Shown: one piece after another, positions 1 through 38,888 of the stretch
How the letters are laid out: the number at the start of each line of letters is the position of its first letter
Position numbering within the stretch: the stretch's first letter is position 1
Virus genome (UHGV): UHGV-0098678
Direction: 5' to 3' (one strand)
DNA from: a virus
Length of the DNA stretch: 38,888 nucleotides
The notes under the pieces: model-generated
The model's database searches: none
The model's input: only the letters and a program-made list of their open reading frames with translations
What the model was told of the DNA's origin: nothing
Program-made: the position numbers and the translations under genes

Positions 1-49
1 TTAATGTAAGTACCGTCCACGGCGTGGGACATACTTCAAGGAACCTTTT

Positions 50-241
50 GTGAGTCAGGCAACCAGTATGCGAAAACGACACCGATTTAACAGTCGCATG
101 ACCCGTATCGTACTGCTCATCAGCTTTATCTTCTTCTTTGGCCGTTTTATCTACTCGTCCGTCGGTGCCTGGCAGCACCATCAGAGCAAAAAAGAAGCTC
201 AGCAATCCACACTCTCCGTCGAATCACCGGTACAACGTTAG
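50..241 (+). CDS. hypothetical small membrane protein (start uncertain: GTG at 50 or ATG at 68)
   Basis: ORF of 63 codons with a basic N-terminus followed by one hydrophobic segment (IVLLISFIFFFGRFIY); AAGGA about 8 nt upstream of GTG 50. No recognisable family. Confidence 0.3.
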   Translation: MSQATSMRKRHRFNSRMTRIVLLISFIFFFGRFIYSSVGAWQHHQSKKEAQQSTLSVESPVQR

Positions 242-545
242 CGGTTACCTTCTCCACTCTCACAGAACATAACGGCACCTCGCTGTCGGATGCTTTTGCT
301 CTTTGAGATTATCAAAGCGGCAGATATTCTTTCATCTTAAATTTTACGTCTTTGTTCTGACTGCAGTTCGGCTGCGAAATAAATACATCATTAATACATA
401 TGTTGTGATGATGTATTTTTATAAATTATTCCCCACATGAATTTTAATAAATTTAATCTATTCCTTTATACGCAATACATTTACTTTCCTCTTTTGATGA
501 TCTTAAATGTCTTATTTTTCGTAATGTGTATAACAAGGAATAGTG

Positions 546-1061
546 ATGAAATTTAAAAAATGTCTTCTGCCTGTGGCAATGTTAGCGTCATTCACTCTGG
601 CAGGATGCCAGTCAAATGCTGATGATCATGCCGCCGATGTTTATCAAACCGATCAACTGAATACCAAACAAGAAACTAAAACCGTTAATATTATTTCCAT
701 TCTTCCCGCAAAAGTTGCCGTAGACAACGCCCAAAATAAACGGAACGCACAAGCCTTCGGCGCGCTTATTGGCGCTGTCGCTGGCGGTGTTATCGGCCAC
801 AACGTCGGGTCTGGCAGCAATTCCGGAACGACGGCAGGTGCAGTTGGCGGCGGAGCTGTAGGCGCGGCAGCGGGTTCTATGGTGAATGATAAAACCTTAG
901 TGGAAGGTGTTTCTTTAACATATAAGGAAGGCACCAAAGTGTATACCTCCACCCAAGTGGGTAAAGAGTGCCAGTTTACGACAGGTTTAGCCGTTGTTAT
1001 TACCACGACGTATAACGAAACGCGTATTCAGCCAAATACCAAATGTCCTGAAAAGAGCTAA
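546..1061 (+). CDS. outer-membrane-type lipoprotein with glycine-zipper region
   Basis: ATG at 546 preceded by AAGGA; signal peptide with lipobox LAGC (MKFKKCLLPVAMLASFTLAGCQ); Gly/Ala-rich zipper GALIGAVAGGVIGHNVG...GAVGGGAVGAAAG typical of glycine-zipper 2TM lipoproteins. Confidence 0.65.
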   Translation: MKFKKCLLPVAMLASFTLAGCQSNADDHAADVYQTDQLNTKQETKTVNIISILPAKVAVDNAQNKRNAQAFGALIGAVAGGVIGHNVGSGSNSGTTAGAVGGGAVGAAAGSMVNDKTLVEGVSLTYKEGTKVYTSTQVGKECQFTTGLAVVITTTYNETRIQPNTKCPEKS

Positions 1062-1076
1062 TAATCAGGAGGAGTC

Positions 1077-1616
1077 ATGAAGAAAGTTTTTCTTTGCGCC
1101 ATCTTAGCCTCCTTAAGCTATCCGGCTATCGCCTCATCATTGCAGGATCAACTCTCGGCTGTCGCAGAAGCGGAACAGCAAGGTAAAAATGAAGAGCAAA
1201 GGCAGCATGACGAATGGGTCGCGGAGCGCAACAGGGAAATCCAGCAAGAGAAGCAACGTCGCGCAAACGCCCAGGCCGCGGCTAATAAAAGAGCGGCAAC
1301 GGCAGCAGCGAATAAGAAAGCTCGTCAGGATAAACTGGACGCCGAAGCCACTGCGGACAAAAAACGCGATCAAAGTTATGAAGATGAGCTACGTAGCTTA
1401 GAGATTCAGAAACAAAAACTGGCGCTGGCGAAAGAAGAAGCCCGCGTTAAGCGCGAAAACGAATTTATCGATCAGGAACTGAAGCACAAAGCTGCGCAAA
1501 CCGATGTGGTGCAATCTGAAGCTGACGCAAACAGAAATATGACTGAAGGCGGTCGCGATCTGATGAAAAGCGTGGGTAAAGCAGAAGAGAATAAATCAGA
1601 TAGCTGGTTTAACTAA
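1077..1616 (+). CDS. secreted Lys/Glu/Ala-rich coiled-coil protein, unknown function
   Basis: Strong SD AGGAGGAG 3-10 nt upstream of ATG 1077; N-terminal signal peptide (MKKVFLCAILASLSYPAIASS); highly charged, probably helical remainder. Confidence 0.6.
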   Translation: MKKVFLCAILASLSYPAIASSLQDQLSAVAEAEQQGKNEEQRQHDEWVAERNREIQQEKQRRANAQAAANKRAATAAANKKARQDKLDAEATADKKRDQSYEDELRSLEIQKQKLALAKEEARVKRENEFIDQELKHKAAQTDVVQSEADANRNMTEGGRDLMKSVGKAEENKSDSWFN

Positions 1617-1653
1617 ACGATGTTAGTAACTTCAAACCTATAATTCTTTAGGA

Positions 1654-1688
1654 TAAAAAACCCTCTGTAGTAACAGAGGGTTTTGTTC
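1654..1688. terminator. bidirectional rho-independent terminator between convergent genes
   Basis: A-run, 7-bp stem CCCTCTG/CAGAGGG (1661-1667 / 1674-1680) with 6-nt loop, then T-run; sits between the + strand gene ending at 1616 and the - strand Rz gene ending at 1811. Confidence 0.6.
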
Positions 1689-1810
1689 ATTCATAGTGCA
1701 GGGTCAAATCATTCCCACTCAATTATTTACGATACACATAAACAATTGACTGATAACAACTTTCTTCCAAATGATTTTCACCGTACCGTTTTATATACCG
1801 TCACCGGAAA

Positions 1811-2308
1811 TCAGTGCCACGATTTTTGCTTCTTCAGTGAATCGTATTGCTGTTCGCAGGATTCTCCTGCAATCCGATACTTTTCAGCCTCAGCTGCTGT
1901 TGCGTTGTAAACTCGGTTGCTTTCTTCAAGCATGTCGGCGAGCACACCGATGACCTTGCTGGCTGGCGTGCCAGTGGGGAAAGATCCGGTATAGTGTTCG
2001 GCGAGTCGCTTGGTTTTGTCAAGCTCGGCGCGCAGGCTGTCAGCAGCGGCATTAGCATGCTCAGCATCAACACGCGCCACATCGATACGGGACTGTGCTT
2101 CACGTTCAATTTGTGTTTTCTCCTGATCACGTTGTGACCTGGCCTTATCATCAGCCTGTTTCTGATCTTCCTGTGCCTGCGCATACCCGGCGTCGTACTG
2201 ACGACTGCCGTGTGCATTCCAGGCTACAACTCCTGATATGACCAGAACAGCAAGCATCGCCATGATAACCAACTGTTTCCAGTATGCTTTTGCGAATGCC
2301 CAGATCAT
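1811..2308 (-). CDS. Rz-like inner-membrane spanin (i-spanin)
   Basis: Immediately downstream of the endolysin with ATGA stop/start overlap at 2305-2308; N-terminal TM segment (LVIMAMLAVLVISGVVAW) followed by charged coiled-coil; harbours an embedded lipoprotein ORF in another frame. Confidence 0.65.
   Translation of the reverse strand: MIWAFAKAYWKQLVIMAMLAVLVISGVVAWNAHGSRQYDAGYAQAQEDQKQADDKARSQRDQEKTQIEREAQSRIDVARVDAEHANAAADSLRAELDKTKRLAEHYTGSFPTGTPASKVIGVLADMLEESNRVYNATAAEAEKYRIAGESCEQQYDSLKKQKSWH
1834..2082 (-). CDS. Rz1-like outer-membrane lipoprotein spanin (o-spanin), embedded in Rz
   Basis: Alternative frame inside Rz: MWRVLMLSMLMPLLTAC with lipobox LTAC followed by a proline-rich segment (APSLTKPSDSPNTIPDLSPLARQP). 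Start codon choice is uncertain and there is no strong SD. Confidence 0.4.
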   Translation of the reverse strand: MWRVLMLSMLMPLLTACAPSLTKPSDSPNTIPDLSPLARQPARSSVCSPTCLKKATEFTTQQQLRLKSIGLQENPANSNTIH

Positions 2309-2934
2309 ACCGCCAGCACCTTACTGGCAGTGATGTACCGCGCGCGCCGGTCGTCGATGCCGTTCCGGCCACCATTGATAATCAGAGTTACACGTGCAAT
2401 ATCGCCGGTATACTTCATGCATCCTTTGCTGGCAAAGAACCACGCCGCGCTACGAGCCGCGTATTCGTCCTGCGCCAGCAGTTCAGGACTCTCCAGCAGG
2501 TCAACCTTAAGACCGTTTCCACAGTCACGATAGTTATTCAAACCGGTAATCTGGATAAGTCCGCGACCACGGTAATTCCAGCCATCACCAGAGGCATTGT
2601 TACCCATGCGTTTGCTGTACACCAGATTTGCGATCGCGCGCTGGCGCTCAAGTGGCAATGGTGGCTCACCAGCACGGCGGCCCAGTGCGTTAGCCTGTCC
2701 CTGGGTGAGACGCCCAGCCCGAACGAAGTTAGCCAGTCCGGTGACGCTGTAGTTGAAATTTTCCTGCAACCGGTTGAAGCCACCAGACTCATGCCCGACC
2801 TGAGCAATAAACATTGCCTGATCTTCGGGTTTGCTGATACCAAACTCTTTCATCGCAGAAGTTATATGCGAGAACCAGCGAGCGGCCAGCGCCTCGCTAA
2901 TACCAGCAGCTCGCTGGAATTGTTTAATCTCCAT
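2305..2934 (-). CDS. endolysin, glycoside hydrolase family 19 (chitinase-like) type
   Basis: ATG at 2934 (MEIKQF...); the longer track ORF to 3165 is an upstream extension overlapping the holin. Motif FIAQVGHESGGF resembles the GH19 catalytic signature; position between holin-like genes and Rz. Confidence 0.75.
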   Translation of the reverse strand: MEIKQFQRAAGISEALAARWFSHITSAMKEFGISKPEDQAMFIAQVGHESGGFNRLQENFNYSVTGLANFVRAGRLTQGQANALGRRAGEPPLPLERQRAIANLVYSKRMGNNASGDGWNYRGRGLIQITGLNNYRDCGNGLKVDLLESPELLAQDEYAARSAAWFFASKGCMKYTGDIARVTLIINGGRNGIDDRRARYITASKVLAV

Positions 2935-3232
2935 GTTTAGACCTCGATATTTTGAAAATATGAACAACGTTACCGCGTGTTTTAATAACCGCGGCAAGCA
3001 TGACAGCGTTGATAATGACCTCAGATAAATCCACAGCCATTGGCGTGCGTAACCAGATTGCATAGACGACACGAACAGGAATACTTGCCGCAGCAACAAT
3101 AAGGAAATAAGCAAGCCACCCTCCCCATCTTCGATGTTGAGAGCCGTTACGCCGGAATGTGACAACGCGAATTGCTATGCCAGTACAAATAACTGCATTG
3201 GTGATAAGCAAAAAAAACTCATGCGTTACCAT
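2924..3232 (-). CDS. holin-like membrane protein (holin or antiholin)
   Basis: 102 aa with 2-3 predicted TM segments; ATG at 3232 with GGGGAG upstream; directly precedes and overlaps the endolysin start. Confidence 0.5.
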   Translation of the reverse strand: MVTHEFFLLITNAVICTGIAIRVVTFRRNGSQHRRWGGWLAYFLIVAAASIPVRVVYAIWLRTPMAVDLSEVIINAVMLAAVIKTRGNVVHIFKISRSKHGD

Positions 3233-3623
3233 CGTCTTTTCTCCCCGGAATTAACTCGCGTGGATTATCGGAACGGTGATAGAGCCAGATGCCAATACGC
3301 ACGGCGACAATTGCTGACACGAATGCGCCTGCAGAGAAAACAATCCCTTTTTCAAAAGAGTCCTGCGTGATGGTAGGGATCAGGCTGGCTATGCCGATAA
3401 GAATTGATGCTGCTGGTTTGTAAAAGAGAAGGCCGCAAAGAAAGCTGAGCATCGACAGGAGCACCCGGCGACGGATGGGGTACTCTACTGCAGAGGTAAC
3501 AAAAATTACCGCCCCAGCCAAAGCCCCTAAAGCAACCTCCGGAGGGACACCTGCAATAACCGCAGCAAGAGAACTAACACTAAGCCACTGATTTGAAGTT
3601 TCATTGGTTAGTTGGAATGACAT
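3219..3623 (-). CDS. holin-like membrane protein
   Basis: 134 aa with several hydrophobic helices (LAAVIAGVPPEVALGALAGAVIFV, ILIGIASLIPTI, FSAGAFVSAIVAVRIGIWLY) and a charged C-terminus; first gene of the lysis cassette after the tail fiber. Confidence 0.45.
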   Translation of the reverse strand: MSFQLTNETSNQWLSVSSLAAVIAGVPPEVALGALAGAVIFVTSAVEYPIRRRVLLSMLSFLCGLLFYKPAASILIGIASLIPTITQDSFEKGIVFSAGAFVSAIVAVRIGIWLYHRSDNPRELIPGRKDDGNA

Positions 3624-3695
3624 AACGAAACCCGTTTATTTGCAAACACCCTGCTTCAGGAAAAGTATACCGCGCAACAACACACCATTTACGGT

Positions 3696-6158
3696 TCAAT
3701 TCCCTGTTAATTGCAAAACTTGCTCTTCCAGCTTTTTAACCCTGCGTCTCATCATCGCAGATTCCAGAATCAGAGCCTCTTCATAACGGATACCGTAACA
3801 TTCACCAGCCTCGACGGCTTCGCGTACCAGAACCTTTGTCTGTATAAGTGGGTAAACTCCTGCAGAATGCTCTTCTTCCGTCACATCCCTGTATTCTGCC
3901 GGGGTCTCATTCCACTTGTCATAACAGATAAATGCCAGTCGTGACACATCTATGCCTTCATTCTGAAATACACTGATAACATGCTGCGCAACTGCACCAA
4001 AGTGCCATCTTGCTCCGTCTTTACCTTTCACTTCGATCCTGTCAAGGTACTGGTATGAAACCCATTCCACTCTTTCCCATGCGTCCAGTATTTTCTCATC
4101 AATAACCTCTGGAGCAGTCTTGAAACGCGCATCGGACAGCACCGTAAACGCTGACTGGGTAAATCCCCCCGACCATGCACGACCAGCCAACCCAAGAGAA
4201 TAAGTATTCGTTGTCGATGGTGTCATGGCTGAATCAGAAAACTGTATATATTCTGAATTTCCAGTAGATATTCGAATATTTCCATTTATTAGCGACATAG
4301 TGCCTTTAGTATTATCACTATTGAATAATTTCAATTGCGAACTTATACCGCCTCCCACAGCCAGAGATACATCGCCTTCAGCAAGCATTCTGAATTTATC
4401 TGCAGAAACAAGCGTCTGGTTAGCAAGGTTAAAATATTTAACCCACCATTCAAAACGCCCTGACATAGTCCCAACGTACTGACCAAGCGCAGGGACGTGA
4501 ACAACATTGCTATTTGTAGTGCCGTCTATACTGGAAATACCAGTCACCGCTGATGCAGAACTCAGAATATTATTTCTGTCACCCGGATGTTTAATTTCAA
4601 CAAAGTTCCTGATACACCCTTCCTCGAAGGTAACCACGCCGGAAGAACTATACATGGGGAATATTGACGCATAATTACTGCGTGCAGCATCTAAGAAACG
4701 AATGGTTGTAGATGTCTGCAGATCTCCTGATTCATTTTTCCCATCACACCCAGTCATTAGAATATTACTGGCAATATTATTATTTCCATGAACGGTGACT
4801 CCGTGCGCCTGCTTTGCGTCCGATTCAGAGTAATCAACCAGCACATTCGAAATCAGGTTACCAGTCCCCTTGCCAACAACTACTGCGGCGTATTTTGGGT
4901 TGTTAGCCATTACACTGCTAATGATATTATTCGTTGGGGCAGTTTCCGTCTCAGTTCCATTGTAAACAACGTGCTGACACTCTTCACCAATAACATTGCT
5001 GACAATGTTATATTTTGCTGCTGTTTTAAGTTCCACTGCACCAAACTGAGGATAATTTCTGGCTATCACACCATCAATTAGCGTATTTTGCGATGAATCA
5101 AAAAGCACACAACCTGCTTTTTTATTATTTGCGAACCCTAAATACTCTCCTCTTATATCTCTAACAATGTAACCTGACGGAATACCATTATTCGGATAAG
5201 CGATCAAGCTAAATCCTGTTCCTCGCGTATTTGTAAATCTGATATTTTTAACCGATACATCATGGCCACCTGAAAATGACACCTGGTGTCCCTGCACACT
5301 ATCATCTGATTTATTTCCCATAATTGTTAGCGTACTAAGCATGCCACCATCGGGCATGTTAAAAACCAGATGATTACCATCTCTGTCATACTGTTTTATC
5401 GTTCCCCCACCTGTTCCGTACAAGCCACAACGTGAAAGAGAAACTAAAGATGTATTGAATACCCCTTCCGGAACAAAAACACTGCTAAACGAATGTAATG
5501 ATTTTGTAAAAGCATCCTTGTTATCATTTAAGATTCCATTTTGAGCTCCAAAATCCTTAATGCTGACACCATCACGCATCTTATCCTGGAACGTTCTGTA
5601 TACCGCTCCAGAACCATACTGAATAAACCAACCAAAACCACCAATAACTCCGGCGATTGCAGCATCGACATAATTACGCATTGAGCGATTATTTACAGCG
5701 TCCTGCTCAAGTGATGGATCGGCAAGGTTAGATATTCTGTTTTGCTTTGCATCGTAATATTTTGCAAGCAAAGATGGTTTCATCAATGCACGTCTGAACC
5801 ACCCAAAACATCGCTGGATCAGCATCGTCAGGTAGTCAAATGCATCCTCATGAACTTCGGGGAAAAATTTTCCCTGATTGCGAAGATCAGTCTCCTGCAC
5901 CACATCAAGCACACGCTCTATCGTGATTCGCCAGCCAGCAGCAAGCGGCGACGGAAGAACCACTGCACCGCCACTATAAGTTCCCGCCCCTGTTACCGTA
6001 TAACCAGCATCCAGCACTAGTTTTGTAACGTTACCGTTAAGGTCAGACACCTGAACAACCAGGTCGGATTTTTTGAAAATACGGAAGGTATACGGAAATG
6101 ATGTCGTAACGCCGTTACCTGTGTATTCGTTGTGGTCAACTTCGGTTGAGACCGTCAT
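3696..6158 (-). CDS. tail fiber / tailspike with T7 gp17-like N-terminal adaptor, central beta-helix-like region and C-terminal S74-type intramolecular chaperone domain
   Basis: 820 aa. N-terminus (YTGNGVTTSFPYTF ... NRISNLADPSLEQDAVNNRSMRNYV) matches the T7 tail-fiber N-terminal domain pattern; C-terminus contains SDARFK and a coiled-coil tail typical of self-cleaving chaperone domains; SD GGAG 8 nt upstream of ATG 6158. Confidence 0.75.
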   Translation of the reverse strand: MTVSTEVDHNEYTGNGVTTSFPYTFRIFKKSDLVVQVSDLNGNVTKLVLDAGYTVTGAGTYSGGAVVLPSPLAAGWRITIERVLDVVQETDLRNQGKFFPEVHEDAFDYLTMLIQRCFGWFRRALMKPSLLAKYYDAKQNRISNLADPSLEQDAVNNRSMRNYVDAAIAGVIGGFGWFIQYGSGAVYRTFQDKMRDGVSIKDFGAQNGILNDNKDAFTKSLHSFSSVFVPEGVFNTSLVSLSRCGLYGTGGGTIKQYDRDGNHLVFNMPDGGMLSTLTIMGNKSDDSVQGHQVSFSGGHDVSVKNIRFTNTRGTGFSLIAYPNNGIPSGYIVRDIRGEYLGFANNKKAGCVLFDSSQNTLIDGVIARNYPQFGAVELKTAAKYNIVSNVIGEECQHVVYNGTETETAPTNNIISSVMANNPKYAAVVVGKGTGNLISNVLVDYSESDAKQAHGVTVHGNNNIASNILMTGCDGKNESGDLQTSTTIRFLDAARSNYASIFPMYSSSGVVTFEEGCIRNFVEIKHPGDRNNILSSASAVTGISSIDGTTNSNVVHVPALGQYVGTMSGRFEWWVKYFNLANQTLVSADKFRMLAEGDVSLAVGGGISSQLKLFNSDNTKGTMSLINGNIRISTGNSEYIQFSDSAMTPSTTNTYSLGLAGRAWSGGFTQSAFTVLSDARFKTAPEVIDEKILDAWERVEWVSYQYLDRIEVKGKDGARWHFGAVAQHVISVFQNEGIDVSRLAFICYDKWNETPAEYRDVTEEEHSAGVYPLIQTKVLVREAVEAGECYGIRYEEALILESAMMRRRVKKLEEQVLQLTGN

Positions 6159-6262
6159 GTTAAATCTCCAGATAGTCGCAGCACCCGTTGCGCCGCATAT
6201 CTGGTTATTCTATTACCCAAAAAACCATATATGGATAGAAAGACTGTGAATATGAATAGATA

Positions 6263-6277
6263 TTACCTTTCAGGTAA
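6263..6277. promoter_or_regulatory. 15-bp palindrome TTACC-N5-GGTAA (putative repressor operator)
   Basis: TTACCtttcaGGTAA, extended palindrome aTTACC...GGTAAt at 6262-6278; about 40 bp upstream of the LexA box and antirepressor gene; same core as the site at 24915. Confidence 0.5.
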
Positions 6278-6314
6278 TTTGCAAAACGTGCTGGATAGCA
6301 AACAAATTATTTGA

Positions 6315-6334
6315 TACTGTATAAATATACAGTT
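6315..6334. promoter_or_regulatory. LexA (SOS) box
   Basis: tACTGTataaatatACAGtt: CTGT-N8-ACAG with AT-rich spacer, matching the gammaproteobacterial LexA consensus TACTGTATATATATACAGTA; ends 6 nt before the ATG at 6340. Confidence 0.8.
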
Positions 6335-6339
6335 ATTGC

Positions 6340-6612
6340 ATGGAGAAGATTAAGATGCAGCAGTATCACTATCCACTGGAAGAGGGATTTACCGAAAGGA
6401 TTCACACGCCGGGAGGCGTCAGGTCACTGGTGGAGGGATCGCACTTGATGAAATTACTCCGGGATCTCGATAAGGATGGATTTAATGTCGATGGCCCACT
6501 TGCCGAACTGACTGCACTGATTAACTACGTCACCAGCTCACAGATGTCTATGCAGGATCTGCAAACACATCTCGACTATTGTGCCGAACAATTACGAAAA
6601 CAAACCAGATAA
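6340..6612 (+). CDS. small LexA-controlled antirepressor-like protein (start 6340 or 6355)
   Basis: 90-aa ORF directly behind the LexA box; about 75 aa align with the C-terminal domain of the adjacent Bro-N protein (LMKLLRDLDKDGFNVDGPLAELT vs LMNLLNQLQDDGHDVSGAAAELT; QDLQTH vs RDIQTH). Confidence 0.55.
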   Translation: MEKIKMQQYHYPLEEGFTERIHTPGGVRSLVEGSHLMKLLRDLDKDGFNVDGPLAELTALINYVTSSQMSMQDLQTHLDYCAEQLRKQTR

Positions 6613-6643
6613 GGTTTGAAATTACCAAATGGAGTGCTTATAT

Positions 6644-6658
6644 TTACCTTTGCGGTAA
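6644..6658. promoter_or_regulatory. 15-bp palindrome TTACC-N5-GGTAA (putative operator)
   Basis: TTACCtttgcGGTAA inside a 19-bp perfect palindrome atTTACCtttgcGGTAAat (6642-6660); itself flanked by inverted repeat GGAGTGC/GCACTCC. Confidence 0.45.
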
Positions 6659-6751
6659 ATTTACATTGCACTCCTCTTGTGCCATAGTAATCAGGCACTG
6701 GCAAAATCCAGTGCCGGGATTGGTCTCCCGGATTACTACAGAGGCACATAT

Positions 6752-6771
6752 GCCGCATAAGCGGTTTTTTT
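6752..6771 (+). terminator. weak rho-independent terminator candidate
   Basis: Short GC stem (CCGC ataa GCGG) followed by seven T residues, about 140 nt downstream of the small antirepressor ORF. Confidence 0.3.
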
Positions 6772-6925
6772 ATGTGTAAAGCGCACCTATTCTATGGTGG
6801 GCTGTGTGGGGGCACCGAAAGGTGCGCCGGGTTCCTTTGTAGCCGGTAAGACCAACTCTGCACAGTTCACCACCATCTGATTGGTCTCAGCGGTGGTGAT
6901 TAACCTAACTACAAAGGTGATCGCC

Positions 6926-7618
6926 ATGAATACCAAACCTTCCATCTTTTCCTTTGAGTCATCCTGCCAGATCCGTATGTTCATGATTGACGGAGAACCT
7001 TGGTTTGTCACCAAAGATGTGTGCAATGCTTTGAATATTGATGTTACACAAGCGAGAAAACTTGATAAAAAAGGCTGGAACAAAAAGGGGCTGTATTCAA
7101 TACAGACCCCTGGTGGAATACAAGAACTATCCATCGTTTCAGAATCAGGTCTCTACATCCTTATTCTGCGTTGCAAAGAGGCAATGACAGAGGGAACGAG
7201 AGCATTCAGATTTCTTGAATGGGTTACAGGTGAGGTTCTTCCTCAGATCCGCCGCACCGGAAGTTACATTAAAAACTCGCTCCCGCAGGAAGAACGCATA
7301 AAGATGGTTGCCGACCAGGTAGCCAACGCCACAGCATCAGCAGTGATGCAGGCAATGAAGATAGAGAACAAAACCTACAGTGCCCCACTGAAGCCCGGCT
7401 ACCGCAGCCTGATTCACTCGCCGTCTGGTGTTCTCGGCCTGACGGAGAACTCACTGCTGATGAATCTGCTGAACCAGTTACAGGACGACGGGCACGACGT
7501 ATCGGGCGCGGCGGCGGAGCTGACCACCATGTTCTGCTACATCGTTGGTGTGAGCAAATGCCTGCGTGATATCCAGACGCACGCGGAGTACATCAACGAC
7601 AAGGCAGGGTTCTTCTGA
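6926..7618 (+). CDS. Bro-N domain antirepressor
   Basis: ATG at 6926 with SD AAAGGTGA; N-terminus FSFESSCQIRMFMIDGEPWFVTKDVCNALNI matches the Bro-N/antirepressor fold; C-terminal domain is paralogous to the small ORF at 6340-6612. Confidence 0.75.
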   Translation: MNTKPSIFSFESSCQIRMFMIDGEPWFVTKDVCNALNIDVTQARKLDKKGWNKKGLYSIQTPGGIQELSIVSESGLYILILRCKEAMTEGTRAFRFLEWVTGEVLPQIRRTGSYIKNSLPQEERIKMVADQVANATASAVMQAMKIENKTYSAPLKPGYRSLIHSPSGVLGLTENSLLMNLLNQLQDDGHDVSGAAAELTTMFCYIVGVSKCLRDIQTHAEYINDKAGFF

Positions 7619-7684
7619 CGGGCGGCGGCACAGGGATGTGCCTTTAAAATAATCATTGGCGATGTGATGTAGATTCGCGTAATA

Positions 7685-7699
7685 TTACCTTAAAGGTAA
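7685..7699. promoter_or_regulatory. 15-bp palindrome TTACC-N5-GGTAA (putative operator)
   Basis: TTACCttaaaGGTAA immediately upstream of the SD (AGGAGG) and ATG of the 55-aa ORF at 7712. Confidence 0.45.
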
Positions 7700-7711
7700 A
7701 GGAGGCGCGAT

Positions 7712-7879
7712 ATGACAGCGTTGAAAAATCGTACTCAGCACAATGAACAAGCCAAGCAATGCTGGGATGTCATTGGAAAAGTTATGCTTGGTCGCGCAAG
7801 CAAAGAGCGCGACAAGGATATGGTTTACCAGACAGGAACATCTTTTAGCGACTTCAAGGCGGCATTTCGCTCCAAATAG
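7712..7879 (+). CDS. hypothetical small basic protein (55 aa)
   Basis: Not in the ORF track (under 60 aa); ATG 7712 with strong SD AAAGGAGG; translated by hand as MTALKNRTQHNEQAKQCWDVIGKVMLGRASKERDKDMVYQTGTSFSDFKAAFRSK; stop TAG 7877-7879. Confidence 0.45.
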   Translation: MTALKNRTQHNEQAKQCWDVIGKVMLGRASKERDKDMVYQTGTSFSDFKAAFRSK

Positions 7880-7899
7880 AAGCACATCAGGAGTTTTCC

Positions 7900-8343
7900 T
7901 TGAAGTTTAACATTAGAATATCTAATAGTTTTCTACATGGGGAAAGCAACACCCCTTTCGCTGTAGACGGACCTTTCCTTACTGATGATGAAATAAAAAT
8001 CATACAAAGGTTTTTAGAGGATGTTGCCAATGGAAGGGCGCTTGTTGGAAAAAACAAGCCATCGTGGGTTGATGATAACCATGATAAAATTCCCGGCTCA
8101 GACAATTATGAGCAAGAGAATTATTGGCATTATCATTGTGGGCCAACATGGTATCCAAACACATTTAAGAATTATACCATTAACTTAAATTTCAACCCTG
8201 GCGGAATGCATTCTAATGAATGCATTCATTATGCAAAAAATGATAATGAAATTGTCATTGTTGGATTTTCAAGAGAACACATACCTTTCCTTTCATCAGA
8301 TGGAAACAACAATCCGCTTTTTAATGATGAAGAAGAAGAATAA
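7900..8343 (+). CDS. hypothetical protein with acidic C-terminal tail (moron)
   Basis: TTG start at 7900 with AGGAG 6 nt upstream; 147 aa, low-GC coding sequence, C-terminus ...NDEEEE; followed directly by a terminator. No recognisable family. Confidence 0.55.
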   Translation: MKFNIRISNSFLHGESNTPFAVDGPFLTDDEIKIIQRFLEDVANGRALVGKNKPSWVDDNHDKIPGSDNYEQENYWHYHCGPTWYPNTFKNYTINLNFNPGGMHSNECIHYAKNDNEIVIVGFSREHIPFLSSDGNNNPLFNDEEEE

Positions 8344-8365
8344 GCCCGCGCTGCGGGCTTTTTTG
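8343..8365 (+). terminator. rho-independent terminator
   Basis: Stem AGCCCGC/GCGGGCT with 3-nt loop followed by TTTTTT, starting at the stop codon of the 7900-8343 gene. Confidence 0.7.
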
Positions 8366-8436
8366 TGGACGAAACAAAAGTCAGTGCTACACTCATTGAC
8401 GCCACATTGAGGTGGCTTATAGATGGAAATTTCACA

Positions 8437-8598
8437 ATGAAAAAAGCATTTGCTGCACTGTTCGTTTTGTTGTCTCTGGTAGCTTCAACTCAGGCCTTTG
8501 CCGGTCGTTGTCAGCACGACAGCGACACTGCTGCTGACGGCTCCCGCTGCGGTGGGCGTTCTGCGGATTCCCGTCCGGGCGGCGGTGGCATTCGTTAA
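8437..8598 (+). CDS. small secreted Cys-containing Gly/Arg-rich peptide (53 aa precursor)
   Basis: Internal ATG 8437 of the track ORF 8365-8598 gives MKKAFAALFVLLSLVASTQAFA (signal peptide) followed by a roughly 30-aa mature part with two Cys; weak SD. Confidence 0.35.
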   Translation: MKKAFAALFVLLSLVASTQAFAGRCQHDSDTAADGSRCGGRSADSRPGGGGIR

Positions 8599-8627
8599 AA
8601 ACAAGGCCGCGAAAGCGGCCTGTTTGA
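8597..8627. terminator. bidirectional rho-independent terminator
   Basis: A-rich tract, stem GGCCGC gaaa GCGGCC (GNRA-type loop), then TGTTTG; lies between the convergent genes ending at 8598 (+) and 8628 (-). Confidence 0.6.
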
Positions 8628-9479
8628 TCACTGTGCAGTTTTCGCTGATCGATTTTCAGCTCTAAATTCAAGAACCGTTTCAATATTTCTTTCCTTCAGC
8701 ATATCAATAACATTTTTATTCATTTGACTATCACTGGTTAATAACTGGTAAACGTTGCTTCTCTCTTTATCAGAGTTTTCTTTAACAGCTGCTTTGCATG
8801 CCAAATGCTTATTGAAATTTTCTACATCGCTAGTACAGGAATTTACGGCTGCTGATGAAATATCAGACGCTGAAGAAACACCGTCATCCAAACGTTTTAT
8901 AGCATTTTCTATACATGAGTTAAGGGAATAAACGACAACTGAGCGATACCCTTCAGACGCACACCATTCTAAATTTCTTGAAGGATCGAGTGGTTTTACT
9001 TCGCTGGATTGAATTAACTTGTCAAAAACTGACTTATATTCAATCTGTTTTTTATCTATAGCCCATACTTCAGTAGCTGATTTATAATTCCCCGTATGCC
9101 TATTAACATCAAATCCATGTTTTATAAGCAAATCTGCCCATGAAAGATTTATTGATTCATTGTTATGAGGCCATTTTCCTGTCAGAACCGCCCCCATAGA
9201 CCCCATATATCCGCCATATGATGGTATAGCACCATGGCTCAGTAACTTCTCTGCAACCACAGGGCAATTAATTACATAAGAGGCGTAAAGCCCATTCCAT
9301 AAAGCCCCTCTATAGTAATCGCCACGATTAGGTTCTTTTAAGTCGATAGCCTTTGATAATTGTTCGCACGTTTTGCATGCATCAAAGTTATCCTTATTGC
9401 ATTGCAATGAACTGGCAGCTGTAGGATTTACAGAGACTATTGAAAGCACTATGCCAAAAAACAAATTTATTTTTTTCAT
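8628..9479 (-). CDS. secreted Cys-rich protein, possibly with degenerate ankyrin-like repeats (moron)
   Basis: ATG 9479 lies 1 nt after the stop of the upstream virion-protein gene; signal peptide MKKINLFFGIVLSIVSVNPTAASS; AT-rich; segments such as ADLLIKHGFDVNRHTG resemble ankyrin repeat cores. Confidence 0.55.
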   Translation of the reverse strand: MKKINLFFGIVLSIVSVNPTAASSLQCNKDNFDACKTCEQLSKAIDLKEPNRGDYYRGALWNGLYASYVINCPVVAEKLLSHGAIPSYGGYMGSMGAVLTGKWPHNNESINLSWADLLIKHGFDVNRHTGNYKSATEVWAIDKKQIEYKSVFDKLIQSSEVKPLDPSRNLEWCASEGYRSVVVYSLNSCIENAIKRLDDGVSSASDISSAAVNSCTSDVENFNKHLACKAAVKENSDKERSNVYQLLTSDSQMNKNVIDMLKERNIETVLEFRAENRSAKTAQ

Positions 9480-9480
9480 C

Positions 9481-12400
9481 CTATTTCATCTGCTCTTCAA
9501 CTTTATTTAGTAATGGTGATATCGCCCACAGATTCTGAAAAGGTAGCATTTTACGGACAGCGTGGGTTTGCTGGCTGTCAAATTCTCCGTTAAGTACACC
9601 ATTTGCAACCGTCGCGGCATCACCGCCAAGATCAAAGGTAGGACCAAGTAAAGCACCAATAGCATTACGACTCTGAAACCTTGATACCGGAGGCGCACCA
9701 AACATCGCGCCAAGACCAAACCTACCGCCGCTTATGTTCTCAACGGTATTCAGCGGCTCAGAGAGCCAGCCAAGCATTCCGCCCCGGTCGATCCCCTCTT
9801 TCACAAGGTTATTCCAGCTGTAGTCGATATCGCGACCGCTTAACTTCTGTTTCATCATATAGACCATTGAGCCAAGCGCAATCGTGCCAAGCGCACCAAG
9901 ATAGAATGCAGCATCGCCCTGCTGGATACCAGATACCAGCACCCTGTTATGCTGTGCGAAGATAAACGTTTTGAACTGCGTGATCATCTTCCAGCCTTCT
10001 TTACTAAAAAACAGCGGTGTATCACCTACGCCAGGCGTTACAATCACTGAGTCTACATCTTTCAGCACTGCAGACTGGAAAATCTCTCTAGCGAAACGGT
10101 CATCCCACAGATGACTATGCCCGGTTAACAGCCCGTCCATATCCTCTCCGTGCTTCCCGAATTGCTCCCCGATTCGGCGCAGAACATCTTCATTGATGCC
10201 GACCTGTGCCATCTTCCGCATTTCACTTTTGGAGAGCGTGCCACCAGCAGAAACTTGGCGAGCCGCGTCAAGTATCCTCGACTGCACTATCATCCCAGAC
10301 CATGATTTAAGTGCGCTGTTCCACTGATTCATCAGCGTCCAGTTACCGAATTTCTGCGTCATCCAGTTCAGACCTCGCTCAGCGGCGCTTCTCCGGCTAT
10401 AGGGGTCAGTAAGATCCGCTATAGCCTTTGTACGCGTAGACAGGACATAATCAAGCCCAACTGCCATTTCTCGCAAATCCCTGGTTGCAATTTTTACTGA
10501 GTCCATATTTTTAAGCATGCTTACCATTGGTCCGAGAGATTTTCTCAGGCCATGCTGCATCATCGGTCGCATCAGATCAGTTGCAGCGGAGACAGTCATT
10601 CCACCAAGCAAACGGAGGAAGTTAATATTCCTAGCAACTCGCCCGGCACGAACAAAGAAACTGCGTGGATCTTGAGGTGCACCGTAAGTACCAAGCAGTC
10701 GATCACGCATAGCCGTAATATCCCTAATATCAGCCTCCCGTTGCTTCTCAAGAACTGCACGTCGTTTAGGTGTTTTAGCCTCTTTTATTAGCCGGGTATA
10801 TTCCTCACTAACCTGACGGATTTGCTCCCCCATATCTTTACGGCCAAACTGCGCAGTCAGCTCAATTTCTGGTGCCACCTGCCGGAGATAACTTTCCATG
10901 ATGTAGTTAACATCTGATTCAAGAAAATCTTCTATACGCTCATCAGGAATAAGCAGCGTTCTGCTTTTAGTGAAACCAGCCCGACCAACGAGTCTCTCTG
11001 GGATAATATCGGCTGGTACAAGCCCGGAAGGTGCGCCTATTATTTTATTCACGATCTCGTCAGCAGCGTCCTCTGCTTCCTCTCGGGATAGAGGCTCCAT
11101 CTGCTTCAGTGCTCGCTCGCGGCTTGCATTCAGCCTTGTGGTTGAATTTGCCCGTTTTTGCAGTCGGCGAAGCTCAGAACGATATTTCCGTGGATTATCC
11201 AGCAACTCCATATGGCGCTGATAGACAGGAAGCTCACTCTTTGCCTGCGCTATATCATCAAGGCGTGTTTTAAGGTCAGAGCTTTCTTTCATCATTCTTG
11301 CCTGAAGTTTTTCTGATGAAGTCTCGGCCAACTCTTTTTCTATTCTTGTAAGACGCGCCTGTGTGTCAGTCTCCTGAGATATAAGCTTATTTCGTTTATC
11401 CAGTTCTTCCATGAGTAGAATTTTTTTACCAGACCATTTCTCCGCTTCAGCGATTTCACTAGCGAGAGCATCAGCGCGCGGTGCTGATTCCTCTGCAGTT
11501 TTTAGCAATGAATTTATCTTTTCAATTCGCTGACCTGCTTTGTCAGCACCTTTGGCACTAATCCCTTGTATCCAGTTGGCAATTCGCCCTCTGAATTCAG
11601 TGCGGTCGGAAAGTATCTTATCGAACTTATAAATGCGGGGAAGATAACTCTTCGCCGTCACGACATCGATATCCTCAGGAAGGATCCCCAATTCCTGCAT
11701 ACGGGCTTTTGTGGTCTCAAAAATGGGGCGGATTCTGGCGGCTGCTTGTGAAACCTCAGGAATATCACTCTGATCACCACGGCGCATAGCCATGCCAACA
11801 GCTTCATTGAAATCAATAAAGTTCATCCTCTTCACGCCGCGGGCGCTGACAGATTTGCTGTACTGCTGGTAAGCATCACGAGTAGCTTCCATCTGCTTAT
11901 AAAGCATGGCGTCGTATTGCTTAATCTTAGTCTCGACTGCCGTAAACGTAGCCAACCCCTCATCATTTTTGGCGAAGAAATAGTTATTTTCGGCAAGCTG
12001 CTGGTTAATCTGACGGGAGACAAGAGATGGTGATTGCGCCAAGCGGCCAGCAGGAGTGACACTCAACGTTTTGTTAGCAAGTCCAAGTCCAGCGAGCTGT
12101 TCCTGATCGAGTGTGGTATTGAAAACCTGAGCTGCACCAATGCTTTGAGGAGAATCCATACCTCGCAAATGATTACCTACTGAGTTAACCACTGCCTCGC
12201 GCGCGCTAGGTCCAGCAAGTAGCTGTGCACCAGCACCAAGGATCCCACCAACGAGAGCATCAACAACAACGTTCGATACGCTCTCCATCGGTGAGCGAGC
12301 TTCCTGAGTGGCCTGTAATGCGGCTTCTGATACTCCCCCACCAGCAGCATTCGCCAGGGCAAAACGCCCTGCCGTCTCAGCAATACTTCCTCCACGCGCT

Positions 12401-12870
12401 ACCGCCCCTACAGGGATGAACATTGCAGCCACATTAACCGGGTCTATCATTCCCATTGCTAAGCTTGAAATAGTACCAGCACCACCCATTTCAGATAGAT
12501 ATTCTCTATCTGTTCTTTGCTTATCGATTCGATGTTTAATTGCCATTGTTTCTTCATGCGAACCGGAGTTGATAAACGAATCTGCAAAATCTTCATAGCC
12601 TTTAATATCTGCTGCATCGTTATCAAATGGGTTATATCCTTCAACCCTGTCAAACTGACTGAAAGGAGCACTGGCAATAAAGCTACCCAGCGTGTTATCT
12701 ATACGAAATGCTGCTTGTCTAGACCTTTGAACGCGTTGCTCACTGGTAAATGGGTTCACAGCAGAAAGCAAAGAAGGTGTTTCCATATAGAAATTACTGT
12801 CATCAGGTGCTGCTATTTGCTGAATATCCTCGCCAAGCAACTCTTTAGGATCCTGTTCATATATCGGCAT
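9481..12870 (-). CDS. large internal virion (core/ejection) protein, T7 gp16-like by position and size
   Basis: 1129 aa; start overlaps the stop of the upstream gene (TAATG); last large gene of the gp13-gp16-like block before the tail fiber. Confidence 0.5.
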   Translation of the reverse strand: MPIYEQDPKELLGEDIQQIAAPDDSNFYMETPSLLSAVNPFTSEQRVQRSRQAAFRIDNTLGSFIASAPFSQFDRVEGYNPFDNDAADIKGYEDFADSFINSGSHEETMAIKHRIDKQRTDREYLSEMGGAGTISSLAMGMIDPVNVAAMFIPVGAVARGGSIAETAGRFALANAAGGGVSEAALQATQEARSPMESVSNVVVDALVGGILGAGAQLLAGPSAREAVVNSVGNHLRGMDSPQSIGAAQVFNTTLDQEQLAGLGLANKTLSVTPAGRLAQSPSLVSRQINQQLAENNYFFAKNDEGLATFTAVETKIKQYDAMLYKQMEATRDAYQQYSKSVSARGVKRMNFIDFNEAVGMAMRRGDQSDIPEVSQAAARIRPIFETTKARMQELGILPEDIDVVTAKSYLPRIYKFDKILSDRTEFRGRIANWIQGISAKGADKAGQRIEKINSLLKTAEESAPRADALASEIAEAEKWSGKKILLMEELDKRNKLISQETDTQARLTRIEKELAETSSEKLQARMMKESSDLKTRLDDIAQAKSELPVYQRHMELLDNPRKYRSELRRLQKRANSTTRLNASRERALKQMEPLSREEAEDAADEIVNKIIGAPSGLVPADIIPERLVGRAGFTKSRTLLIPDERIEDFLESDVNYIMESYLRQVAPEIELTAQFGRKDMGEQIRQVSEEYTRLIKEAKTPKRRAVLEKQREADIRDITAMRDRLLGTYGAPQDPRSFFVRAGRVARNINFLRLLGGMTVSAATDLMRPMMQHGLRKSLGPMVSMLKNMDSVKIATRDLREMAVGLDYVLSTRTKAIADLTDPYSRRSAAERGLNWMTQKFGNWTLMNQWNSALKSWSGMIVQSRILDAARQVSAGGTLSKSEMRKMAQVGINEDVLRRIGEQFGKHGEDMDGLLTGHSHLWDDRFAREIFQSAVLKDVDSVIVTPGVGDTPLFFSKEGWKMITQFKTFIFAQHNRVLVSGIQQGDAAFYLGALGTIALGSMVYMMKQKLSGRDIDYSWNNLVKEGIDRGGMLGWLSEPLNTVENISGGRFGLGAMFGAPPVSRFQSRNAIGALLGPTFDLGGDAATVANGVLNGEFDSQQTHAVRKMLPFQNLWAISPLLNKVEEQMK

Positions 12871-15617
12871 TATTTGCCCCCTGCGTATATATTGCTCGGA
12901 AGGTAATTGGCTGAACCATAACCGAATGGTTTGGTCAGATCTGGAGGAGTATATCCATCTTTATTGCTGAACTGCGGCAGCGGATTGCCTTCTCTCCGCA
13001 CTCTAGCCTCATCAACACGCTGTTGCTGGAACTGAATGGTTTGCCTGTACATTGGAGATGTCAGCTGATCCGGCTTGAAACGAACAGGGAGACCATTTTC
13101 TCCAATATAATTTCTCGGTTCTATCGCTCCGTTTGCGTCAGGCTGTAAAACCATAACAGCATAACTCCTATCCCTTGCCGTAAGGCCATCAGAAACAAGT
13201 ATTAAGTCCGTATCACTGCGAGGACCGCCAAAGGATTTTGATTTAAGCTCGCGTTTTTCCTGCTCCCACTGCCCCTGTATCCAGTTACCAGCACCATTAT
13301 TTACTCCGTACAATGCCTCAGGTGCATACTTCATAACCTCTGCTTTGCCATTAACCGTAGAAACTCCCCAAGTGGTTCTGATCATGGCATTGGTCATTTT
13401 CTCAGCCTGTTCTGCATCGCCACCTGTCTGTACAAAGTTAGCATCGTAAATTGTCTGGTAATCTCGCTGATAGGCCGCATTTGATTTTCCTGGATCGGTA
13501 ATATCCGGAGACCACGAACCAAAGGAAGTCAGACTGCTGGCGTTATTTTGTGCAGCAGTTGCCCTCGCCGCGACATATTTTTTGTCTCGCATGGCAGTGG
13601 AAAGCATCTGTTTCATTCGGTCATCCTGTTGGAACACCTGGCTGTAAGCCATATCAACAGCCTTATCCTCCGGCACGCCAGCGCGGGAATAATCGTAAAC
13701 CTTGCCGTAAAATGCCATCGTACTTTTATCAAGTGTTGCCGCTGCCGCCGGATTATTATCGAATAACTGACCGTAGAATTTTGCCATCGGGACAACCAGC
13801 GCAGGATCTCTTGATGTCGCTCCACTGTTAAGCATTGTTTTAATCTGAGTTGGTATCATGCCGCTTTTAGTTGTGACGGTGACCAGTGTATTGATGCTCT
13901 GCGGATCAGATATGGAAAACGAAGGCGCGATATCCTGCGCGAAATAACGGTCTACCGCTGCCTGATTGTTTTTGTCGTTCGGGTCCAGCGGGAAGTTATT
14001 TTGCATTGAAGACACGAACCTGTTTCTTCCCTGCTGAATCTCCCACTCCCTATCCATCTCTTTAAATTTGGCCTGCATTTTCTCCCAGCGTTGCTGGTTA
14101 GCTGCAAATCCAGGAGCGTTTGGATCCTGTGGACGTAAACGTTCAAGAATGTCTTGCCGTCCTTCTGGAGTGAGGTCTTTAGCGGCACCAATGACACCTC
14201 CATATTGTATCTGCGCCTGCATATCCTTCCACTTCATAGCGCCAATGCGCGGACCATTGGCCCGGATAAAATCGTCCTCAGAAGGTAACTTCTCAGGTTT
14301 CAATCCTTCATCAAGGGCTGAATATGCATCTTTAACTACGGTGCTAAGCTGGTCCGCATACTGCTGGCGGTACTGATTTCTCAGCTCATTAGCCTGCCTC
14401 AATGCCTGTATTTGCATTTGAGGGCTCATAGCATCAAATGCCGCATTGCCCGTATAACGCTTAGGTGAATCAAGGTTAGTTAGACCAAGGGCTGCCGAGA
14501 TACCAGTTTCAAGCTGTTCGGTGCTATAAGGCATACTGCCATTTTCGTGTTTAATAATCCCAGCACATAAAGCAGCTAGTGTCTTTGGGTTAGAGATATC
14601 AAGCTGATCATTCTCCCCAACACCAAGCTCACCACACAATGCCCTAATATAAGCATCAGTATTATTACCATCACTAGCCGGAGCATAGCGATTAACAATC
14701 TCGCTAACGGTGTCATAGCCTTGACGCTGGTAAGACAACATATTTTTACCCAACGCGCGGATTCCATGCTCAGGGGTAGCAAACGTTGCAAAACGTCCAT
14801 CGCTACCGATCTGACCTTCCCACGGGTTAGATTTGCTCGCTTCAATATTACCGGGGTTATTATTACGTAAACCACGAGCATCCAATGAATTACCATGTGA
14901 TATTGCACGACTCACACCATCAAGATCCCCTGGCTCTCCATTAACCTGAAGAAACTCGTTGTATTTTTGAGCGATATTTCCTATCCATGCTTGCTGCCCC
15001 ATTTGTTCCTTGAGCTGAGTTTTCTGCTGAACACGCCACTCATCAGGAAGCCCATGCGCATCAGCGTATTGATCAATAGATTCAAATCGCTGCTTGGCTA
15101 AATCGACAAATGCTTGGTTATCGCTATATAGCCCCGCAGACTGAGTGACAGCCAATGCATTTCCTGACAAATACGTTTGATCTTGGAATTGCTGAAACTG
15201 CCCAACTTCATATCGACGTGCCTGATTGTAATAAGACTGCATAGACTGCTGGAGTTGAAAGGATAATTTATTCCTTTCCTCACTTTCAGGAATTGAGCCT
15301 AATAATGCCTGAGCCCTTTCCTGCATATTTTTCATAACAGCGTCACTCTGACCAAGAGCGTTTTTACCCTGTTTAGAAATCAGCCCATTTTCAGGGTTGT
15401 TAATCTGGTCATCTGCAAATTGGTTAAATTGCAGTAACGCCTCCTGGGCCATAGCAACATTCGCTTTCTGCCTGGCTTCACCATATGCCACCGCATACTG
15501 ATCTGCGACATTCGCCAGCACCTGACCTGCTTGAGGAACATCGAAGGTCTGAAAACCACCGGTTTGCACACCACGACTTTGCACCTGGCGTCCGGATGTA
15601 GTAGGAACAACAGGCAT
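12870..15617 (-). CDS. large internal virion (core/ejection) protein, T7 gp15-like position, with a possible cell-wall-hydrolase-like region
   Basis: 915 aa; strong SD AGGAGG before ATG 15617; ATGA overlap with the upstream gene; conserved-looking motif block GLRNNNPGNIEASKSNPWEGQ...FATFATPEHGIRAL... Confidence 0.5.
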   Translation of the reverse strand: MPVVPTTSGRQVQSRGVQTGGFQTFDVPQAGQVLANVADQYAVAYGEARQKANVAMAQEALLQFNQFADDQINNPENGLISKQGKNALGQSDAVMKNMQERAQALLGSIPESEERNKLSFQLQQSMQSYYNQARRYEVGQFQQFQDQTYLSGNALAVTQSAGLYSDNQAFVDLAKQRFESIDQYADAHGLPDEWRVQQKTQLKEQMGQQAWIGNIAQKYNEFLQVNGEPGDLDGVSRAISHGNSLDARGLRNNNPGNIEASKSNPWEGQIGSDGRFATFATPEHGIRALGKNMLSYQRQGYDTVSEIVNRYAPASDGNNTDAYIRALCGELGVGENDQLDISNPKTLAALCAGIIKHENGSMPYSTEQLETGISAALGLTNLDSPKRYTGNAAFDAMSPQMQIQALRQANELRNQYRQQYADQLSTVVKDAYSALDEGLKPEKLPSEDDFIRANGPRIGAMKWKDMQAQIQYGGVIGAAKDLTPEGRQDILERLRPQDPNAPGFAANQQRWEKMQAKFKEMDREWEIQQGRNRFVSSMQNNFPLDPNDKNNQAAVDRYFAQDIAPSFSISDPQSINTLVTVTTKSGMIPTQIKTMLNSGATSRDPALVVPMAKFYGQLFDNNPAAAATLDKSTMAFYGKVYDYSRAGVPEDKAVDMAYSQVFQQDDRMKQMLSTAMRDKKYVAARATAAQNNASSLTSFGSWSPDITDPGKSNAAYQRDYQTIYDANFVQTGGDAEQAEKMTNAMIRTTWGVSTVNGKAEVMKYAPEALYGVNNGAGNWIQGQWEQEKRELKSKSFGGPRSDTDLILVSDGLTARDRSYAVMVLQPDANGAIEPRNYIGENGLPVRFKPDQLTSPMYRQTIQFQQQRVDEARVRREGNPLPQFSNKDGYTPPDLTKPFGYGSANYLPSNIYAGGK

Positions 15618-16183
15618 CAGTAACCTCCTATTTTGAATCGGGAGTCAGAATTCATAAAACCTGAGTTAGATAACATTGGCGTGTTTCCTTGCTTACTAAT
15701 CGGATTGATACTTCCGCTACCCAACTTATATGCACCGTATGCTTTTAGTGGTGCCGTTAACAAAGTGCTGGTCATCGATGATTTAGCAGCCGACTGAGCA
15801 GCAGCCCCCTGTGCCTGAGCATTCATTCCCTGAACCTGATACCCATATGCCTCACGCTGAGCATTATTCACTGTCGTTAACGCATCAAGAGTGCCGAACT
15901 GAGCATTATCCGCAAAAACGTCAAGAGCTGTTCCGCTACTTAATTCCGCACCGGTAGCCCCCATAGTGGCCGCCGCAGTGCCTGAGCGTTGACGCATTTC
16001 ACGACGACGCTGATCCGCTTCAATATTCCCACGATTGATTGAATCCTGTGCCTGAGCTTCAGCAATTTCAGCATTCCGATCAGCTATGGCTGACTGGTAT
16101 TTTGCCTGCTTGCTCTGGCTGTACATTGACGCGGCTGTGGATGCCACTGTGACGGCAACCAAAGCGATGGCTGGGTTACACAT
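15617..16183 (-). CDS. internal virion protein, gp14-like (N-terminal TM segment)
   Basis: 188 aa; N-terminal hydrophobic helix (PAIALVAVTVASTAASMY) followed by Ala/Gln-rich sequence; SD GGAGA; position between the gp13-like and gp15-like genes. Confidence 0.45.
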   Translation of the reverse strand: MCNPAIALVAVTVASTAASMYSQSKQAKYQSAIADRNAEIAEAQAQDSINRGNIEADQRRREMRQRSGTAAATMGATGAELSSGTALDVFADNAQFGTLDALTTVNNAQREAYGYQVQGMNAQAQGAAAQSAAKSSMTSTLLTAPLKAYGAYKLGSGSINPISKQGNTPMLSNSGFMNSDSRFKIGGY

Positions 16184-16647
16184 TATTTTCTCTCCATGTG
16201 AAATCTGTGGAAATTAAGACCAAGAGCACCATAAGGCGCGGCTTCTTCAAGCCTGAATCCAAGCCAGTGCAGCCATGCTTTGGCAACATGGTTTCGCTCG
16301 TCGACATAGTTTTCCAGGCGCGGATAAACTGCCAGCATCTGCTGCAATACAGGGCGGCAGTGGCGAAGAAATGTCTTCTGATATTTTTCGATGCGGCTGG
16401 TTCCGACCAGCCAGGGCGTACCATTGCCACCGATCATTGACGCCGGAGATACGCCAAACATGGTTACCAGTTCTCCGTTCGCAAATCCTGACCAGGCCAT
16501 AGTCGCAGTACGCAGACCAACACGCAGCGCATCTTCGGTAGTCATCAGTGATACCGCATACAGTTCGTCAATATCAGCCTGACGAACATCCGGCAAAATC
16601 ATCTGAAGATGCTCTTCGGTTGCGGGAATAATTTGAACATCGATCAT
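16183..16647 (-). CDS. internal virion protein (gp13 position) with GNAT acetyltransferase-like C-terminal motif
   Basis: 154 aa; ATGA overlap with the tail tube B gene; C-terminal ERNHVAKAWLHWLGFRLEE resembles the GNAT motif (N..A...Y.K.GF). Confidence 0.4.
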   Translation of the reverse strand: MIDVQIIPATEEHLQMILPDVRQADIDELYAVSLMTTEDALRVGLRTATMAWSGFANGELVTMFGVSPASMIGGNGTPWLVGTSRIEKYQKTFLRHCRPVLQQMLAVYPRLENYVDERNHVAKAWLHWLGFRLEEAAPYGALGLNFHRFHMERK

Positions 16648-19118
16648 CAGAATCCCCCAACAGTAAGGCGAGGAATAACGGCAAGAACAGACAGCGGCAA
16701 CGGATCAAGCTGACGGATTTTTACACGTCCGTTTTTGCCCCAGTTACTGTCCAGTTTCACTTCTACTTTTCCGGTAGCATCATCAACAGGATCATCGTAG
16801 AACTCGAATTCACGCTGTGGATATTCGTACCATTTACCGCCGGGCGTAGTCGCCCAGATGCCGCGACTGGCATTCACAACCAGAGTAACGGACGGGATCA
16901 CCTGTTTTTTGTCCAGCAGCGTTTCCTGTCCGTTAATGTTGATATCCAGTGTTTCGAATTCAGCAGTTATTGGCAGGCCGATGTGCACTACAGCCCCCGG
17001 AGATTCCAGCGTGACGGCACCTCCGGAAACCACTTTCTGTGGTTCCACGTTCGCATCAGAGAGGATGTTTACGGTCTGGCCTTCAAGATGAGACAAGCCG
17101 CCAAATGTCCGGCGCGCCATCTGCCAGTTCGTGGTGGCCACATTCCTGAGGGATGGCGGGACGTTCCTGTTAGCACGAACCACTACAGCGGTATTGCTGG
17201 TTACAGAAATAATGTCGCAACGTAATTCTTTTGACACTTCATCGCCAGTATCAGGATCAGTTCCGGTATAAGGGAACTGTAGTTGCGCGCCGACATCACT
17301 ACTGGTGAAGTACGCACCACCAGAAACACTGATTGTATATTCCGCATGGTAATCCCATTCACCAGAACCACCAGTGATGGTCATCGTTCTGTCAGACGTA
17401 TTTCTTCCATCATAGCTAAGGCCAGAATCAACAAAGAAAGCATCTTCATCGCTGGTAAATAAACGGCTGGACAGTCGCTCGATGTATCTCACTGTTTGCC
17501 CGTTAACGGTTCGGTTAACGACGAAATACACCGCATCTTCATTGCCTTCGCTGATACTGCATGTGCTTTCATATTTTCCGGTACTGGATTGTGGTGCCCA
17601 TGCAAAAACCTGCTGATCACGCAAATAGGTCATCACCAGTAATTTACCGTCATCACGAATGCAGAAGGCACTGGAGTAAGGGACAATCGAGAAGCACCAG
17701 TCAACAATGCTGTGCTTCTGAAAAAGATGATTGGCAAGGATGGTCAGGTCGTTCCCCTGATAGCCGTCAACATCGAATGAGTAGGCCAGATCACGGACAA
17801 CGCTGCCTTTCTCCTGGACGAACAGAGCAATATTCGCCACGGCAATTGGCGGGACGTTGCTTGAGCCATTTGATCCCTGAGAGCTGAATGCAAATGATGA
17901 TGGGGTTAACACTTTGTTCTGGTCGCCGGTGATGACGTACTCACCTCCGGAAGTCAGCGCCACCAGAGAACCAACATCAATCAGGTGGCGGATCTCATTA
18001 ACCTGACGTCCGGCATAGGTGTAGATAATTCTGTCGTCATCCTGCGTAGGATTGCTTTTGCCAAAATCCTTATAATCCCCGGTACGGCTGGCCCAGATAG
18101 TCTGAGGAAACGCAGTCGATGCGGCGAAGTAAAGACGTTGTTGATAATAAACAACAGTGCCAGGATAACCATTAACACTGTTCCAGGCATATTTAGCCCA
18201 TTTATAGCTGGCATTATCCTCGCCAACGACCTGCGAAGGGATATAGGAAATCACCTCAGCAGTTGCAGTAGTGCCATTTGCAGCAGTGATACGGGCAATG
18301 CCAAAACCACTGTGCAGATACTCCCACTCAATGCCAGTATCATCATCACCGGATCCGCCCCAGCCATCCCATGATGTGCCTTCTGTATGCGAAGGGCGCA
18401 AAGTACCTGTTTTGCCTGCTGTAACGGCGCGATAGTAGTTACTGTCTGCACGGCGAATATCGCCAATCGACGTACTCTTACTGGTTTCCCATACCGGCAC
18501 AGAATCCACTGCAGGCTGTTCCAGATAGAACAATTTGCCTACCTGCTCCGCGCCAAAAATAGAGGCGCTTGCCGTTAACGTAATTGTCCCGGTGCTGGCG
18601 CTGGCATAAACCGTCACTGACTCGTCAATATTGATATCTTCAAATGGCCCGTTCTTCGTTACCACATCAACCAGTTGCCAGTTGTCATGCGCATAGCGGC
18701 GCAACTCTTTCGGCGGGTATGCCGGATGAACCAGCGTAAGCACGTCTGCGCTTTGCGTGAATTTAATTCGGAACAGATCGGCTTCAGTATATGGCGTGGA
18801 AATTTCATAAATAACATTGCTGCTGTTCAGCACCAACGCACCATCTTTGATAACGCGCATGTACTGGTGTCCGAACTCCAGAGCATAGGTCTGAACCGTC
18901 GAGAACTGGAACGGGATCAGGCGGCATTTCCGATTTGGGTATTTGGCGGCACCGACAAAACGCGTACCAGGTCGATTCTCAACGCCGCCATACTGCCGCA
19001 CGATAAAGTTATCGCACTTGCGCAATGCCACCTGGTACTTCGCCATGTCGATACGACCGTACAACGACGGTCCAATCTCACCACCGGCAAAGCTGGGCTG
19101 TATCCAACTGATAGCCAT
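16647..19118 (-). CDS. tail tubular protein B (T7 gp12-like)
   Basis: 823 aa (T7 gp12 is 794 aa); follows the gp11-like gene with ATGA overlap; N-terminus ...FAGGEIGPSLYGR... resembles the conserved gp12 N-terminal pattern. Confidence 0.5.
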   Translation of the reverse strand: MAISWIQPSFAGGEIGPSLYGRIDMAKYQVALRKCDNFIVRQYGGVENRPGTRFVGAAKYPNRKCRLIPFQFSTVQTYALEFGHQYMRVIKDGALVLNSSNVIYEISTPYTEADLFRIKFTQSADVLTLVHPAYPPKELRRYAHDNWQLVDVVTKNGPFEDINIDESVTVYASASTGTITLTASASIFGAEQVGKLFYLEQPAVDSVPVWETSKSTSIGDIRRADSNYYRAVTAGKTGTLRPSHTEGTSWDGWGGSGDDDTGIEWEYLHSGFGIARITAANGTTATAEVISYIPSQVVGEDNASYKWAKYAWNSVNGYPGTVVYYQQRLYFAASTAFPQTIWASRTGDYKDFGKSNPTQDDDRIIYTYAGRQVNEIRHLIDVGSLVALTSGGEYVITGDQNKVLTPSSFAFSSQGSNGSSNVPPIAVANIALFVQEKGSVVRDLAYSFDVDGYQGNDLTILANHLFQKHSIVDWCFSIVPYSSAFCIRDDGKLLVMTYLRDQQVFAWAPQSSTGKYESTCSISEGNEDAVYFVVNRTVNGQTVRYIERLSSRLFTSDEDAFFVDSGLSYDGRNTSDRTMTITGGSGEWDYHAEYTISVSGGAYFTSSDVGAQLQFPYTGTDPDTGDEVSKELRCDIISVTSNTAVVVRANRNVPPSLRNVATTNWQMARRTFGGLSHLEGQTVNILSDANVEPQKVVSGGAVTLESPGAVVHIGLPITAEFETLDININGQETLLDKKQVIPSVTLVVNASRGIWATTPGGKWYEYPQREFEFYDDPVDDATGKVEVKLDSNWGKNGRVKIRQLDPLPLSVLAVIPRLTVGGF

Positions 19119-19723
19119 CAGGACAACCTCGCAATGGTAAACTCGTCAACCGGTGGCTGTGGTTCCTGTGATTCATTCTGGCTATGCGAGCCAGCACTAA
19201 GAATCACGCGATTGTACATATTGAGGGCAAACGTACCGAGGTCTGCATTCCCAGTCAGCGCCATGTTAATAGCTGCCGCAAGACGCCAGGCCAACGCCTC
19301 CATAAAAATGGCATCAAACATGTTCACATCTGTAACGCGAGAGACATACTTGAGCCATGCCTGAGGCTGGTCTGTGTAGATCAACTTTCCTGTTCCGTTG
19401 GTGTCTACACCTACTTCGTACTGAACGCGCATTGCTGCTGTTGGATTGCGTACACCAGGAAGCATAATTTCAGTAATGCGCAGACAATCGGACGGGTACT
19501 GATACGCATATTCCCAGTCAGGCGGTGGATTGCTCGTATCTGCCAGCGCCACGCGTTTGGTAGCAAAGTTCCAGTCAAAATCAGAAAGCACAGCATCACG
19601 GCAGGCCTCAAAGTGCAGCGAACATTCCCCCGCTTCCTTGCTGGCTTCCGTCAGGCTGTTAATGCTGCGGCTATTGCCAATATTGGACAGCGCACGATTG
19701 CAGATCTCTACTACAGAGGCCAT
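19118..19723 (-). CDS. tail tubular protein A (T7 gp11-like)
   Basis: 201 aa (T7 gp11 is 196 aa); N-terminus VVEICNRALSNIGNSRSINSLTEAS resembles the gp11 N-terminal pattern; position between capsid-proximal genes and gp12-like. Confidence 0.5.
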   Translation of the reverse strand: MASVVEICNRALSNIGNSRSINSLTEASKEAGECSLHFEACRDAVLSDFDWNFATKRVALADTSNPPPDWEYAYQYPSDCLRITEIMLPGVRNPTAAMRVQYEVGVDTNGTGKLIYTDQPQAWLKYVSRVTDVNMFDAIFMEALAWRLAAAINMALTGNADLGTFALNMYNRVILSAGSHSQNESQEPQPPVDEFTIARLS

Positions 19724-20046
19724 TACTCACCCCCATTGCCGTACAGGGTTTCAGCCGCTGATTTTTCTACATCCCCGGAAACAGGAGCGATCGCCATATC
19801 AGTGATCTGCAGATCGGCGCTGCGATTAACACCATCGTCAGTTTCTCTGGCAGACAGGCCTCGAATAACAGCCTTTGCAGTTATCATCACTTCTGTTCCG
19901 ACGCCCTGAGGTTGCGCCTTCAGCTTATTCAATGTGTCGTTATTAAGAGTGATGCACAGCCCCCACGGGTATTCATCGCGAGTTCTGGTTTCTCCGCTCT
20001 CATCCTGGTAGCTGTCAGTGCCGGTTTTGAGGTTTACGAGTTCCAT
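19723..20046 (-). CDS. hypothetical structural-module protein
   Basis: ATG at 20046 with SD AGGAG 6 nt upstream (the track ORF begins two codons earlier at a GTG); 107 aa; no recognisable family. Confidence 0.45.
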   Translation of the reverse strand: MELVNLKTGTDSYQDESGETRTRDEYPWGLCITLNNDTLNKLKAQPQGVGTEVMITAKAVIRGLSARETDDGVNRSADLQITDMAIAPVSGDVEKSAAETLYGNGGE

Positions 20047-20096
20047 ATACACTCCTGCAATAAAGGGGCCGAAGCCCCTTGTCTGATCCGCGAGGC

Positions 20097-20432
20097 TTAC
20101 ACGCCCAGTTCTTTACGCTTATCTGCGATCTTCTCGCGGAGCGTTTCGGCTTTGGCGTTATGGTGTGGCTTCTCGTTAAAGAGCAATTCGTACTCTTCAC
20201 GGAGCTTATCCAGTTCACCATCATCTGACACATCGTTGATGATTTTGGTGCTGGTTGCTGCCATTGACTCTTTTCCTGCAACTTTTGCTTTTGCCTGTCT
20301 GGCTGCATCGTTAACAGGTTCCAGTGCGCTACCAGGCTCACCTTCGTATTCGATTTCTGCCCCCTCCGGCCACAGAGTGTTATGGATATGAGAGAGGCGC
20401 AGAACGCGGTATCTTGGTTTCTCACCTGACAT
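20097..20432 (-). CDS. hypothetical structural-module protein
   Basis: ATG at 20432 with SD AAGGTGA (the track ORF begins at an upstream GTG); 111 aa, charged C-terminal half. Confidence 0.45.
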   Translation of the reverse strand: MSGEKPRYRVLRLSHIHNTLWPEGAEIEYEGEPGSALEPVNDAARQAKAKVAGKESMAATSTKIINDVSDDGELDKLREEYELLFNEKPHHNAKAETLREKIADKRKELGV

Positions 20433-20442
20433 CAATATCACC

Positions 20443-20880
20443 TTAACCAGTTACTTTTGAGCGGATCGGATACGGCGTATTGGCATCAACATCAAGATTG
20501 ATACCCGCAGTGAATTTGCCAGCCGTTAGTGGGCCAGTTGCGACGGAGTAGTTAACACGCAGATATCGCTGAACACCGGCTGGCACCTTTGCAGAAACAA
20601 CTCGCTTACCTGCTGTCAGGGTGGCCTTTGCCAGTGCGCCACTATCATAAATAGTGGACCATGAGCTGTTATCCTCACTCGTCTGCAACTGGATGTTTAC
20701 AGTTGCATCACCGCTTGCTGCGGCGGCTGTGTTAACCAGCGCCCAAAACTCAAGCGGGTAACCCACGCCGATATCACGACGTTTTCCGTCAATTGGACCG
20801 AGATCGATTACGTCAGTAGAAGCCGCGGTATCAGTTACCGCCTGTGCTTCGGAGAACATCAACAGTTTGTCGGTGATCAT
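20443..20880 (-). CDS. putative capsid decoration / minor capsid protein
   Basis: 145 aa immediately downstream of the major capsid gene, SD GGAGA; beta-rich Ala/Thr/Gly composition. Assignment is by position and composition only. Confidence 0.4.
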   Translation of the reverse strand: MITDKLLMFSEAQAVTDTAASTDVIDLGPIDGKRRDIGVGYPLEFWALVNTAAAASGDATVNIQLQTSEDNSSWSTIYDSGALAKATLTAGKRVVSAKVPAGVQRYLRVNYSVATGPLTAGKFTAGINLDVDANTPYPIRSKVTG

Positions 20881-20931
20881 CTTCTTTCTCCATTAGTGGG
20901 TCTGTTACGACCCACAGGTTAATAACAGGCG

Positions 20932-21924
20932 TTACACCACGCGGGCTTCTGTTTCCAGAAGCGCATCAGTTTCACGGATTGGTACACCACGGAATGAAGT
21001 CCACCACTCGCCTTCTGTCTCTTTTACGCTGATCGCCAGAGATGTTTTCTCCAGAGATTGCAGATCAAGAGCCTGGCCTACAGTGCGGTTCATGTAGAAC
21101 ACCGGGCGACCCATGCCACGATTTGGAATGCGATGCAGTGCTTTAACCATCAACTTCGCAATATTTGCGGCAGAGGAAGGTTCTGAAAGATTGCTGACAT
21201 CGATGTTTGCAATGCGAACAACATAACGCCAGTCACGCAGAGCAAGTCCGTTATCCCATTTGTAATGGGTGCGATAGCCTTCGTACTTGCCGCCATTAGC
21301 ATCTTCCAGTGTCACCTGGCCTTTATCTTCCATCTGGATGCCAGCCTTCTGCCCTTTCGGGAAGATGCCATGCACGGTGTTTTCGCCCCACACCACTAAC
21401 CAGATTGAGGTGTTATCTGTACCCGTGCCACCAGCATCAATGATGTTCTGAGCATTACCCGCAGACAGGCTGGAATAGCGGGAGGACAGTCCCATAAACT
21501 GCTGAGGGTTAACGCTGGAATCACCATAAAACAGCGTCTGCGCCATCTGCTGATTCATCGCTTCAATAAATGCGCGGTCTTCAGACAGGCGGAATTCGGC
21601 GGTATTGCCGTTCAGAGCAGCCAGTGACTTATCGACTTCCGCATAGGTTTCCAGCATGCCAACGGAATCGGTTACCTGTACTGTGGTTGATTTGCTTGGC
21701 TGTACGCCATAGTTCAGCAAACGCCAGGTAGCTGAAGGTAAACCAGAACGAATGGTGGTTCGGTGTCCGGTAGGAAGGTTCCCTTCGACAAAAGGCATAT
21801 CCTGAAGGATCGGGTTAGTTTGACCGAGAAGCTCGATAATCTTATCGACTTTCCCGTTTGGATCGACGCGCTTACCCCAGTCAGCCAGCGTTAGCGCAGT
21901 TAAGCCTTTAACAGCCATTGTCAT
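20932..21924 (-). CDS. major capsid protein
   Basis: 330 aa (T7 gp10A is 345 aa); SD GAGAGG; follows the scaffold-like gene and precedes tail genes in T7-like order. Confidence 0.65.
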   Translation of the reverse strand: MTMAVKGLTALTLADWGKRVDPNGKVDKIIELLGQTNPILQDMPFVEGNLPTGHRTTIRSGLPSATWRLLNYGVQPSKSTTVQVTDSVGMLETYAEVDKSLAALNGNTAEFRLSEDRAFIEAMNQQMAQTLFYGDSSVNPQQFMGLSSRYSSLSAGNAQNIIDAGGTGTDNTSIWLVVWGENTVHGIFPKGQKAGIQMEDKGQVTLEDANGGKYEGYRTHYKWDNGLALRDWRYVVRIANIDVSNLSEPSSAANIAKLMVKALHRIPNRGMGRPVFYMNRTVGQALDLQSLEKTSLAISVKETEGEWWTSFRGVPIRETDALLETEARVV

Positions 21925-21932
21925 TTCCTCTC

Positions 21933-22628
21933 TTATTTGCCATAGAGCACTTCGGCCGCACTACGCTGGCCTTCATTACCACCGGTGACCATGCCATCTT
22001 CAGACATCGCCTTTCCGATTTTCACGAACGTTTTGACCAGATCAGGGTGATTACCCAGCCCGGTGGTGTTCAGATATTCTTTGAGTTCAGGTGTCCCGAA
22101 CTGGTCAAGCGCACGCTGTGCGGCGCTAAGGTTAGAAATCAACTTGTCGCCACCGATTTCTTTGTCAGCTTTTACATCAGCAGCCCACTGCTCGGTTGTT
22201 TTCTGCCAGGCTTCTGCCTGGCGCTGCTGAACACCTGCCAGAATCTTCGGATAAGCATCAACCAGCTTTTGCGCTTGCTCGTTGGTCAGGTTTAGTTCTC
22301 GCGCCACCGGCTCGAATTCCTTCAACGCTTCTGTATCCAGCTCTACGCCTTCGGCAGCCTGAAACTCGTACTTCTCAGGCGCACCCTCTGTTTTATCGCC
22401 GTCCTTTTTTTCATCCTGCTTATCGTTTTCAGGCTTTTTGTCATCAGCAGGTTTATCGCCATCAGCAACAGGTTGTGGCTTATCACCTTCCGGTTGTGAT
22501 GGATCACCAACTGGAGCAGGGTTATCACCTGCAGGCGCTGACGGTTCTGACGCAGCCGGAGCTGCTCCACCATCGACTGGTTGCTCATTGCAAAGACGGC
22601 GATACAGCAAACGCTCAAATAAATTCAT
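21933..22628 (-). CDS. scaffolding protein
   Basis: ATG at 22628 with SD AGGAG (track ORF starts at upstream GTG); 231 aa, very acidic Pro/Asp/Lys-rich low-complexity N-terminal half and helical C-terminal half; between portal and capsid. Confidence 0.5.
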   Translation of the reverse strand: MNLFERLLYRRLCNEQPVDGGAAPAASEPSAPAGDNPAPVGDPSQPEGDKPQPVADGDKPADDKKPENDKQDEKKDGDKTEGAPEKYEFQAAEGVELDTEALKEFEPVARELNLTNEQAQKLVDAYPKILAGVQQRQAEAWQKTTEQWAADVKADKEIGGDKLISNLSAAQRALDQFGTPELKEYLNTTGLGNHPDLVKTFVKIGKAMSEDGMVTGGNEGQRSAAEVLYGK

Positions 22629-22630
22629 GA

Positions 22631-22927
22631 TCACTCCTGTTCACTGGCCTCTTTGGCCATCTTCAAATACTGTTCAGGGCAATGCGCCATAACGCGCTGA
22701 AACAGTTCCAGCGCCAGATTGCGTTGCCCCTCATTAAATGCCATAGCCATAGCGTCCATCGGTGAGATAGCGGAAAACACACGGCCTTTCTCCAGCACCG
22801 ACCAGACAACGCGACGCCCCTGTTCACTGCTCATGACAAAGCAAATGTCATCAATTTCACGCTGTGCCATGTCACGTTGCTTACGGGCGTTTTCTTCTTT
22901 CAGTTGATCGTCTTCGTAATCTGTCAT
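22631..22927 (-). CDS. hypothetical protein between portal and scaffold
   Basis: 98 aa; ATGA overlap with the portal stop; charged/helical. Confidence 0.45.
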   Translation of the reverse strand: MTDYEDDQLKEENARKQRDMAQREIDDICFVMSSEQGRRVVWSVLEKGRVFSAISPMDAMAMAFNEGQRNLALELFQRVMAHCPEQYLKMAKEASEQE

Positions 22928-24603
22928 TGTGATTGCCCACCCTGACCACTAACTGCATTCGCCATAGCTGACAAAACACTCGGATCCGAAGTTTTAGCTT
23001 CGCTTAGCGTCTTGGCACCCTGTGCCGCCGCCATCCCCATCGCCATCATTTGTTGCTGCTGTTGTTGCTGTGCCCGTTGCTGGCGAGCCTGCTCAACCTG
23101 TTCCTGCGGAACAATGACGGTTGGAGACACTCCGGACATATCAGCGAATGCATCGATCGCCTGATCAACGTTGAGTTTGTCGAGAGCTTCTGGTTTCGCT
23201 TGCGCAAGTTGACCAATGAAGTTGACCGTAGACGCCAGACTGGACAGGCCGATAGACTTCTGCGCCTGAGCCATGACGGAAATGTATTCGACCTTCAGGG
23301 GCATACCTTCCATCGCGTCAGGCGGTGGCGGCAGCATGTTTTTACGCACCATCATCGAGAAAGCGCGGTCAATGAGAGGATTAAGACATTCGTCGTTCAG
23401 ACGCTCCAGAACCGGCCCCAACATCAGAAGTTTTTCTTCTTTCATTTCGATCACCGCTTCAACAGGCATCGAGCGGGTATTGATGTTCTGCAACATCATG
23501 AACAGATCGACAAAGTAGGCGCTGTTAATGATTTGACGGGTGTCCTGAATGTCTGCCACCAAATCTGCTGTACTGGGGTTAACCAGATAAGCAGGCCTGA
23601 AACCATCCTGACCAGTAATCTGATCGATATACGTGATGTCGCCAGGAAGAAGGGAGGCACGCTGATTCTTGAGGGAAGTCGGAGCAACCATCGGCGGATT
23701 GGTGGCTTTATCAATCAACTGCGACTTGCGCTTCTGGAGAAGCTGCAATGCCTTAACAGGTCCAAGCGCCAGCATACCCGGGCATGATGATCCATAAACA
23801 TCTTCGCCGTTAACTTCCCAGCGCGGAGCCATAATTGGAAACTCATCGAATCCGGACTCACGCAACAACTTGTCGTTATCGCCACCAACCTCGTAATAAA
23901 CCGATTTGAATGGCTTGTTCTTGCTATCCAGCTTCGATGTATCGCGGTCAATGTTCGGGTAAACCGAATGCATCACTTCAATCCACTTCTCGTAGGTTCC
24001 GCTTTCCCACATGCTTTTTACGGATTCGCTGACGTTATTTAGCCCGAACTCCTGAACAAGCTGACGAACAGTCATAGAGAACTTGCGAAAACAGGTGTCC
24101 ACACTGCCACGAGGTGAGTTAGCCAGGTAGTAACTGCCTATCGGGAATGGCATTGTGCGAATGATGTCCTCGTCATCCTCCAGCACTGCCATTGCACCAG
24201 TGCTGTATGTGCCGAGGCTTCCGTATAACTGCGGCAGCGACTGATAGAGATTCGACTTATTGAACATATCGTTCATGCGGTTCTGCACCGCCTCAAGCCA
24301 CAACTTAACAGGGCCATAATCCATCATTTCAGGATCTGGCGTAGCCAGGCGAAACCACGGACGCGCGGGGCTTGTGATGCCTGACATCATGCCGCTGGCG
24401 AGAGTGCGCGCCGCCATAGTCCCGGTCGAATCAATAATGCGTGTATTGCGTCGATCGTTACGGTTAACCTCAGAAGTCAGAAAGCGGGAACCACGCGGGT
24501 TGATGTAATCACTCAACTCGCGCCAGTGCGGCTCGAACGACTGACGCTCGCTTTCAAGTTGTGCGAACTGTTTGTTCAATCGCTCTTTAGTTGTTTCCGC
24601 CAT
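22924..24603 (-). CDS. portal (head-to-tail connector) protein, T7 gp8-like
   Basis: 559 aa (T7 gp8 is 536 aa); C-terminal Gln/Ala/Met-rich tail (QQRAQQQQQQQMMAMGMAAAQGA) resembles the T7 gp8 C-terminus. Confidence 0.7.
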   Translation of the reverse strand: MAETTKERLNKQFAQLESERQSFEPHWRELSDYINPRGSRFLTSEVNRNDRRNTRIIDSTGTMAARTLASGMMSGITSPARPWFRLATPDPEMMDYGPVKLWLEAVQNRMNDMFNKSNLYQSLPQLYGSLGTYSTGAMAVLEDDEDIIRTMPFPIGSYYLANSPRGSVDTCFRKFSMTVRQLVQEFGLNNVSESVKSMWESGTYEKWIEVMHSVYPNIDRDTSKLDSKNKPFKSVYYEVGGDNDKLLRESGFDEFPIMAPRWEVNGEDVYGSSCPGMLALGPVKALQLLQKRKSQLIDKATNPPMVAPTSLKNQRASLLPGDITYIDQITGQDGFRPAYLVNPSTADLVADIQDTRQIINSAYFVDLFMMLQNINTRSMPVEAVIEMKEEKLLMLGPVLERLNDECLNPLIDRAFSMMVRKNMLPPPPDAMEGMPLKVEYISVMAQAQKSIGLSSLASTVNFIGQLAQAKPEALDKLNVDQAIDAFADMSGVSPTVIVPQEQVEQARQQRAQQQQQQQMMAMGMAAAQGAKTLSEAKTSDPSVLSAMANAVSGQGGQSQ

Positions 24604-24617
24604 TTCAATGACTCCGG

Positions 24618-24824
24618 TTACTGACCAAGCAGCGTTTTACCGCTGGTATTAGCAGTTGATGTGTCGCCCTGAGAACCGGTAAGCAGCGTAGAACTACGAC
24701 CAGCAGCAGCGCGACGGCGACGAGTTTCTTCGTCGCGGGCATCAACAACGGCGGCATCCTGCTCCTGTGGTGCTGCCTGAACTTCTGGTGTTGCAGGCAC
24801 TGATGGTGAGCTACCCATGCACAT
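24618..24824 (-). CDS. hypothetical small Ser/Thr/Ala-rich protein upstream of portal
   Basis: 68-aa ORF with ATG 24824 and GGAG 8 nt upstream; low-complexity sequence, so it could be non-coding. Confidence 0.3.
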   Translation of the reverse strand: MCMGSSPSVPATPEVQAAPQEQDAAVVDARDEETRRRRAAAGRSSTLLTGSQGDTSTANTSGKTLLGQ

Positions 24825-24914
24825 ATCAATGACTCCGTACGCAATTAAATTATTACCAATTTAACCACATATGATTTATTTATCGTAGACAGTTGACATT
24901 TAACGTGCGAATTA

Positions 24915-24929
24915 TTACCTTTCAGGTAA
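24915..24929. promoter_or_regulatory. 15-bp palindrome TTACC-N5-GGTAA (putative operator)
   Basis: TTACCtttcaGGTAA, same core as the site at 6263; a TTGACA hexamer lies 17 nt upstream (24893-24898); in the noncoding gap between the portal-side genes and the tRNA. Confidence 0.45.
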
Positions 24930-25251
24930 CCAAAGAGTTCATTCCGGTTACTAACCTGACTGGCTTGTCGTTAAATTGAACAGGTGGAGTGAGCTTTTAT
25001 TTTGAGCAGTACGGCGTATGGCACATGCGCCGATAGCGGTCTGGATGCGTTTAAGGGGCACCCTCCCTGGCTGTGGCAAACGAACCAGGTAGCCGGAATG
25101 TGCAAGTCGAGCGGTTTTATTCCGCGCACGGGGATTCACCATCCCGGCGATTCGGTGTGACGCCTCGGAAGAGACGAGGGTACAACGATGAGAGCATTTA
25201 TGGAGCCGCGACAAAGTGTGGCGCCTTAACAGGCTAAGTGCTCTCAGCGTT

Positions 25252-25328
25252 GTGGCATTAGCTCAGTTGGACAGAGCAACCGCCTTCTAAGCGGTTGGTC
25301 GCAGGTTCGAATCCTGCATGCCACGCCA
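25252..25328 (+). tRNA. tRNA-Arg (anticodon UCU)
   Basis: Hand-folded cloverleaf: acceptor GTGGCAT/ATGCCAC, D-arm GCTC...GAGC, anticodon stem ACCGC/GCGGT with loop CTTCTAA (anticodon TCT), 5-nt variable loop, T-arm GCAGG-TTCGAAT-CCTGC, discriminator G, encoded CCA. Confidence 0.85.
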
Positions 25329-25371
25329 GAATCACGCCTAAGGACCGTGATGCCAGAAGTTCCAGGGGCTT

Positions 25372-25414
25372 GGCGGTGATGGTTTCCCTTGAAGGACTAT
25401 CACCGCCCTTTTTA
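25372..25414 (+). terminator. rho-independent terminator downstream of tRNA
   Basis: Long stem GGCGGTGAT ... ATCACCGCC followed by CTTTTT. Confidence 0.6.
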
Positions 25415-25490
25415 CAGCAGGACGCCATTGCGATGACTTCATGCTGTAAACCAGTACAGCCACGGAAGGCATAACTCATTGCTTCCAGTT

Positions 25491-25516
25491 CGCCCGGTTC
25501 GCCGGGCATTTTTTTA
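25491..25516 (+). terminator. terminator/attenuator hairpin immediately upstream of the moron gene
   Basis: Stem GCCCGG ttcg CCGGGC followed by ATTTTTTT; ends about 10 nt before the SD of the 25527 gene. Confidence 0.5.
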
Positions 25517-25526
25517 AGGTGAGATC

Positions 25527-25949
25527 ATGAAAACAGCCGACATGCTAGCTAAATATCTAAATGAATGGCCGTGCAAATATGTACGCATTGTTCAGGGTGA
25601 TGACTCAATTTTTTATGGTGTTTTTGCAGGAAATGAAATGCTTTGTGAAGCAATTCCAGGTGAGCGACTTGCCGGGTTAACGCTTAGCGATGACCATGGA
25701 ATAGGAGTTACTTGCCATGACTGGATTTCAGCGCAGAAAACTGAAATGGAAAAAGGCAATGTGTTTGATATTTCTCGCGCTGTATACGCCAAAGAAAAAA
25801 GTGATGATGATTACATGCGCGAAAACTTATACAACATGAAGTTACAATGCCTGGCTGAAGTGCTTAGTAAAAGATCTTTACTTGATGTGGTTGGTGCTGA
25901 GCAGGACGCCAAGGCAATCAACGCCGCATTCGATAAAATAACCTTCTAA
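25527..25949 (+). CDS. hypothetical protein (moron, opposite strand to the structural operon)
   Basis: 140 aa; ATG 25527 with SD AAGGTGAG; flanked by terminators on both sides; no recognisable family. Confidence 0.55.
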   Translation: MKTADMLAKYLNEWPCKYVRIVQGDDSIFYGVFAGNEMLCEAIPGERLAGLTLSDDHGIGVTCHDWISAQKTEMEKGNVFDISRAVYAKEKSDDDYMRENLYNMKLQCLAEVLSKRSLLDVVGAEQDAKAINAAFDKITF

Positions 25950-25969
25950 CGCCGTGACATGTCACAATC

Positions 25970-25995
25970 AGCCCGCCGATTCGCGGGCTTTTTTA
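25970..25995 (+). terminator. rho-independent terminator
   Basis: Stem GCCCGC cgattc GCGGGC followed by TTTTTT; overlaps the stop codon of the convergent TerL gene. Confidence 0.65.
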
Positions 25996-27468
25996 TGCAA
26001 AAGGATCATAGTCTGTGATGGCTTTGCCTTGCTGGTTCTGCTGCCCAGGAATTCGCAGACGCTTCGACACAGGGAAAGCAAACGTCAGCAGTAGCGCATC
26101 GCCTTTACCCGGCGAACGCCCAAGCCGCTCCTTGATATCTTCCTTCGGTTCGATAACGATTTTACCGTCCACACGAACTTTGTACTCTGCTGCCGACAGG
26201 TCGTCCGCTGTTTCCTGGTCATCCAGCATGCCGCCGAGCCTCAGCCATGTCTTGCATGAGTTGAACATCTCCCCACGCTTGTTGAGCATCTGCGGGTCAG
26301 TAGACGCGCCACCGAACGGAACAAGTTGCCATGTACGACCCCAGCCGTCACCGATTGACTTCAGACCAGTTCCGTAACCGAAGTCGATGAACACTGCGTC
26401 AGCCTGGTACTGGTCTTCAAAGTCAGCGATACGCTTCGCCATAATCAGATCGTCAGTGGTCTTGTTGCCAGTCCACAGCACCTTACTGTGCAGCCCCTGC
26501 CGCAGGTATATCACAGCGTCATCAACGCCTGAGTATGCCGGGTCAACGCCGATTATCACCGGAGCATGTGCAACCTGCGCAGCGGTTACCACCCGTTTCA
26601 TTGCCTCGTCAGTAAGACCGGTAGGGATAAACTGCAATTCAGATGCATCAGGGAATATGCCGCGCACACGGATTTTAACGAAGTCGCTATCTTCCCCGTA
26701 GTCATCAACCCATTTCTGCAACTGCTGTTTGTTAGTGCCTTCCACCGTCCGGCTGTCAATCTGCGCAGTTTTCCAGCGGTGTTTATATTTGCGGAAACAT
26801 TCGCGGAAACGCCCGGTGTTACGTGTAGGGTTTCCGAACGCTACCCAGATAATCTCAGTGTCTTCGTCCGTAAGCGCACCCTCAGCAACTTCCCACACCA
26901 GATCCGCAATGTTCGACGCTTCATCGAATACCACGATGATGCGTTTGCGCTCGTTGTGTAGTCCGGCGAACGCCTCAGTGTTGTGCTCAGACCAGGGGAT
27001 TGCGTCAGCTCGCCACCGCTTGTCGTGCCCAGGGTCATTGCTGTACATCGCGGTAGCGGTACAGGTAAACCAGTCTTTCGTGATAGCAAGGTTCGACCAC
27101 TTGATAATTTCCGGCCAGGTCTTCGTTCGTAGCTGGTTGTCGGTGTTGGCGGTCACCACAACCTTACAATCCTCGCAAGTGGACATGCCCCAGTTGATCA
27201 GCATTGAGATGAATGCGGATTTACCAATACCGTGACCCGAAGCGCGTGCCAGCATAAGCGGCTGATAGCGCGTCTCTGGATTCTGCAGGTGATCACGTAT
27301 CTCTCGGAACGCATCAGCCTGCCACTGACGTGGACCGGTGGCATGTGCCAGTTCAGTCCCATCTTCCCCCCACGGGAACGCATAGAGGGCATAGCCAAGC
27401 GGATCGTGAGTGAACCCTGCAATATCCTCGATTAACTGCTCTTCAGGAGATAACGCTGTATCTGTCAC
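25993..27468 (-). CDS. terminase large subunit
   Basis: 491 aa; GTG start overlapping the TerS stop (GTGA); Walker A-like ARASGHGIGKS and acidic motif IIVVFDEASNI typical of TerL ATPase domains; C-terminal nuclease-like region. Confidence 0.8.
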   Translation of the reverse strand: MTDTALSPEEQLIEDIAGFTHDPLGYALYAFPWGEDGTELAHATGPRQWQADAFREIRDHLQNPETRYQPLMLARASGHGIGKSAFISMLINWGMSTCEDCKVVVTANTDNQLRTKTWPEIIKWSNLAITKDWFTCTATAMYSNDPGHDKRWRADAIPWSEHNTEAFAGLHNERKRIIVVFDEASNIADLVWEVAEGALTDEDTEIIWVAFGNPTRNTGRFRECFRKYKHRWKTAQIDSRTVEGTNKQQLQKWVDDYGEDSDFVKIRVRGIFPDASELQFIPTGLTDEAMKRVVTAAQVAHAPVIIGVDPAYSGVDDAVIYLRQGLHSKVLWTGNKTTDDLIMAKRIADFEDQYQADAVFIDFGYGTGLKSIGDGWGRTWQLVPFGGASTDPQMLNKRGEMFNSCKTWLRLGGMLDDQETADDLSAAEYKVRVDGKIVIEPKEDIKERLGRSPGKGDALLLTFAFPVSKRLRIPGQQNQQGKAITDYDPFA

Positions 27469-28061
27469 TGATTACCATCCTGACGTTCTTTGAGTCGCTT
27501 CCTGGCTGCTGCTATGCGATCAGCAATTGTCACATTCACATTAACATCCAGACGTTCTTTGAATGCGTTGACATCAACATGCTTACCAATCAGCTCAAGG
27601 TTCTTCACCTTGTCAGGCCATTTAATTTTTTTGAGGATTGTCTCTATTGAATCCTCGTTCATGTTCATGATGGTCGATGACAGATCAAAGCCACTAAGCG
27701 TAGTGCGCCAGATTTTCGGCCACTCACGGATTGGTTTAAGGCTCCCATCGTCGTTGAGGATGTCGATCACGTCCATCTGGTCGATCTCCACCAGGCGCAT
27801 GAGAACGTAATCAGCACTGACACGCATTCGTTTGTTGCGCTCCTCCATCAACTCGGCAATCCGTTTCTGAATGCGTTCATCGCGCATCATGACACTGGCT
27901 TTAACTGCCGCTGTATTTGGGGAGAATCCTGCGTTAATCGCAGCCTGAGTCTGGTTTTCAGGCGTTTTGATGTATGACTGGCAATAAGCCTCCTGCATTG
28001 CTGTGAGCGGCTTAAATTGCGTTGATTTGCGTTTATAGGTTTTAGGTTCAGCAGGCATCAT
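27465..28061 (-). CDS. terminase small subunit (start uncertain)
   Basis: Motif block AMQEAYCQSYIKTPENQTQAAINAGFSPNTAAVKASVMMRDERIQKRIAELMEE matches the TerS DNA-binding domain pattern; start taken at ATG 28061 (MMPAEPK...) because the track ORF begins at an upstream TTG with a hydrophobic extension. Confidence 0.6.
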   Translation of the reverse strand: MMPAEPKTYKRKSTQFKPLTAMQEAYCQSYIKTPENQTQAAINAGFSPNTAAVKASVMMRDERIQKRIAELMEERNKRMRVSADYVLMRLVEIDQMDVIDILNDDGSLKPIREWPKIWRTTLSGFDLSSTIMNMNEDSIETILKKIKWPDKVKNLELIGKHVDVNAFKERLDVNVNVTIADRIAAARKRLKERQDGNQ

Positions 28062-28078
28062 AACTACCGTGGTAATTG

Positions 28079-28093
28079 TTACCGTTGTGGTAA
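28079..28093. promoter_or_regulatory. 15-bp palindrome TTACC-N5-GGTAA (putative operator)
   Basis: TTACCgttgtGGTAA about 18 nt upstream of the proposed TerS start, just downstream of a - strand terminator hairpin. Confidence 0.45.
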
Positions 28094-28103
28094 TAATACC
28101 ATG

Positions 28104-28130
28104 CAAAATAAAGCCGCCATAGTTGGCGGC
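28104..28130 (-). terminator. rho-independent terminator on the - strand upstream of TerS (tR'-like position)
   Basis: On the - strand: GCCGCC aacuau GGCGGC followed by UUUAUUUU; located between the Cys-rich small gene (28180-28518) and TerS. Confidence 0.55.
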
Positions 28131-28179
28131 AGTATTCAAAATCCATCAAATTCATCATGCATAATCTACTCGTGACATG

Positions 28180-28518
28180 TCACACTATTAATTTCGTTTC
28201 ATGCCAGCCTTTAGTCACCCAGCATTGTGAGTCACCATTACACGGACATGAATTAACTGGAACTCTCTCGCCGCACTTACCGCAACGTGTTCTGCTGATC
28301 GATTTTATACGCCCGTGCACGCGTGCATCATCCTGGCGGATCAGTAACGCTATATACTCACCAAATTCGTAAGGCGCACGCCCGGGGCGACGCGTGGCAC
28401 AGTTACGCTCCAGAATTTCAATTTCCTGAGCATCAAGCACAATCTCCAGCTTACGCACACCAGATGCAGCTTGTCTGGCTCTCTGAGCGGCTTTGCGCTC
28501 TGCTGCTGATTTAGCCAT
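28180..28518 (-). CDS. hypothetical DNA-binding-like protein with Cys-rich C-terminal zinc-ribbon motif (candidate late regulator)
   Basis: ATG 28518 (track ORF begins one codon earlier at TTG); N-terminal basic/helical region (KLEIVLDAQEIEILERN) and C-terminal CGKCGERVPVNSCPCNGDSQC; last gene before the terminator and TerS. Confidence 0.4.
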   Translation of the reverse strand: MAKSAAERKAAQRARQAASGVRKLEIVLDAQEIEILERNCATRRPGRAPYEFGEYIALLIRQDDARVHGRIKSISRTRCGKCGERVPVNSCPCNGDSQCWVTKGWHETKLIV

Positions 28519-28792
28519 CAATATTTACCTTTATCGCGAACACCTTTACCGGTTTATCACCGAAGTGCGGATGTGTGATTGTCTTTATTTCATATCCGTT
28601 ATACGGGACGTCAATTCTGCGACTGAAGTCTTCGCGCTTCGGATATCCCTTTGTGATAATCAGGCGGTAATACTTACGGTTAACGAGGCGCTTATTCCAG
28701 TAGTCATTACACAGGCGATACTCTTCCGTTTTCTCCCCGCGAATCATGGCATCGAAGTATTCACCTTTAACGGCAAGTTGCAGGTTAGCCAC
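28511..28792 (-). CDS. hypothetical protein, ASCH-like small beta-barrel candidate
   Basis: 93 aa; GTG start with strong SD AAGGAGG; sequence MANLQLAVKGEYFDAMIRGEKTEEYRL resembles ASCH/DUF3850-type proteins (low confidence). Confidence 0.4.
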   Translation of the reverse strand: MANLQLAVKGEYFDAMIRGEKTEEYRLCNDYWNKRLVNRKYYRLIITKGYPKREDFSRRIDVPYNGYEIKTITHPHFGDKPVKVFAIKVNIDG

Positions 28793-29576
28793 GGTTAACC
28801 TCCTTCGGCGGTTCTGGTAGAGGCATCCAGTGAGTTACATGTGCCCCGTAATGATTCCAGAACGACGCAACTGGCGCACTGTCTCCATCAGGGACAACCC
28901 AGTAATCGTGATGAACTTTATTATTAAGCCCATCAAACACCAGATACTCTTTACAACTTCCGGGAATGTTCTCAGGCATTCGCTCACTACAGCTTATCCA
29001 ACCATCCAGAGTTACCGGAGTTGGTCCATCGAATTCGGGCATGTCAGGACCTTTTCTGATAGCTTTAGCCAGCTCCAGCGGGTCATCGTAAAGCCAGTCG
29101 CCAGTTTGTGGGTGATTTGCTTCTGCAAGCTGCGCAGCCCATTCAAGACCATCTTTTTGACCTTGGAGATAATCAAGTGGCAACTCTTCATGATTACTTG
29201 CAGGTTCGGCACCATGAAGCATGGCGGCGCGGCAGGCGTTCCAGCCTCTCACCTCTGCAATAGCGGCAACAGCATCAACCGCGTACATGCTAAGAGGATT
29301 AGGCATTGGTTTTTCTTCCGGTACTACTGGCACTGGAGGGGTGGCGTAGAGTGGAATTCCTCCCCCTCCACCAGAAAATTCATTGCGAGCGTTATACTCA
29401 CGACCATCTGCGTCATCACGCATCCACGCCACCGGTTCTGCTTCCAGCGATGCCAGCGCGATACGAAACACATTGGCAAGCAGGCTGTCTGAAGATTGGT
29501 TATCGTGCGCCGGGTCGCTCAGGAAGCCTGTGATGAATGATTTAATCTCCGCACGTTCTTTGGTAATAGTGGTCAT
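28785..29576 (-). CDS. hypothetical protein with DUF551-like C-terminal domain
   Basis: 263 aa; strong SD TAAGGAG; C-terminal motifs GWISCSERMPE ... HHDYWVV ... THWMPLPEPP resemble the phage-associated DUF551 domain. Confidence 0.5.
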   Translation of the reverse strand: MTTITKERAEIKSFITGFLSDPAHDNQSSDSLLANVFRIALASLEAEPVAWMRDDADGREYNARNEFSGGGGGIPLYATPPVPVVPEEKPMPNPLSMYAVDAVAAIAEVRGWNACRAAMLHGAEPASNHEELPLDYLQGQKDGLEWAAQLAEANHPQTGDWLYDDPLELAKAIRKGPDMPEFDGPTPVTLDGWISCSERMPENIPGSCKEYLVFDGLNNKVHHDYWVVPDGDSAPVASFWNHYGAHVTHWMPLPEPPKEVNRG

Positions 29577-29586
29577 GTGTTACTCC

Positions 29587-29850
29587 TTAACCCGCAGTGC
29601 TTTCAACTGATGAGGGGAATAAAATCTTTTCATCAAATCCGGCATTCATATCATGGACAGCAACACACCAATCCATCGACGAACGATTATCAAGAGCCTC
29701 CATGATTTCATCCATGCGGCGCAGGTCATACAGGTAAATGCTTTTATCGCCAATGGTGTAAAAACCAATTTTTTTCGGTGATGGGCAGCGATCAAGAACG
29801 TCCTGTAATTCGTTCAACCATGCCTGTTCTTTTTTTGTCAAAGTTGCCAT
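29587..29850 (-). CDS. hypothetical protein
   Basis: ATG 29850 with SD AAGGA 8 nt upstream (the track ORF 29587-29925 extends upstream in overlap with the neighbouring gene); 87 aa. Confidence 0.4.
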   Translation of the reverse strand: MATLTKKEQAWLNELQDVLDRCPSPKKIGFYTIGDKSIYLYDLRRMDEIMEALDNRSSMDWCVAVHDMNAGFDEKILFPSSVESTAG

Positions 29851-29851
29851 A

Positions 29852-30043
29852 TCAGTTTTCCTTATTAATGCGACAGTGGTTTTTCCAGCGGTTTTGCGCC
29901 GCGCTGGGCTTTTTGCAAAAACCACAATCCATCATCCCGTAATATTTCATCAACCCCATCCGTCGGTTGCTGAGTCTCACCCACTGCCAGACGCCAGGAG
30001 CGTTTCTACGAACTAACAGAATCTTTGCTTTACGGTTTTTCAT
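29852..30043 (-). CDS. hypothetical small basic protein
   Basis: 63 aa; ATG overlaps the stop of the upstream micro-ORF (ATGA); contains CGFCKK motif. Confidence 0.3.
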   Translation of the reverse strand: MKNRKAKILLVRRNAPGVWQWVRLSNRRMGLMKYYGMMDCGFCKKPSAAQNRWKNHCRINKEN

Positions 30044-30216
30044 CGCTTTGCTCTCCTGCGTCTCTTTGCTGCTCGTCGTGCCGCTGCAATACCGGTATGG
30101 CGGCGCTTTGGTGCCGGGATGATGTTGTCAGCCATCAGGACATGTGGCTTTGCAATTAGCGCAGAAGCCCAAAAACGAGTCGGGTACGGTAACAAGCCGA
30201 TACATGCCACACGCAT
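30040..30216 (-). CDS. hypothetical Arg-rich micro-protein (58 aa)
   Basis: Hand-translated (absent from the track as under 60 aa): ATG 30216 overlaps the upstream stop (TAATG) and follows GGAGGTGAG; C-terminus AARRAAKRRRRAKR. Confidence 0.3.
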   Translation of the reverse strand: MRVACIGLLPYPTRFWASALIAKPHVLMADNIIPAPKRRHTGIAAARRAAKRRRRAKR

Positions 30217-30929
30217 TACTCACCTCCTTTGATGCGAATGCCAGCGTCAGACATCATATGCAGATACTCAACTGCATCCTGAACCCATTGACCGCCAATC
30301 CCGTAATAGCGATGCGTAATGATGTCGATAGTTACTAACGGATCTTGTTCGATTAACTTCCGCAGAAACTCTTCCAGGTCACCAGTGCAGTGCTTGATGA
30401 CAGGAGTTTTCCCAGGATGGCGAACAACAAGAAACTGATTTCCGACTTCACGGACTTCGTTGCTTTCCAGTTCTGCAATGCGCTTCTCTGCGGCTTCCAA
30501 CTTCTCGCGCATATCGTCAACGTACTCGACCAGAGAACCGCCAGCAGGAATTTCGCACTCCTCGACCAGTTGGAAGTAGATATCAGCTGCGGCCCGTGTG
30601 TTGCTATGCCTAGCGTCGCCCATCTCACCTTCACGAAGAGCATCGCGTTCGGCGGTAAGATTGGCTATTTTGCTGTCTTTGCCTTCCAGCTCAACGCGCA
30701 GCTTCCCTACCGTTAGCGCAATATCCTCGTTCTCCTGATCGCGGCTTTTGATGTATTGCAGGTTTCTTTCCCGTTCATCCAACAATGCCAGCGCGATATC
30801 TGGCGAAAAGTGCTTCATAAAATCGTTAAGCGCATTAATTCGCTGATCGAAAGGCATTACAGGTGCTTCACCAGCAATTTTTGTTTTTTCAGCGATTTCA
30901 CGAAGCTTTTGATAATCAATCTTGCTCAC
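30216..30929 (-). CDS. hypothetical coiled-coil protein (nin-like region)
   Basis: 237 aa; GTG start with strong SD AAGGAGG, overlapping the upstream stop (GTGA); central coiled-coil-like heptads. Confidence 0.5.
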   Translation of the reverse strand: MSKIDYQKLREIAEKTKIAGEAPVMPFDQRINALNDFMKHFSPDIALALLDERERNLQYIKSRDQENEDIALTVGKLRVELEGKDSKIANLTAERDALREGEMGDARHSNTRAAADIYFQLVEECEIPAGGSLVEYVDDMREKLEAAEKRIAELESNEVREVGNQFLVVRHPGKTPVIKHCTGDLEEFLRKLIEQDPLVTIDIITHRYYGIGGQWVQDAVEYLHMMSDAGIRIKGGE

Positions 30930-31495
30930 TGGTTGCCTCCTTTGCGAAGCTGGGCGGCGATATCTTCGAGAACGCCATCAGAGAATGAGCGGTCAAAATC
31001 GCCTTCCGGCGCATTAGCCATAAACTCAGTAGAGGTAAGAATCATCCGGGCAATATCCGCGGCGTTCTTCGCAGTATCATCAATAAAACCAGCTTCCCAG
31101 GCAGCCAGCATTCTGTTCGCCACAAAGTAAGCGCCCTCCTTGCGTGCTTCAGTCTTCACTTCAGCTAGGAAAGCATCGGTGGCTGGAATGGGCTTTTGTG
31201 GTGATATAGCAATGCGAATTGTCTCAAGGTCTGGAGCTGTTTCCGCTGTTGGCACCTTGATATAACCCGTCTGCACCCCATTCATGATGAACCTGCGACG
31301 GTCATCACATATCGCCTTAAGCCCTGCATTCTCCGCCGCCAGCGCATTAGCACGCACCAGTTGCACTTCCAGTTGCGTTGCCAAATCGCTGATCAGCTTT
31401 GCCACACTGCGCATATCAACGGCACCACATTCTGCTTTCAGTTCCGAAGCCATCTCATGCCCGGCGGCAACTAACCCTTTGATATTACTTTCCAT
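30926..31495 (-). CDS. hypothetical protein (nin-like region)
   Basis: 189 aa; ATG 31495 with SD GAGGG; no recognisable motif. Confidence 0.5.
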   Translation of the reverse strand: MESNIKGLVAAGHEMASELKAECGAVDMRSVAKLISDLATQLEVQLVRANALAAENAGLKAICDDRRRFIMNGVQTGYIKVPTAETAPDLETIRIAISPQKPIPATDAFLAEVKTEARKEGAYFVANRMLAAWEAGFIDDTAKNAADIARMILTSTEFMANAPEGDFDRSFSDGVLEDIAAQLRKGGNQ

Positions 31496-31556
31496 CTTTA
31501 CCCTCGCTTATCCACATAACTTATTGATTACATTGATAACTAAAAAGATCGTCGAT

Positions 31557-31901
31557 TCAGAACTCTTCGATTTTCCATCCGCCACCTGCTTTCTTTGGCT
31601 TAACAGTTACCCCGATGATTCGGAACGGATACTGATCTGCGGCGACTTTGGTTTTCACTCTGGCGTCATCGGTCCAGAAACCTTTCACTTCGTGTAGTTC
31701 CATCTCGCCGGTGGCGAGCATCACAGCAAAATCGGGCGTATAGAACGTGTTGTCAGCTAACCGCAGCTTGATACCCTCGAATCGATACCAGGCGATTTCC
31801 CCTGCACGTTTACGCAGCTCAAGGTGCTGGCAATACGCAGATTCTGTTTTGTTCATCTGGCCTGTTTTGAGTCGACCAAGAGCCTGTATCTGTTTTCTCA
31901 T
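31557..31901 (-). CDS. putative PD-(D/E)XK-fold nuclease (DUF1064-like)
   Basis: 114 aa; motif YTPDFAVML...GEMELHEVKG fits a PD...(D/E)XK pattern; ATG 31901 with SD inside an operator-like palindrome. Confidence 0.45.
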   Translation of the reverse strand: MRKQIQALGRLKTGQMNKTESAYCQHLELRKRAGEIAWYRFEGIKLRLADNTFYTPDFAVMLATGEMELHEVKGFWTDDARVKTKVAADQYPFRIIGVTVKPKKAGGGWKIEEF

Positions 31902-31904
31902 GAT

Positions 31905-31919
31905 TTACCTCTAAGGTAA
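31905..31919. promoter_or_regulatory. 15-bp palindrome TTACC-N5-GGTAA (putative operator)
   Basis: TTACCtctaaGGTAA overlapping the SD of the 31557-31901 gene. Confidence 0.45.
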
Positions 31920-31966
31920 TTAAAAACCACATAAGACACGAAATCAATAGAGTTTAGAATATTTTA

Positions 31967-31981
31967 TTACCCAACAGGTAA
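31967..31981. promoter_or_regulatory. 15-bp palindrome TTACC-N5-GGTAA (putative operator)
   Basis: TTACCcaacaGGTAA, 62 bp from the previous site, in the intergenic region downstream of the P-like gene. Confidence 0.45.
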
Positions 31982-32018
31982 TTATCAAGGCGTAAAAAAA
32001 TGCGCTATCGCGCTGGTA

Positions 32019-32819
32019 TTACTTGATAAATCCTGCCGCCTTTCCCCGCCTGTATTCCTCCATCAGCCACTGCGCCGGTGTTATTCCCCCAAGGGTGGCG
32101 GCGTTAGGCATGCACCCGAAACTTCGCCCTGGTGGATGGTAAACGTCTCTCCCTGTGTCCGGAGGCGTACTCATGGGTTCTGGCTTTGCCTGTATGCTGA
32201 TCACCGGATCGGGTATCTGCTGTCCGGAAGCCACCTTTTTCGCCCAATCATCGAGCAGCCTGCGCGCGTGTTTCTCAACCTCTATCTCGCTAAGCTGGCG
32301 CTGATACATTGCACGGCGGGTATCACATACGACCCAGTACATAACCGGATGCCGCCACGGGAATCTTTCGGGACCACCAGGATATAAACTTTTTTCCTTG
32401 CTGTACCGGTGAAACTCCGTCATCACATCGTCAATGGTGACGCCAAGAACCATCTTGCTGTCTTTGCACCACTTGATGAATTGCCCTGGCGACGGCCAGA
32501 ACGGAGATTCACTGGCGCGGGCGTGGCGCATACCAGCAGAAACCTGTTCACGGGTTCGGATCCCCCCTTCGGCAAACGCAGCAATCCACTGCTGTTTTGC
32601 AGCAACTTCCTGCTCTGGCGTCTTCAGGTTGGTTACCACTGCCGCCGGAAACAGTTGTTTCAGCTGTTTGAAAAGGGCATCAACAAGCCTCTCTGCTGAC
32701 ATGTTCACCACGTTGTCATTGTTGGTGTACTGATGCTCATAACCTGACATGCGAGAAAGGGCTTCTCCGTCACGGTTTTGTATCGCGGTAAAAACGTTGT
32801 TCACAAGAAATCCTCCCAT
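32019..32819 (-). CDS. replication protein, lambda P-like (helicase loader)
   Basis: Block QLFPAAVVTNLKTPEQEVAAKQQWIAAFAEGGIRTREQVSAGMRHARASESPFWPSPGQFIKWC aligns with lambda P as recalled (FPASL...RRQWVLAFRENGITTMEQVNAGMRVARRQNRPFLPSPGQFVAWC); start overlaps the O-like gene end. Confidence 0.7.
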   Translation of the reverse strand: MGGFLVNNVFTAIQNRDGEALSRMSGYEHQYTNNDNVVNMSAERLVDALFKQLKQLFPAAVVTNLKTPEQEVAAKQQWIAAFAEGGIRTREQVSAGMRHARASESPFWPSPGQFIKWCKDSKMVLGVTIDDVMTEFHRYSKEKSLYPGGPERFPWRHPVMYWVVCDTRRAMYQRQLSEIEVEKHARRLLDDWAKKVASGQQIPDPVISIQAKPEPMSTPPDTGRDVYHPPGRSFGCMPNAATLGGITPAQWLMEEYRRGKAAGFIK

Positions 32820-33616
32820 GCTTCAGGGCTGTTCCAGTGCGGAACGTTGTTATCAGGTAATGTTGATTGCTTCTGTCTGCTAATCTGCAGCCGCCTTGCC
32901 AGCTTCTGCTCCCACTGTGCCTGATGGTATGCCTTACCCTCAGCCATCCAGTAAATTCTGAACTCTGCAAGTTCCTGTGCCGTTGGCAGACTGTCCAGGT
33001 AGATCCCCTGCAAGGAGCTTTTCCGAAGAAAGTCATCTGATGGCTGCCATTGTTCATGCATGACAAATTTGCCTAATTGCCCTGGCCCACCAGGAGGAAC
33101 AAAGTTATTCATCACGGCGTTGTTTGCGCCGGGGTCATGAGGCACAGAATCCCCGTTTTTTGTCCTGCTCTCCCTCTCTTGGTTAAATGACTGGTTATAT
33201 GACTGGTTCTGGATCCCGTTTTTGGGATCATTCAACATCCCGTTTTTGGGATCATTCAACATCCCGTTTTTGGGTATATTCCCGTTTTCGGTAACATTAC
33301 CGTTTTCGGGTTCATTGCCCCCCTCCCGGTTGCCTTTAATGTTCCCGTTTTTGGTTATATTAAGAGAGAAAACCCGCACTCTTTTCGTCGCTCCCTTTCT
33401 CTCTCCGGTATCTGAAATAAGCCCCATTTTCATGAGCGATATAAGCCCGGCCTGCACGGTTTTTTTATTCAGGCAAGTGTCTTTAACGAGGCGTTCTATG
33501 CTGGGGTAGCAGAGGTTATATTCATCGGCTCTGTCAGCCATCGAGAGCAGTATGAGCTTTAATGACGAGCTACCTGGATCTGTCTCCCAGGCCCAATCTG
33601 TTGCATGTCTGCTCAT
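32801..33616 (-). CDS. replication initiator, lambda O-like (HTH N-terminus, repeat-encoded linker, C-terminal P-interaction-like domain)
   Basis: 271 aa; SD GGAG; N-terminal HTH-like segment (LKLILLSMADRADEYNLCYPSIERLVKD); central Asn/Gly repeats encoded by DNA iterons; positioned directly upstream of the P-like gene. Confidence 0.6.
   Translation of the reverse strand: MSRHATDWAWETDPGSSSLKLILLSMADRADEYNLCYPSIERLVKDTCLNKKTVQAGLISLMKMGLISDTGERKGATKRVRVFSLNITKNGNIKGNREGGNEPENGNVTENGNIPKNGMLNDPKNGMLNDPKNGIQNQSYNQSFNQERESRTKNGDSVPHDPGANNAVMNNFVPPGGPGQLGKFVMHEQWQPSDDFLRKSSLQGIYLDSLPTAQELAEFRIYWMAEGKAYHQAQWEQKLARRLQISRQKQSTLPDNNVPHWNSPEAWEDFL
33213..33354. repeat. iteron array (putative replication origin) inside the O-like gene
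   Basis: Six copies of CCCGTTTT(T/C)GG beginning at 33215, 33239, 33263, 33281, 33300, 33344 (spacing 24, 24, 18, 19, 44 bp), two as perfect 24-bp units ATCCCGTTTTTGGGATCATTCAAC; an additional TGACTGGTT direct repeat at 33188-33208. Confidence 0.6.
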
Positions 33617-33631
33617 GATTAATCTCCGCTA

Positions 33632-33832
33632 TCAGCTTGAATATTGTGGGGAGGAATTAATCATGATCTGCTTAATCTCTGCCCTGATGCGACGGTTTGA
33701 TTCCATGGTGCACTCAACACAGTGTCCGTTGTAAACCCAGCGTTCACTGTCATGTCCGTGCTTACATGGTTTTCCGGTGTAGTAGCGTTTAAGTCCGCGC
33801 TTTGCGGCATCAATACGTGTAATGATTTCCAT
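33632..33832 (-). CDS. hypothetical zinc-ribbon protein (CII-position gene)
   Basis: ATG 33832 (track ORF starts at upstream TTG); 66 aa with CKHGH...HCVEC motif; located between the Cro-like gene and the O-like gene. Confidence 0.4.
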   Translation of the reverse strand: MEIITRIDAAKRGLKRYYTGKPCKHGHDSERWVYNGHCVECTMESNRRIRAEIKQIMINSSPQYSS

Positions 33833-33912
33833 GGTAAGCCCTGTTATTAGTATTTGGATTACGGTTATTTTGTGCTGACACAAAAAAAAGATCAACCAGA
33901 TTTGGTTTTTTA

Positions 33913-33927
33913 TTACCTTTGAGGTAC
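33913..33927. promoter_or_regulatory. imperfect TTACC-N5-GGTAC operator-like palindrome
   Basis: TTACCtttgaGGTAC (one mismatch in the right half) just upstream of the zinc-ribbon gene. Confidence 0.3.
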
Positions 33928-33929
33928 GG

Positions 33930-33962
33930 ATAGATATGAAAAGACCGCCGGGTGGCGGTCTA
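33930..33962 (-). terminator. terminator candidate after the Cro-like gene (tR1-like position)
   Basis: 8-bp stem AGACCGCC/GGCGGTCT with 4-nt loop; on the - strand it is followed by UUUCAUAU. Confidence 0.4.
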
Positions 33963-33982
33963 CAGAGGGTTGTAGCTGGATA

Positions 33983-34213
33983 TCATGAGTAGAAGAAGTA
34001 TGCCAGTTCTGCTTTTGAGCGCAGCCATTGTCTTGTTTTACAGGCTTTAAAAAGCCCATTCATCAATACTTTACCTGGCATTTTGCGCTTACCTGTTAAG
34101 TGAGTCTGGATATAGTGACTCGTCGTTCCGGCTTCCTGTGCGAAGGCTTCACGCTCATCCGGAGTAAGTGCAAGCCAGTGCTTTTTGAAATCGAAATGTC
34201 CGTTATCGCTCAT
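33983..34213 (-). CDS. Cro-like HTH regulator
   Basis: 76 aa, first gene of the - strand early operon divergent from the repressor; HTH-like segment AFAQEAGTTSHYIQTHLTGKRKMPG. Confidence 0.5.
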   Translation of the reverse strand: MSDNGHFDFKKHWLALTPDEREAFAQEAGTTSHYIQTHLTGKRKMPGKVLMNGLFKACKTRQWLRSKAELAYFFYS

Positions 34214-34280
34214 AGCTATTGCCTGATATTTATTTCAGATAATAAATATTCACCCATAAGGTAACAAAAATCAAGGATAG

Positions 34281-34295
34281 TTACCTATGGGGTGC
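34281..34295. promoter_or_regulatory. imperfect operator TTACC-N5-GGTGC in the repressor/Cro intergenic region
   Basis: TTACCtatggGGTGC, centre 17 bp from the adjacent perfect site. Confidence 0.4.
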
Positions 34296-34297
34296 AT

Positions 34298-34312
34298 TTA
34301 CCTGTTGGGTAA
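34298..34312. promoter_or_regulatory. operator TTACC-N5-GGTAA in the repressor/Cro intergenic region (OR-like)
   Basis: TTACCtgttgGGTAA between the divergent Cro-like (start 34213) and repressor (start 34368) genes. Confidence 0.55.
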
Positions 34313-34367
34313 TATTGCTTTAAATTGAATCATCTACTGATTCATATATGAGGCGATTTTCCAGAAA

Positions 34368-34952
34368 ATGAAAAGTATCCAGGACGTCCGCAGGCAAAAT
34401 CTCAACGACTTGATCGACCGTGAATTCAATGGTGTTCAGACGCGGATGGCAGAAAAACTTGGAACTCAGGCAAATCTGGTAAACCGCTGGGCTCTTGGCA
34501 AGAAGGTTATCGGCGACCAGGTTGCACGAAAAATTGAAGCTGCCGCCAATAAACCCCGTAACTGGCTTGATATTGATCGTTCGCTTTCTCAGGAGGGTTT
34601 TCAGCCTGTCGGACCAAGCGACATTGGTCAACTGGCGGCTCACAACCTGGAACGCTGGATGAGCGAAAGCCGCGACCTTTCAACACAGGGAAAACTTCAC
34701 CGCGCATCCGGCGTAGCCCAGGTGACAATCAGCCGCCTGTTAAACAATGAGGTCAGCGTTTCCATTTCCACCCTGGAGAATGTTGCATCCGCATTCGGGC
34801 GTCATGGCTATGAATTACTGATTCACCCGCACGACCCTGCGACCATCAACTATGATCGCTCGCGCTACGCATTGTTACCCGAAACCGAGAAAGCAAAGAT
34901 CGAAAGTTACATTGAATTTGTCATCAACCAGAACGAAAAAAGCAAACAATAA
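34368..34952 (+). CDS. phage repressor-like protein with two HTH domains and no S24 peptidase domain
   Basis: 194 aa; first HTH around QTRMAEKLGTQANLVNRWALGKK, second around LHRASGVAQVTISRLLNNEVSVSISTLENVASAFG; no Ala-Gly/Ser-Lys autocleavage module; sits between operator clusters like lambda cI. Confidence 0.55.
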   Translation: MKSIQDVRRQNLNDLIDREFNGVQTRMAEKLGTQANLVNRWALGKKVIGDQVARKIEAAANKPRNWLDIDRSLSQEGFQPVGPSDIGQLAAHNLERWMSESRDLSTQGKLHRASGVAQVTISRLLNNEVSVSISTLENVASAFGRHGYELLIHPHDPATINYDRSRYALLPETEKAKIESYIEFVINQNEKSKQ

Positions 34953-34972
34953 AACCATAGTTTTCAGTAAGT

Positions 34973-34997
34973 AAGCCGCCTCATGGCGGCTTTTTTA
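34973..34997 (+). terminator. rho-independent terminator after the repressor gene
   Basis: Stem AGCCGCC tcat GGCGGCT followed by TTTTTT. Confidence 0.7.
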
Positions 34998-35009
34998 TTG
35001 CCAGATAGA

Positions 35010-35024
35010 TTACCTTACGGGTAA
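35010..35024. promoter_or_regulatory. operator TTACC-N5-GGTAA (OL-like)
   Basis: TTACCttacgGGTAA downstream of the repressor terminator. Confidence 0.5.
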
Positions 35025-35043
35025 TTTTTTTAACTCATATCTA

Positions 35044-35072
35044 TTGACACCAAACCAAATAAGCATAATTAT
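35044..35072 (+). promoter_or_regulatory. candidate sigma70 promoter (pL-like) for the + strand early operon
   Basis: TTGACA (35044-35049), 17-nt spacer, AATTAT (35067-35072); its -10 abuts the operator at 35075. Confidence 0.4.
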
Positions 35073-35074
35073 TA

Positions 35075-35089
35075 CCCCAACGGTAACAG
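35075..35089. promoter_or_regulatory. operator TTACC-N5-GGTAA (OL-like)
   Basis: TTACCccaacGGTAA immediately downstream of the candidate -10; a further half-site GAGGTAAC follows at 35094-35101. Confidence 0.5.
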
Positions 35090-35105
35090 ACCGAGGTAAC
35101 AAGTT

Positions 35106-35258
35106 ATGCAGTGGAAAATCATCAACGGTTGGTACTGCGTTACTGCATGCGGATTCATGAGCTGGAAGTTCCGCACCTTACAGGAAGGCATTAAGTGGGC
35201 TTTCGTCAGCAAAGAAGCTCGCGATGTGGCCAACGATAACGAGATATGGGAGGGCTGA
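35106..35258 (+). CDS. hypothetical 50-aa protein, first ORF of the pL-like operon
   Basis: Hand-translated: MQWKIINGWYCVTACGFMSWKFRTLQEGIKWAFVSKEARDVANDNEIWEG; GAGG about 9 nt upstream; stop is 2 nt before the next ATG. Confidence 0.3.
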   Translation: MQWKIINGWYCVTACGFMSWKFRTLQEGIKWAFVSKEARDVANDNEIWEG

Positions 35259-35260
35259 TA

Positions 35261-35560
35261 ATGAACGTTAATCAGCAGAAAAATCTTCAAAAAATCATGC
35301 TGGCATTCGACAAGGACTACCGCCTGTCAGAACAGCTATATGACCGACAAGTTGAACTGATTGAGAGCATCCGACTTCATCAACTGTCCTCAACTTTCGA
35401 CGTTGTAACAGGCAAAGGCGTTCGTCAGGAAGTACTGGAGGCTGCTAAAGACAGCCCTGAGTTCGAAGAACTGATGGATGCCTATCGGCGAGAGGCAATG
35501 GCAATTATCGCCCGCTGGGATCTGGCGGATCAGCTTGATGGGCAGAGGGACGCGGCATGA
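35261..35560 (+). CDS. hypothetical protein
   Basis: ATG 35261 with SD GGGAGGG (track ORF starts 5 codons earlier); 99 aa, helical; ATGA overlap with the exonuclease gene. Confidence 0.45.
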   Translation: MNVNQQKNLQKIMLAFDKDYRLSEQLYDRQVELIESIRLHQLSSTFDVVTGKGVRQEVLEAAKDSPEFEELMDAYRREAMAIIARWDLADQLDGQRDAA

Positions 35561-36456
35561 TGCGGAACGCTGGAATCATGGATAGAACAAAATACATCGG
35601 AGGAAGCGATGTTGCAGGGATTCTTGGAATTAGCCCATGGCGCACCCCGCTTGAGGTTTATCTGGATAAGGTCCAGCCACGTGTCAAACCAGTAGACCCA
35701 AGCAAGCAGAAAGTTTTCACGCGTGGCCAGCGTATGGAGCCATACGTAATAGACCTGCTTTCTGAGGAAACAGGGATGGAAATCGTTCATCGCGGAAACC
35801 GCTATATCCACCGTGATTACGATTTTATTGCAGCTGAGATCGATGCAGAAGCAGCGTCAGGCGAGAACATTGAGATCAAAACAGTTAGTCCGTTCAAAGC
35901 CAAAGAATGGGGAGAAATCCAGACAGATGCAATTCCTGTGCATTACACGGCCCAGGCCATGCACGGGTTGATGGTTACAAACAAACAGGTATGCGTTTTC
36001 GGTGTGCTTATCGGTGGCGACGACTTCCGAATCTATCGGGTTGAGCGTGATGAAGAAACTATCCAGGCGATCTTAGAAAAAGAAATCGCTTTCTGGGACC
36101 GAGTGAAAAATCTTAACCCGCCGGAAGCTACCAGCGTAAGCGATGTATCGCTGATGTTTGAGAAAGATGCCGGGACAAGTATCGAGGCTGACGGAAAGGC
36201 ACTCGCACTATTCAACAATCTACGAGACATGAAATCACGCAGAAAATCACTGGAAGAAGAAATAGCTATATCAGAAGAGAAGCTGAAGATGTACATGCAA
36301 GAGCACTCAGTCCTGACCCTGGACGGAAAGCCGCTCTGCACATGGAAATCTCAGATCAGCAACAGATTCGACCAGAAGCTATTCCAGTCAGTACACCCTG
36401 AGTTATTCGAAAAATTCAAAACAACAACGACACAACGCGTCTTCAGAATGAAGTAA
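35557..36456 (+). CDS. YqaJ-like viral recombinase-associated exonuclease
   Basis: N-terminal YIGGSDVAGILGISPWRTPLEVY matches the YqaJ/lambda-Exo-like nuclease start; paired with a downstream RecT gene. Confidence 0.75.
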   Translation: MMRNAGIMDRTKYIGGSDVAGILGISPWRTPLEVYLDKVQPRVKPVDPSKQKVFTRGQRMEPYVIDLLSEETGMEIVHRGNRYIHRDYDFIAAEIDAEAASGENIEIKTVSPFKAKEWGEIQTDAIPVHYTAQAMHGLMVTNKQVCVFGVLIGGDDFRIYRVERDEETIQAILEKEIAFWDRVKNLNPPEATSVSDVSLMFEKDAGTSIEADGKALALFNNLRDMKSRRKSLEEEIAISEEKLKMYMQEHSVLTLDGKPLCTWKSQISNRFDQKLFQSVHPELFEKFKTTTTQRVFRMK

Positions 36457-36465
36457 GGAGAAAAA

Positions 36466-37488
36466 ATGTCTATCAATGCACTTAAGGCAGCGGCTACCGG
36501 TAACCAAGTTGCACATCATAATGAGAAACCAACAACTCTGGCCGGACTTCTGGCAGACCCAAAAATTAAAGCTCAGATGGCTTTGGCACTTCCAAAGCAC
36601 ATGACAGCAGACCGTCTGGCGCGCATAGCAACCACAGAGATCAGAAAGGTTCCAAAACTTGCATCATGCGACCAAGCCAGCTTCCTGGGGGCAATTATGC
36701 AATGTGCCCAATTGGGTCTTGAACCAGGCGGAGCTCTTGGACACGCTTACCTGATACCGTTCGACAAACGCCAGAAAGTAAATGGAAGATGGGAAACCGT
36801 ATCTACAGAAGCACAGCTGATTATCGGCTATCGCGGAATGATTGACCTTGCCCGCCGCTCTGGGCAGATCCTGAGTATCTCGGCTCGTACCGTACATACA
36901 AACGACAAATTCAGCTACTCATACGGCCTGGAAGAAACGCTCGAGCATTTACCTTGCGAAACAGGTGACAGCGGAGAATTAACGCACGTTTACGCCGTTG
37001 CACGACTGAAAGATGGCGGAGTCCAATTTGAAGTTATGAGCCGGGCAGACGTTGAGAAAGTTCGTGCACTGAGCAAAGCCGGTAGCAGTGGCCCATGGGT
37101 TGATCACTTCGATGAGATGGCTAAAAAAACAGTAATTCGCCGACTGTTCAAATATCTTCCTGTTTCTATTGAAATGCAGAAGGCTGTTGTTATGGATGAG
37201 CGCGCTGAAGCTGGACTTAGCCAAGATAACGCAGCTGTTATCACTGGTGAATATTCCGTAGTTGACGATGAGCGTCAACACCTGTCGCCAATTTCAGATT
37301 CAGAACGAGAAGAAGCTCGAGAATATATCATCGCGATACTTAATAGCCTGGATCCATCTGCTGAAGATGCAAAAACGATGTTCAAGCGCGCTGAAAATGA
37401 AATTAACACCATGGCTGAAAAGCTCGGTGATGAATATCACCAAAAATTCATGATGACGCTTAACGATATGCGTCCAGAATTCGAGTAA
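36466..37488 (+). CDS. recT: RecT-family single-strand annealing protein
   Basis: 340 aa; strong SD TAAGGAG; conserved RecT-like core (...LIIGYRGMIDLARRSGQ...VYAVARLKDGG...KKTVIRRLFKYLP...). Confidence 0.8.
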   Translation: MSINALKAAATGNQVAHHNEKPTTLAGLLADPKIKAQMALALPKHMTADRLARIATTEIRKVPKLASCDQASFLGAIMQCAQLGLEPGGALGHAYLIPFDKRQKVNGRWETVSTEAQLIIGYRGMIDLARRSGQILSISARTVHTNDKFSYSYGLEETLEHLPCETGDSGELTHVYAVARLKDGGVQFEVMSRADVEKVRALSKAGSSGPWVDHFDEMAKKTVIRRLFKYLPVSIEMQKAVVMDERAEAGLSQDNAAVITGEYSVVDDERQHLSPISDSEREEAREYIIAILNSLDPSAEDAKTMFKRAENEINTMAEKLGDEYHQKFMMTLNDMRPEFE

Positions 37489-37537
37489 CCACCACCGCGG
37501 CGCCACGTGCGCCGCACTGCAACCAAGAGAGGTATTC

Positions 37538-37786
37538 ATGAAAGGTGCATTAGGTAAGAAAGAACTCCTGGCGGTGGTGCCACTGTCATGGAGCACTATC
37601 GACCGTATGGAGCGCGCAGGGGAATTTCCTAAACGCTGGTATATCACCGATAAACGCTGCGCATGGAACCGTGATGAAGTTGAGCGTTGGCTTGATGAAC
37701 GTCAGGCAGCAAGCCCGGCAGAGTTCCAGGGTAAAAAGCCTCCTGTTCAGCAACGTGTATATCGTCCCGTGAGCAACGCTGCATGA
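37538..37786 (+). CDS. AlpA-family phage transcriptional regulator / excisionase-like protein
   Basis: 82 aa; LLAVVPLSWSTIDRMERAGEFPKRWYITDKRCAWNRDEVERWL fits the AlpA winged-HTH pattern. Confidence 0.55.
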   Translation: MKGALGKKELLAVVPLSWSTIDRMERAGEFPKRWYITDKRCAWNRDEVERWLDERQAASPAEFQGKKPPVQQRVYRPVSNAA

Positions 37787-37895
37787 GTGCGCTGCTAAGG
37801 CACTGGAGCAAATGGTCAGGATGGTACTTATTCCTGGCCTCTGTTTCAGCATGGCTTTATCTGCTGGCATTAATTTTCAGAGAGGGTTGGATTAA

Positions 37896-38195
37896 GTGAG
37901 AAAGTTAAGCCGACTTGAAAAATATCACATGAATAAGGTTTCAATGCGCAGTCCGTCAAAGATTGTCGCCGTTACTCCTGCGGCGATAGAGATCGAAAAA
38001 CGCGCGATTGAAAGAGAGAAAAAAGGGCAATTCCGCATTGCCGCTCACCTTTGGCTTCAGTGTATGGATGTTGCTTCTGGTGATGTTGAACGTGCAAGGA
38101 TCGCGGTTCGCAGGGACCAATGTATCACAAAAGGTAACGGCCTTCGCCGTGGCGACTATAGCGGTATAGGATGTTGCGGGGTGGTTTATGACTAA
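37896..38195 (+). CDS. PerC-like transcriptional activator candidate
   Basis: 99 aa with GTG start; segment FRIAAHLWLQCMDVASGDVERARIA resembles the PerC family as recalled (low confidence). Confidence 0.35.
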   Translation: MRKLSRLEKYHMNKVSMRSPSKIVAVTPAAIEIEKRAIEREKKGQFRIAAHLWLQCMDVASGDVERARIAVRRDQCITKGNGLRRGDYSGIGCCGVVYD

Positions 38196-38838
38196 GAAAT
38201 ACACACTAATCTATGCAGATCCACCCTGGGTATACCGGGACAAAGCCGCAGATGGTAATCGCGGTGCCGGTTTTAAATATCCGGTTATGAGTGTGATGGA
38301 TATCTGCCGCCTTCCTGTGTGGGATTTGGCCGATGAAAACTGTCTGTTGGCCATGTGGTGGGTGCCAACACAACCACTCGAAGCACTAAAAGTTGTTGAA
38401 GCCTGGGGATTCCGTCTGATGACCATGAAGGGATTCACGTGGATAAAATGTGGTAGTCGACAACCAGATAAACTGGTTATGGGTATGGGTCACATGACTC
38501 GCGCCAATAGTGAAGATTGCCTGTTTGCAGTAAAGGGAAAACTACCTCCGCGCATTAATGCAGGGATCGTTCAGTCATTTACCGCACCGCGGCTTGAGCA
38601 TTCAAGAAAACCAGATGTCGTTCGTGAAAAACTTGTGCAATTGTTAGGCGATGTTTCTCGCATTGAACTGTTCGCCCGCCAGTCGTCTCATGGCTTCGAT
38701 GTTTGGGGTAATCAGTGCGAAGACCCGGCAGTGCAACTACACCCTGGATACGCGTTGGATATTGCCAGATTAACAAATGCATTCAGCAATGCTCCGCTGT
38801 CACCAACAGACAACCAGGGGCGGGAGCGTGCAGCATGA
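38188..38838 (+). CDS. MT-A70 family N6-adenine DNA methyltransferase
   Basis: N-terminal YADPPWVY (DPPW catalytic motif) plus downstream MT-A70-like blocks; overlaps the upstream gene by 8 nt. Confidence 0.8.
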   Translation: MTKKYTLIYADPPWVYRDKAADGNRGAGFKYPVMSVMDICRLPVWDLADENCLLAMWWVPTQPLEALKVVEAWGFRLMTMKGFTWIKCGSRQPDKLVMGMGHMTRANSEDCLFAVKGKLPPRINAGIVQSFTAPRLEHSRKPDVVREKLVQLLGDVSRIELFARQSSHGFDVWGNQCEDPAVQLHPGYALDIARLTNAFSNAPLSPTDNQGRERAA

Positions 38839-38888
38839 ACCGGGCATCACCAGCAGATTTAAGGAAATGCCTTGAAACTGCAAACATG
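38835..38888 (+). CDS. 5' end of an unidentified ORF (partial, runs off the window)
   Basis: ATG 38835 overlapping the methyltransferase stop (ATGA); only 18 codons visible. Confidence 0.2.
   Translation, partial: MNRASPADLRKCLETANM

Follow-up and report, generated by a model that had tools for sequence, protein, structure and literature searches.

A prophage next to guaA that is very probably a phiV10/epsilon15-type temperate podovirus with a LexA/Ant/Rep switch

Gene content of the locus

The window, i.e., the whole 38,888-nucleotide stretch of the virus genome UHGV-0098678 that was analysed, contains the features collected in Table 1. All ORFs of the virion module that had been named in an earlier note on this DNA were located on the minus strand, with the sizes given there. 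The terminase genes are 99% identical to phiV10 p01 and p02. The portal protein represents the T7 gp8 family, PF12236, and shows reciprocal PHROG cross-hits with T7 gp8. The sequence of the 233-aa protein, labelled 'protease' in the database, is scaffold-like, with an N-terminal half rich in P, D, K and E, and a search of this protein for a peptidase domain found none. The major capsid protein also matches NCBIfam MCP_gp7_epsi_15 and the PDB entries 3j4u (E 1.2e-127) and 3j40 'gp7' (E 2.5e-84), while the capsid accessory proteins, among the PGAP names of which are 'capsid staple protein' and 'Bbp16 family capsid cement protein', are 93-97% identical to phiV10 p11-p13.

The 201-aa protein is predicted to fold like the T7 gp11 adaptor, as its AF2 model, of moderate quality (pLDDT 72), matches the structure of the latter (7box_M, E 1.9e-5, TM 0.51). 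The tail nozzle was matched by phmmer to the 'Tail Nozzle' of phage Carin-1 (PDB 8ck1_A, E 9.5e-218). Of the internal proteins, the 188-aa one scores 31.6 bits against PF24072 T7_gp14 (gathering score 27) and bears the PGAP name 'virion core protein, T7 gp14 family'. Transglycosylase PHROGs cover residues 243-395 of the 915-aa protein, the N-terminal half of which is 45% identical to phiV10 gp18. The 1129-aa protein aligns with positions 192-1227 of phrog_342, whereas T7 gp16 aligns with positions 4-1227, and it is devoid of the gp16-type N-terminal transglycosylase. Phage EC.W1-9 encodes the 283-aa protein in 100% identical form; phiV10 and epsilon15 lack it. Residues 1-166 of the tailspike match phrog_1640 and phrog_27277, as do residues 5-149 of T7 gp17; the match of the tailspike to Pfam Phage_T7_tail is sub-threshold (E 0.0022).

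The layout of the early genes, which would be transcribed by the host polymerase, is lambdoid. The earlier description of the regulatory half in these terms is borne out by an HTH repressor, a divergent 76-aa gene, DnaT-like and lambda P replication genes, a YqaJ exonuclease with RecT, and AlpA. Pieces of the early-right region are common to many lambdoid and Stx phages. In the early-left operon, exonuclease and RecT share 90-93% identity with their epsilon15 counterparts, and the other gene products are 97-100% identical to those of phiV10. The lysis genes, named after identical genes that PGAP annotated in E. coli genomes, show 80-98% protein identity to phiV10 p27-p29 (52% in the case of the Rz-like protein). 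The tRNA-Arg gene is present also in phiV10 and EC.W1-9. The cargo ORFs downstream of the second antirepressor gene have no match in Pfam or PADLOC, and the 147-aa one is absent from phiV10, epsilon15, and EC.W1-9.

Table 1. Features of the window, in order of position
Feature	Position	Strand	Evidence
att core (prophage/host junction adjoining yfgI; prophage left end)	1707..1723	-	exact match to published core
Lysis cassette	1811..3623	-	phiV10 matches, PGAP names
Rz-like/DUF2514 protein	1811-2308	-	
GH19 endolysin	2305-2934	-	
Two holin-like genes	3219-3623, 2924-3232	-	
Tailspike, 820 aa: particle-binding N-terminal domain, beta-helix, C-terminal S74 chaperone	3696..6158	-	Pfam Peptidase_S74, Beta_helix
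Predicted Rep operator TTACCTTTCAGGTAA upstream of ant	6263..6277		TTACC-N5-GGTAA motif
LexA box CTGTATAAATATACAG at ant promoter	6317..6332		perfect consensus
ant, small antirepressor, 85 aa from second ATG	6355..6612	+	phmmer vs 5d50_E
isrK-like small RNA, terminator at end	6695..6771	+	Rfam RF01394, 74.7 bits vs gathering 50
C4-type antisense RNA	6790..6877	+	Rfam RF01695, 78.6 bits vs gathering 45
Second antirepressor, fusion of Bro-N and Ant-like C-terminal domain	6926..7618	+	Pfam Bro-N E 2e-13
Cargo ORFs: 147 aa (phrog_5954) and small secreted-looking peptide	7900..8598	+	PHROG match
283-aa protein, N-terminal signal-like sequence, last gene of variant internal-protein cassette	8628..9479	-	phrog_6118
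Internal/ejection protein, T7 gp16 family, 1129 aa	9481..12870	-	phrog_342 E 2.7e-235
Internal protein with lytic transglycosylase segment, gp15 position, 915 aa	12870..15617	-	phrog_1044, phrog_992
Internal virion protein, T7 gp14 family, 188 aa	15617..16183	-	Pfam PF24072 T7_gp14, phrog_418
Internal virion protein, gp13-like, 154 aa	16183..16647	-	phrog_308 E 9.2e-63, T7 gp13's PHROG
Tail nozzle, gp12 position, 823 aa	16647..19118	-	phrog_376 'tail protein'
Head-to-tail adaptor, gp11-type, 201 aa	19118..19723	-	PDB 8ck1_E 'Connector Protein' E 8e-26
Capsid accessory genes: staple (gp10-like, 109 aa), 114-aa protein, Bbp16-family cement (145 aa)	19723..20880	-	
Major capsid protein, 330 aa, epsilon15 gp7 family	20932..21924	-	Pfam PF20911 E 6e-149
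233-aa protein, database label 'protease', scaffold-like sequence	21933..22634	-	phrog_458
Portal protein, 559 aa	22924..24603	-	Pfam PF12236 E 1.6e-187; PDB 8ck0_A E 5.7e-179
tRNA-Arg(TCT), antisense to late genes	25252..25328	+	ARAGORN, Rfam
Terminase large and small subunits	25993..28139	-	Pfam Terminase_2, phrog_2
TerL, 491 aa	25993-27468	-	
TerS, 224 aa as longest ORF	27465-28139	-	
Early-right genes: replication, DUF1064, Eae-like, Ead/Ea22, DUF551, N15 gp46-type regulator	28180..33895	-	Pfam, phiV10 matches
Regulator, N15 gp46 type	28180-28521	-	
Lambda P replication gene	32019-32819	-	
DnaT-like replication gene	32801-33616	-	
Immunity region: Cro-position gene, operators 34250 and 34298, Rep	33983..34952		PDB, Pfam, motif search
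Cro-position gene, 76 aa, divergent from Rep	33983-34213	-	
Rep repressor, HTH	34368-34952	+	PDB 5d50_A 'Repressor' E 3.5e-42
Other TTACC-N5-GGTAA sites	6644, 7685, 24915, 28079, 31905, 31967, 33913, 34250, 34298, 35010, 35072		
Early-left operon: 104-aa ORF, YqaJ-type exonuclease, RecT, AlpA-type regulator/excisionase, PerC-like protein, MT-A70 methyltransferase	35246..38838	+	Pfam

Repressor, antirepressors and their RNAs

The presence of a LexA/antirepressor switch, proposed in the earlier note, is confirmed at the sequence level. A perfect LexA box precedes a gene whose predicted product, Ant, is about 90% identical to the 'Anti-repressor protein' of PDB 5d50_E (phmmer E 1.7e-47), and such a box occupies the equivalent position in four relatives: phiV10, EC.W1-9, the AR_0086 prophage, and epsilon15. 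The further proposal that the repressor is cI-like does not hold with respect to mechanism, because all domains found in the Pfam search of Rep are of HTH type, and an S24 peptidase domain is not among them. The TTACC-N5-GGTAA motif, which is the same as that of the sites annotated 'repressor' in the RefSeq record of epsilon15, was observed 13 times in comparison to 0.54 expected.

Lysogeny would be kept by Rep, a non-cleavable HTH repressor that probably binds to these operators, which lie in the immunity region and also at a number of other promoters, among them the promoters of the head operon and of the antirepressor genes. After DNA damage, LexA would be lost from the SOS box, permitting the synthesis of Ant, which would in turn bind Rep and take it off the DNA, so that the lytic programme could start. 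This mechanism was demonstrated in phage SPC32H with homologous proteins, and we infer it here by analogy; the predicted binding of Rep, LexA, Ant, and C4 RNA follows from homology and sequence.

The second antirepressor gene is preceded by the isrK-like RNA and the C4-type antisense RNA. The latter contains three segments with complementarity to the leader and the Shine-Dalgarno sequence of this gene, and C4 RNA may pair with its ribosome-binding site. The C-terminal residues 145-222 of the second antirepressor are 42% identical to Ant. We regard this antirepressor, with its predicted control by the isrK/C4 pair, as a minor extra.

Integration site, identity and alternative readings

The similarity to phages in the nucleotide comparison starts at 1707, and the left boundary of the phage DNA is the att core ATTGAGTGGGAATGATT rather than position 1811. 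This core matches exactly the published attB/attP core of Uetakevirus ZX5, which sits at guaA (PMC9782041). The host flank of the prophage is yfgG/H/I, and in relatives guaA lies beyond the integrase; the integration is between yfgI and guaA. On the right side, the prophage continues past the end of the window, which is cut just short of the integrase. In relatives, the methylase is followed by a DUF1382 gene and the integrase, and then by guaA. Like the integrase, the att site of the right end lies outside the window; a tyrosine integrase encoded just beyond would integrate the phage at the guaA 3' end. Of 5426 complete E. coli genomes, 527 (~10%) have a prophage at the same junction.

All best whole-genome matches are phages of phiV10/epsilon15 type. 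The product of nucleotide identity and coverage is 76% for EC.W1-9, which was isolated from sewage as a free phage, 58% for phiV10, 37% for epsilon15, and 0% for T7. In megablast comparisons, EC.W1-9 covers 91% of the 9000-29000 region at 97.5% identity, and phiV10 and other Uetakevirus isolates cover 58-64% of the query stretches at 97-98% identity. In a gene-by-gene tblastn comparison, the proteins of nearly all genes were 90-100% identical to those of phiV10 or EC.W1-9. Nothing that contradicts this assignment was found, and the element is very probably a phiV10/epsilon15-type (Uetakevirus-like) temperate podovirus prophage at the guaA 3' end, with a LexA/Ant/Rep switch. Its virion follows an ancient plan that T7 shares, with portal, gp11-type adaptor, nozzle, and an internal core of gp13-, gp14-, gp15-, and gp16-type proteins that would be ejected to bridge the envelope; the tailspikes would be anchored by a gp17-like N-terminal domain, and the capsid, with cement and staple proteins, is of epsilon15 type. 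It is an ordinary, established kind of E. coli prophage at its customary site.

That the element is a defective phiV10-type remnant, unable to form particles, appears improbable. The location of the integrase and the second att site outside the window, as well as the insertion of two or three cargo ORFs (7900-8343, 25527-25949), would fit such a remnant, but all conserved genes are full length when compared to phiV10 or EC.W1-9, the same structural genes (97.5% identity) are carried by EC.W1-9, isolated as a free phage, and relatives at the same site encode an intact integrase right after the position of the window end.

The earlier note saw in this DNA a mosaic of a kind comparatively rare in enterobacteria, with a T7-like virion module under lambda-like early genes. 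Results of our analysis make the reading as an unusual, recently assembled mosaic with a virion module taken from the T7 family very unlikely; it is already largely refuted. The T7 pattern itself is real, but it is ancient and visible at the profile or fold level only. The order portal, (scaffold), capsid, adaptor, nozzle, proteins of gp13, gp14, gp15, and gp16 type, and fibre is shared with T7 (Autographiviridae), with similar protein sizes, and remote homology extends to the portal, adaptor fold, gp13, gp14, gp16, and the gp17 N-terminus. The lambdoid early genes, common to Stx and P22-like phages, are compatible with a mosaic as well. On the other hand, T7 proteins have no pairwise match in the window (tblastn), and the capsid, adaptor, nozzle, and gp15-position protein belong to families or PHROGs different from those of T7. 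The profile searches placed the portal in the T7 gp8 family and the capsid in the epsilon15 gp7 family, the latter an outcome that the earlier note had itself named as refuting its reading. Cement and staple proteins are lacking in T7, the terminase genes of the element precede the portal gene rather than end the module, the transglycosylase is located on the gp15-position protein instead of gp16, and the element is temperate, unlike T7. As the earlier note had observed, the window encodes no homologue of the T7-type RNA polymerase (best tblastn E 1.6), and homologues of the T7 DNA polymerase and primase-helicase were not found in it either. The arrangement is standard for a named genus, Uetakevirus, isolates of which have been known since epsilon15, and the status of a rare or notable lambda/T7 mosaic is not supported for this element.

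An identity with P22-like temperate podoviruses, suggested by the tailspike, antirepressor, and Ead/Eae-type early genes of an enterobacterial podovirus, is rejected given the whole-genome matches, the portal and capsid families (PF12236 and epsilon15 gp7 type), the large nozzle, and the gp11-type adaptor fold.

Comparison with known phages and switches

The phiV10 group of the genus Uetakevirus (phiV10, EC.W1-9, vB_EcoP_ZX5, phiv142-3, TL-2011b, and PAS61) shares with the phiV10/epsilon15-type element described here an identical gene order throughout, the guaA att core, and most proteins at 90-100% identity, as well as tRNA-Arg, Rep, Ant, the LexA box, the operators, and the isrK/C4/Bro-N unit. 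By a strict 70% criterion, the element would group with EC.W1-9 (unclassified), not with phiV10 (one-way similarity 58%). The large internal-protein (ejection) cassette is swapped in comparison to both type phages, which is a minor extra: phiV10 encodes three large internal proteins (phrog_992, 1145, and 684), whereas the window, like EC.W1-9, encodes phrog_1044, the T7-gp16-family phrog_342, and the 283-aa protein. Unlike in phiV10, no O-acetyltransferase gene follows the tailspike gene; the receptor-binding part of the tailspike differs as well, its match being limited to the first 20%. Exonuclease and RecT are of the epsilon15 type, while phiV10 has a fused RecET, and the cargo ORFs are the element's own with respect to the group.

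Salmonella phage epsilon15, the type phage of Uetakevirus, is syntenic with the window (protein identity: portal 81%, nozzle 88%, adaptor 85%, TerL 95%, exonuclease/RecT 90-93%), although its capsid protein and Rep are each only 43% identical to their counterparts. Its repressor operators have the same motif, and a LexA box likewise lies upstream of its gp19/ant homologue, but it has neither the Bro-N antirepressor nor the isrK/C4 RNAs, and carries O-antigen conversion genes and a three-protein internal cassette.

A Rep-Ant system of this type has already been published and its structure solved for the sister Salmonella phage SPC32H (PDB 5D50/5D4Z). The Rep tetramer is broken by Ant (PMC9638917). 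The passage of PMC7380047 that cites Kim and Ryu 2013 describes LexA-controlled Ant of this type in Salmonella prophages. In both systems, Rep has no autocleavage domain and the ant promoter carries a LexA box. The two Ant proteins are about 90% identical, whereas Rep, although homologous along its full length, has diverged (E 3.5e-42), so that its operators may not be the same in detail. Relative to SPC32H, the element has in addition the second antirepressor, with its Ant-like domain and predicted RNA control. This control resembles that of immI of P1/P7, where C4 antisense RNA controls ant, and of Gifsy-1 IsrK-AnrP (PMC4825925), with C4 and isrK likewise directly upstream of an antirepressor gene. 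The unit differs from them in that no icd-like gene was seen and in that the antirepressor is a Bro-N::Ant-like fusion.

Lineage, integration site and prevalence of the prophage

Comparison of the window with phage genomes places its phage, by its sequence, in the phiV10/epsilon15 type, and not in the T7 family to which the earlier note had ascribed its virion genes. In a megablast search against phage genomes, the free phage EC.W1-9, a close relative, aligned to 91% of the region 9000-29000 at 97.5% identity, while phages phiV10, ZX5, phiv142-3, TL-2011b, PAS61, and the O157 typing phages 9 and 10 gave 58-63% coverage at about 98% identity, and epsilon15 and Enterobacter phage Tyrion matched at 76-82%. 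The phages matched by this middle part are also those matched by the two ends; the matches to Synechococcus phages in the DNA search (n=64) concern the tRNA-Arg gene alone. Gene by gene (tblastn), the products of nearly all genes are 90-100% identical to those of phiV10 or EC.W1-9, and no gene of the window has a match in T7. The product of nucleotide identity and coverage, calculated one-way for the phage part, is 76% for EC.W1-9 (unclassified), 37% for epsilon15, 0% for T7, and 58% for phiV10, the last value lying below the strict 70% genus cut-off and referring to the window only, not to the full prophage. The whole-genome comparison that had been proposed as a check of the T7 reading thus gives phages of phiV10/epsilon15 type as the best matches. 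Taxonomically, phiV10 and epsilon15 belong to the genus Uetakevirus and not to Autographiviridae, and the window shares synteny and genome-wide nucleotide similarity with members of this genus.

The major capsid protein belongs to the epsilon15 gp7 family (PF20911, NF045672; PDB 3j40, 3j4u) and is accompanied, as is characteristic of uetakeviruses, by gp10-type staple and Bbp16-type cement proteins (names from PGAP), which are 93-97% identical to those of phiV10. An epsilon15-like lineage is the outcome that the earlier note itself had named as contrary to its interpretation, and on this criterion the T7-family reading fails. The presence of adaptor, nozzle and tailspike genes, together with the lack of tape-measure, tube and sheath genes, suggests that the particle would be that of a short-tailed podovirus.

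The host flank inside the window consists of yfgG-yfgH-yfgI. Similarity to phages begins exactly at the 17-bp sequence ATTGAGTGGGAATGATT, which occurs once in the window and matches exactly the att core published for Uetakevirus ZX5, which integrates at the 3' end of guaA (PMC9782041). In related prophages located at the same site, a DUF1382 gene comes next after the methylase gene found at the window end, and then the integrase gene and guaA; since the relatives carry the DUF1382 and integrase genes after the methylase gene, the window ends about 1.5 kb before the prophage end, and its guaA side lies beyond it. The uetakeviral mode of integration is therefore indicated by the att core and by the position of guaA on the integrase side in the relatives. 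Autographiviridae, in contrast, are obligately lytic and have no integration module, whereas here the att core, a repressor and antirepressor are present and the integrase of the relatives adjoins the window end. Of 5426 complete E. coli genomes, 527 have the junction of yfgI with the lysis gene, and annotations of this prophage type exist for hundreds of E. coli genomes. Prophages of this kind are common, and the rare, notable mosaic proposed previously is not borne out.

All genes named in the earlier note are present on the minus strand at the sizes given there, and only the boundaries of the phage region need adjusting.

Features of the window (empty cells, no value given)
Feature	Position	Strand	Size or basis
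att core	1707-1723		17 bp
Tail fibre/spike	3696-6158	-	820 aa; ORF list
LexA box	6317-6332		
ant (small antirepressor)	6355-6612	+	
isrK-like RNA	6695-6771	+	Rfam
C4 antisense RNA	6790-6877	+	Rfam RF01695, 78.6 bits
Bro-N gene (second antirepressor)	6926-7618	+	
Cargo ORF	7900-8343	+	147 aa; phrog_5954
Internal-protein cassette	8628-15617	-	
Internal proteins		-	154, 188, 915, 1129 aa; ORF list
Tail proteins		-	201, 823 aa; ORF list
Capsid		-	330 aa; ORF list
Scaffold-position gene	21933-22634	-	233 aa; ORF list
Portal		-	559 aa; ORF list
tRNA-Arg(TCT)	25252-25328	+	
ORF overlapping tRNA-Arg	25258-25509	-	83 aa
Cargo ORF	25527-25949	+	140 aa; phrog_4846
TerL	25993-27468	-	ORF list
TerS (longest ORF)	27465-28139	-	ORF list
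Predicted Rep operator	28079-28093		
DUF1064 protein	31557-31901	-	
rep (HTH repressor)	34368-34952	+	194 aa
Exonuclease and RecT	35557-37488	+	

Repressor and its two putative antirepressors

The lambdoid layout of the early genes is real and comprises the HTH repressor gene with a divergent small gene, DnaT-like and lambda P-like replication genes, YqaJ exonuclease and RecT genes, and an AlpA-type gene. Compared with lambda, the replication module contains a member of the P family (PF06992, E 1.5e-56), whereas the initiator has HTH_36 and DnaT domains and is not lambda O.

The LexA/antirepressor switch was also recognized correctly, but it is already known and structurally solved. A perfect LexA box (taCTGTATAAATATACAGtt) is located 23 bp before the start codon (ATG) of ant, and its position is conserved in epsilon15, phiV10, EC.W1-9, and the AR_0086 prophage. 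Two other exact matches to CTGT-N8-ACAG, at 20902 and 25444, were rejected as LexA sites because of their poor AT-rich spacers and their location in or beside coding sequence. Ant shares about 90% identity with the 'Anti-repressor protein' chain of PDB 5D50 (5d50_E, E 1.7e-47), and the repressor, Rep, matches the 'Repressor' chain 5d50_A over its full length (E 3.5e-42). The 5D50 structure shows Rep and Ant of Salmonella phage SPC32H in complex, and the epsilon15 record names this entry as its repressor match. Only HTH domains were detected in Rep, with no match to Peptidase_S24, the domain of cI-type autocleavage in lambdoid phages. According to PMC7380047, which cites Kim and Ryu (2013), LexA-controlled Ant is made upon SOS and inactivates a repressor that is not cleaved; the Ant of SPC32H breaks the Rep tetramer (PMC9638917). 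The window encodes homologs of both SPC32H proteins, with ant under predicted LexA control and Rep predicted not to cleave itself. By analogy, the identity of the two Ant proteins suggests that Ant would bind Rep and free it from its operators.

The palindrome TTACC-N5-GGTAA, which is the motif of the sites marked 'repressor' in the epsilon15 RefSeq record, is present in 13 copies, whereas 0.54 would be expected. The copies are mostly intergenic: they flank both the repressor gene and the second antirepressor gene on either side, precede ant and the head operon, and occur close to the start of TerS. The longest ORF of TerS starts with TTG at 28139, and the operator near this start falls inside it. 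Because the predicted operator precedes a shorter annotated TerS in epsilon15 and EC.W1-9, the true TerS start in the window is probably a downstream codon.

The second antirepressor gene encodes a protein with a Bro-N domain. In the case of ZX5, overexpression of the repressor and of the Bro-N antirepressor, as well as induction with mitomycin C, have been reported (PMC9782041). The space between ant and the Bro-N gene contains an isrK-like RNA and, directly upstream of the latter gene, a C4 antisense RNA; this pair is also present in phiV10 (20278-20463 of its locus, L001) and EC.W1-9 and is absent from epsilon15. Three segments of the C4 RNA (9, 8, and 7 nt) show complementarity to the Bro-N gene leader, and one of these covers the Shine-Dalgarno sequence; the observed count was reached in 7 of 2000 shuffles. 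Both the position of C4 and its predicted pairing to the leader correspond to those of the P1 immI system. The C-terminal part of the Bro-N protein (about 80 residues) is 42% identical to Ant, and this protein may be another antirepressor that binds Rep but is controlled differently. In its layout the unit resembles P1 immI, with a second, RNA-controlled antirepressor that would act on the same Rep.

We tentatively propose, as a possibility that falls somewhat short of probable, that induction in the phiV10 branch of the genus, this prophage included, has two inputs acting on one repressor and that, separately, the ejection-protein cassette is exchanged as a module among these prophages. One input would be the small, SOS-controlled Ant, and the other an Ant-like Rep-binding domain fused to Bro-N and kept silent by the P1 immI-like C4/isrK RNA pair. 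Neither the two-input circuit nor the cassette exchange is described in the literature on these phages that was consulted.

Probably exchangeable modules and gene assignments

The cassette of large internal proteins consists of phrog_992, phrog_1145, and phrog_684 in phiV10 and epsilon15, and of phrog_1044, phrog_342, and a 283-aa protein in the window and EC.W1-9, while strain 2020S05-235 carries a third version. At least three versions are thus seen at one and the same position, in prophages that otherwise hardly differ (L001 12543-19335; L006, the locus of a relative, 9221-16653). At least 80% of the region 6200-16000, which includes the version of the window, was found in 104 complete genomes. 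It seems that these prophages exchange the cassette as a module. In contrast to the type phages, which lack a protein of the T7 gp16 family (phrog_342), the window acquires one with its cassette; if the exchange is true, it could alter the construction of the internal core.

Exonuclease and RecT share 90-93% identity with their epsilon15 counterparts, while the flanking genes are phiV10-like; phiV10 itself, unlike the window, encodes a fused RecE-RecT. Judged from these sequences, the swap is a module exchange within the genus.

The 233-aa protein is called protease or peptidase in PHROGs, RefSeq, and PGAP. Since no peptidase domain is detectable in it and its N-terminal half is of low complexity and rich in proline, acidic residues, and lysine (P/D/K/E), it looks scaffold-like; it is more probably a scaffolding protein, as guessed in the earlier note, and the 'protease' label is probably wrong.

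The tRNA-Arg gene, which lies antisense to the late operon, shares part of its sequence with an ORF of 83 aa that is annotated as gene p04 in phiV10; probably one of the two is not real. The 147-aa and 140-aa cargo ORFs are absent from phiV10, epsilon15, and EC.W1-9, and in related prophages the two spots are occupied by YafO toxin or Gp49-family genes. No PADLOC or Pfam match was obtained for the cargo ORFs of 147, 140, 283, and 77 aa.

The lineage, the integration site, the repressor/antirepressor switch, and the T7-like internal core have all been described already. Of possible specialist interest are the replacement of the ejection-protein module, the putatively RNA-controlled second antirepressor with its Ant-like domain, and the doubtful 'protease' label.

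Relation of the virion genes to those of T7

The T7 virion pattern claimed for the window holds in part at the level of profiles and folds and fails in pairwise comparison. Recent descent from T7 is rejected, as 20 T7 proteins compared with the window (tblastn, phmmer) gave nothing significant with the sole exception of endonuclease I (gene 3). The latter weakly resembles the DUF1064 protein (tblastn E 6e-4, phmmer E 8e-5); no other protein of T7 gave a pairwise signal. As the earlier note had stated, a phage RNA polymerase is absent: the single-subunit polymerase T7 gp1 gave a best tblastn E of 1.6 and nothing useful with phmmer, all long ORFs have been given other functions, and the relatives add just the DUF1382 and integrase genes past the window end. 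Likewise, T7 gp4 primase-helicase and gp5 DNA polymerase have no significant match in the window.

Of the proteins proposed for a profile check, the portal belongs to the T7 gp8 family (PF12236, E 1.6e-187) and shows reciprocal PHROG cross-matches with T7 gp8 (phrog_332, phrog_449), whereas the capsid, adaptor, and nozzle belong to other families or PHROGs than their T7 counterparts, as do the 233-aa protein relative to gp9 and the counterpart of gp15. The 154-aa protein shares phrog_308 with gp13, and the 188-aa protein passes Pfam T7_gp14 (PF24072). The 1129-aa protein shares phrog_342 with gp16 but lacks the first ~190 profile positions, in which gp16 matches transglycosylase families. Residues 1-166 of the tailspike match the same PHROGs (1640, 27277) as the gp17 N-terminus, while Phage_T7_tail (PF03906) in the tailspike and Phage_T7_Gp13 were matched below threshold only, in a relaxed Pfam search. 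At the default cut-off Pfam missed the adaptor, nozzle, and gp13-like proteins; NCBIfam named the capsid alone, and a PDB sequence search with the 1129-aa and 233-aa proteins gave nothing useful.

The AlphaFold model of the 201-aa protein (pLDDT 72) matched best the connectors of phages Carin-1 and LME-1, then the T7 gp11 adaptor (7box_M, E 1.9e-5, TM 0.51) and about 20 other T7-type adaptors, and nothing else significantly. The 823-aa protein is a close homolog of 8ck1_A, the 'Tail Nozzle' of Carin-1 (E 1e-217); a literature search for 8CK0, 8CK1, and 8CJZ found no paper. Unlike in T7, the terminase genes of the window are placed before the portal gene. According to the epsilon15 RefSeq record, gp11 is matched by HHpred to T7 tail tubular protein A, and a T7-like internal core of epsilon15 has been noted in a review (PMC8954989). 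What the window shares with T7 is an old podovirus body plan rather than a module borrowed from T7. Where a temperate enterobacterial prophage has a T7-like gene order, the first reading should be epsilon15/phiV10-like, not a rare hybrid.

Follow-up and report, generated by a model that had tools for sequence, protein, structure and literature searches.

A putative two-tier antirepressor locus, LexA controlled and RNA gated, in an epsilon15-like prophage of Escherichia coli

Antirepression of Rep by Ant in the Salmonella phage SPC32H has reportedly been described by Kim & Ryu (2013, J Virol) and by Kim et al. (2016, PNAS), with structures under PDB 5D4Z and 5D50, and the isrK-orf45(STnc1160)-anrP locus of Gifsy-1 is said to have been treated by Hershko-Shalev et al. 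in 2016. In SPC32H, the LexA-controlled Ant acts on uncleaved Rep (PMC7380047), and it is the tetrameric form of Ant that breaks the Rep tetramer (PMC9638917). The core circuit of LexA, Ant, and Rep is thus not new. LexA-repressed small antirepressors that inactivate a non-cleavable repressor are also represented by GfoA and GftA of the Gifsy prophages and by Tum of phage 186 (PMC3121763). A second route to antirepression is known from immI of P1 and P7, which comprises a C1-controlled promoter, the c4 antisense RNA, icd, and ant (for P1, PMC8201110), and N15 has both a LexA-controlled AntC and immA (AntA), a secondary immunity operon under a small processed RNA (PMC4488713, PMC3121763).

Here, we analyzed the viral sequence UHGV-0098678 (38,888 nucleotides; hereafter, the window), focusing on positions 6263 to 7618. 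The genomes nearest to the window are those of Uetakevirus (epsilon15, phiV10, SPC32H). The T7-like virion module previously suggested for this sequence had to be abandoned: neither the closest relatives nor the structural genes of the window are of the T7 type (Autographiviridae), the PHROG matches of the virion genes are to portal, capsid, tail, and internal virion proteins of a generic podoviral kind, and the module is epsilon15-like. In what we consider the probable reading, the window represents a temperate E. coli podophage of the epsilon15-like (Uetakevirus) type, with the locus as its anti-immunity and induction region organized in the two tiers developed below. A match to the locus is found in ~10% of complete E. 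coli genomes, and the E. coli Uetakeviruses have one Rep in common (at least 99% identity). To this family belong phiV10-like phages from O157 and ETEC strains. As for current annotations, the Bro-N gene alone is named as an antirepressor; the LexA-controlled small ant gene is missed, and the isrK and C4 RNAs appear as 'hypothetical' or 'ash family protein'. The features discussed in the following are compiled in Table 1.

Table 1. Features of the antirepressor locus and of the repressor region (positions in the window)
Feature	Position	Strand	Basis or remarks
Rep operator TTACCTTTCAGGTAA	6263-6277	.	Spacer between divergent tailspike and small ant genes; target promoter uncertain
Putative small-ant promoter	6292-6320	+	-35 TGGATA 6292-6297, 17-nt spacer, -10 TACTGT 6315-6320
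LexA (SOS) box TACTGTATAAATATACAGTT	6315-6334	.	PWM and conservation; overlaps putative -10 and start site
Small antirepressor Ant, 85 aa	6355-6612	+	ORF open from 6340; ATG 6355 with SD
Promoter-like site TTGAAA-17-TATATT	6616-6644	+	10/12 consensus positions; -10 ends on first base of operator
Rep operator TTACCTTTGCGGTAA	6644-6658	.	Abuts -35 of isrK promoter
isrK/C4/large-ant operon promoter TTTACA-17-CATAGT, TG-extended	6660-6688	+	Promoter scan; start near 6695
isrK-like RNA (a1/b1 decoy targets of C4)	6695-6771	+	Rfam RF01394, 74.7 bits vs GA 50
isrK sites	b1 UUGGUCU 6720-6726; a1 CUACAGAGG 6736-6744; intrinsic terminator 6752-6771	+	Terminator from scan
C4-type antisense RNA	6790-6877	+	Rfam RF01695, 78.6 bits vs GA 45, full-length match
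C4 pairing elements	a' loop CCUUUGUAG 6834-6842; b' junction AGACCAA 6849-6855	+	
C4 targets in large-ant leader	6881-6920; b2 UUGGUCU 6881-6887, a2 CUACAAAGG 6909-6917	+	
Large antirepressor, 230 aa	6926-7618	+	Bro-N aa 16-106 and SPC32H-type Ant domain aa ~149-225
Third promoter-like site TTGGCG-18-TAATAT	7656-7699	+	-10 overlapped by Rep operator TTACCTTAAAGGTAA at 7685-7699
Rep operator pair	34250-34264 (one mismatch), 34298-34312	.	Between rep and divergent cro-like gene
Rep, 194 aa, prophage repressor	34368-34952	+	PDB 5D50_A match; Pfam HTH domains, no S24
Rep operator pair, 62 bp apart	35010-35086	.	Second (35072) overlaps -10 of TTGACA-17-AATTAT

The prophage repressor is a full-length match to SPC32H Rep (PDB 5D50_A, E 3.5e-42), with 42% identity over that length, and its C-domain matches the tetramerization domain of the SPC32H protein (5D4Z, E 3.6e-20). 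Two HTH domains had been proposed for it, one of which is well supported in Pfam (HTH_3, aa 106-147), the other being a weak HTH-like match at aa 21-61. As anticipated in the initial annotation, the protein carries no S24 module: a Pfam search for Peptidase_S24 returned nothing even at E <= 0.1, and the protein lacks this mark of a lambda-type, RecA-cleavable repressor. The accompanying proposal, that the prophage is induced through a LexA-derepressed antirepressor and not through repressor cleavage, gains support from orthology to the SPC32H system, which has been tested and structurally solved.

The presumed operator of this repressor, TTACC-N5-GGTAA, occurs 13 times in the window (10 exact copies and 3 with one mismatch), as compared to 0.54 expected copies, and none of 100 shuffles reached 13. 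A similar excess was seen in SPC32H (18 versus 0.52 expected), with the copies clustered around rep. Five of the operators in the window (6644, 7685, 35072, 28079, and 31967) share a common geometry, each overlapping the -10 of a promoter; that at 35072 belongs to the early promoter of the recombination operon. Rep operators also precede the other lytic units checked, namely terS (28079), the early operons, and, with the copy at 24915, a site close to where the structural gene block begins. Downstream of the third promoter-like site in Table 1 lie ORFs 7712-7879 and 7900-8343, which fall into PHROG families 8607 and 5954 of unknown function.

The small ant gene most likely starts at ATG 6355, which is preceded by a Shine-Dalgarno sequence (GGAG, 6342-6345) and agrees with the annotated starts in SPC32H and phiV10. 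Its product is 88% identical to SPC32H Ant (range, 88-89%) and matches PDB 5D50_E over 83 of 85 residues (E 1.6e-47). It also resembles the C-terminus of the neighboring Bro-N protein (33/78 identical residues, 42%; E 8e-17), bearing out an earlier observation on this small ORF. The assignment of the small Ant as an SPC32H-type, LexA-controlled antirepressor is supported by orthology to the SPC32H protein, which has been both tested experimentally and solved structurally. Between the two phages, however, the Ant proteins agree at 88-89% of positions and the Rep proteins at only 42-43%, so that binding of the present Rep by the small Ant is an assumption.

Upstream of the small ant gene, the near-consensus LexA box highlighted in the initial annotation proved to be of exceptional quality. 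Scored with a position weight matrix trained on 21 E. coli SOS boxes, it reached 27.2 bits, above all of the training sites themselves (12.8-26.5 bits) and above the highest score over 200 shuffles (21.3 bits); with the second-best site in the window at 11.45 bits, the box stands alone. Simple counting of CTGT-N8-ACAG in the window revealed no enrichment (15 versus 13.7 expected); the argument therefore turns on how good this single site is, and the matrix was used instead. The box is kept upstream of the orthologous small-ant gene in seven phages from four host genera (aligned loci including those of SPC32H and five other phages), as are, in 7/7 aligned loci, the hexamers TGGATA and TACTGT. 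These hexamers are weak, and a consensus promoter scan gave nothing above threshold at the LexA box; by their conservation, they are the candidate small-ant promoter, with the LexA box placed over its -10.

The operator copy at 6263, separated from the downstream LexA box by 37 bp, had been taken to suggest dual control of the small ant gene by LexA and the phage repressor. The operator itself holds up well: beyond the excess of such sites in the window, its half-sites are kept in seven related phages while the spacer varies, and the equivalent site in the GenBank record of epsilon15 is annotated 'protein_bind: repressor', with an IHF site adjoining it. However, direct dual control of small ant by LexA and Rep through this operator is disfavored by geometry. 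The operator sits between two divergent promoters and is centered ~57 bp before the likely transcription start of ant near 6327, and a promoter with a -10 overlapping it was sought on both strands and none was found. Alternatively, the site might serve the divergent tailspike promoter or anchor a loop formed by the Rep tetramer, with no bearing on ant, a reading that we regard as possible but short of probable. It would fit the operator's location 105 bp in front of the tailspike ATG, in the window as in SPC32H, the operators in front of other lytic units, the IHF site of the epsilon15 record, and the two DNA-binding units of the Rep tetramer (PMC9638917). Moreover, an invariant block at 6207-6236 holds a minus-strand -10 candidate, TAGAAT, which pairs with TTCATA at a 17-nt spacing in Salmonella and Klebsiella phages and with a weaker TCCATA in the window. 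However, the operator lies ~63-77 bp upstream of the candidate tailspike start and is no classical occlusion site, and no tailspike promoter passed the scan.

The larger, Bro-N-encoding gene at 6926 lies outside the LexA unit, having its own promoter that abuts a Rep operator and, between that promoter and the gene, a C4 RNA preceded by an isrK-like RNA that ends in a terminator. Its promoter at 6660-6688 is homologous in position to those preceding isrK in Gifsy-1, VT2-Sakai, APSE-1, and SfV. The operator beside it is found at the same place in 9/9 Uetakevirus loci, with variable spacers, and was absent from this promoter in the six non-Uetakevirus phages examined. On the plus strand, the scan found no terminator between small ant and the isrK promoter, and some read-through is therefore possible. 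In EC.W1-9 and TL-2011b, opposite-strand sequence of ~1.1 kb is interposed between the two ant units. These observations bear on whether both ant genes might form one SOS circuit, with small ant under both LexA and the Rep operator at 6263. While the reality of that operator, its retention 37 bp from the LexA box in the seven phages, and the possible read-through speak for such a circuit, we consider it unlikely: the operator center is outside the core promoter and does not have the -10 overlap of the five other operators, the large ant has a promoter, operator, terminator, and antisense RNA of its own, opposite-strand DNA can part the two units, and SPC32H does without any large ant.

Two Rfam RNAs, isrK/c4-a1b1 and the C4 antisense RNA, are located between the two ant genes and had escaped the initial annotation. 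In relatives, the Rfam family RF03163 (c4-a1b1) overlaps isrK. The predicted minimum free energy fold of the C4 RNA (-43.6 kcal/mol) contains the expected hairpins, and its loop elements show a 9-nt match (a) and a 7-nt match (b) to a1/b1 as well as to a2/b2. An icd-like leader ORF coupled to ant was not found between C4 and the large ant gene; a 28-codon ORF inside C4 (6794-6880) ends 46 nt before large ant, and a2 lies directly on the ant Shine-Dalgarno sequence (AAGGUGA, 6914-6920), which it overlaps.

Comparison of 15 loci, in which a'/a1/a2 and b'/b1/b2 occur at fixed offsets, supports the predicted pairing of C4 with both the Shine-Dalgarno region of large ant and the isrK decoys by three-way covariation. 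Duplex prediction with the whole C4 RNA (RNAduplex) unfolded everything and was uninformative; we replaced it by loop-restricted complement searches with cross-locus controls. Across the 15 loci, the b1-b' helix is 100% paired, with four doubly compensated pairs, and the b'-b2 helix is 95% paired, with three, as compared to at most 51% pairing when the b helices were slid out of register. Column-wise counting was limited to these b helices because MAFFT misregisters the variable loops of the a sites, for which we relied on permutation: cognate a'-a1 complementarity was matched in 0/20000 permutations, and the cognate sum for a'-a2 lay above all 20000. Among E. coli phages whose Rep proteins are at least 99% identical, we observed four a'/b' combinations, each fully compensated. 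It is hardly credible to us that isrK and C4 are inert leftovers travelling with a mobile antirepressor cassette. The module can evidently decay, as the large ant of phiV10 is truncated within the C-domain (194 aa), yet both RNAs score well above their Rfam thresholds, and the three-way compensatory changes are retained even among these very close relatives with their four types.

The product of the large ant gene is indeed a Bro-N protein, as stated earlier (Pfam, 51.4 bits versus a cutoff of 25.6), and its C-terminus matches SPC32H Ant (PDB 5D50_E, E 1.6e-13). This C-domain is 36-42% identical to the small Ant, and the Ant family has 21 invariant columns when it is included. Among phages with identical Rep, the C-terminal 85 aa of the large Ant are 93-99% identical, compared to 20-68% for the N-terminal part, which can even be exchanged for AntA; identity of the C-domain falls with that of Rep (99/79/52% versus 99/78/45%). 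An exhaustive profile search revealed the Ant-type C-domain fused to four different N-domains of classical antirepressors (Bro-N, AntA, Rha, and ORF6N). A word-indexed protein search with the small Ant gave no C-terminal fusions among the 120 matches listed, which were mostly stand-alone orthologs of ~86 aa. We also considered Gifsy-1 AnrP (STM2616) as a homolog of the 230-aa protein, which was ruled out by a BLASTP E value of 3.5.

It could be argued that the Bro-N protein is not a Rep antirepressor and that its Ant-like tail is only an oligomerization module, the protein having another role such as DNA binding by Bro-N or modulation of the small Ant in mixed tetramers. Given that Ant is a tetramer (PMC9638917), self-assembly might account for the conserved residues; what Bro-N domains do is ill defined, and the identity to the small Ant is limited. 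We nevertheless judge this reading to be quite improbable. Near-identical C-domains behind exchanged N-domains, a divergence that tracks Rep, and the recurrence of the same C-domain on four different heads all argue against it, as does the position of the gene downstream of a C4 cassette, a control element for antirepressors in both P1 and Gifsy-1. Furthermore, overexpression of a homologous Bro-N protein, 'ORF4' of phage vB_EcoP_ZX5, lowered the yield of lysogens ~1000-fold (PMC9782041).

We therefore favor, as the probable arrangement, two tiers of antirepression, in which SOS would trigger the small Ant and the large Ant, in a manner resembling P1 immI or N15 immA, would be repressed by Rep and gated by RNA. 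The first tier has been demonstrated for the SPC32H ortholog, and by analogy we infer it for the present phage. In the lysogen, host LexA would occupy the box overlapping the small-ant promoter; upon DNA damage, loss of LexA would allow synthesis of the 85-aa Ant, which would bind the non-cleavable, tetrameric Rep and take it off the TTACC-N5-GGTAA operators that are predicted to guard every lytic transcription unit. The second tier is deduced from sequence and covariation. Here, the isrK promoter with its abutting Rep operator would drive the isrK-like RNA, mostly terminated at 6771, with read-through yielding the C4-type RNA followed by the Bro-N::Ant mRNA. Pairing of a' and b' with a2 and b2 would cover the Shine-Dalgarno sequence and leave the large Ant untranslated, whereas the short isrK RNA, with its mimic sites a1 and b1, could titrate C4. 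The large Ant would then be made only once Rep is already leaving the DNA and isrK outnumbers C4, so that it would latch induction by positive feedback. In the manner of P1/P7 immI, it might also provide an RNA-typed anti-immunity function against resident prophages with the same Rep. Both of these roles, latch and heteroimmunity, are put forward by inference only. In addition, the titration step may be wrong in detail, given that in the published Gifsy-1 model IsrK activates translation through mRNA remodeling and coupling with orf45, and that toxicity persisted when the C4-like STnc1160 was overexpressed (PMC4825925).

More tentatively, we propose that interchangeable, RNA-typed cassettes for a second antirepressor operate on one Rep, with the small Ant as a free-standing copy of the Rep-targeting tail and the large Ant as both a latch and a heteroimmunity determinant in the style of P1/P7. 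If so, a superinfecting phage of another C4 type could overcome the immunity conferred by a resident prophage whose repressor is identical. In the literature searched, we found neither tandem paralogous antirepressor domains under LexA and C4 keys nor, for integrated podophages, heteroimmunity at the RNA level. The module is likely how a common E. coli prophage family decides to kill its host. While the route from SOS via Ant to Rep is already understood structurally in SPC32H, what is added here is that E. coli members carry a second antirepressor, missing in SPC32H. Should the RNA-typed cassette set heteroimmunity among repressor-identical phages, this would affect superinfection outcomes, cross-induction of prophages, and the design of phiV10-based phage reporters, and the four compensated a'/b' types provide a clean natural test set for C4/isrK specificity.

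Among known systems, the Gifsy type had originally been invoked for comparison. Its regulatory logic is indeed alike, but the nearest homologous system is that of SPC32H/epsilon15. SPC32H, a Uetakevirus as well, has its ant gene likewise between the tailspike and structural genes, an Ant 88% identical to that of the window, a homologous Rep without S24, a LexA box at the same place upstream of ant, and TTACC-N5-GGTAA operators that include one copy upstream of ant. It differs in that its ant stands alone, with no isrK/C4/large-ant module, and in the 42% identity of Rep. GfoA/GftA and Tum, likened here by description, follow the same logic as the small Ant but belong to other phage types and occupy other gene positions. 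Gifsy-1 itself shares the order of isrK followed by a C4-like RNA, a promoter at the same position, and a subsequent antirepressor-like gene whose Shine-Dalgarno region is complementary to the C4 loop. Yet, its AnrP is unrelated to Bro-N::Ant, its isrK promoter has no Rep-type operator, and its published mechanism stresses mRNA refolding and orf45 coupling, whereas the ORF within C4 of the window comprises merely 28 codons.

With P1/P7 immI, the locus shares an RNA of the Rfam C4 family, a' and b' elements with a1/b1 upstream and a2/b2 downstream over the ribosome-binding site, a promoter adjoining an operator of the primary repressor, and an antirepressor payload (alike in type). In both cases, the RNA specificity types differ between phages with the same primary repressor. 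Unlike immI, the locus has no icd, a2 being placed directly on the ant Shine-Dalgarno sequence, and it belongs to a podovirus that forms an integrated prophage and encodes a paralogous, LexA-controlled Ant next door. N15, finally, likewise combines two antirepressor routes in one phage, one in the SOS regulon and one in an RNA-governed secondary immunity system. In N15, however, the two loci lie apart and no homology between their proteins has been reported, whereas the two ant loci described here are adjacent and have a paralogous, Rep-directed domain in common.

Over positions 6200-7900, which hold the antirepressor locus, the best DNA matches were the Escherichia phages EC.W1-9, HEMP4, phiv142-3, vB_EcoP_ZX5 (ZX5), TL-2011b, and phiV10. 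The matches whose records give a genus (phiV10, ZX5, and phiv142-3) belong to Uetakevirus, the epsilon15-like temperate podophages, as does Salmonella phage SPC32H. Since the window is an epsilon15-type genome, the "T7-like virion module" of the initial annotation is an imprecise label; the structural genes match generic podoviral portal, capsid, tail, and internal-virion families. The locus is common in E. coli, with a match in 542 of 5426 complete genomes and nearly the full 1.5 kb in 126.

Two features proposed at the outset, a near-consensus LexA box and, behind it, a small ORF related to the C-terminal part of the neighboring Bro-N protein, held up well. Scored with a position weight matrix based on 21 literature SOS boxes of E. 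coli, the box at 6315-6334 reached 27.2 bits, exceeding all training sites (12.8 to 26.5), the runner-up in the window (11.45), and the top of 200 shuffles (21.3). Together with an upstream palindrome and a GCTGGATAG block, it is conserved 5′ of the orthologous gene in phiV10, SPC32H, epsilon15, Enterobacter phage Tyrion, and two Klebsiella phages. The small ORF is open from 6340, and its ATG at 6355, preceded by a Shine-Dalgarno GGAG, agrees with the annotated SPC32H and phiV10 starts; the product, small Ant, therefore has 85 aa. It is 42% identical (E = 8e-17) to residues 145 to 222 of the adjacent 230-aa protein, large Ant. A further LexA-like site, TGCTGTAAACCAGTACAGCC (25442-25461), ranks third in the window at 10.2 bits, under the range of real boxes; it lies ∼120 bp downstream of a tRNA gene (25252-25325; Rfam, 73.3 bits) located between the terminase and portal blocks, the SPC32H counterpart of which is annotated as tRNA-Arg.

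The predicted prophage repressor, Rep (194 aa, 34368-34952), gave HTH matches only in a Pfam search, with Peptidase_S24 absent as predicted. Over its full length it matches PDB chain 5D50_A ("Repressor"; E = 3.5e-42), and it also matches the isolated C-terminal domain 5D4Z; small Ant matches chain 5D50_E ("Anti-repressor protein"; E = 1.6e-47). The SPC32H gene annotated "ant: anti-repressor protein" is 88 to 89% identical to the small ORF and occupies the same place, adjoining and divergent from the tailspike gene. Kim and Ryu (2013) reportedly found that Rep stays uncleaved during the SOS response and that a single mutated position in the LexA box makes Ant constitutive. The idea of a LexA-derepressed antirepressor acting on a noncleavable repressor is thus borne out by orthology to the Ant/Rep pair of SPC32H, an established system. 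The initial annotation had likened it to Gifsy prophages; the predicted LexA-antirepressor logic stands, with SPC32H in place of Gifsy as the closest homologous comparator. The central prediction is therefore right but re-derives an established system, and the finding as first written was essentially already known. A passage in PMC9638917 describes SPC32H Rep as binding DNA as a tetramer, which tetrameric Ant breaks by binding two Rep dimers. Small Ant is 88 to 89% identical between the E. coli and Salmonella phages, yet their Reps are only 42 to 43% identical; small Ant might contact conserved Rep surfaces only, or act across phages.

Large Ant has a Bro-N domain (residues 16 to 106) and a C-terminal domain that matches 5D50_E (E = 1.6e-13) and has 21 invariant columns in common with small Ants. 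An exhaustive profile search of 1.84 billion proteins recovered this Ant domain in only 63 representative clusters; in the longer proteins it is C-terminal and follows a Bro-N, AntA, Rha, or ORF6N head, the classical N-terminal domains of antirepressors. Among E. coli phages with identical Rep, the last 85 residues of large Ant are 93 to 99% identical and the remainder 20 to 68%, and in phiv142-3 an AntA head replaces the rest of the protein. The identities of C-domain and Rep fall together (79% and 78% in Tyrion, 52% and 45% in a Klebsiella phage). We take the C-domain of large Ant to be a Rep-directed module, and small Ant to be its free-standing paralog. Unlike small Ant, this C-domain diverges in step with Rep. 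In ZX5, lysogens dropped from 1e9 to 1e6 when the homologous Bro-N protein ("ORF4 anti-repressor") was overexpressed, in a study with no mention of small ant, LexA, or the RNAs (PMC9782041). The reference phage phiV10 appears to carry a truncated large antirepressor (p23, 3074-3658 of its locus; 194 aa), which stops out of frame midway through the Ant C-domain (...LLMNRTTGMMYQARRRS), whereas the ZX5 and TL-2011b proteins are intact at 231 aa. At the junction of small ant and isrK promoter, TL-2011b and EC.W1-9 carry a ∼1.1-kb insert with opposite-strand ORFs (1031-2119 and 1036-1951 of their loci, respectively), which points to this junction (∼6612-6640 in the window) as an insertion hot spot and to two separable ant units.

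Between the two ant genes sit two RNAs that the initial annotation had missed, isrK and the antisense RNA C4. More than 200 phage records, among them Stx phages, Gifsy-1, SfV, and APSE, have this pair 5′ of an antirepressor-like gene. The entire insert is missing from SPC32H but occurs in phiV10 and in the other relatives from E. coli, Enterobacter, and Klebsiella. The C4 elements a′ and b′ have complementary sites in isrK (a1, b1), where the Rfam family "a1, b1 targets of C4" overlaps, and in the large-ant leader (a2, b2). Across 15 loci, the b1-b′ helix was 100% paired with four doubly compensated pairs and the b′-b2 helix 95% paired with three, pairing being at most 51% once the helices were slid. 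For nine distinct a′ types, the cognate a′-a2 and a′-a1 matches exceeded all 20000 partner permutations. Helix covariation, sliding controls, and permutations together argue that the predicted pairing of C4 with isrK and the leader is not chance. E. coli phages with at least 99% identical Reps display four a′/b′ combinations, with a1, a2, b1, and b2 matching in each. A 28-codon ATG ORF (6794-6880) lies wholly within C4; the equivalent stretch, annotated "ash family protein" in ZX5 and in Hafnia phage yong2, has the position of Gifsy-1 orf45. In the window the ORF stops 46 nt short of ant and, for that reason, is unlikely to be a genuine gene.

Features of the antirepressor locus, with positions in the window
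Feature	Position	Remarks
Putative small-ant promoter	TGGATA 6292-6297; TACTGT 6315-6320	17-nt spacer; conserved in 7/7 loci
Rep operator	6644-6658	abuts -35 of isrK promoter
Second, stronger-looking promoter site, TTGAAA-17-TATATT		-10 and start overlapped by 6644-6658 operator
isrK promoter, TTTACA-17-CATAGT	6660-6688	precedes isrK start at 6695
isrK RNA	6695-6771	Rfam 74.7 bits (gathering threshold 50)
a1, CUACAGAGG	6736-6744	within isrK
C4 antisense RNA	6790-6877	Rfam 78.6 bits (gathering threshold 45)
a′, C4 hairpin loop CCUUUGUAG	6834-6842	complementary to a2 and a1
b′, C4 junction AGACCAA	6849-6855	complementary to b2 (6881-6887) and b1 (6720-6726, isrK loop)
a2, CUACAAAGG	6909-6917	overlaps Shine-Dalgarno AAGGUGA of the 6926 gene

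The repressor-operator-like palindrome, also noted initially, was confirmed and is enriched: TTACC-N5-GGTAA, the Rep operator, occurs in 10 exact and 3 one-mismatch copies, versus 0.54 expected. SPC32H has 18 (0.52 expected), three of them between rep and its divergent neighbor, and in the epsilon15 GenBank record the palindrome 5′ of gp19 is already marked as bound by repressor, next to an IHF site. Copies lie at the ant locus (6263, 6644, 7685) and flank the Rep gene (34250, 34298, 35010, 35072). The isrK promoter has the same position as in Gifsy-1, VT2-Sakai, APSE-1, and SfV. Next to it, the operator is present in 9/9 Uetakevirus loci, with conserved half-sites and a free spacer; no such operator was seen in the isrK upstream sequences of six other phages. 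Five operators (6644, 7685, 35072, 28079, 31967) share one geometry, the last T of the -10 being the first T of TTACC. The copy at 28079 precedes terS, and another at 24915 lies close to where the structural gene block starts, so that Rep appears to hold each lytic unit under direct control. Some operators are paired (31905/31967, 35010/35072, and 34250/34298, at 62, 62, and 48 bp center to center) and others solitary (6263, 6644, 7685, 24915, 28079, 33913), which fits a tetramer bearing two DNA-binding units and a P1-C1-like scatter over all lytic units. In phiV10 (∼2780-2830 of its locus), the operator by the isrK promoter is the center of a perfect inverted repeat with 18-bp arms, GGAGTGCTTATATTTACC-GCAAA-GGTAAATATAAGCACTCC; in the window (6630-6675), divergence of the right arm has produced the TTTACA -35. 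Behind the third Rep-operator promoter lie the plus-strand ORFs 7712-7879 and 7900-8343 (55 and 147 aa; PHROG 8607 and 5954, function unknown) and then 8628-9479 on the minus strand (283 aa; PHROG 6118, unknown; hydrophobic N-terminus). SPC32H has none of the three at this place, and we class them as cargo genes.

The operator at 6263 had been taken to suggest dual control of small ant by LexA and Rep. On neither strand does it show the -10-overlap geometry of the other five, and it lies between the putative small-ant promoter and a conserved block in which a leftward TAGAAT might belong to a promoter of the tailspike gene. Given this placement, dual control is a possibility rather than an established feature, and the operator may just as well work for the tailspike promoter or anchor a DNA loop. 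Seven phages share the block itself (6207-6238, between tailspike start and operator) as an invariant ATTCTATTACC...AACC.TATATG. Its version in the window includes CCATATATGG, which is a perfect palindrome, as well as a lone TTACC half-site and the minus-strand TAGAAT as candidate tailspike -10.

In the mechanism we propose, LexA would repress small ant, as shown for the ortholog and as the conserved, consensus-grade box suggests here, and small Ant would dismantle Rep tetramers, a step with structural proof in SPC32H that we assume here despite 42% Rep identity; we hold these two steps to be very probable. Rep would in turn repress the isrK/C4/large-ant promoter, judging from operator position and conservation, and C4 would cover the large-ant Shine-Dalgarno and block translation, with strong support from covariation; this part we consider likely. 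More tentatively, and with some doubt on our side, the short isrK could lift the C4 block, and the net role of the whole could be a latch on induction combined with RNA-typed anti-immunity. In Gifsy-1, IsrK activates translation of the downstream antirepressor in trans, explained by mRNA refolding and orf45 coupling, not simple C4 titration (PMC4825925).

Two known kinds of system come together in this locus: the SOS switch formed by Rep and Ant in SPC32H, and an antirepressor operon gated by C4/isrK, of the same kind as P1 immI, N15 immA, and Gifsy-1 isrK. Within the literature searched, which did not extend to the primary SPC32H papers, we found no description of an SOS-controlled and an RNA-gated antirepressor in tandem. 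In logic the nearest parallel is N15, which has a LexA-controlled AntC as well as an RNA-controlled immA. Different from N15 and the other known systems, the two antirepressor units of the window are adjacent and have a paralogous Rep-directed domain in common. Moreover, phages of this group that share a single Rep differ in the specificity of the RNA cassette, a pattern reminiscent of P1/P7 heteroimmunity.

Follow-up and report, generated by a model that had tools for sequence, protein, structure and literature searches.

How far from its own gene does the repressor of an ε15-like prophage act? The window analyzed here (UHGV-0098678, 38,888 nt in all) holds a Uetakevirus prophage, a podovirus of the phiV10/ε15 type, which is inserted beside guaA. 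An initial annotation had seen in it a palindrome, TTACC-N5-GGTAA, dispersed over the genome, and had proposed that the repressor or another phage protein controls many transcription units through it. We asked whether this palindrome is an operator and, if so, whose.

Census and positions of the palindrome

A pattern search of the whole window returned exactly ten perfect copies (Table 1), the number originally claimed, against a chance level of 0.02 on average and 1 at most in dinucleotide-preserving shuffles. Nine of the ten coordinates first given were exact, the remaining one being 35072 rather than 35075. The two half-sites are never paired at another spacing in the window (0 to 14 nt checked), and the extended form of the motif is a 17-bp hyphenated palindrome, A-TTACC-N5-GGTAA-T. 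Copies with one mismatch lie at 6031, 33913 and 34250. Two had been reported: 33913 was correct, 34281 (TTACCTATGGGGTGC) has two mismatches, and 34250 had been overlooked. Host DNA contains 14 one-mismatch copies per 212 kb, which predicts ~2.5 per prophage, so that their count is not in itself significant; 33913, 34250 and 34281 are recognized solely by a position and spacing kept in relatives, and 6031, inside the tail-fibre gene, is probably a chance copy.

All ten perfect copies are intergenic. Site 28079 falls within the longest TerS ORF; homology to ε15 TerS begins downstream of it, at the ATG at 28058-28061. The same bias is seen in ε15, where 11/11 perfect sites lie within the intergenic 6.6% of the genome (P ~1e-13). 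Six of the ten copies are 2-28 kb away from rep, and the genes first assigned to the sites (antirepressor, cargo cassette, portal-side operon, TerS, DUF1064/nuclease gene and the gene after cro) proved right. A common host repeat, named at the outset as a finding that would speak against the proposal, is not what we observe: 211,840 bp of host chromosome contain no perfect copy, compared to ten in the 37 kb prophage, and neither the 1.7 kb of host sequence within the window nor lambda has any.

Table 1. Probable operators and associated features (window coordinates; mismatches are to TTACC-N5-GGTAA).
Feature	Position	Strand	Match	Remarks
ant/tail-fibre operator	6263..6277	.	perfect	divergent intergenic region; overlaps no core promoter
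LexA box	6315..6334	+		TACTGTATAAATATACAGTT, at ant promoter; kept in 6/6 genomes
ant, small antirepressor	6355..6612	+		89% identical to SPC32H Ant (SPC32H_020)
isrK-cassette operator	6644..6658	.	perfect	abuts promoter TTGAAA-17-TATATT (6616-6644)
isrK sRNA	6695-6771			unit under 6644 promoter
C4 antisense RNA	6790-6877			same unit
Bro-N antirepressor-like gene	6881..7618			same unit
cargo operator	7685..7699	.	perfect	abuts TTGGCG(7656)-18-TAATAT(7680-7685); upstream of cargo genes 7712..7879, 7900..8343
portal-side operator	24915..24929	.	perfect	between portal/structural operon (-) and tRNA-Arg/Gp49-family unit (+); abuts plus-strand promoter TAGACA-18-AATTAT (24886-24915)
terS weak partner	28061..28075	.	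2 mismatches	18 bp from 28079; overlaps terS ribosome-binding region
terS operator	28079..28093	.	perfect	minus-strand extended −10 TGgTATTAT (28101-28093) ends on operator base 1
post-replication proximal operator	31905..31919	.	perfect	TTGATT(31947-31942)-17-TTTAAT(31924-31919), minus strand, ends on operator base 1
post-replication distal operator	31967..31981	.	perfect	minus-strand unit led by DUF1064 gene at 31901
one-mismatch site	33913..33927	.	1 mismatch	past cro terminator; upstream of 87-aa gene 33632..33895
cro terminator	33942-33961	-
Cro-like regulator, 76 aa	33983..34213	-		divergent from rep; phrog_35 'transcriptional repressor', E = 5.6e-13
cro-directed promoter	34267..34239	-		TTGTTA-17-TATTAT; overlapped by 34250 operator
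cro-promoter operator	34250..34264	.	1 mismatch (TCACC)	in −35/spacer of cro-directed promoter
weak rep-cro operator	34281..34295	.	2 mismatches	17 bp centre-to-centre from 34298
rep-cro intergenic operator	34298..34312	.	perfect	syntenic in 6/6 genomes
rep, 194-aa prophage repressor	34368..34952	+		N-terminal HTH DNA-binding domain, C-terminal HTH_3/tetramerisation domain
rep terminator	34973-34992			directly before 35010 operator
early-left distal operator	35010..35024	.	perfect	19 bp upstream of −35; immediately past rep terminator
early-left proximal operator	35072..35086	.	perfect	TTGACA(35044)-17-AATTAT ends on operator base 1; covers ~−7 to +8

Conservation and promoter geometry

In each of six genomes, which come from four host genera, we count 8-11 perfect sites, and these sort into about ten classes by synteny. 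Half-sites are ~100% identical between divergent genomes versus ~50% for spacers and flanks, a comparison that is partly circular because the motif was used to choose the sites. Distances between neighboring sites are quantised (17 bp in 6/6 genomes, 18 bp in 5/5 and 62-63 bp in 12/12 pairs), and the A/T content of the operator spacer follows the clade of the repressor, at 0.85-0.96 in the ε15 type and 0.60-0.68 in the phiV10 type. Judged from these comparisons, the sites are under strong selection in all six genomes.

A −10-like hexamer abuts the operator at at least six sites. This geometry occurs in 7 of 20 site-orientations compared to a background of 2.4%, and is kept across genomes. At the early-left promoter it is common to all six, with a −35 that departs from TTGACA at one position at most and two operators 62 bp apart (63 bp in BUCT711). 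The post-replication pair shows the 62-bp spacing in 6/6 genomes as well, and a start codon lies 3 nt past its proximal member. Both members of the 17-bp rep-cro pair, present in 6/6 genomes, are perfect in ε15, SPC32H and BUCT711, and the 48-bp offset of 34250 from 34298 is kept in phiV10 and Tyrion. The 18-bp pair at terS was found in all five genomes that include the region, and its perfect member sits 19 nt past the terminator at 28113-28130. A 113-aa regulator is encoded just ahead of terS. Site 6644 is syntenic in phiV10, Tyrion and BUCT711; the same three phages have syntenic one-mismatch copies of 33913, a site that no convincing promoter overlaps. The AR_0086 prophage has an operator at the place equivalent to 7685, ahead of different cargo. 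Two operators are too distant from the putative promoter elements for simple occlusion: 6263, which stands ~67 bp from a putative late promoter of the tail fibre and ~62 bp from where ant probably starts, and 24915 on its portal side, ~78 bp upstream of a putative portal-operon late promoter.

Rep as the candidate binder

Rep aligns with SPC32H Rep (PDB 5d50) over residues 1-190 (E = 3.5e-42), and its only Pfam matches are HTH families, with no Peptidase_S24 domain. Structures cited for the Rep/Ant/LexA switch of SPC32H are PDB 5d50 and 5d4z. Rep homologues are almost confined to Uetakevirus-like records: of 37 records with a match, 36 have one of near-full length, and the 37th has a weak partial one in a Pseudomonas phage; the palindrome always co-occurs with Rep, across four host genera. 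Within the genus the N-terminal domain is more conserved than the C-terminal one (identity to ε15 Rep is ~53% in the N-terminal domain and ~43% overall), and the segment NLVNRW is invariant in 6/6 genomes. For rep itself we identified no promoter. Kim et al. 2016 is cited by papers that describe Rep as a tetramer that binds palindromic DNA, with dimer pairs drawn from different dimers and a looping-type tetramerisation domain. In the near-identical phage ZX5, repressor overexpression lowers endolysin and holin mRNA by >99.9% (PMC9782041).

We consider it highly probable that the palindrome serves as operator for the Rep encoded by the prophage itself, a member of the ε15/SPC32H family, and is placed at the start of nearly every transcription unit. 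The proposal of an operator for a phage protein is supported by the annotation of ε15 (see below), synteny, co-occurrence with Rep, absence from the host and abutting −10 hexamers, and we infer that Rep contacts the distal sites too. The genome is a series of short units of transcription. Intrinsic terminators bound several of them, and nearly all open with one or two operators. Where the −10 ends on operator base 1, bound Rep would cover ~−7 to +8 and so block RNA polymerase; this would apply to the early-left, post-replication and terS promoters, to those of the isrK/C4/Bro-N and cargo cassettes, and to the tRNA-side promoter. At the two strongest early promoters a second operator stands exactly 62 bp further upstream (~six helical turns), and the rep-cro region and terS have partners 17-18 bp away: with the two DNA-binding dimers that published work describes, one Rep tetramer could hold two operators simultaneously.

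Induction would proceed through the LexA-controlled Ant, encoded beside operator 6263, rather than through Rep cleavage. The tetrameric Rep of SPC32H is reportedly inactivated by Ant in this way, as Kim and Ryu in 2013 and Kim et al. in 2016 are said to have demonstrated. Given the 89% identity of Ant to its SPC32H counterpart (84-89% to the ε15 and SPC32H proteins) and the conserved LexA box, the same route appears to hold by analogy for this prophage.

One alternative is that the main binder is instead the Cro-like 76-aa protein, or the 113-aa regulator, and that the copies serve to time the lytic phase, shutting it off early or activating it late, and not to repress in lysogeny. Half-sites that stay unchanged while the N-terminal domains of Rep and ε15 Rep are only ~53% identical require that the contact residues be conserved or that a different protein bind, and the Cro-like protein (58-84% identity across the genus, GTTSHYIQ-HLT invariant) is more conserved than Rep (~43-78%), in keeping with the invariant half-site. 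It also matches a repressor family (phrog_35), and the late-unit sites at −62 to −78 occupy a position more usual for activators. However, it was the repressor that the curators of ε15 named as binder, the composition of the spacer changes along with the clade of Rep, and the paired geometry suits a tetramer with two DNA-binding units. Sequence alone does not tell whether Rep or the Cro-like protein, which is equally conserved, is the main binder, yet we regard a main binder other than Rep as improbable. In lambda-type switches Cro and repressor share operators, so the two are also compatible: the Cro-like protein is a possible second binder of the Rep operators and would probably occupy them in lytic growth.

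A host element, be it a chromosomal repeat or a borrowed transcription factor site, is very hard to credit. The core TACC-N5-GGTA is compatible with the T-N11-A pattern of LysR-type sites, which is very loose, and a host factor, LexA, does regulate ant in this prophage system, but the perfect motif is missing from the host DNA searched and tracks the phage from one host genus to another, always with Rep. Nor is there much to commend RNA hairpins (terminators, RNase III sites, translational elements) or DNA iterons and packaging sites, an extremely unlikely reading: each 17-mer can form a 5-7 bp hairpin, and the replication origin of P22 includes a perfect copy and a near one, but these folds, at −3.2 to −4.5 kcal/mol, are weak and have no T-tract, many copies precede the point where transcription starts, a separate iteron array (ATCCC-N6-GGGAT, 33180-33316) sits inside the replication gene, genome-wide dispersal is unsuited to a pac or ori site, and half-sites that are invariant instead of co-varying are the signature of base-specific protein contacts, not of a stem.

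For the late units of the portal operon and the tail fibre, a −35-less promoter-like element of its own stands 65-80 bp downstream of the operator, which might act there by looping, by blocking upstream contacts or through the divergent promoter. As a tentative extension, which we hold to be rather doubtful, Rep tetramers may also knit the prophage into small loops (62 bp around the two early promoters and ~380 bp enclosing ant, from 6263 to 6644) and control from −62 to −78 a class of late promoters marked by ATAT(A/G)TGGTT-N7-TAnnAT. If true, this would be a podovirus with P1-like logic: a dispersed master repressor and a dedicated late-promoter element, with no antitermination cascade. In the literature on the genus Uetakevirus we found no description of the late element, its activator or looping at such distances.

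Dispersed operators in related and unrelated phages

The ε15 RefSeq record (NC_004775) has seven dispersed features labeled 'protein_bind repressor / lysogeny', with the sequence ATTACC-N5-GGTAAT. Three of them adjoin the repressor gene; the others lie upstream of terS, upstream of the gp3/portal operon, in the gap from gp19 to the tail fibre and past the replication genes. They amount to 7 of its 11 perfect sites and include none of those between rep and cro, and in the phiV10 record no such site is annotated. Kropinski et al. 2007 is the paper cited for ε15. ε15 and SPC32H belong to the same genus as our prophage and share with it the half-sites, the 5-nt spacing, homologous Rep and Ant and the LexA box, and in ε15 the sites at terS, the portal operon, ant/tail fibre, the PL pair, the rep-cro cluster and the post-replication pair are syntenic. 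Compared with both phages, UHGV-0098678 has less A/T-rich operator spacers and extra operators before the isrK/C4/Bro-N and cargo cassettes, and lacks an operator ahead of the lysis genes because these are contiguous with the tail fibre. Since ε15 had already been annotated with the same layout, dispersed operators are known for the genus, and this prophage supplies a good further example of them, not a form of regulation that is new.

In lambda the operators stand in two tripartite clusters with long-range OL-OR looping, the repressor undergoes RecA-stimulated self-cleavage, and N/Q antitermination cascades operate. Our prophage resembles it in its divergent repressor and cro genes with a multi-site operator region between them, and in a second operator set at the early-left promoter, beyond the repressor gene. 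It differs in having at least ten operator positions instead of two tripartite clusters, two early-left sites that flank the promoter 62 bp apart instead of three adjacent ones, and a Rep devoid of the S24 cleavage domain with predicted antirepressor-based induction. The contrast with the two-operator paradigm drawn at the outset was correct, though ε15, P1 and L5 are earlier cases.

In P1, the C1 repressor has 22 operators dispersed over the genome, an immI c4-ant module and Lpa-dependent late promoters, and its operator is an asymmetric 17-mer, ATTGCTCTAATAAATTT (PMC8546580). As in P1, a single repressor would directly gate many separate operons and be inactivated by an antirepressor instead of cleavage, and a C4 antisense RNA precedes an antirepressor-like gene under an operator-controlled promoter. 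P1 late promoters are −35-less with a palindrome upstream of the −10, a feature echoed by the late promoter-like elements described here. Unlike that of P1, our operator is palindromic and of different sequence, the XRE/HTH_3-type Rep is unrelated to C1, and P1, a myovirus, has a prophage in plasmid form. The gp71-type repressor of L5/Bxb1 acts at ~30 dispersed 'stoperators', asymmetric and orientation-dependent 13-mers that halt elongating polymerase inside operons (PMC1934351). Our sites share with these their number outside the immunity region, their location in short intergenic gaps and an apparent role in silencing the whole prophage, yet they are palindromic and lie at promoters or operon boundaries. 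By analogy, the logic of dispersed operators would have its precedents in P1 C1 and L5 gp71.

Probable operator copies in the prophage and across the genus

An exhaustive search of the window recovered exactly ten perfect copies of the palindrome TTACC-N5-GGTAA (6263, 6644, 7685, 24915, 28079, 31905, 31967, 34298, 35010, and 35072), the number given in the initial annotation, in which the last coordinate appeared as 35075. Chance is ruled out as their origin, given that dinucleotide-preserving shuffles predict 0.02 perfect copies. Half-sites were not paired in the window at any spacing from 0 to 14 other than 5, and neither alternative spacings nor a reversed half-site order were enriched. The palindrome can be extended to A-TTACC-N5-GGTAA-T, with agreement at 12 of the 20 flanking positions. 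One-mismatch copies lie at 6031, 33913, and 34250, while 34281 (TTACCTATGGGGTGC), previously counted among them, has two mismatches. Because their density is the same in host DNA, one-mismatch copies are not independent evidence and were discarded as such; site 6031 is treated as chance.

The initial annotation had set a common host repeat against its operator reading. The perfect motif is missing from the 211,840 bp of host chromosome sampled, so this explanation fails, and a host regulon is rejected on the same absence from 212 kb. A feature general to temperate enterobacterial phages is likewise rejected: lambda has no perfect copy and P22 a single one, within its replication origin. A role as an RNA hairpin was rejected on weak folds and absent covariation, and one as replication iterons because the prophage has a distinct ATCCC-N6-GGGAT array at 33180-33316. 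Both the earlier observation and its interpretation as an operator are judged sound.

At the P22 origin (L012 32861, 32885), TTACCAGATCGGTAA is accompanied by a one-mismatch neighbour 24 bp off; its consensus is identical to the Uetakevirus operator and its context unrelated. In the prophage, 33180-33316 holds iteron-like tandem repeats of a 24-nt unit (ATCCCGTTTTTGGGATCATTCAAC, 2.6 copies, 100% identity) as well as 12- and 18-nt arrays, all inside the DnaT-like replication gene 32801..33616, and by analogy with lambda gene O this region is probably the replication origin.

We compared the window with phiV10, ε15, SPC32H, Enterobacter phage Tyrion, and Klebsiella phage BUCT711. These six genomes carry 8-11 perfect copies each, in shared classes of position, and in ε15 all 11 perfect sites are intergenic (intergenic DNA being 6.6% of that genome). 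Spacings within pairs are also shared: centre to centre, the rep-cro pair measures 17 bp (6/6 genomes) and the terS pair 18 bp (5/5), while the early-left and post-replication pairs measure 62 bp in 11 cases and 63 bp in one. When divergent genomes are compared, identity is ~100% at the ten half-site positions and ~50% in the 5-nt spacer and flanks, a figure that is partly circular (the motif was used to pick the sites), synteny being the independent evidence.

Promoter geometry and the late units

Six promoters end on the first base of an operator (see table). Seven of the 20 site-orientations satisfied our promoter criterion, compared with 2.4% of comparable positions, and the abutting geometry is kept across genomes at the early-left, post-replication, post-ant, and terS sites. 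A protein bound there would span ~−7 to +8, i.e. classic occlusion. The upstream partner operator, 62 bp off, lies just past the A/T-rich stretch that precedes the −35, and site 34250 falls in the −35/spacer of the cro-directed promoter. Convincing promoters were found neither at site 33913 nor for rep itself, and a candidate with operator 31967 in its spacer (TTGATA-16-TAAAAT) was dropped, as it is not kept in relatives. Terminators stand directly ahead of operators at 28113-28130, 33942-33961, and 34973-34992, so that the genome can be read as a chain of insulated units that each have an operator of their own.

Promoters, second conserved element and further copies of the motif
Feature	Position	Sequence	Strand	Remark
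Early-left promoter	35072	TTGACA-17-AATTAT		ends on operator base 1
Promoter	6644	TTGAAA-17-TATATT		ends on operator base 1
Promoter	7685	TTGGCG-18-TAATAT		ends on operator base 1
Promoter	31905	TTGATT-17-TTTAAT	minus	ends on operator base 1
Promoter	28079	extended −10 TGgTATTAT	minus	ends on operator base 1
Promoter	24915	TAGACA-18-AATTAT	plus-strand side	ends on operator base 1
Second element	24872-24846, 6232-6206		minus	also upstream of lysis genes in relatives L001-L004
Pre-integrase copy in relatives	L001 26870, L002 26882, L003 26960, L004 28568, L005 12620, L006 7437	TTACC-N5-GGTAT		
Annotated ε15 sites	upstream of terS; upstream of gp3/portal operon; gp19–tail-fibre gap; 3 beside repressor gene; after replication genes			

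Simple occlusion does not fit at operator 6263, with the probable start of ant ~62 bp away and the putative tail-fibre promoter ~67 bp away, or on the portal side of 24915, where the putative promoter of the portal operon is ~78 bp distant. A second conserved element recurs in these late units: ATAT(A/G)TGGTT, then 7 nt and TAnnAT, with no −35 and a palindromic core (ACC-ATATAT-GGT). In the portal, tail-fibre, and lysis units it lies 30-42 nt downstream of the operator. Each Uetakevirus genome has 2-3 syntenic copies, and the element is absent from lambda, P22, and the 200 kb of host DNA sampled. We regard ATAT(A/G)TGGTT-N7-TAnnAT as a candidate late promoter.

Probable binding protein and route of inactivation

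The 194-aa repressor Rep (34368..34952) is 99.5% identical to that of phiV10 and clearly homologous to SPC32H Rep, a protein of known structure (PDB 5d50, E = 3.5e-42). Pfam finds HTH domains only and no S24 self-cleavage domain. Rep is the likely operator-binding protein, in line with the curated assignment. Consistent with this, the A/T fraction of the spacer follows the Rep clade (0.85-0.96 with ε15-type vs 0.60-0.68 with phiV10-type Rep), the N-terminal domain is better conserved than the other half, and the segment NLVNRW is invariant. The Cro-like 76-aa protein is well conserved (58-84%) and, by analogy with other switches, probably uses the operators too. Neither it nor the 113-aa protein encoded just before terS was matched in Pfam, NCBIfam, or sequence searches of solved structures; PHROGs alone placed them, the Cro-like protein in a family of transcriptional repressors and the 113-aa protein in one of transcriptional regulators.

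Papers citing Kim et al. 2016 describe Rep as a tetramer when bound to palindromic DNA, with DNA-binding dimers that form across the two dimers; they add that a single tetramer is enough for repression and that the tetramerisation domain is akin to those of DNA-looping regulators. One tetramer gripping two operators would account for the fixed pair spacings. The conserved 17-, 18-, and 62-bp pairs are natural two-operator templates on which the published SPC32H model becomes directly testable.

The product of ORF 6355..6612 shares 89% identity with Ant, the antirepressor of SPC32H, and a near-consensus LexA box at 6315-6334 is kept in all six genomes. SPC32H Rep reportedly (Kim and Ryu, 2013) stays uncleaved and is inactivated via LexA-controlled Ant; none of the components of such a Rep/Ant/LexA circuit is missing from the window. 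Ant of E. coli and Salmonella phages is 84-89% identical while its target Rep is only ~43% so, and the C-terminal, Ant-binding half of Rep ~38%, an asymmetry unexpected for interacting partners.

The short stretch leading from the operator-controlled promoter 6616-6658 to a Bro-N antirepressor-like gene (6881..7618) holds, according to Rfam, an isrK sRNA (6695-6771, 74.7 bits) and, after it, a C4 antisense RNA (6790-6877, 78.6 bits). This isrK/C4/Bro-N cassette is a P1 immI-like module, and the prophage thus has two antirepressor systems.

Genomic setting, prior annotation, and related systems

The window starts with the host genes yfgH/yfgI (1 to ~1706), meets the prophage near 1707, and for the remainder consists of a phiV10/ε15-like podovirus prophage (genus Uetakevirus) inserted beside guaA, incomplete because its integrase end falls outside. 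The early region is matched in 565 of 5,426 complete E. coli genomes (about a tenth). Past the right end, every relative keeps a one-mismatch TTACC-N5-GGTAT just upstream of the integrase gene, nested in a larger inverted repeat, which could be an extra operator or a component of an attP arm site. A tRNA-Arg(tct) gene (25252-25328, plus strand) is opposed to the structural genes; since it is downstream of the plus-strand promoter abutting operator 24915, it may be under Rep control. The longest terS ORF (window 27465-28139; L001 41-715) starts upstream of operator 28079, and the terS genes annotated in phiV10 and the AR_0086 prophage likewise begin ahead of it. These upstream start codons are probably mis-annotated, because ε15 TerS homology starts only at the ATG at 28058-28061.

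The ε15 RefSeq record holds seven features labelled "protein_bind, repressor, lysogeny", whose sequences are ATTACC-N5-GGTAAT. This annotation reportedly stems from Kropinski et al. in 2007. As the record places the motif at dispersed sites, both motif and dispersal are prior knowledge for the genus; the GenBank record of the O157 phage phiV10 carries no operator features. Our analysis adds the genus-wide map, the spacing rules, and the promoter geometry, and draws attention to the late units. Map and geometry are now precise for a prophage type present in roughly one in ten complete E. coli genomes, phiV10 relatives included, and the ε15-type layout of "one repressor, every operon" is kept in phages of E. 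coli, Salmonella, Enterobacter, and Klebsiella. The general picture of phage regulation is unchanged, dispersed operators being known from the ε15 annotation, P1, and L5.

The prophage system agrees with the ε15/SPC32H Rep operator family in every testable point of membership, and passes as a further member. It differs from lambda in lacking a cleavage domain, in having more than two operator regions, and in site geometry. Its logic is similar to that of P1 C1, with 22 dispersed operators, antirepressors, and a C4 RNA module (PMC8546580), but operator and repressor protein are unrelated. With L5 it shares multiple operators (PMC1934351), although the prophage sites are palindromic and promoter-associated.

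Follow-up and report, generated by a model that had tools for sequence, protein, structure and literature searches.

The 38,888-nt stretch of DNA analysed here (the window), an epsilon15/phiV10-like (Uetakevirus) E. coli prophage, carries two neighbouring antirepressor genes, which probably give the prophage two separate routes for switching off its repressor. The smaller gene is, to judge by its sequence, the ortholog of ant from phage SPC32H, a LexA-controlled antirepressor, and to that extent was already known. New here is a second gene, right beside the standalone ant, that joins an Ant domain to Bro-N and is equipped with a P1-type antisense RNA switch. Two known modules, the LexA–Ant module of the SPC32H type and C4/IsrK control of the P1/Gifsy-1 type, are combined in one phage, and a single predicted repressor-binding domain is common to both, the fused copy being expected to bind Rep by virtue of its homology. 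We put the probability of the whole explanation, in which a LexA-controlled ant and a C4/IsrK-controlled Bro-N::Ant are both aimed at the repressor Rep, at roughly 70%.

Both plus-strand open reading frames from which the analysis set out are present, at 6340-6612 (90 aa) and at 6881/6926-7618 (245 aa counted from the TTG at 6881, 230 aa from the ATG at 6926). Between them lie an IsrK-like and a C4 RNA gene, both missing from an earlier sequence-only reading of this DNA. That reading had presented the small product as a standalone paralog of the antirepressor domain in the Bro-N protein, which is right about paralogy and misleading about polarity: the standalone protein is the characterised Ant, the Bro-N fusion its uncharacterised derivative. 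The features of the locus, and of the repressor region that it presumably acts upon, are collected in the table.

Features of the antirepressor locus and of the rep region (window coordinates)
Feature	Position	Strand	Details
Palindrome TTACCTTTCAGGTAA (TTACC-N5-GGTAA), putative Rep operator	6263..6277	.	upstream of ant promoter
LexA box CTGTATAAATATACAG	6317..6332	+	overlaps probable ant promoter; 23 nt upstream of ATG 6355
ant, 85-aa SPC32H-type antirepressor	6355..6612	+	SD GGAG 6342-6345; 5D50_E match; conserved start; PHROG 450
Second TTACC-N5-GGTAA palindrome	6644..6658	.	lies 5' of isrK, with promoter-like sites (6616-6644, 6660-6688) on either side
IsrK-like small RNA with intrinsic terminator (6752-6771)	6695..6771	+	Rfam RF01394, 74.7 bits (gathering 50)
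IsrK decoy/target sites	b1 TTGGTCT 6720-6726; a1 CTACAGAGG 6736-6744	+	motif positions
C4 antisense RNA	6790..6877	+	Rfam RF01695, 78.6 bits (gathering 45), model positions 1-87/87
C4 pairing segments	loop a' CCTTTGTAG 6834-6842; single-stranded b' AGACCAA 6849-6855	+	motif positions, covariation
C4 target, Bro-N mRNA leader	6881..6917: b2 TTGGTCT 6881-6887, a2 CTACAAAGG 6909-6917	+	exact complements
Bro-N::Ant-like fusion gene, 230 aa	6926..7618	+	Bro-N nt 6971-7243, helical linker, Ant-like C-terminal domain nt 7358-7615
rep-cro intergenic putative operators	34250..34312	.	TCACCCATAAGGTAA, TTACCTATGGGGTGC, TTACCTGTTGGGTAA
rep, SPC32H-type repressor	34368..34952	+	5D50_A E=3.5e-42, residues 1-190; presumed target of both Ant modules

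The small protein is about 89% identical to SPC32H Ant, with homology over its full length, and matches chain E of 5D50, the crystallised SPC32H Ant, at E=1.7e-47 (residues 7-89 versus 3-85); Pfam has no family on it. The SPC32H Ant-Rep structures (PDB 5D50 and 5D4Z) were reportedly determined by Kim et al. in 2016. The SPC32H Ant tetramer binds two Rep dimers and breaks the Rep tetramer (PMC9638917, PMC9986798), and the SPC32H ant gene is reported to be controlled by LexA (Kim & Ryu 2013, as cited in PMC7380047). By analogy with this ortholog, for which both activities are established, the product in the window would likewise bind Rep and disassemble its tetramer. Of the two candidate start codons in the sequence-only reading, ATG 6355, offered as the alternative, is almost certainly the real one, and ATG 6340 has to be given up. 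GGAG followed by the ATG at 6355 is kept in SPC32H, phiV10 and Tyrion, the annotated starts of SPC32H ant and phiV10 p24 correspond to the same position, and a Klebsiella locus keeps the ATG behind another purine-rich stretch while having no counterpart of ATG 6340. The gene is under strong purifying selection (dN/dS 0.047 against SPC32H; 0.05-0.06, at dS ~1.6, against SPC32H and Tyrion), which removes the concern that so small a frame might not be translated.

Upstream of ant, a putative promoter can be read by eye, with TGGATA at 6292-6297 as its -35 and TACTGT at 6315-6320 as its -10 element. The predicted LexA box occupies the same position in SPC32H, phiV10, ZX5 and Tyrion, and the extended site, TACTGTATAAATATACAGTT, matches by eye 18 of 20 positions of the consensus. 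CTGT-N8-ACAG occurs three times in the window against an expectation of 0.53, and the copy before the small gene is the sole AT-rich LexA box. We treated the remaining two (20902, 25444), which have GC-rich spacers and lack conserved context, as chance occurrences.

A second type of site is far more frequent than expected: there are 13 TTACC-N5-GGTAA palindromes in the window (0.54 expected) and 18 in SPC32H (0.67 expected), three of the latter inside the rep-cro intergenic region. In the rep-cro region of the window, the third site, TTACCTATGGGGTGC, is weaker, with two mismatches when read by eye. SPC32H, Klebsiella and Tyrion each have a palindrome that aligns with the one upstream of ant, and the phiV10 site has a single mismatch. 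The palindrome upstream of isrK is invariant, together with a -10 region, TTGTGCCATAGT, across E. coli, Klebsiella and Enterobacter loci, and four related loci (L001-L004) have exact palindromes at this position. Since both promoters carry the palindrome type that is clustered in the rep-cro region, additional control by Rep is suggested, with these palindromes as its predicted binding sites and operators. The stretch between ant and isrK yielded no intrinsic terminator, so that the two units may be partly linked.

We turn to the large gene. An alignment of about 75 residues between the small product and the C-terminus of the Bro-N protein had been noticed by inspection, and it withstands formal comparison: BLASTP returns a gapless match with 33 of 78 identities (42%, E=8e-17; residues 3-80 versus 145-222), and the Smith-Waterman score of 159 far exceeds the 26.5 +/- 4.4 (maximum 61) obtained from 2000 shuffles (z=30). 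Depending on the sequences aligned, both paralog clades share 19-21 invariant columns, which are scattered along the entire domain. Pfam places Bro-N (PF02498) on residues 16-106 of the large protein (E=1.8e-13; 51.4 bits versus a gathering score of 25.6) and no family on its C-terminus, where ANT/KilAC and P22_AR_C domains were not found. It is this C-terminal part that matches 5D50 chain E (residues 149-225, E=1.6e-13) and PHROG 450 (residues 147-228, E=4.8e-37), and that evolves under purifying selection, with a dN/dS of ~0.25 between genera. Together with the Rep homolog encoded in the window, the 5D50_E matches of both copies uphold the proposal of a repressor-binding module that stands alone behind a LexA box and recurs fused to Bro-N. 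Structure prediction adds little: an AF2 model of the fusion reached a pLDDT of 34 from the single sequence, and of 62.6 overall (53-67 in the C-terminal domain) from a 22-sequence alignment. Searching the PDB with this weak model, Foldseek gave no match at E<=0.001 and missed 5D50; the homology claim consequently rests on sequence.

What sets the fusion apart from the standalone, LexA-controlled Ant is not only its length but also its own IsrK/C4 leader, and this antisense-RNA control region gives concrete support to the earlier suggestion of two induction inputs. The IsrK terminator consists of a hairpin (6752-6765) and a T run; the c4-a1b1 family (RF03163) scores 38.4 bits at IsrK, under its gathering score of 46.7. 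Segment a' of C4 is exactly complementary to a1 and a2 (9 nt) and segment b' to b1 and b2 (7 nt); the window contains just two copies of TTGGTCT and one of CTACAAAGG. Site a2 covers the Shine-Dalgarno sequence AAAGGTG, 8 nt before ATG 6926, and across related modules the end of a2 lies 8-11 nt upstream of the ATG. The a and b pairings co-vary perfectly in 72 of 73 related modules, which comprise six combinations drawn from four 'a' and two 'b' types. We used this exact-motif and covariation analysis in place of whole-sequence RNAduplex, where C4 against IsrK or the leader was marginal relative to shuffles (fraction 0.03-0.04). IsrK and C4 genes exceed the Rfam gathering scores in the window, phiV10, ZX5, Klebsiella ST11-OXA245phi3.2 and Tyrion, and are absent from SPC32H, which is without a Bro-N gene. 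An icd-like ORF, which would mediate translational/transcriptional coupling, is absent between C4 and the antirepressor gene, the gap to ATG 6926 being only 48 nt. A 28-aa ORF inside C4, considered as a translated orf45/icd-like frame, was rejected as a conserved coding feature: its frame differs among relatives, in some of which it runs into the Bro-N frame, and NCBIfam has no match for it.

How might the two genes work together? LexA would sit on its box until DNA damage removes it and Ant is made, whereupon the Ant tetramer would bind the C-terminal domains of Rep and break up the DNA-binding Rep tetramer, leading to prophage induction. Bro-N::Ant would be a second antirepressor, with its own promoter region and an RNA switch of the P1/P7-immI or Gifsy-1-isrK type. 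Its transcript would begin with IsrK and the terminator, and read-through would yield C4 RNA, whose a' and b' segments would pair with a2 and b2 on the same mRNA, cover the Shine-Dalgarno sequence of the Bro-N gene and block translation; IsrK, with its b1 and a1 sites, may act as a decoy for C4 or compete with the target. Synthesis of the fusion would then require that C4 be absent, mismatched or titrated, as might happen soon after cell entry, after loss of Rep or with IsrK in excess, and the fusion would act on Rep-family repressors through its Ant-like domain. Rep itself may add a layer of control at both promoters through the palindromes. This scheme builds on homologies, RNA genes, complementarity and covariation that are observed directly, and adds the timing of fusion expression as conjecture: if Rep repressed the isrK promoter in lysogens, C4 would be missing for immunity, which makes that timing uncertain.

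Among relatives, phages of E. coli, Enterobacter and Klebsiella have small ant and fusion as neighbours; SPC32H and other Salmonella relatives have the small ant only. The fusion protein of the window is 99% identical to a cluster of 355 members (P0183), and in relatives AntA or P22_AR_N takes the place of Bro-N in front of a near-identical Ant-like domain. P22_AR_N fusions occur at 11 related loci, and in the one that we examined the gene adjoins a divergent Arc-like gene. A Rep homolog is encoded in all 32 of 32 phage records with the Ant-like domain. The Rep of the window is 99-100% identical within E. coli Uetakeviruses and, at 43% versus 89% for Ant, much less similar to its SPC32H counterpart. 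There are also natural 84-aa hybrids, located behind a LexA-like box in apparently intact prophages, that join the N-terminal half of small Ant to the C-terminal half of the fused domain, which suggests from sequence comparison that the halves are interchangeable. Related DNA is present in 543 of 5426 complete E. coli genomes (about one in ten). Several related phages came from O157 and further Shiga-toxin-associated E. coli strains. PADLOC found no known anti-phage defence protein among the neighbouring cargo genes or in the Bro-N::Ant fusion.

Cross-talk with other prophages, which the sequence-only reading had also raised, leads to an alternative that is compatible with our explanation and differs from it in preferred target only. 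The fused domain might be tuned to the diverged Rep alleles of other resident Uetakevirus-like prophages and leave self-induction to small Ant, its job being to induce or overcome competitors on superinfection, like P22 Ant and the Gifsy antirepressors. With the paralogs only 42% identical, the fused domain could indeed prefer another Rep allele, and C4 has diversified in specificity in a manner reminiscent of an immunity arms race. Moreover, P22 and Gifsy phages have immI-type antirepressors that work in trans against other prophages (PMC3121763, PMC7380047), and the E. coli phages PAS61 and YDC107_2 have the same Rep with the small ant only, so the fusion is dispensable for self-induction. 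We nonetheless consider this specialisation rather unlikely. Across lineages, fused domain and resident Rep have diverged roughly in parallel, as fits a cognate partner (identities to the window, for fused domain and Rep, of 80% and 78% in Tyrion and 53% and 45% in Klebsiella), and ORF4 of ZX5 acts on the lysogeny of ZX5 itself: on its overexpression the prophage titre fell from 1e9 to 1e6, and repressor mRNA by 75% (PMC9782041). That result, the one piece of experimental support for antirepressor activity of the fused form, was obtained with a GST-tagged full-length protein of another Bro-N subtype and does not distinguish which domain is active.

Improbable, in our view, is that the Ant-like domain mainly tetramerises or co-assembles with small Ant and does not inactivate Rep itself, so that Bro-N would tether Ant to DNA or the fusion would buffer Ant as a dominant-negative or a signal integrator. 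SPC32H Ant is a tetramer, the C-terminal domain occurs behind three unrelated N-terminal domains, as a generic assembly module would, and small ant and fusion co-occur as neighbours. Yet overexpression of the ZX5 fusion favours lysis and does not stabilise lysogeny, the residues invariant between the paralogs are distributed over the whole domain, and the hybrids swap half of small Ant for a fused-type half. Finally, we attach very little weight to the idea that the Bro-N protein works, by way of its Bro-N domain, chiefly as a DNA-binding regulator or in another role such as host takeover, with a tail left over from recombination with ant: Bro-N is predicted to bind DNA, the N-domain of the AF2 model weakly resembles the Ski/Dachshund and Mbp1 DNA-binding folds and recombination between the two paralogs occurs, but a vestige would decay, and the tail is 98-100% conserved over at least four Bro-N subtypes and the AntA and P22_AR_N fusions, at the low dN/dS given above.

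The explanation that we favour, two antirepressors aimed at Rep, yields a structural and functional label, that of a repressor-binding module with a solved Rep complex, for a domain that has no model in Pfam or NCBIfam and is listed under 'unknown function' as PHROG 450. Hundreds of protein clusters from Enterobacteriaceae prophages, of the 'BRO-N domain-containing', 'AntA/AntB' and P22_AR_N kinds, have the same domain at their C-terminus. In these multi-domain antirepressors, the C-terminal module is most likely the part that engages the repressor, with Bro-N, AntA and P22_AR_N as its freely exchanged N-terminal partners. The locus also offers a compact, testable system with one repressor and two or three paralogous antirepressors, each wired to a different sensor (LexA and DNA damage; C4/IsrK RNA immunity), and its RNA specificity variants occur naturally and co-vary fully. 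With related DNA in about a tenth of complete E. coli genomes and phages coming from Shiga-toxin-associated strains, the control of induction and cross-induction is of practical interest.

A broader reading is tentative, and we would sooner bet against it than for it: the SPC32H-Ant fold may be a portable Rep-inactivating cassette, deployed within one lineage in all three classical antirepressor circuits, namely behind a LexA box (small ant), under C4/IsrK (Bro-N and AntA fusions) and under Arc/Mnt-type repressors (P22_AR_N fusions), with C4 types acting as orthogonal second-immunity types and with possible co-assembly of small and fused forms. Single prophages carry up to three copies of the Ant-like domain. 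If the cassette reading were true, the four-by-two C4 specificities would decide which co-infecting relatives switch off each other's Rep, and mixed tetramers of small and fused subunits might integrate SOS signals with RNA-borne ones within one complex.

Several known systems resemble the locus in part. As in the Ant-Rep-LexA switch of SPC32H, the small gene adjoins the tailspike gene, from which it is divergently transcribed, and has the same LexA box, upstream palindrome and homologous Rep; the window differs in its second, fused and RNA-controlled copy of the domain. ORF4 of vB_EcoP_ZX5, an 'anti-repressor' (Li et al. 2022), belongs to the same gene family and locus, its linker and C-terminal domain being 98.9% identical to those of the window, but has a different Bro-N subtype (~67% identity in the N-terminal part) and is 39% identical to small Ant. 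In the portion of their paper available, its authors describe the Bro-N domain only and leave the Ant homology, the neighbouring small ant and the RNA genes unmentioned (PMC9782041).

At the isrK-orf45(STnc1160)-anrP locus of Gifsy-1, where AnrP induces the prophage (Hershko-Shalev et al. 2016, PMC4825925), an IsrK with a leaky terminator is likewise followed by a processed, IsrK-complementary RNA and then by an antirepressor-like gene. However, AnrP has an ORF6N rather than a Bro-N domain at its N-terminus, BLASTP detects no homology between it and the Bro-N protein of the window (E=3.1), and the orf45-like ORF is not conserved in frame at loci of the window type. Extending the paralogy to Gifsy-1 itself failed, as the C-terminus of AnrP shows no similarity to the small LexA-operon ORF next to dinI (E=8.2). 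We have assumed STM2621.1n of Gifsy-1 to be gfoA. The immI region of P22 (mnt-arc-ant) shares the position of an antirepressor island beside the tailspike gene, and the 11 related loci fuse the Ant-like domain to P22_AR_N; this arrangement is absent from the window, and the SPC32H-type domain replaces the C-terminal domain of P22 Ant.

The regulatory logic resembles that of P1/P7 immI (c4 - icd - ant), where c4 pairs around the ant ribosome-binding site, the basis of P1/P7 heteroimmunity (PMC12197685). In both, C4 derives from the same transcript as its target, the target has an upstream (a1b1) and a downstream (a2b2) part, the latter covering a ribosome-binding site, and the specificity variants resemble P1 versus P7. 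Unlike P1/P7, the window places its upstream target in a terminated sRNA of the IsrK type, dispenses with an icd-like ORF so that a2 covers the Shine-Dalgarno sequence of the antirepressor gene itself, and couples the switch to an antirepressor of Bro-N plus SPC32H-Ant architecture in a podovirus that is integrated in the chromosome.

The sequence-only reading had taken the 90-aa product of an ORF at 6340-6612 to be a standalone paralog of the C-terminal domain of the Bro-N protein encoded downstream, and this interpretation was essentially right. Both ORFs are present, BLASTP gives a gap-free alignment of 78 residues between their products, 42% of them identical (E=8e-17), and the Smith-Waterman score of 159 compares with 26.5 +/- 4.4 for 2000 shuffled controls (z=30). 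Two points need revision. First, the ORF is real but its start, which had already been doubted, should be moved from ATG 6340: GGAG followed by ATG 6355 is conserved in phages SPC32H, phiV10 and Tyrion, Klebsiella phage sequence keeps this ATG behind a different purine-rich stretch and has no counterpart of ATG 6340, and the start of annotated orthologs coincides with 6355, so that we place the gene (small ant) at 6355-6612, encoding 85 aa. Second, the homology stands but the small gene is no new paralog; judged by its match to PDB 5D50 chain E ('Anti-repressor protein', Salmonella phage SPC32H; E=1.7e-47), it is the known SPC32H-type antirepressor itself. Its dN/dS (0.047 versus SPC32H, 0.063 versus Tyrion, synonymous divergence about 1.6) indicates that it is clearly under selection as a protein. 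Gene order and upstream region are the same in SPC32H. The window has three CTGT-N8-ACAG matches; the LexA box is one of these, and SPC32H, phiV10, ZX5 and Tyrion keep it in the same position. A second such match, at 25444 near a tRNA-Arg gene that has a counterpart in SPC32H, has a GC-rich spacer and is probably due to chance. As summarised in PMC7380047, SPC32H Ant is expressed after LexA self-cleavage (Kim & Ryu 2013); passages in PMC9638917 and PMC9986798 describe how the Rep tetramer required for operator binding is broken up by an Ant tetramer that engages two Rep dimers.

What, then, is the larger protein? Pfam recognises a single domain in it, Bro-N (residues 16-106), and has no family on the segment shared with the small ORF. 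Residues 149-225, however, match both the crystallised SPC32H Ant (5D50, E=1.6e-13) and PHROG 450, the small-Ant family labelled 'unknown function' (E=4.8e-37). The protein is thus a fusion of a Bro-N domain, a predicted helical linker (low model confidence) and an Ant-like domain. Structure prediction gave no usable model of the Ant-like domain. The gene is intact and common: cluster P0183, 99% identical to the fusion, has 355 member sequences, and full-length homologs, none of them annotated as more than a BRO-N or 'anti-repressor' protein, are present in Escherichia, Salmonella, Klebsiella, Citrobacter, Enterobacter, Pluralibacter and Shigella. In phiV10 (3765-4444) the fusion gene is divided between p23 (194 aa) and p22 (29 aa), and tblastn matches its C-terminal domain as two fragments; a frameshift is therefore probable in that reference phage. 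The one experimental result concerns ORF4 of ZX5, which occupies the corresponding locus in that phage and shares 98.9% identity in the C-terminal domain. According to the text excerpted from PMC9782041, its overexpression brought prophage titre down from 1e9 to 1e6 and reduced repressor mRNA by 75%; that text describes only the Bro-N domain of ORF4, and mentions neither the Ant homology nor the RNA genes nor the adjacent small ant, which is annotated as hypothetical.

The Ant-like domain appears behind several heads. A profile search among 1.84 billion representatives returned 65 clusters at 50% identity, in which standalone proteins of about 85 aa are mixed with fusions of 216-319 aa. Heads comprise at least four Bro-N subtypes, AntA (PF08346, E=4.2e-26; proteins of 216-218 aa) and P22_AR_N (PF10547, E=3.6e-44; 312-314 aa), and across E. 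coli loci the linker and C-terminal domain are 98-100% identical while the N-terminal part is swapped. Besides small ant, two or three convergently arranged fusion genes are found in 21 of 79 IMG/VR loci. The P22_AR_N fusion, present in 11 of the 79, is a third Ant-domain gene, convergent to the Bro-N fusion and without the RNA genes described below; in the one locus examined, L017, it adjoins a divergent Arc-like gene (PF03869, E=1.1e-14), an arrangement resembling P22 immI. Five further loci carry an AntA fusion with its own IsrK/C4 of different specificity. Finally, the 84-aa clusters P0084, P0085 and P0094 are hybrids in which a small-Ant N-half and a fused-type C-half are joined across DGHDVSGAAAE. 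One of them, in locus L087, is preceded by the usual palindrome and a LexA-like box, with no IsrK, C4 or Bro-N present. Recombination between the paralogs would yield just such genes, and the hybrids are evidence of it.

The main addition to the first reading is a pair of RNA genes, IsrK and C4, between ant and the fusion. Two C4 segments, a' in a loop and b' in a single-stranded stretch, each have exact complements at two places, one in IsrK (a1, b1; a1 pairs with a' via one G-U) and one downstream of C4 (a2, b2). In the whole 38.9-kb window TTGGTCT is confined to these two sites and CTACAAAGG to one. The a2 segment covers the Shine-Dalgarno sequence AAAGGTG and ends 8 nt before ATG 6926. An ORF inside C4 has no conserved frame among relatives. 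From the ant stop codon to isrK (6612-6695) the + strand has no predicted intrinsic terminator. SOS-induced ant transcripts may therefore extend into IsrK and supply further decoy sites for C4; such read-through would couple both inputs.

Positions of the antirepressor locus and associated features (window coordinates unless another locus is named)
Feature	Position	Strand	Remarks
Tailspike gene	3696-6158	-	
15-bp palindrome	6263, 6644, 7685, 24915, 28079, 31905, 31967, 33913, 34250, 34298, 35010, 35072		TTACC-N5-GGTAA
LexA box	6317-6332		CTGTATAAATATACAG
small ant	6355-6612	+	85 aa
a1b1 target model match	6682-6734		Rfam, below gathering score
IsrK	6695-6771	+	Rfam 74.7 bits (gathering 50); includes intrinsic terminator
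b1	6720		TTGGTCT
a1	6736		CTACAGAGG
C4 antisense RNA	6790-6877	+	Rfam 78.6 bits (gathering 45)
a'	6834-6842		CCTTTGTAG
b'	6849-6855		AGACCAA
b2	6881		TTGGTCT
a2	6909-6917		CTACAAAGG
Bro-N::Ant-like fusion	6926-7618	+	230 aa
ORF	7712-7879	+	PHROG 8607, unknown function
ORF	7900-8343	+	PHROG 5954, unknown function
tRNA-Arg (anticodon TCT)	25252-25328		
Repressor gene (rep)	34368-34952	+	
P22_AR_N::Ant-like gene (L017)	7806-8750	-	
Arc-like gene (L017)	9081-9542	+	
Hybrid ant (L087)	6001-6255		

Comparison among relatives supports the proposed RNA switch. Both RNA genes lie ahead of the fusion gene in phiV10, ZX5, Enterobacter phage Tyrion and Klebsiella phage ST11-OXA245phi3.2, and ahead of 85 of 87 Bro-N fusions, all five AntA fusions and none of 11 P22_AR_N fusions; in SPC32H neither RNA was found, and the fusion gene is also absent. 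The 79 IMG/VR loci with the C-terminal domain, together with the phage loci, yielded 73 IsrK-C4-leader modules (30 distinct sequences), and in 72 of these a' pairs perfectly with a1 and a2, and b' with b1 and b2. This holds across four a types (CCTTTGTAG, CCTTTTAG, CCACTTAG and CCGTTTAG) and two b types (AGACCAA and ACGCCAA), seen in six combinations, the changes including a one-base deletion found at all three a sites. Non-cognate a'/a2 combinations mostly lose 1-5 of 8 or 9 pairs in the best register; one (CCGTTTAG with CTAAGTGG) still pairs 8/8, via a G-U. In the one example inspected, L011, the two modules of a single locus differ in type.

A further layer of control is suggested by the palindrome TTACC-N5-GGTAA, which occurs 13 times in the window (0.54 expected) and 18 times in SPC32H (0.67 expected). 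In both genomes copies cluster in the rep-cro intergenic region and precede most transcription units, among them, in the window, the terminase and head operons. One copy (6263-6277) precedes the LexA box by about 40 bp, and another (7685-7699) lies upstream of ORF 7712. A third (6644-6658), flanked by two promoter-like sites, immediately precedes the probable isrK promoter; the -10 region, TTGTGCCATAGT, is invariant across three genera. The palindrome is probably the operator of Rep, with Cro a possible alternative. If it is Rep's, both antirepressor units would also be under Rep control, and with either protein repression would be direct and genome-wide rather than confined to a single early switch.

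The window as a whole is an E. coli prophage of the epsilon15/phiV10-like type (genus Uetakevirus), in which both antirepressor ORFs belong to a short + strand gene island flanked by the tailspike gene and - strand structural genes. Region 6160-7700 is 91-98% identical to phiV10, TL-2011b, ZX5 and other phages and is matched in 543 of 5426 complete E. coli genomes. The two units are not always adjacent: between small ant and isrK, many relatives carry about 830 bp of inserted DNA with a hypothetical-protein annotation, among them E. coli genomes H21-H28 and those IMG/VR loci in which 1152-1156 nt separate ant from the Bro-N start. The window represents the short form (317 nt). Downstream of the Bro-N gene, two ORFs without Pfam or PADLOC matches follow the 7685-7699 palindrome and an AGGAGG Shine-Dalgarno sequence. 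At the equivalent position L087 has a YafO toxin module, and other relatives have other cargo or a second antirepressor; this suggests a hot spot for cargo genes under that palindrome. Nothing further came from PADLOC or NCBIfam, and weak Trp and Phe leader matches (8256-8366), well below gathering scores, were treated as chance.

The presumed target of both Ant modules, Rep, matches the SPC32H repressor (5D50 chain A) at E=3.5e-42, and each of the 32 phage records that contain an Ant-like domain also encodes a homolog. Identity to the window is, for E. coli phages, Tyrion, Klebsiella and SPC32H respectively, 99-100%, 78%, 45% and 43% for Rep, and 96-100%, 85%, 64% and 89% for small Ant; the fused domain, absent from SPC32H, has 98-100%, 80% and 53% in the first three. 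By these values the fused domain diverges about as fast as Rep, whereas small Ant is far more conserved than its target (89% versus 43% in SPC32H, with saturated synonymous divergence and dN/dS of 0.05).

In the most likely scheme, DNA damage would remove LexA from the ant promoter and allow small Ant to dismantle Rep. The fusion gene would be transcribed from its own promoter as IsrK-C4-mRNA, with C4 blocking its ribosome binding site and IsrK carrying competing sites; the fusion would consequently be produced in the absence of C4, or when C4 is mismatched or titrated, and would act on Rep-family repressors through its Ant-like domain. In the literature searched we found no description of the homology between the fusion tail and crystallised Ant, of LexA-controlled and C4-controlled copies side by side, of the same domain reused behind Bro-N, AntA and P22_AR_N heads, or of C4 specificity types that co-vary completely. 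The small gene itself is not new, and well-studied precedents exist for each control element. Gifsy-1 was searched for a corresponding small/large paralogy, and none was found. The layout of its isrK-orf45(STnc1160)-anrP segment, where IsrK activates in trans the translation of a prophage-inducing antirepressor-like protein (PMC4825925), is that of IsrK-C4-fusion here. Likewise, the pairing of C4 with the fusion leader follows the logic of P1/P7 c4, an antisense RNA that pairs around the ribosome binding site of ant mRNA and whose sequence differences underlie P1/P7 heteroimmunity (PMC12197685).

Follow-up and report, generated by a model that had tools for sequence, protein, structure and literature searches.

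Between two antirepressor genes of the virus genome UHGV-0098678 lies a 310-bp spacer (6613-6925) that the original prediction regarded as structured and non-coding, and as a possible sRNA, transcriptional attenuator or translational control element; an Rfam scan together with folding and covariation analysis were proposed as checks. The question raised by this locus is which of these functions, if any, the spacer performs. In the window, by which is meant the whole analyzed stretch of 38,888 nucleotides, the spacer is a known phage RNA switch composed of the IsrK sRNA followed by the c4 antisense RNA, and two Rfam families (isrK and C4 antisense RNA) match it end to end, both above their curated thresholds. 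The module is real and conserved, and the kind of system to which it belongs is already known and ordinary. Very probably, the spacer constitutes an RNA control module of the P1 immI type for the antirepressor gene downstream. The order of its parts, namely a repressor operator and promoter, a1b1, c4, a2b2 and ant, is that of the P1/P7 immI design, and the layout is the same as that of the Salmonella Gifsy-1 IsrK locus. The flanking genes are the following.

6340..6612, + strand: upstream gene for a 90-aa product, homologous to the C-terminal domain of Ant
6926..7618, + strand: ant, encoding the Bro-N antirepressor Ant (230 aa, ATG at 6926; Pfam, PHROG)

Ant matches the Pfam Bro-N family (E 1.8e-13) and PHROG 130, 'anti-repressor Ant' (E 2e-50), and a search for similarity to the P1 antirepressor Ant1 gave nothing significant. 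The 90-aa product, which matches phrog_450, shares 42% identity with the C-terminal domain of Ant (BLASTP, E 8e-17); 5′ of its gene are a LexA-box-like site (6315-6334, CTGT-N8-ACAG at 6317) and an operator copy (6262-6278). The earlier statement that the spacer holds no plausible ORF needs qualification, in that mechanical ORFs of 60-115 aa do overlap it, but coding is not what is conserved, since relatives carry 1- and 2-nt indels in the spacer and the frame that opens at the c4 AUG (6794) varies in length between 14 and over 100 codons across 15 distant phage loci. The two RNAs and their substructures are arranged as follows.

6695..6771, + strand: IsrK sRNA, equivalent to the c4-a1b1 leader plus terminator (Rfam RF01394)
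6695-6714, + strand: IsrK hairpin 1 (GGCACTGG/CCAGTGCC arms at 6694-6701/6708-6715)
6715-6730, + strand: IsrK hairpin 2 (CCGGGA/TCCCGG arms at 6714-6719/6726-6731)
6752-6765, + strand: stem of the IsrK Rho-independent terminator, followed by U7 (T7 in DNA; terminator prediction)
6790..6877, + strand: c4 antisense RNA (Rfam RF01695, MFE fold)
6795-6811/6856-6872, + strand: c4 helix P1 (MFE structure)
6812-6825, + strand: c4 helix P2 with a GAAA loop (GCACC 6812-6816/GGTGC 6821-6825; MFE structure)
6826-6847, + strand: c4 helix P3, carrying b′ CCUUUGUAG at 6834-6842 (MFE structure)
6849-6855, + strand: c4 linker with a′ AGACCAA (sequence)

The model of the isrK Hfq-binding RNA family (RF01394) is matched at 74.7 bits against a gathering score of 50, over model positions 1-77 of 77, and the RNA consists of two 5′ hairpins and a Rho-independent terminator, as this family requires. 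The consecutive hairpins and U-tract that had been read as a possible sRNA are thus IsrK, and hairpin 1 shows compensatory changes in six of its seven pairs. Membership in the c4-a1b1 family (RF03163) was rejected by score, the match at 6682-6734 reaching 38.4 bits (E 5.5e-08) against a gathering score of 46.7; its two-hairpin structure is present, and the isrK model describes the leader better.

The C4 model (RF01695) is likewise matched over its full length (positions 1-87 of 87); the score of 78.6 bits compares with a gathering score of 45. The MFE structure of this RNA has the canonical three helices, with P2 capped by a GAAA loop. The GNRA-loop hairpin noted originally is real and corresponds to this helix. 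Among 16 sequences, the share of cells that pair is 98.9% for P1, 94.5% for P2 and 100% for P3, with 6, 4 and 2 compensatory pairs, respectively. The mature c4 is predicted, by analogy, to span about 6796-6874, its ends being taken from the P1 annotation and from the RNase P 'GGW' site summarized elsewhere (PMC5320573); sequence hints of RNase P excision are a GGU at the predicted 5′ end (6796) and a CCACC(A) after the stem, as in P1.

Family membership, structure, complementarity and three-way covariation are shown directly for this locus. Nucleotides 6690-6940 fold with a z-score of -5.96 (0 of 200 shuffles as good), and standard pairs fill 95% of the pair cells in 16 diverse homologues, as compared with 33-45% when partners are slid. 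Compensatory changes on both sides were found for 27 pairs, distributed over the helices of both RNAs and including the intermolecular a1:a′ and a':a2 helices. Those intermolecular helices involve the following target sites, to which an alternative hairpin is added.

6720..6726, + strand: site a1 (UUGGUCU), in the loop of IsrK hairpin 2; 7/7 Watson-Crick pairs with c4 a′
6736..6744, + strand: site b1 (CTACAGAGG; CUACAGAGG), single-stranded in IsrK; pairs with c4 b′
6881..6887, + strand: site a2 (UUGGUCU); 7/7 pairs with c4 a′
6909..6917, + strand: site b2 (CTACAAAGG; CUACAAAGG); 9/9 pairs with c4 b′
6867..6899, + strand: alternative hairpin UCACCACC...GGUGGUGA (direct reading of the sequence)

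The b1:b′ helix comprises 9 bp, one of them a G-U pair. Site a2 starts 4 nt after the Rfam c4 match, and 1-7 nt after c4 in 15 of 15 compared loci, and b2 overlaps the Shine-Dalgarno sequence AAGGUGA (6914-6920) of ant. The decamer GATTGGTCTC, which was originally reported to occur twice, does so, at 6718-6727 and 6879-6888, where it contains a1 and a2 (TTGGTCT), but the coordinates first given for it (6720-6733 and 6887-6898) are 2-8 nt off. Every structural motif listed at that time is present in the sequence on direct inspection, and all three of the functions then proposed were essentially right. The decamer is the a1/a2 target of c4, and b2, the second target, covers the ant Shine-Dalgarno sequence.

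Across the entire window, an exact TTGGTCT has a 9-nt b match within the next 45 nt in two places, which flank c4, and rough arithmetic gives about 0.005 strict a-then-b occurrences by chance. A loose scan allowing G-U pairs and one mismatch returns about 1.8 matches per shuffled window, and complementarity without position and covariation is therefore not convincing. Two sets of loci supply that context: 80 that encode close relatives of Ant, and 15 distant phage loci that include P1, APSE-7, VT2-Sakai (a Stx phage), Moraxella Mcat4, and Klebsiella, Hafnia and Salmonella phages. Among the 80 close loci there are five matched specificity types, in each of which a1/a′/a2 and b1/b′/b2 change together. 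In relatives, TTGGTCT at the a sites is replaced by TTGGCGT, TTGAGAC, TTGACAG or TTCGCAG, with a1, a′ and a2 covarying. Among the 15 distant loci, isrK or an equivalent lies 20-27 nt upstream of C4, the target sets keep pace with 12 distinct b′ and 6 distinct a′ sequences while their positions stay nearly constant, and b1 changes with b′ and b2 in every locus. In a Gifsy-like locus, C4 sits exactly at the 'orf45' position and is followed by isrJ.

The alternative hairpin has arms at 6867-6874 (TCACCACC) and 6892-6899 (GGTGGTGA), with a2 in its loop. A hairpin had been proposed immediately before the Bro-N Shine-Dalgarno sequence, and both arms exist, but TCACCACC belongs to the basal stem (P1) of c4, whose 3′ strand it forms, and is not an independent arm. 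The segment GGUGGUGA is nearly invariant in enterobacterial relatives, and in the alignment over 6867-6899 the enterobacterial sequences are invariant while those of P1 and Mcat4 are shifted; the matching changes CUACCACC/GGUGGUAG in Mcat4 come from direct reading only. A further conformation emerges from the MFE fold of 6690-6940, which pairs a1..b1 with b'..a′ and is nearly isoenergetic with the canonical fold (-100.5 vs -97.2 kcal/mol); these two folds reproduce structures A and B of Gifsy-1. Two duplex calculations are uninformative: with RNAduplex and the whole c4, many unrelated segments rank as high as the true targets, and RNAcofold of c4 with the leader gives no net gain, a result that is not contrary because loop-loop kissing cannot be modelled by this tool.

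Upstream of IsrK, the spacer contains candidate control sites for transcription.

6616..6644, + strand: upstream promoter-like site TTGAAA-17-TATATT (consensus scan, 10/12 matches)
6643..6659, no strand: operator-like palindrome TTTACC-N5-GGTAAA (ATTTACC-tttgc-GGTAAAT at 6642-6660; pattern scan, conservation)
6660..6688, + strand: isrK/c4 promoter TTTACA-17-CATAGT (consensus scan; predicted start near 6695)

As judged from a pattern scan and from relatives, the operator palindrome recognized in the original prediction is a conserved instance of the operator that belongs to the repressor of these phages. The pattern ATTACC-N5-GGTAAT has 15 matches at no more than two mismatches against 0.92 expected, in epsilon15 the site corresponding to the copy at 6262 is annotated as bound by a 'repressor', and the half-sites are kept across relatives, with a variable 5-nt spacer. 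By its sequence, the palindrome at 6643..6659 is thus a putative binding site for the repressor. It adjoins the -35 element of the isrK promoter and overlaps the -10 element and predicted start of the upstream promoter-like site. Its center near -44 of the isrK promoter is compatible with repression or activation alike. Lambda CI activates PRM from a position near -44, and so it is conceivable that the prophage repressor activates its own immunity RNA rather than repressing it. The palindrome was also described as nested in an inverted repeat, and GGAGTGC (6631-6637) and GCACTCC (6668-6674) do flank it; this outer repeat was rejected as a functional element because its left arm is not conserved, being replaced in about half of the relatives, and it is probably incidental.

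The CATAGT of the isrK promoter ends 6 nt before 6695, and in 15 of 15 compared loci an equivalent -35/17/-10 arrangement stops 6-7 nt short of the IsrK 5′ end; its counterpart in the P1 record is the annotated promoter P1c4/P51b. The site at 6616..6644 is possibly the repressor-controlled counterpart of P1 P2c4/P51a, although its sequence is poorly conserved among relatives, which makes the evidence for a promoter there weak.

A mechanism can be proposed in which RNase P processing, translational block, decoy action and repressor-operator binding are carried over by analogy from work on P1/P7 and Gifsy-1. Transcription would start at about 6695 from the TTTACA-17-CATAGT promoter, next to the phage-repressor operator copy, and most transcripts would end at the terminator (6752-6771), yielding an IsrK of ~77 nt in which a1 should be exposed in the loop of a hairpin and b1 should lie unpaired. 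Read-through transcripts would include the c4 RNA (6790-6877), which RNase P, as in P1, may excise at the GGU at 6796. The a′ sequence in the c4 linker and the b′ sequence in the P3 loop (CCUUUGUAG) would then pair with a2 and b2 in the ant leader and, because b2 overlaps the Shine-Dalgarno sequence, ribosome binding would be blocked and no Ant made. This repression would cover both the resident prophage and a superinfecting phage of the same a/b specificity. The a1/b1 sites of IsrK would act as decoys for the same c4 surfaces: in cis they could form the long helix of the inactive 'structure A', and in trans an excess of IsrK would titrate c4, freeing the ant ribosome-binding site. The findings leave the current understanding of the mechanism unchanged.

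The likeness to P1/P7 immI (c4, icd, ant; Citron and Schuster, 1990; RF01695, RF03163) extends well beyond the shared order of parts. The P1 record annotates a C1 operator, promoters, a1, b1, c4, a2, b2 and the RBS; in both systems there are one or two promoters, a1 resides in a hairpin loop, a terminator-like hairpin follows b1, c4 forms helices P1, P2 and P3, a2 lies just after c4, the same c4 surfaces are used (linker as a′, P3 loop as b'), and specificity is carried by a/b sequences that differ between immunity types. The P1 leader, terminator included, matches the isrK model at only 35 bits, whereas that of the window exceeds the threshold. Three local differences can be recognized. There is neither an icd nor an orf45 leader gene here, and no ORF intervenes between c4 and ant; P1 b2 has the same position relative to the icd Shine-Dalgarno sequence as b2 of the window has relative to that of ant, and since icd is absent, b2 covers the Shine-Dalgarno sequence of ant itself. 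The antirepressor is a Bro-N protein unrelated to P1 Ant, and the C1 operator of P1 is replaced by the ATTACC-N5-GGTAAT operator of an epsilon15/phiV10-like HTH repressor. The HTH repressor of the window has 194 aa and is encoded at 34368-34952. The icd leader is a P1/P7-specific feature that forms no part of the C4 RNA family definition, and the other compared loci contain nothing like the separate icd that starts after c4 in P1.

The Gifsy-1 IsrK locus (isrK, orf45, anrP; Hershko-Shalev et al., 2016; PMC4825925) shares with the window the two hairpins and leaky terminator, and its read-through yields antirepressor mRNA, as is proposed here. Both loci also have a long cis helix between mid-IsrK and a segment ~130 nt downstream, with two nearly isoenergetic conformations; in Gifsy-1 this helix was proved by the compensatory mutations G28A/C162U and G31A/C159U (PMC4825925). 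A stable processed RNA, STnc1160, maps to the c4 position (PMC4825925), and in the searched literature orf45/STnc1160 is not described as a c4 RNA. Unlike in Gifsy-1, an antQ antiterminator does not adjoin the module, which lies in the tailspike-proximal accessory region of a podovirus rather than in the lambdoid nin/Q region.

An identical cassette of isrK, C4 and a Bro-N gene exists in APSE phages of Hamiltonella (Rouil et al., 2020; PMC7313666), where the antisense regions match the region upstream of the BRO gene, as in the window, with different a/b sequences (GUCUCAA and CCUUGUUAG). The names a′ and b′ are swapped in the APSE record relative to that of P1. A link between IsrK and c4 was sought in the searched literature; the two RNAs are named together nowhere there but in the APSE genome paper and a 2025 review, which treat them as separate items. 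Other antisense controls of phage immunity are the P4 CI RNA with seqA/seqC and the P22 sar RNA. The former is a small RNA processed out of the leader of its own target operon, is flanked on both sides by copies of its target, and acts by transcription termination on replication genes; the latter controls ant and is a true cis-antisense transcript from the opposite strand. The module would resemble P4 CI as a processed leader RNA with flanking targets and P22 sar in its proposed control of ant, and neither RNA family has a match in the window.

Gifsy-1, as the closest experimentally studied IsrK locus, supplies a model of its own, in which activation was ascribed to translation of the leader orf45 coupled to the antirepressor (PMC4825925). 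Applied strictly, it would make the c4 region mainly an orf45-like leader ORF whose IsrK-activated translation is coupled to ant, with no antisense c4 acting in trans. The conserved 5′ end of c4 does contain an AUG (6794) with a 28-codon frame, in several other loci the frame from this AUG reaches to or into ant, and the annotation of VT2-Sakai has an ORF that covers c4 and overlaps the start of ant. However, the frame in the window ends at 6880, 46 nt before the ant ATG, and so orf45-type coupling cannot work here; an orf45- or icd-like leader peptide was rejected for the window on this ground, and the Gifsy-1 experimental model transfers only in part. The variable length of this frame among the 15 loci, substitutions that preserve RNA pairs rather than the peptide, the direct overlap of b2 with the ant Shine-Dalgarno sequence and the detection of processed STnc1160 by the Gifsy-1 authors themselves also argue against this strict Gifsy-1 reading, which we regard as improbable.

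It is very improbable that c4 acts mainly on transcription, either in the manner of P4 CI RNA or of Rho-dependent polarity in P1, with a2/b2 pairing causing premature termination, or with the a2 hairpin serving as an attenuator. Biere, Citron and Schuster are said to have found in 1992 that, when translation of P1 icd is repressed, Rho-dependent termination occurs before ant; in the window, ant is not preceded by a leader ORF that could be silenced so as to uncover Rho sites. Weinberg et al. noted that a terminator hairpin frequently shares sequence with the 3′ half of c4 P1, and the alternative hairpin at 6867-6899 does use the c4 3′ strand, but no U-tract follows it, and terminator prediction gave nothing on the + strand from 6772 to 7618. 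Although IsrK supplied in trans raised a Gifsy-1 transcriptional fusion 8-fold, its effect on antirepressor translation was far larger (>100-fold, at 139-fold; PMC4825925). A reading without any RNA-based regulation, in which the hairpins are incidental and the spacer holds merely the terminator of the 90-aa gene and a promoter for ant, could appeal to the terminator and promoter-like hexamers that are present, and to the absence of any RefSeq-annotated feature at the spacer in the 441 of 5426 complete E. coli genomes that carry it. Full-length covariance-model matches, the 27 compensatory pairs and three-way target-site covariation extending to Moraxella Mcat4 and APSE effectively refute it.

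Within the preferred reading, an RNA control module of the P1 immI type, it seems conceivable but rather unlikely that RNA connects the two antirepressors in series. Terminator prediction gave none on the + strand between the 90-aa gene and isrK, so read-through from about 6315 into isrK would be expected. SOS-induced transcription from a LexA-box promoter at ~6315 would cross the 90-aa gene and stop at the IsrK terminator, flooding the cell with extra a1/b1 decoy RNA that would titrate c4 away and so permit the Bro-N Ant to be translated. If so, IsrK would be the anti-antisense arm of the c4 switch, and the Gifsy-1 'IsrK/orf45' and P1 c4 literatures, treated separately in the searched literature, would be unified.

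The phage thus very probably has a second, RNA-based immunity layer that guards an antirepressor. At least five matched a/b specificities exist among closely related prophages, from which it can be predicted which of them would cross-silence each other's Ant. In phiV10-like prophages, the spacer can be labelled isrK and c4, with the a/b sites marked. The original prediction had missed that its motifs belong to two catalogued RNA families arranged as in phage P1 immI, and some phage records place hypothetical proteins over the c4 RNA.

Scanned in full against Rfam at the curated gathering thresholds, the window shows two full-length families in the spacer (6613-6925) upstream of the antirepressor gene ant: isrK (RF01394) at 6695-6771 (74.7 bits; gathering score 50) and the C4 antisense RNA (RF01695) at 6790-6877 (78.6 bits; gathering score 45). 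In a permissive scan, c4-a1b1 (RF03163) also matches 6682-6734, with 38.4 bits, under its threshold of 46.7. The spacer is a real, conserved regulatory RNA region, as the original prediction had suspected and as the membership, structure, complementarity and covariation observed here bear out, and it is an ordinary member of a known system, plain by score. The finding is already known in kind, because both RNAs are curated in Rfam, the same cassette is annotated 5′ of the Bro-N gene in APSE phages (PMC7313666), and the mechanism has been studied experimentally in phages P1/P7 (summarised in PMC5320573) and the Salmonella prophage Gifsy-1 (PMC4825925).

All motifs that had been named in the spacer were located on reading 6000-7600:

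6631-6637 and 6668-6674, outer inverted repeat (GGAGTGC and GCACTCC) enclosing the inner palindrome
6642-6660, inner palindrome ATTTACC-tttgc-GGTAAAT, between the repeat arms
6694-6715 and 6714-6731, two consecutive hairpins
6752-6765, terminator-like stem, followed by seven T
6812-6825, GNRA hairpin GCACC-gaaa-GGTGC
6867-6874 and 6892-6899, hairpin arms TCACCACC and GGTGGTGA

The consecutive hairpins and the U-tract terminator correspond to IsrK, the GNRA hairpin to helix P2 of c4, and TCACCACC to the 3′ side of P1, the basal stem of c4. The decamer GATTGGTCTC does occur twice, at 6718-6727 and 6879-6888, slightly away from the positions first assigned to it. RNA spanning 6690-6940 is much more stable than its shuffled counterparts (z = -5.96), none of 200 shuffles folding as well. 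The outer repeat shows no conservation in the aligned upstream regions of relatives.

The pairing elements of c4 and its targets, named after the annotated P1 record and checked against the P1 sequence, are the following:

6849-6855, a′, AGACCAA, in the c4 linker
6720-6726, a1, TTGGTCT, in the loop of IsrK hairpin 2, perfect complement of a′
6881-6887, a2, TTGGTCT, four bases past c4, perfect complement of a′
6834-6842, b′, CCUUUGUAG, in the c4 P3 loop
6736-6744, b1, CUACAGAGG, pairing with b′ with one G-U
6909-6917, b2, CUACAAAGG, pairing with b′

The cores of the repeated decamer are a1 and a2. Site b2 overlaps the Shine-Dalgarno sequence AAGGUGA (6914-6920) of ant, whose ATG is at 6926 and whose product is a Bro-N antirepressor (Pfam Bro-N, E 1.8e-13; PHROG 'anti-repressor Ant', E 2e-50). 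Hairpin 6867-6874/6892-6899 is an alternative structure, holding a2 in its loop and using the c4 3′ strand as an arm; it is conserved, with matching changes in the Moraxella phage Mcat4 on direct reading. Complementarity alone is weak evidence, since under loose scan criteria a shuffled window is expected to give about 1.8 a-then-b hits.

The decisive evidence for these predicted target sites is comparative. Upstream regions were aligned from 80 viral contigs encoding relatives of Ant (67-100% identity), and they fall into five matched specificity types, in each of which a1/a′/a2 and b1/b′/b2 co-vary.

Specificity types among the 80 contigs (order: site 1/prime/site 2)
Window type: a, TTGGTCT/AGACCAA/TTGGTCT; b, CTACAGAGG/CCTTTGTAG/CTACAAAGG
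Second type: a, TTGGCGT/ACGCCAA/TTGGCGT; b, CTAAAAGG/CCTTTTAG/CTAAAAGG
Third type: a, TTGGCGT/ACGCCAA/TTGGCGT, as in the second; b, CTAAGTGG/CCACTTAG/CTAAGTGG
Fourth type: a, TTGGCGT/ACGCCAA/TTGGCGT, as in the second; b, as in the window type
Fifth type: a, TTGGTCT/AGACCAA/TTGGTCT, as in the window; b, GTCACAG/CTGTGAC/GTCACAG

A mismatched recombinant lies upstream of ant in contig IMGVR_UViG_3300045988_096329, where a TTGGCGT-type a1 in IsrK is combined with a TTGGTCT-type a′ in c4 and an a2 of that same TTGGTCT type; pairing between the decoy and the c4 of this locus would be poor.

The same relationship extends to 15 further loci, comprising 13 more distant annotated phage loci (including P1, APSE-7, VT2-Sakai, Moraxella Mcat4 and Klebsiella, Hafnia, Enterobacter and Salmonella phages) and two contigs from the Ant-relative set. 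In 13 of these 15, the Rfam isrK match lies 20-27 nt 5′ of C4; in P1 the a1b1 leader occupies the isrK position, and at a Gifsy-like locus hairpin 1 is divergent and no leader match reaches the gathering threshold. With the window counted, 12 different b′ and 6 different a′ sequences occur, and both target sets track c4 at near-fixed positions: a1 about 70-82 nt and b1 about 54-69 nt before it, a2 1-7 nt past it, and b2 usually 29-38 nt past it, on or beside the Shine-Dalgarno sequence. VT2-Sakai and the Gifsy-like locus have a short P3 loop and weak b matches. Across the 16-sequence alignment, standard pairs fill 95% of pair cells, as against 33-45% once the partners are shifted by 1-3 columns, and 27 of 50 pairs have changed on both sides; none of 500 shuffles reaches the observed values, the a1:a′ and a′:a2 helices included.

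The remainder of the mechanism is transferred by analogy from the experimental systems. In P1/P7, RNase P cuts c4 from the leader of the c4-icd-ant transcript at a GGW motif, and a′ and b′ pair with a2 and b2, with b′ blocking the ribosome-binding site (summarised in PMC5320573; P1 record). Competition of a1/b1 with a2/b2 for c4 was proposed by Citron and Schuster, as recounted by Weinberg et al. (2010). For Gifsy-1, compensatory mutations proved that the central part of IsrK forms a long helix in cis with a segment lying about 130 nt further 3′. When provided in trans, IsrK bound this segment and increased translation of the antirepressor by more than 100-fold, and a stable processed RNA, STnc1160, maps to the segment's position (PMC4825925). 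At the Gifsy-like locus, Rfam C4 lies exactly at the position of orf45; the searchable literature holds no connection between IsrK/orf45 and c4. From a related sequence, rather than the figure in PMC4825925 itself, we infer that the mutated residues, G28/G31 with C162/C159, have a spacing consistent with the a1:a′ pairs GGCG:CGCC. The Gifsy-1 cis-helix behavior is reproduced in the window: the minimum-free-energy fold of 6690-6940 likewise pairs a1..b1 with b′..a′, and it differs little in energy from the canonical fold of IsrK plus c4 (-100.5 vs -97.2 kcal/mol). Given these shared features and the P1/P7 and Gifsy-1 experiments, the promoter would fire with IsrK as the end product of most transcripts, read-through would yield c4 and the ant leader, c4 would close the ant ribosome-binding site, and IsrK could serve as a decoy able to lift this block.

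One feature of P1 and Gifsy-1, the icd or orf45 leader gene, is absent from the window. Translational coupling of the Gifsy-1 or P1 type cannot apply here, because the frame from the conserved c4 AUG (6794) ends at 6880, 46 nt ahead of the ant ATG, and its length is not conserved (14 to >100 codons across loci). Since Ant and P1 Ant1 share no significant similarity, the RNA module is portable between unrelated antirepressor genes. The P1 a1b1 leader (331-412 of the P1 locus) scores 35.1 bits against the isrK model, under the gathering score of 50; the match takes in a terminator-like hairpin and U-run between b1 and c4, and P1 may likewise make a short IsrK-like transcript.

The window represents a podovirus genome or prophage of the epsilon15/phiV10 type (Uetakevirus). 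The cassette is missing from epsilon15, in which a terminator lies directly 3′ of the homologue of the 90-aa ORF (6340-6612); at the position equivalent to the terminator annotated after epsilon15 gp19, the window has a minus-strand terminator-like hairpin (6601-6618) just past the ORF stop codon, without a U-tract on the + strand. Describing the spacer as lying between two antirepressor genes was fair, since the 90-aa ORF (phrog_450, unknown function) is 42% identical to the Ant C-terminal domain (E 8e-17) and is preceded immediately by a near-consensus LexA box, TACTGTATAAATATACAGTT, at 6315-6334. It looks like an SOS-controlled small antirepressor following Gifsy/186-Tum logic. Conceivably, though this seems unlikely, read-through from this LexA-controlled gene is a source of a1b1 decoy RNA and thereby ties Ant translation to SOS induction; in 6612-6752 the + strand has no predicted terminator.

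The inner palindrome contains TTTACC-N5-GGTAAA (6643-6659), of the ATTACC-N5-GGTAAT family, which has 15 copies in the window at ≤2 mismatches against 0.92 expected (among them 6262, 6643, 7684, 24914, 28078, 31904, 31966, 34297, 35009 and 35071). Copies flank a 194-aa HTH_3 protein (34368-34952), taken to be the phage's repressor and without a Pfam self-cleavage domain match, and precede accessory genes; one copy is an annotated repressor site in epsilon15. Related phages keep the half-sites of the 6643-6659 palindrome but vary its 5-nt spacer, and in every relative it abuts the -35 element of a predicted promoter, TTTACA-17-CATAGT, which ends 6 nt ahead of the IsrK 5′ end; the P1 record annotates the corresponding hexamers as promoter P1c4/P51b. 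Another copy of the palindrome, at 7684-7700, directly adjoins the Shine-Dalgarno sequence of a 55-aa ORF (7712-7879, phrog_8607, unknown function). Elsewhere in the window are a + strand tRNA-Arg (anticodon UCU) at 25252-25328 (Rfam 73.3 bits, also ARAGORN) and, on the - strand at 3696-6158, an 820-aa tailspike-like protein with an N-terminus common to the phiV10/epsilon15 tail fibre, a beta-helix region and a C-terminal Peptidase_S74 (endosialidase chaperone).

The 313-bp region 6613-6925 occurs, almost always chromosomally, in 441 of 5426 complete E. coli genomes; RefSeq places no feature under it in the 12 best matches listed of these 441. In phiV10, the isrK/c4 region is not annotated as such, and a 'similar to SF0880' feature spans the Rfam c4 (3092-3159 of that locus); in VT2-Sakai, a hypothetical protein (orf34, NP_050533) is annotated on the c4 RNA (1563-1736). 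Both are likely mis-annotations. The APSE-7 record (2639-2662) labels the P3 loop a′ and the linker b′, the reverse of the P1 record (356-560), in which a sites are the partners of the linker and b sites those of the loop, a trap when annotations are compared.

What the first reader, a model, noticed from the sequence alone, without database searches (positions are those of the whole stretch)
7685..8366. Operator-controlled, terminator-bounded low-GC two-gene moron cassette of unknown function
A compact unit of operator-like palindrome, SD-ATG 55-aa basic protein, SD-TTG 147-aa protein with an acidic EEEE tail, then a strong terminator is inserted between the antirepressor genes and the virion genes. 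It has visibly lower GC than its surroundings. Neither protein matches a family recognisable by eye. Small basic plus acidic-tailed partner pairs in prophage morons are typical of toxin-antitoxin, superinfection-exclusion or anti-defence (DNA-mimic) functions, so this is a prime candidate for an undescribed accessory system.
Basis: partly seen in the sequence, partly recalled or inferred. Interest (0 to 1): 0.7.

Follow-up and report, generated by a model that had tools for sequence, protein, structure and literature searches.

The report
RelE-like toxin pair in prophage slot
A two-gene cassette in an epsilon15-like E. coli prophage most likely encodes an uncharacterised RelE/YafO-like RNA-cutting toxin and its small partner inhibitor, and it sits in a swap-in cargo slot whose "operator" and terminator belong to the phage, not to the cassette.

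Summary
The described anatomy is real: palindrome 7685-7699, SD-ATG gene A (55 aa), SD-TTG gene B (147 aa, EEEE tail), strong terminator, low GC in B. The window is a Uetakevirus (epsilon15/phiV10-like) E. coli prophage.

An A-like ORF lies immediately upstream of B in 105 of 109 loci. A and B co-diverge and have complementary charges. The pair turns up in unrelated phage positions and in a bacterial chromosome.

The palindrome is not cassette-specific. It is one of 13 copies of a phage-wide operator-like motif (0.54 expected by chance). It and the terminator also frame at least six other cargos at the same site, including a YafO-family toxin.

The best reading is a new RelE-superfamily type II toxin-antitoxin-like module with a minimal antitoxin that has no DNA-binding domain, carried in a cargo slot probably controlled by the phage repressor. 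The acidic tail and DNA-mimic idea is not supported. Toxicity is untested. Interest is moderate.

The parts
7627..7653 (+). Weak hairpin (GGCACA-GGGA-TGTGCC) plus TTTAAAATAAT after the antirepressor stop codon. It is a possible leaky terminator, so read-through from the upstream isrK-C4-ant operon into the cassette cannot be excluded.
   Evidence: Sequence read. Folds at -10.1 kcal/mol, z = -1.8. Not flagged by the terminator scan. Conserved in E. coli relatives.
7656..7685 (+). Candidate slot promoter: -35 TTGGCG (7656-7661), 18-nt spacer, -10 TAATAT (7680-7685). The last T of the -10 is the first base of the palindrome. Inferred only.
   Evidence: Read. It matches 8 of 12 positions, below the scan threshold. 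The same -10/operator overlap is seen at the well-formed TTGACA-17-AATTAT promoter next to the copy at 35072, and TACTAT / TAAAAT occupy the same position in relatives.
7685..7699 (.). Operator-like palindrome TTACC-N5-GGTAA. It is the left boundary of the exchangeable cargo and one of 13 phage-wide copies.
   Evidence: 13 matches against 0.54 expected. Half-sites are conserved and the spacer varies across different cargos. As RNA it is not a significant structure (-4.2 kcal/mol, z = -0.36).
7712..7879 (+). Gene A, 55 aa, basic, helical. Proposed minimal antitoxin or inhibitor consisting only of the family's conserved C-terminal module (SD AGGAGG at 7700-7705).
   Evidence: (phrog_8607).
7900..8343 (+). 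Gene B, 147 aa, TTG start (SD AGGAG at 7889-7893). RelE/ParE-superfamily fold with invariant H77, H79 and H127. Proposed endoribonuclease toxin.
   Evidence: (phrog_5954).
8342..8366 (+). Intrinsic terminator (AAGCCCGCG-CT-GCGGGCTT plus a T run). It starts at B's stop codon and is the right boundary of the cargo slot, shared by other cargos.
   Evidence: -14.3 kcal/mol.

Best explanation
Genes A and B form a type II toxin-antitoxin-like module of an undescribed family.

B is a RelE-superfamily, YafO-like, histidine-dependent endoribonuclease that would arrest translation by cutting RNA. A is a small helical protein that binds and neutralises B, partly through charge complementarity. A consists only of the conserved partner-binding module and has no DNA-binding domain, so the pair does not regulate itself.

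Instead it rides in an exchangeable cargo slot of the Uetakevirus backbone. The slot supplies a promoter region overlapped by the phage-wide operator TTACC-N5-GGTAA, probably bound by the prophage repressor and/or its Cro-like partner, and a shared terminator. Expression would then follow the phage's immunity switch, together with the adjacent isrK-C4-antirepressor operon.

Shown here: the fold, the invariant residues, co-conservation of the pair, its mobility, and the slot architecture.

Inferred: RNase activity, toxicity, neutralisation by A, which protein binds the operator, and what the module does for the phage (exclusion of competitors, abortive infection, or host shut-off).

For: **Catalytic-looking conservation.** H77, H79 and H127 are invariant, and G50, N52, K53, Y78 and Y111 nearly invariant, over 55 diverse members. 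They lie on the three core strands and just after the last one.

**Link to YafO.** hhalign of the B family against a YafO alignment scores 21.6 (P = 0.0088). None of 200 column shuffles reaches it (maximum 17.8) and the reversed alignment scores 12.5. The extended alignment puts H77, H79, Y111 and H127 on YafO's invariant H60, H62, Y88 and H109. YafO is a RelE-superfamily toxin that cleaves translated mRNA (PMC2814082).

**Pairing.** An A-like ORF ends within a few bases of B's start in 105 of 109 loci, and the other four have a small upstream ORF. All 24 viral contigs found with A also carry B. Pairwise identities of A and B correlate (r = 0.91), and A evolves faster (31% against 52% mean identity). 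Net charges of A and B anticorrelate (Spearman -0.71, 33 pairs). Distant members show the classical polarity of basic B and acidic partner.

**Mobility.** The pair occurs in the Uetakevirus slot, the Klebsiella lambdoid nin region, a Haemophilus tail cluster, beside a MuF polyvalent protein, and in the Erwinia chromosome between accA and mtnA.

**Slot.** The same palindrome and terminator frame a YafO-family toxin and other cargos.

**Operator.** There are 13 copies, paired on both sides of the 194-aa HTH_3 protein and in the divergent region facing a 76-aa Cro-like gene.
Against: - No experiment shows toxicity, RNase activity or A-B binding.
- B fails the YafO Pfam model and every other curated model. 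The YafO link rests on a weak profile score (HHsuite probability 4.6%).
- The window's B is acidic (pI 4.8) and A is basic, the reverse of typical RelE-type pairs. An acidic protein is a poor fit for ribosomal A-site binding.
- A has no detectable relation to YafN or to any antitoxin family. Its model is only moderately confident (pLDDT 72).
- If the operator is a repressor site, the module would be silent in the lysogen, which is atypical for addiction or defence TA modules.
- The correlations across pairs are not phylogenetically independent.
Confidence: 0.6

Rival explanations
1. B is an active RNase, but the pair is a phage-timed lytic-cycle tool rather than a TA or addiction module. It would be expressed only when repression is lifted. 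B would degrade or process host or phage RNA, and A would act as a timing or dosage inhibitor or a specificity partner.
For: - The slot promoter is overlapped by the phage-wide operator that also sits at the early promoters flanking the repressor gene.
- The cassette lies directly downstream of an isrK-C4-antirepressor operon.
- A lacks any autoregulatory DNA-binding domain.
- The acidic B of this clade may not use the ribosome.
Against: - The same pair occurs in a non-phage chromosomal site in Erwinia, and at unrelated positions in other phages without the palindrome. Its function therefore cannot depend on this regulation.
- A tightly paired inhibitor and mobility are the hallmarks of a TA module.
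Confidence: 0.17
2. B is a non-catalytic RelE/ParE-fold binding protein, for example a ParE-like enzyme inhibitor, or an anti-defence decoy or DNA mimic that uses its acidic surface and tail. A would be its chaperone or regulator.
For: - The window's B is very acidic and has an EEEE tail.
- The location in a phage accessory slot is compatible.
Against: - Acidity and the tail are not conserved (family median pI 7.5, range 4.8-10.7).
- What is invariant is a His/Tyr/Lys set typical of RelE-type RNase sites, aligned with YafO's invariant residues.
- The best structural matches are RNase toxins, not ParE.
Confidence: 0.1
3. A and B are ordinary phage structural or assembly proteins, or regulators, misread as cargo.
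For: In Haemophilus prophages the pair lies between the tape-measure gene and the baseplate spike gene. In a Pasteurellaceae prophage it lies between a MuF-type protein and head genes.
Against: - Its position differs in every phage type, and it also occurs in a bacterial chromosome.
- Within one phage genus it is present in only about 77 of 479 E. coli genomes that carry the slot, and is replaced by unrelated genes in the rest.
- There is no match to any virion or regulator family.
- The RelE fold is not a known virion fold.
Confidence: 0.03

Closest known systems
YafN-YafO type II toxin-antitoxin system of E. coli (YafO_toxin, PF13957)
   Same: - The small partner gene lies upstream and the toxin downstream, tightly coupled.
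- It belongs to the RelE superfamily.
- The profile alignment superposes the G-[KR]-[ND], HxH, Y and C-terminal H motifs.
- A YafO-family toxin occupies the identical slot in TL-2011b and in many E. coli prophages.
   Different: - B and 54 relatives do not hit PF13957 at E of 0.01 or better, and the window's B has no Pfam hit even at E of 1 or better.
- B carries a longer insertion between the HxH strand and the next strand.
- The partner A is not a Phd/YefM-type YafN and has no DNA-binding domain.
- The window's B is acidic, whereas YafO is neutral.
DinJ-YafQ, RelBE, YefM-YoeB and HigBA ribosome-dependent mRNA endonuclease toxins
   Same: - The conserved residues are histidine-rich and sit on the core sheet and the C-terminal segment. 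From my own knowledge of the YafQ and HigB active sites, this resembles them.
   Different: - There is no sequence similarity.
- B is about 60 residues longer, with an N-terminal strand-helix extension and an internal insertion.
- The charge polarity of the pair is inverted in the window's clade.
PaaR2-PaaA2-ParE2 of E. coli O157 prophages
   Same: The antitoxin is small and helical, has no DNA-binding domain, and its transcription is controlled by a separate regulator. That description is from my own knowledge of the system; the PaaA2-ParE2 structures 5czf and 5cw7 appear among the fold hits. It is also prophage-borne.
   Different: - Here no dedicated third gene is present. Control would come from the phage's own immunity operator.
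- The toxin looks like an RNase rather than a ParE.
Phage 'morons' and cargo hotspots, and the P1 immI region (C1-controlled c4-icd-ant operon)
   Same: - It is a low-GC insert bounded by a promoter region and a terminator between backbone genes, and is absent from or replaced in sister phages.
- It lies beside a C4 antisense RNA and an antirepressor gene preceded by a copy of the phage-wide operator. From my own knowledge, this resembles P1's Op51-c4-ant arrangement.
   Different: - The promoter/operator and terminator are part of the slot and are reused by every cargo, rather than arriving with each moron.
- The operator suggests the cargo follows the lytic switch rather than being expressed constitutively from the prophage. 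This is an inference.

Membership tests
RelE/ParE toxin superfamily (fold level) | Compact alpha/beta fold: antiparallel sheet packed against N-terminal helices, as in RelE, YoeB, YafQ and HigB | tested here: met
   [not shown]
RelE/ParE toxin superfamily (fold level) | Conserved catalytic residues on the sheet and C-terminal segment (for the RNase branch) | tested here: inconclusive
   H77, H79 and H127 are invariant, and K53, Y78 and Y111 nearly invariant, in 55 sequences. They sit on strands 75-79 and 108-113 and just after strand 117-124.
RelE/ParE toxin superfamily (fold level) | Basic protein suited to ribosome or RNA binding | tested here: not met
   The window's B has pI 4.8 and net charge -12. 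Its whole gamma-proteobacterial clade is acidic. Distant members are basic, with pI 9.9 and 10.7.
YafO toxin family (PF13957) | Scores above the Pfam gathering threshold for YafO_toxin | tested here: not met
   The window's B has no hit at E of 1 or better. None of 55 family members hits at E of 0.01 or better. The TL-2011b slot protein does hit (26.3 bits).
YafO toxin family (PF13957) | Remote homology detectable by profile-profile comparison | tested here: inconclusive
   hhalign scores 21.6, P = 0.0088, probability 4.6%. None of 200 shuffles reaches it and the reversed alignment scores 12.5. The invariant His and Tyr residues co-align.
YafO toxin family (PF13957) | Partnered with a Phd/YefM-type antitoxin (YafN) | tested here: not met
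   YafO loci have a PhdYeFM partner. A has no Pfam hit. hhalign of A against YafN scores 8.8, against a null mean of 9.2.
Type II toxin-antitoxin module (generic) | Two small co-directional genes, tightly spaced or overlapping, inherited as a unit and patchily distributed in mobile contexts | tested here: met
   The gap is 20 nt here and ranges from -2 to 3 nt in many relatives. Pairing holds in 105 of 109 loci and in 24 of 24 for the reverse test. Co-divergence gives r = 0.91. Five unrelated genomic contexts were found.
Type II toxin-antitoxin module (generic) | Antitoxin carries a DNA-binding domain and autoregulates the operon | tested here: not met
   A is 55 aa with two predicted helices and no RHH, HTH, AbrB or Phd match. 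The upstream palindrome is a phage-wide motif shared with other cargos.
Type II toxin-antitoxin module (generic) | Toxin arrests growth, and the antitoxin binds it, neutralises it and is proteolytically labile | not testable with these tools
   The only indirect support is charge complementarity (Spearman -0.71) and faster evolution of A.
Phage moron | Extra gene(s) between backbone genes, flanked by a promoter and a terminator, with deviant base composition, and absent from related phages | tested here: met
   B is 35.1% GC against 48.2% for the window. The pair is replaced by other genes in sister phages. One caveat: the flanking signals are shared slot elements, and no consensus promoter was detected.
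Acidic DNA-mimic / anti-defence proteins | Conserved, strongly acidic surface or tail across the family | tested here: not met
   The family has median pI 7.5 and median net charge +1, and the C-terminal tails are not conserved.
Known anti-phage defence systems (PADLOC-DB 2.0) | Match to a model of a known or candidate defence protein | tested here: not met
   A and B have no hits at E of 1 or better. The alternative cargos of the slot have none at E of 0.01 or better.

The most novel reading that the evidence does not exclude
The enterobacterial and Pasteurellaceae clade of this family is a charge-inverted RelE-fold module. An acidic B no longer works in the ribosomal A site and instead acts on a different, probably basic or protein-bound, target. 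A basic 55-aa A acts as its clamp. The module is wired into the phage's immunity switch through the shared operator, so it fires only on infection or induction. That would make it a phage-timed RNase or inhibitor weapon, used for example against co-resident prophages, superinfecting phages or host defences, delivered from a plug-and-play slot. It would not be a self-regulated addiction module.
Probability: 0.15. Interest if true: 0.65.

Novelty: new variant of a known kind. Interest (0 to 1): 0.45.

Why it matters
If confirmed, this adds an unnamed toxin family (119 clusters at 50% identity in 1.84 billion proteins) and an unrelated, modular partner family to the RelE superfamily. It would also fill a missing step between YafO and the structurally solved RelE-type toxins.

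Two features would interest TA and phage biologists.
1. The antitoxin is stripped down to a 55-residue binding module, and regulation is outsourced to the host phage's own operator.
2. The charge polarity of the pair has flipped while complementarity is kept.

Separately, the slot itself has a conserved operator on the left and a conserved terminator hairpin on the right, with at least seven interchangeable cargos across about 480 E. coli genomes. It is a well-delimited natural landing pad. It could be mined for further phage accessory, defence or counter-defence genes, or used to engineer Uetakeviruses such as the phiV10 reporter phages.

Tried and rejected
- **Curated libraries.** Pfam, NCBIfam, PADLOC, PDB by sequence and PDB by profile found nothing for A or B. 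PHROGs returned only families of unknown function.
- **Direct comparison with other slot cargos.** BLASTP of B against the TL-2011b YafO-like protein and the EC.W1-9 DUF2335 protein was not significant. hhalign against the single TL-2011b sequence was not significant either.
- **Pfam on 55 diverse B relatives.** I hoped some would be recognised as YafO. None was.
- **A against other antitoxins.** A against the TL-2011b 59-aa protein gave no alignment. A against single sequences was not significant: YafN, the TL-2011b 59-aa protein and the EC.W1-9 108-aa protein. A against a five-sequence YafN alignment scored 8.8, against a null of 9.2. The by-eye resemblance of SFxDFK to YafN's C-terminal DFNDFKE is therefore dropped.
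- **Structure tools.** The AlphaFold database fold search (afdb50) was not available. The BFVD viral fold search gave nothing significant.
- **Upstream region travelling with the cassette.** I suspected this from a shared GGCGATGT at the same offset in Erwinia. It is rejected: the same upstream variant precedes a different cargo in L148.
- **Palindrome as an RNA element or SD-sequestering hairpin.** Rejected: -4.2 kcal/mol, z = -0.36.
- **Acidic tail as a family trait.** Rejected.
- **Literature.** Searches for the protein accessions, PHROG ids, or a published operator for these phages found nothing. The ZX5 paper identifies the repressor and antirepressor but defines no operator.
- **The search for related loci with the diverse alignment A3.** It failed for lack of a conserved stretch. 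The closer alignment A1 worked.

Full report
**Where the window comes from.** The region 7600-8450 is 97-99% identical to Escherichia phages HEMP4 and phiv142-3 (genus Uetakevirus, the epsilon15/phiV10 group). It is also up to 99.9% identical to prophages in many E. coli chromosomes. Upstream lies a Bro-N antirepressor gene. Downstream lie a small membrane-anchored protein, a 283-aa protein on the minus strand, and large genes on the minus strand.

**Observation check.**
- The palindrome TTACCTTAAAGGTAA is at 7685-7699.
- AGGAGG is followed by ATG for a 55-aa basic protein (A, 7712-7879).
- AGGAG is followed by TTG for a 147-aa protein ending DEEEE (B, 7900-8343).
- A G+C-rich hairpin with a T6 run lies at 8342-8366. 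It folds at -14.3 kcal/mol.
- B has 35.1% GC against 48.2 ± 4.1% for the window. A (45.8%) is unremarkable.
- RefSeq annotates the same two CDSs, including the TTG start.

**The operator and terminator belong to the phage.** TTACC-N5-GGTAA occurs 13 times in the window (10 perfect copies) against 0.54 expected from shuffles. Most copies are intergenic.
- Two lie in the divergent region between a 76-aa Cro-like gene and a 194-aa HTH_3 protein.
- Two more lie just after that gene, next to a good TTGACA-17-AATTAT promoter.
- Others precede the replication genes, the small terminase gene, the tailspike gene, a 90-aa antirepressor-related ORF and the antirepressor operon.

A published study of the related phage ZX5 shows that a repressor with a C-terminal HTH is the key lysogeny determinant, but it defines no operator (PMC9782041). 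I therefore infer, and have not shown, that this palindrome is the operator of the immunity repressor and/or Cro.

At the cassette site the two half-sites are conserved in TL-2011b, EC.W1-9, a Serratia prophage and several E. coli prophages. In those phages the 5-nt spacer and everything to its right differ. Similarity resumes exactly at the terminator stem GCCCGC...GCGGGC-T6, which begins right after each cargo's stop codon.

I saw the following between these two boundaries:
- this A/B pair;
- a 59-aa ORF plus a YafO-family toxin (PF13957, 26.3 bits);
- a 108-aa ORF plus a DUF2335 protein;
- a DUF4760 protein;
- two different proteins of about 210 aa;
- a 62-aa plus 110-aa pair.

About 479 of 5,426 complete E. 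coli genomes match part of the query around this slot, and 77 carry A/B. The unit is therefore best described as exchangeable cargo in a backbone slot. The scan found no consensus promoter, and the best candidate I could read matches 8 of 12 positions. As RNA the palindrome is not a meaningful structure.

**Regulatory context.** An Rfam scan found an isrK sRNA (6695-6771) and a C4 antisense RNA (6790-6877) between the operator copy at 6644 and the antirepressor gene. From my own knowledge, this resembles the P1 immI arrangement. Only a weak hairpin (-10.1 kcal/mol, poor U tract) separates the antirepressor gene from the cassette, so read-through is possible.

**What B is.** B has no hit in Pfam, NCBIfam, PADLOC or PDB sequences. 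It belongs to phrog_5954, of unknown function.
- A word-indexed search found 36 relatives in Enterobacterales and Pasteurellaceae.
- A full HMM search of 1.84 billion representatives found 119 clusters at E of 0.001 or better.
- In the close clade the motifs GKNKPSW, WHYHCG, IHYxK and S..H.PF are invariant or nearly so.
- Over 55 diverse members, H77, H79 and H127 stay invariant, and G50, N52, K53, Y78 and Y111 nearly invariant.

None of 55 relatives hits the YafO Pfam model. A profile-profile comparison with a YafO alignment nevertheless scores 21.6 (P = 0.0088). This is above all 200 column-shuffled controls (maximum 17.8) and the reversed control (12.5). The extended alignment places H77, H79, Y111 and H127 on YafO's invariant H60, H62, Y88 and H109. 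YafO is a RelE-superfamily toxin that cleaves only translated mRNA (PMC2814082). I conclude that B is a RelE-superfamily protein, probably a distant YafO-like endoribonuclease. It is not a member of the curated YafO family.

**What A is.** A (phrog_8607) has no family match. It is predicted to form one long helix (2-36) and one short helix (45-53), at moderate confidence.
- In 109 loci carrying B, an A-like ORF lies immediately upstream in 105. The other four have a small upstream ORF.
- The conserved part of A is its C-terminal 45 or so residues. N-terminal extensions range from none (here) to about 140 residues.
- All 24 viral contigs retrieved with A also carry B.
- Pairwise identities of A and B correlate (r = 0.91), and A diverges faster (31% against 52% mean identity).
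- Net charges anticorrelate (Spearman -0.71 over 33 pairs).
- In two distant members B is strongly basic and its upstream partner acidic. In the window's clade the polarity is inverted. These statistics are not phylogenetically independent.
- A shows no relation to YafN.

**Mobility.** The pair sits in the Uetakevirus slot in E. coli and Serratia, and in the nin region of Klebsiella lambdoid prophages. It sits between the tape-measure and baseplate spike genes in Haemophilus prophages, and after a MuF-type polyvalent protein in a Pasteurellaceae prophage. In the Erwinia chromosome it lies between accA and mtnA. That pattern argues against a structural role and for a self-contained accessory module.

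**Interpretation.** The most likely reading (about 0.6) is a type II TA-like module. B is a histidine-dependent RNase toxin. A is a minimal neutralising partner without a DNA-binding domain. Transcription is handed over to the slot's promoter and operator.

The main uncertainties are these:
- there is no functional evidence at all;
- B is unusually acidic here, which fits poorly with A-site binding;
- if the operator is a repressor site, the pair would be silent in lysogens and expressed with the early and antirepressor genes. That points to a role at infection or induction rather than classical addiction.

The DNA-mimic idea is not supported, because acidity and the tail are not conserved.

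Noticed in passing
window 6031, 6263, 6644, 7685, 24915, 28079, 31905, 31967, 33913, 34250, 34298, 35010, 35072 (15 nt each): There are thirteen copies of the palindrome TTACC-N5-GGTAA (10 perfect, 0.54 expected by chance). Most are intergenic. Pairs flank the 194-aa HTH_3 protein (34368-34952) and sit ahead of the replication genes. This is probably the dispersed operator set of the prophage repressor and/or Cro. I found no published definition of it.
   Followed up: partly
window 6695-6771 and 6790-6877 (+): Rfam finds an isrK Hfq-binding sRNA (74.7 bits) and a C4 antisense RNA (78.6 bits) directly upstream of the Bro-N antirepressor gene and downstream of an operator copy at 6644. This is a P1 immI / Gifsy-1-like antisense control of the antirepressor in an epsilon15-like podovirus.
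   Followed up: no
window 8437-8598 (+): A small signal-peptide or membrane-anchored protein (53 aa from the ATG; phrog_14503, 'moron') is conserved immediately right of the slot terminator in all relatives, whatever the cargo. A promoter-like TTGACG-16-TATAGA lies upstream. It may be the lysogen-expressed gene of this region.
   Followed up: no
window 8628-9479 (-): A 283-aa protein with an N-terminal signal-like sequence has low GC (37%) and matches phrog_6118, of unknown function. The site is a second variable locus. It is replaced by a 118-aa ORF in phiv142-3, a 98-aa ORF in other E. coli prophages, and Ant plus an Arc-like repressor in TL-2011b.
   Followed up: no
L147 472-660 and 662-994; L145 506-1138; L148 479-1114; L146 576-1115: Other cargos occupy the same slot: a tightly coupled 62-aa plus 110-aa pair (another TA-like architecture), two different proteins of about 210 aa, and a DUF4760 protein. 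None has a PADLOC hit, and only DUF4760 has a Pfam hit.
   Followed up: partly
L011-L014, L074, L075 (e.g. L011 3391-3405, genes 3446-4486): In Klebsiella lambdoid prophages the module is a three-gene version (95 aa, a 102-aa A-like protein, then B) in the nin region. It is preceded by a single ATTACC-N5-GGTAAT palindrome, the only copy in the 8.5-kb locus, and followed by a different terminator. The operator may have travelled with the cargo from a Uetakevirus.
   Followed up: no
window 8311-8343 (B residues 138-147); alignment A1: An N-P-x-F motif is nearly invariant in the gamma-proteobacterial clade. It is followed by a variable, mostly acidic tail with low model confidence. I have no explanation; it could be a partner-binding peptide or a degron.
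   Followed up: no
L023, L078, L080 (about 3986-4426): In Canicola haemoglobinophilus prophage copies, B is split into two ORFs while the upstream 211-aa A-like gene is intact. This looks like toxin-first decay, as is often seen for TA modules.
   Followed up: no
window 8344-8364 compared with L002 4866 and L145 1144: The slot terminator keeps its stem, but its central bases differ or are inverted between cargos (GCGCTGC, GCAGCGC, GCGTTGC, GCGTCGC). That is compatible with recombination inside the hairpin during cargo exchange.
   Followed up: no
window 25252-25328 (+): A tRNA-Arg (anticodon TCT) gene lies inside the prophage, next to the operator copy at 24915.
   Followed up: no
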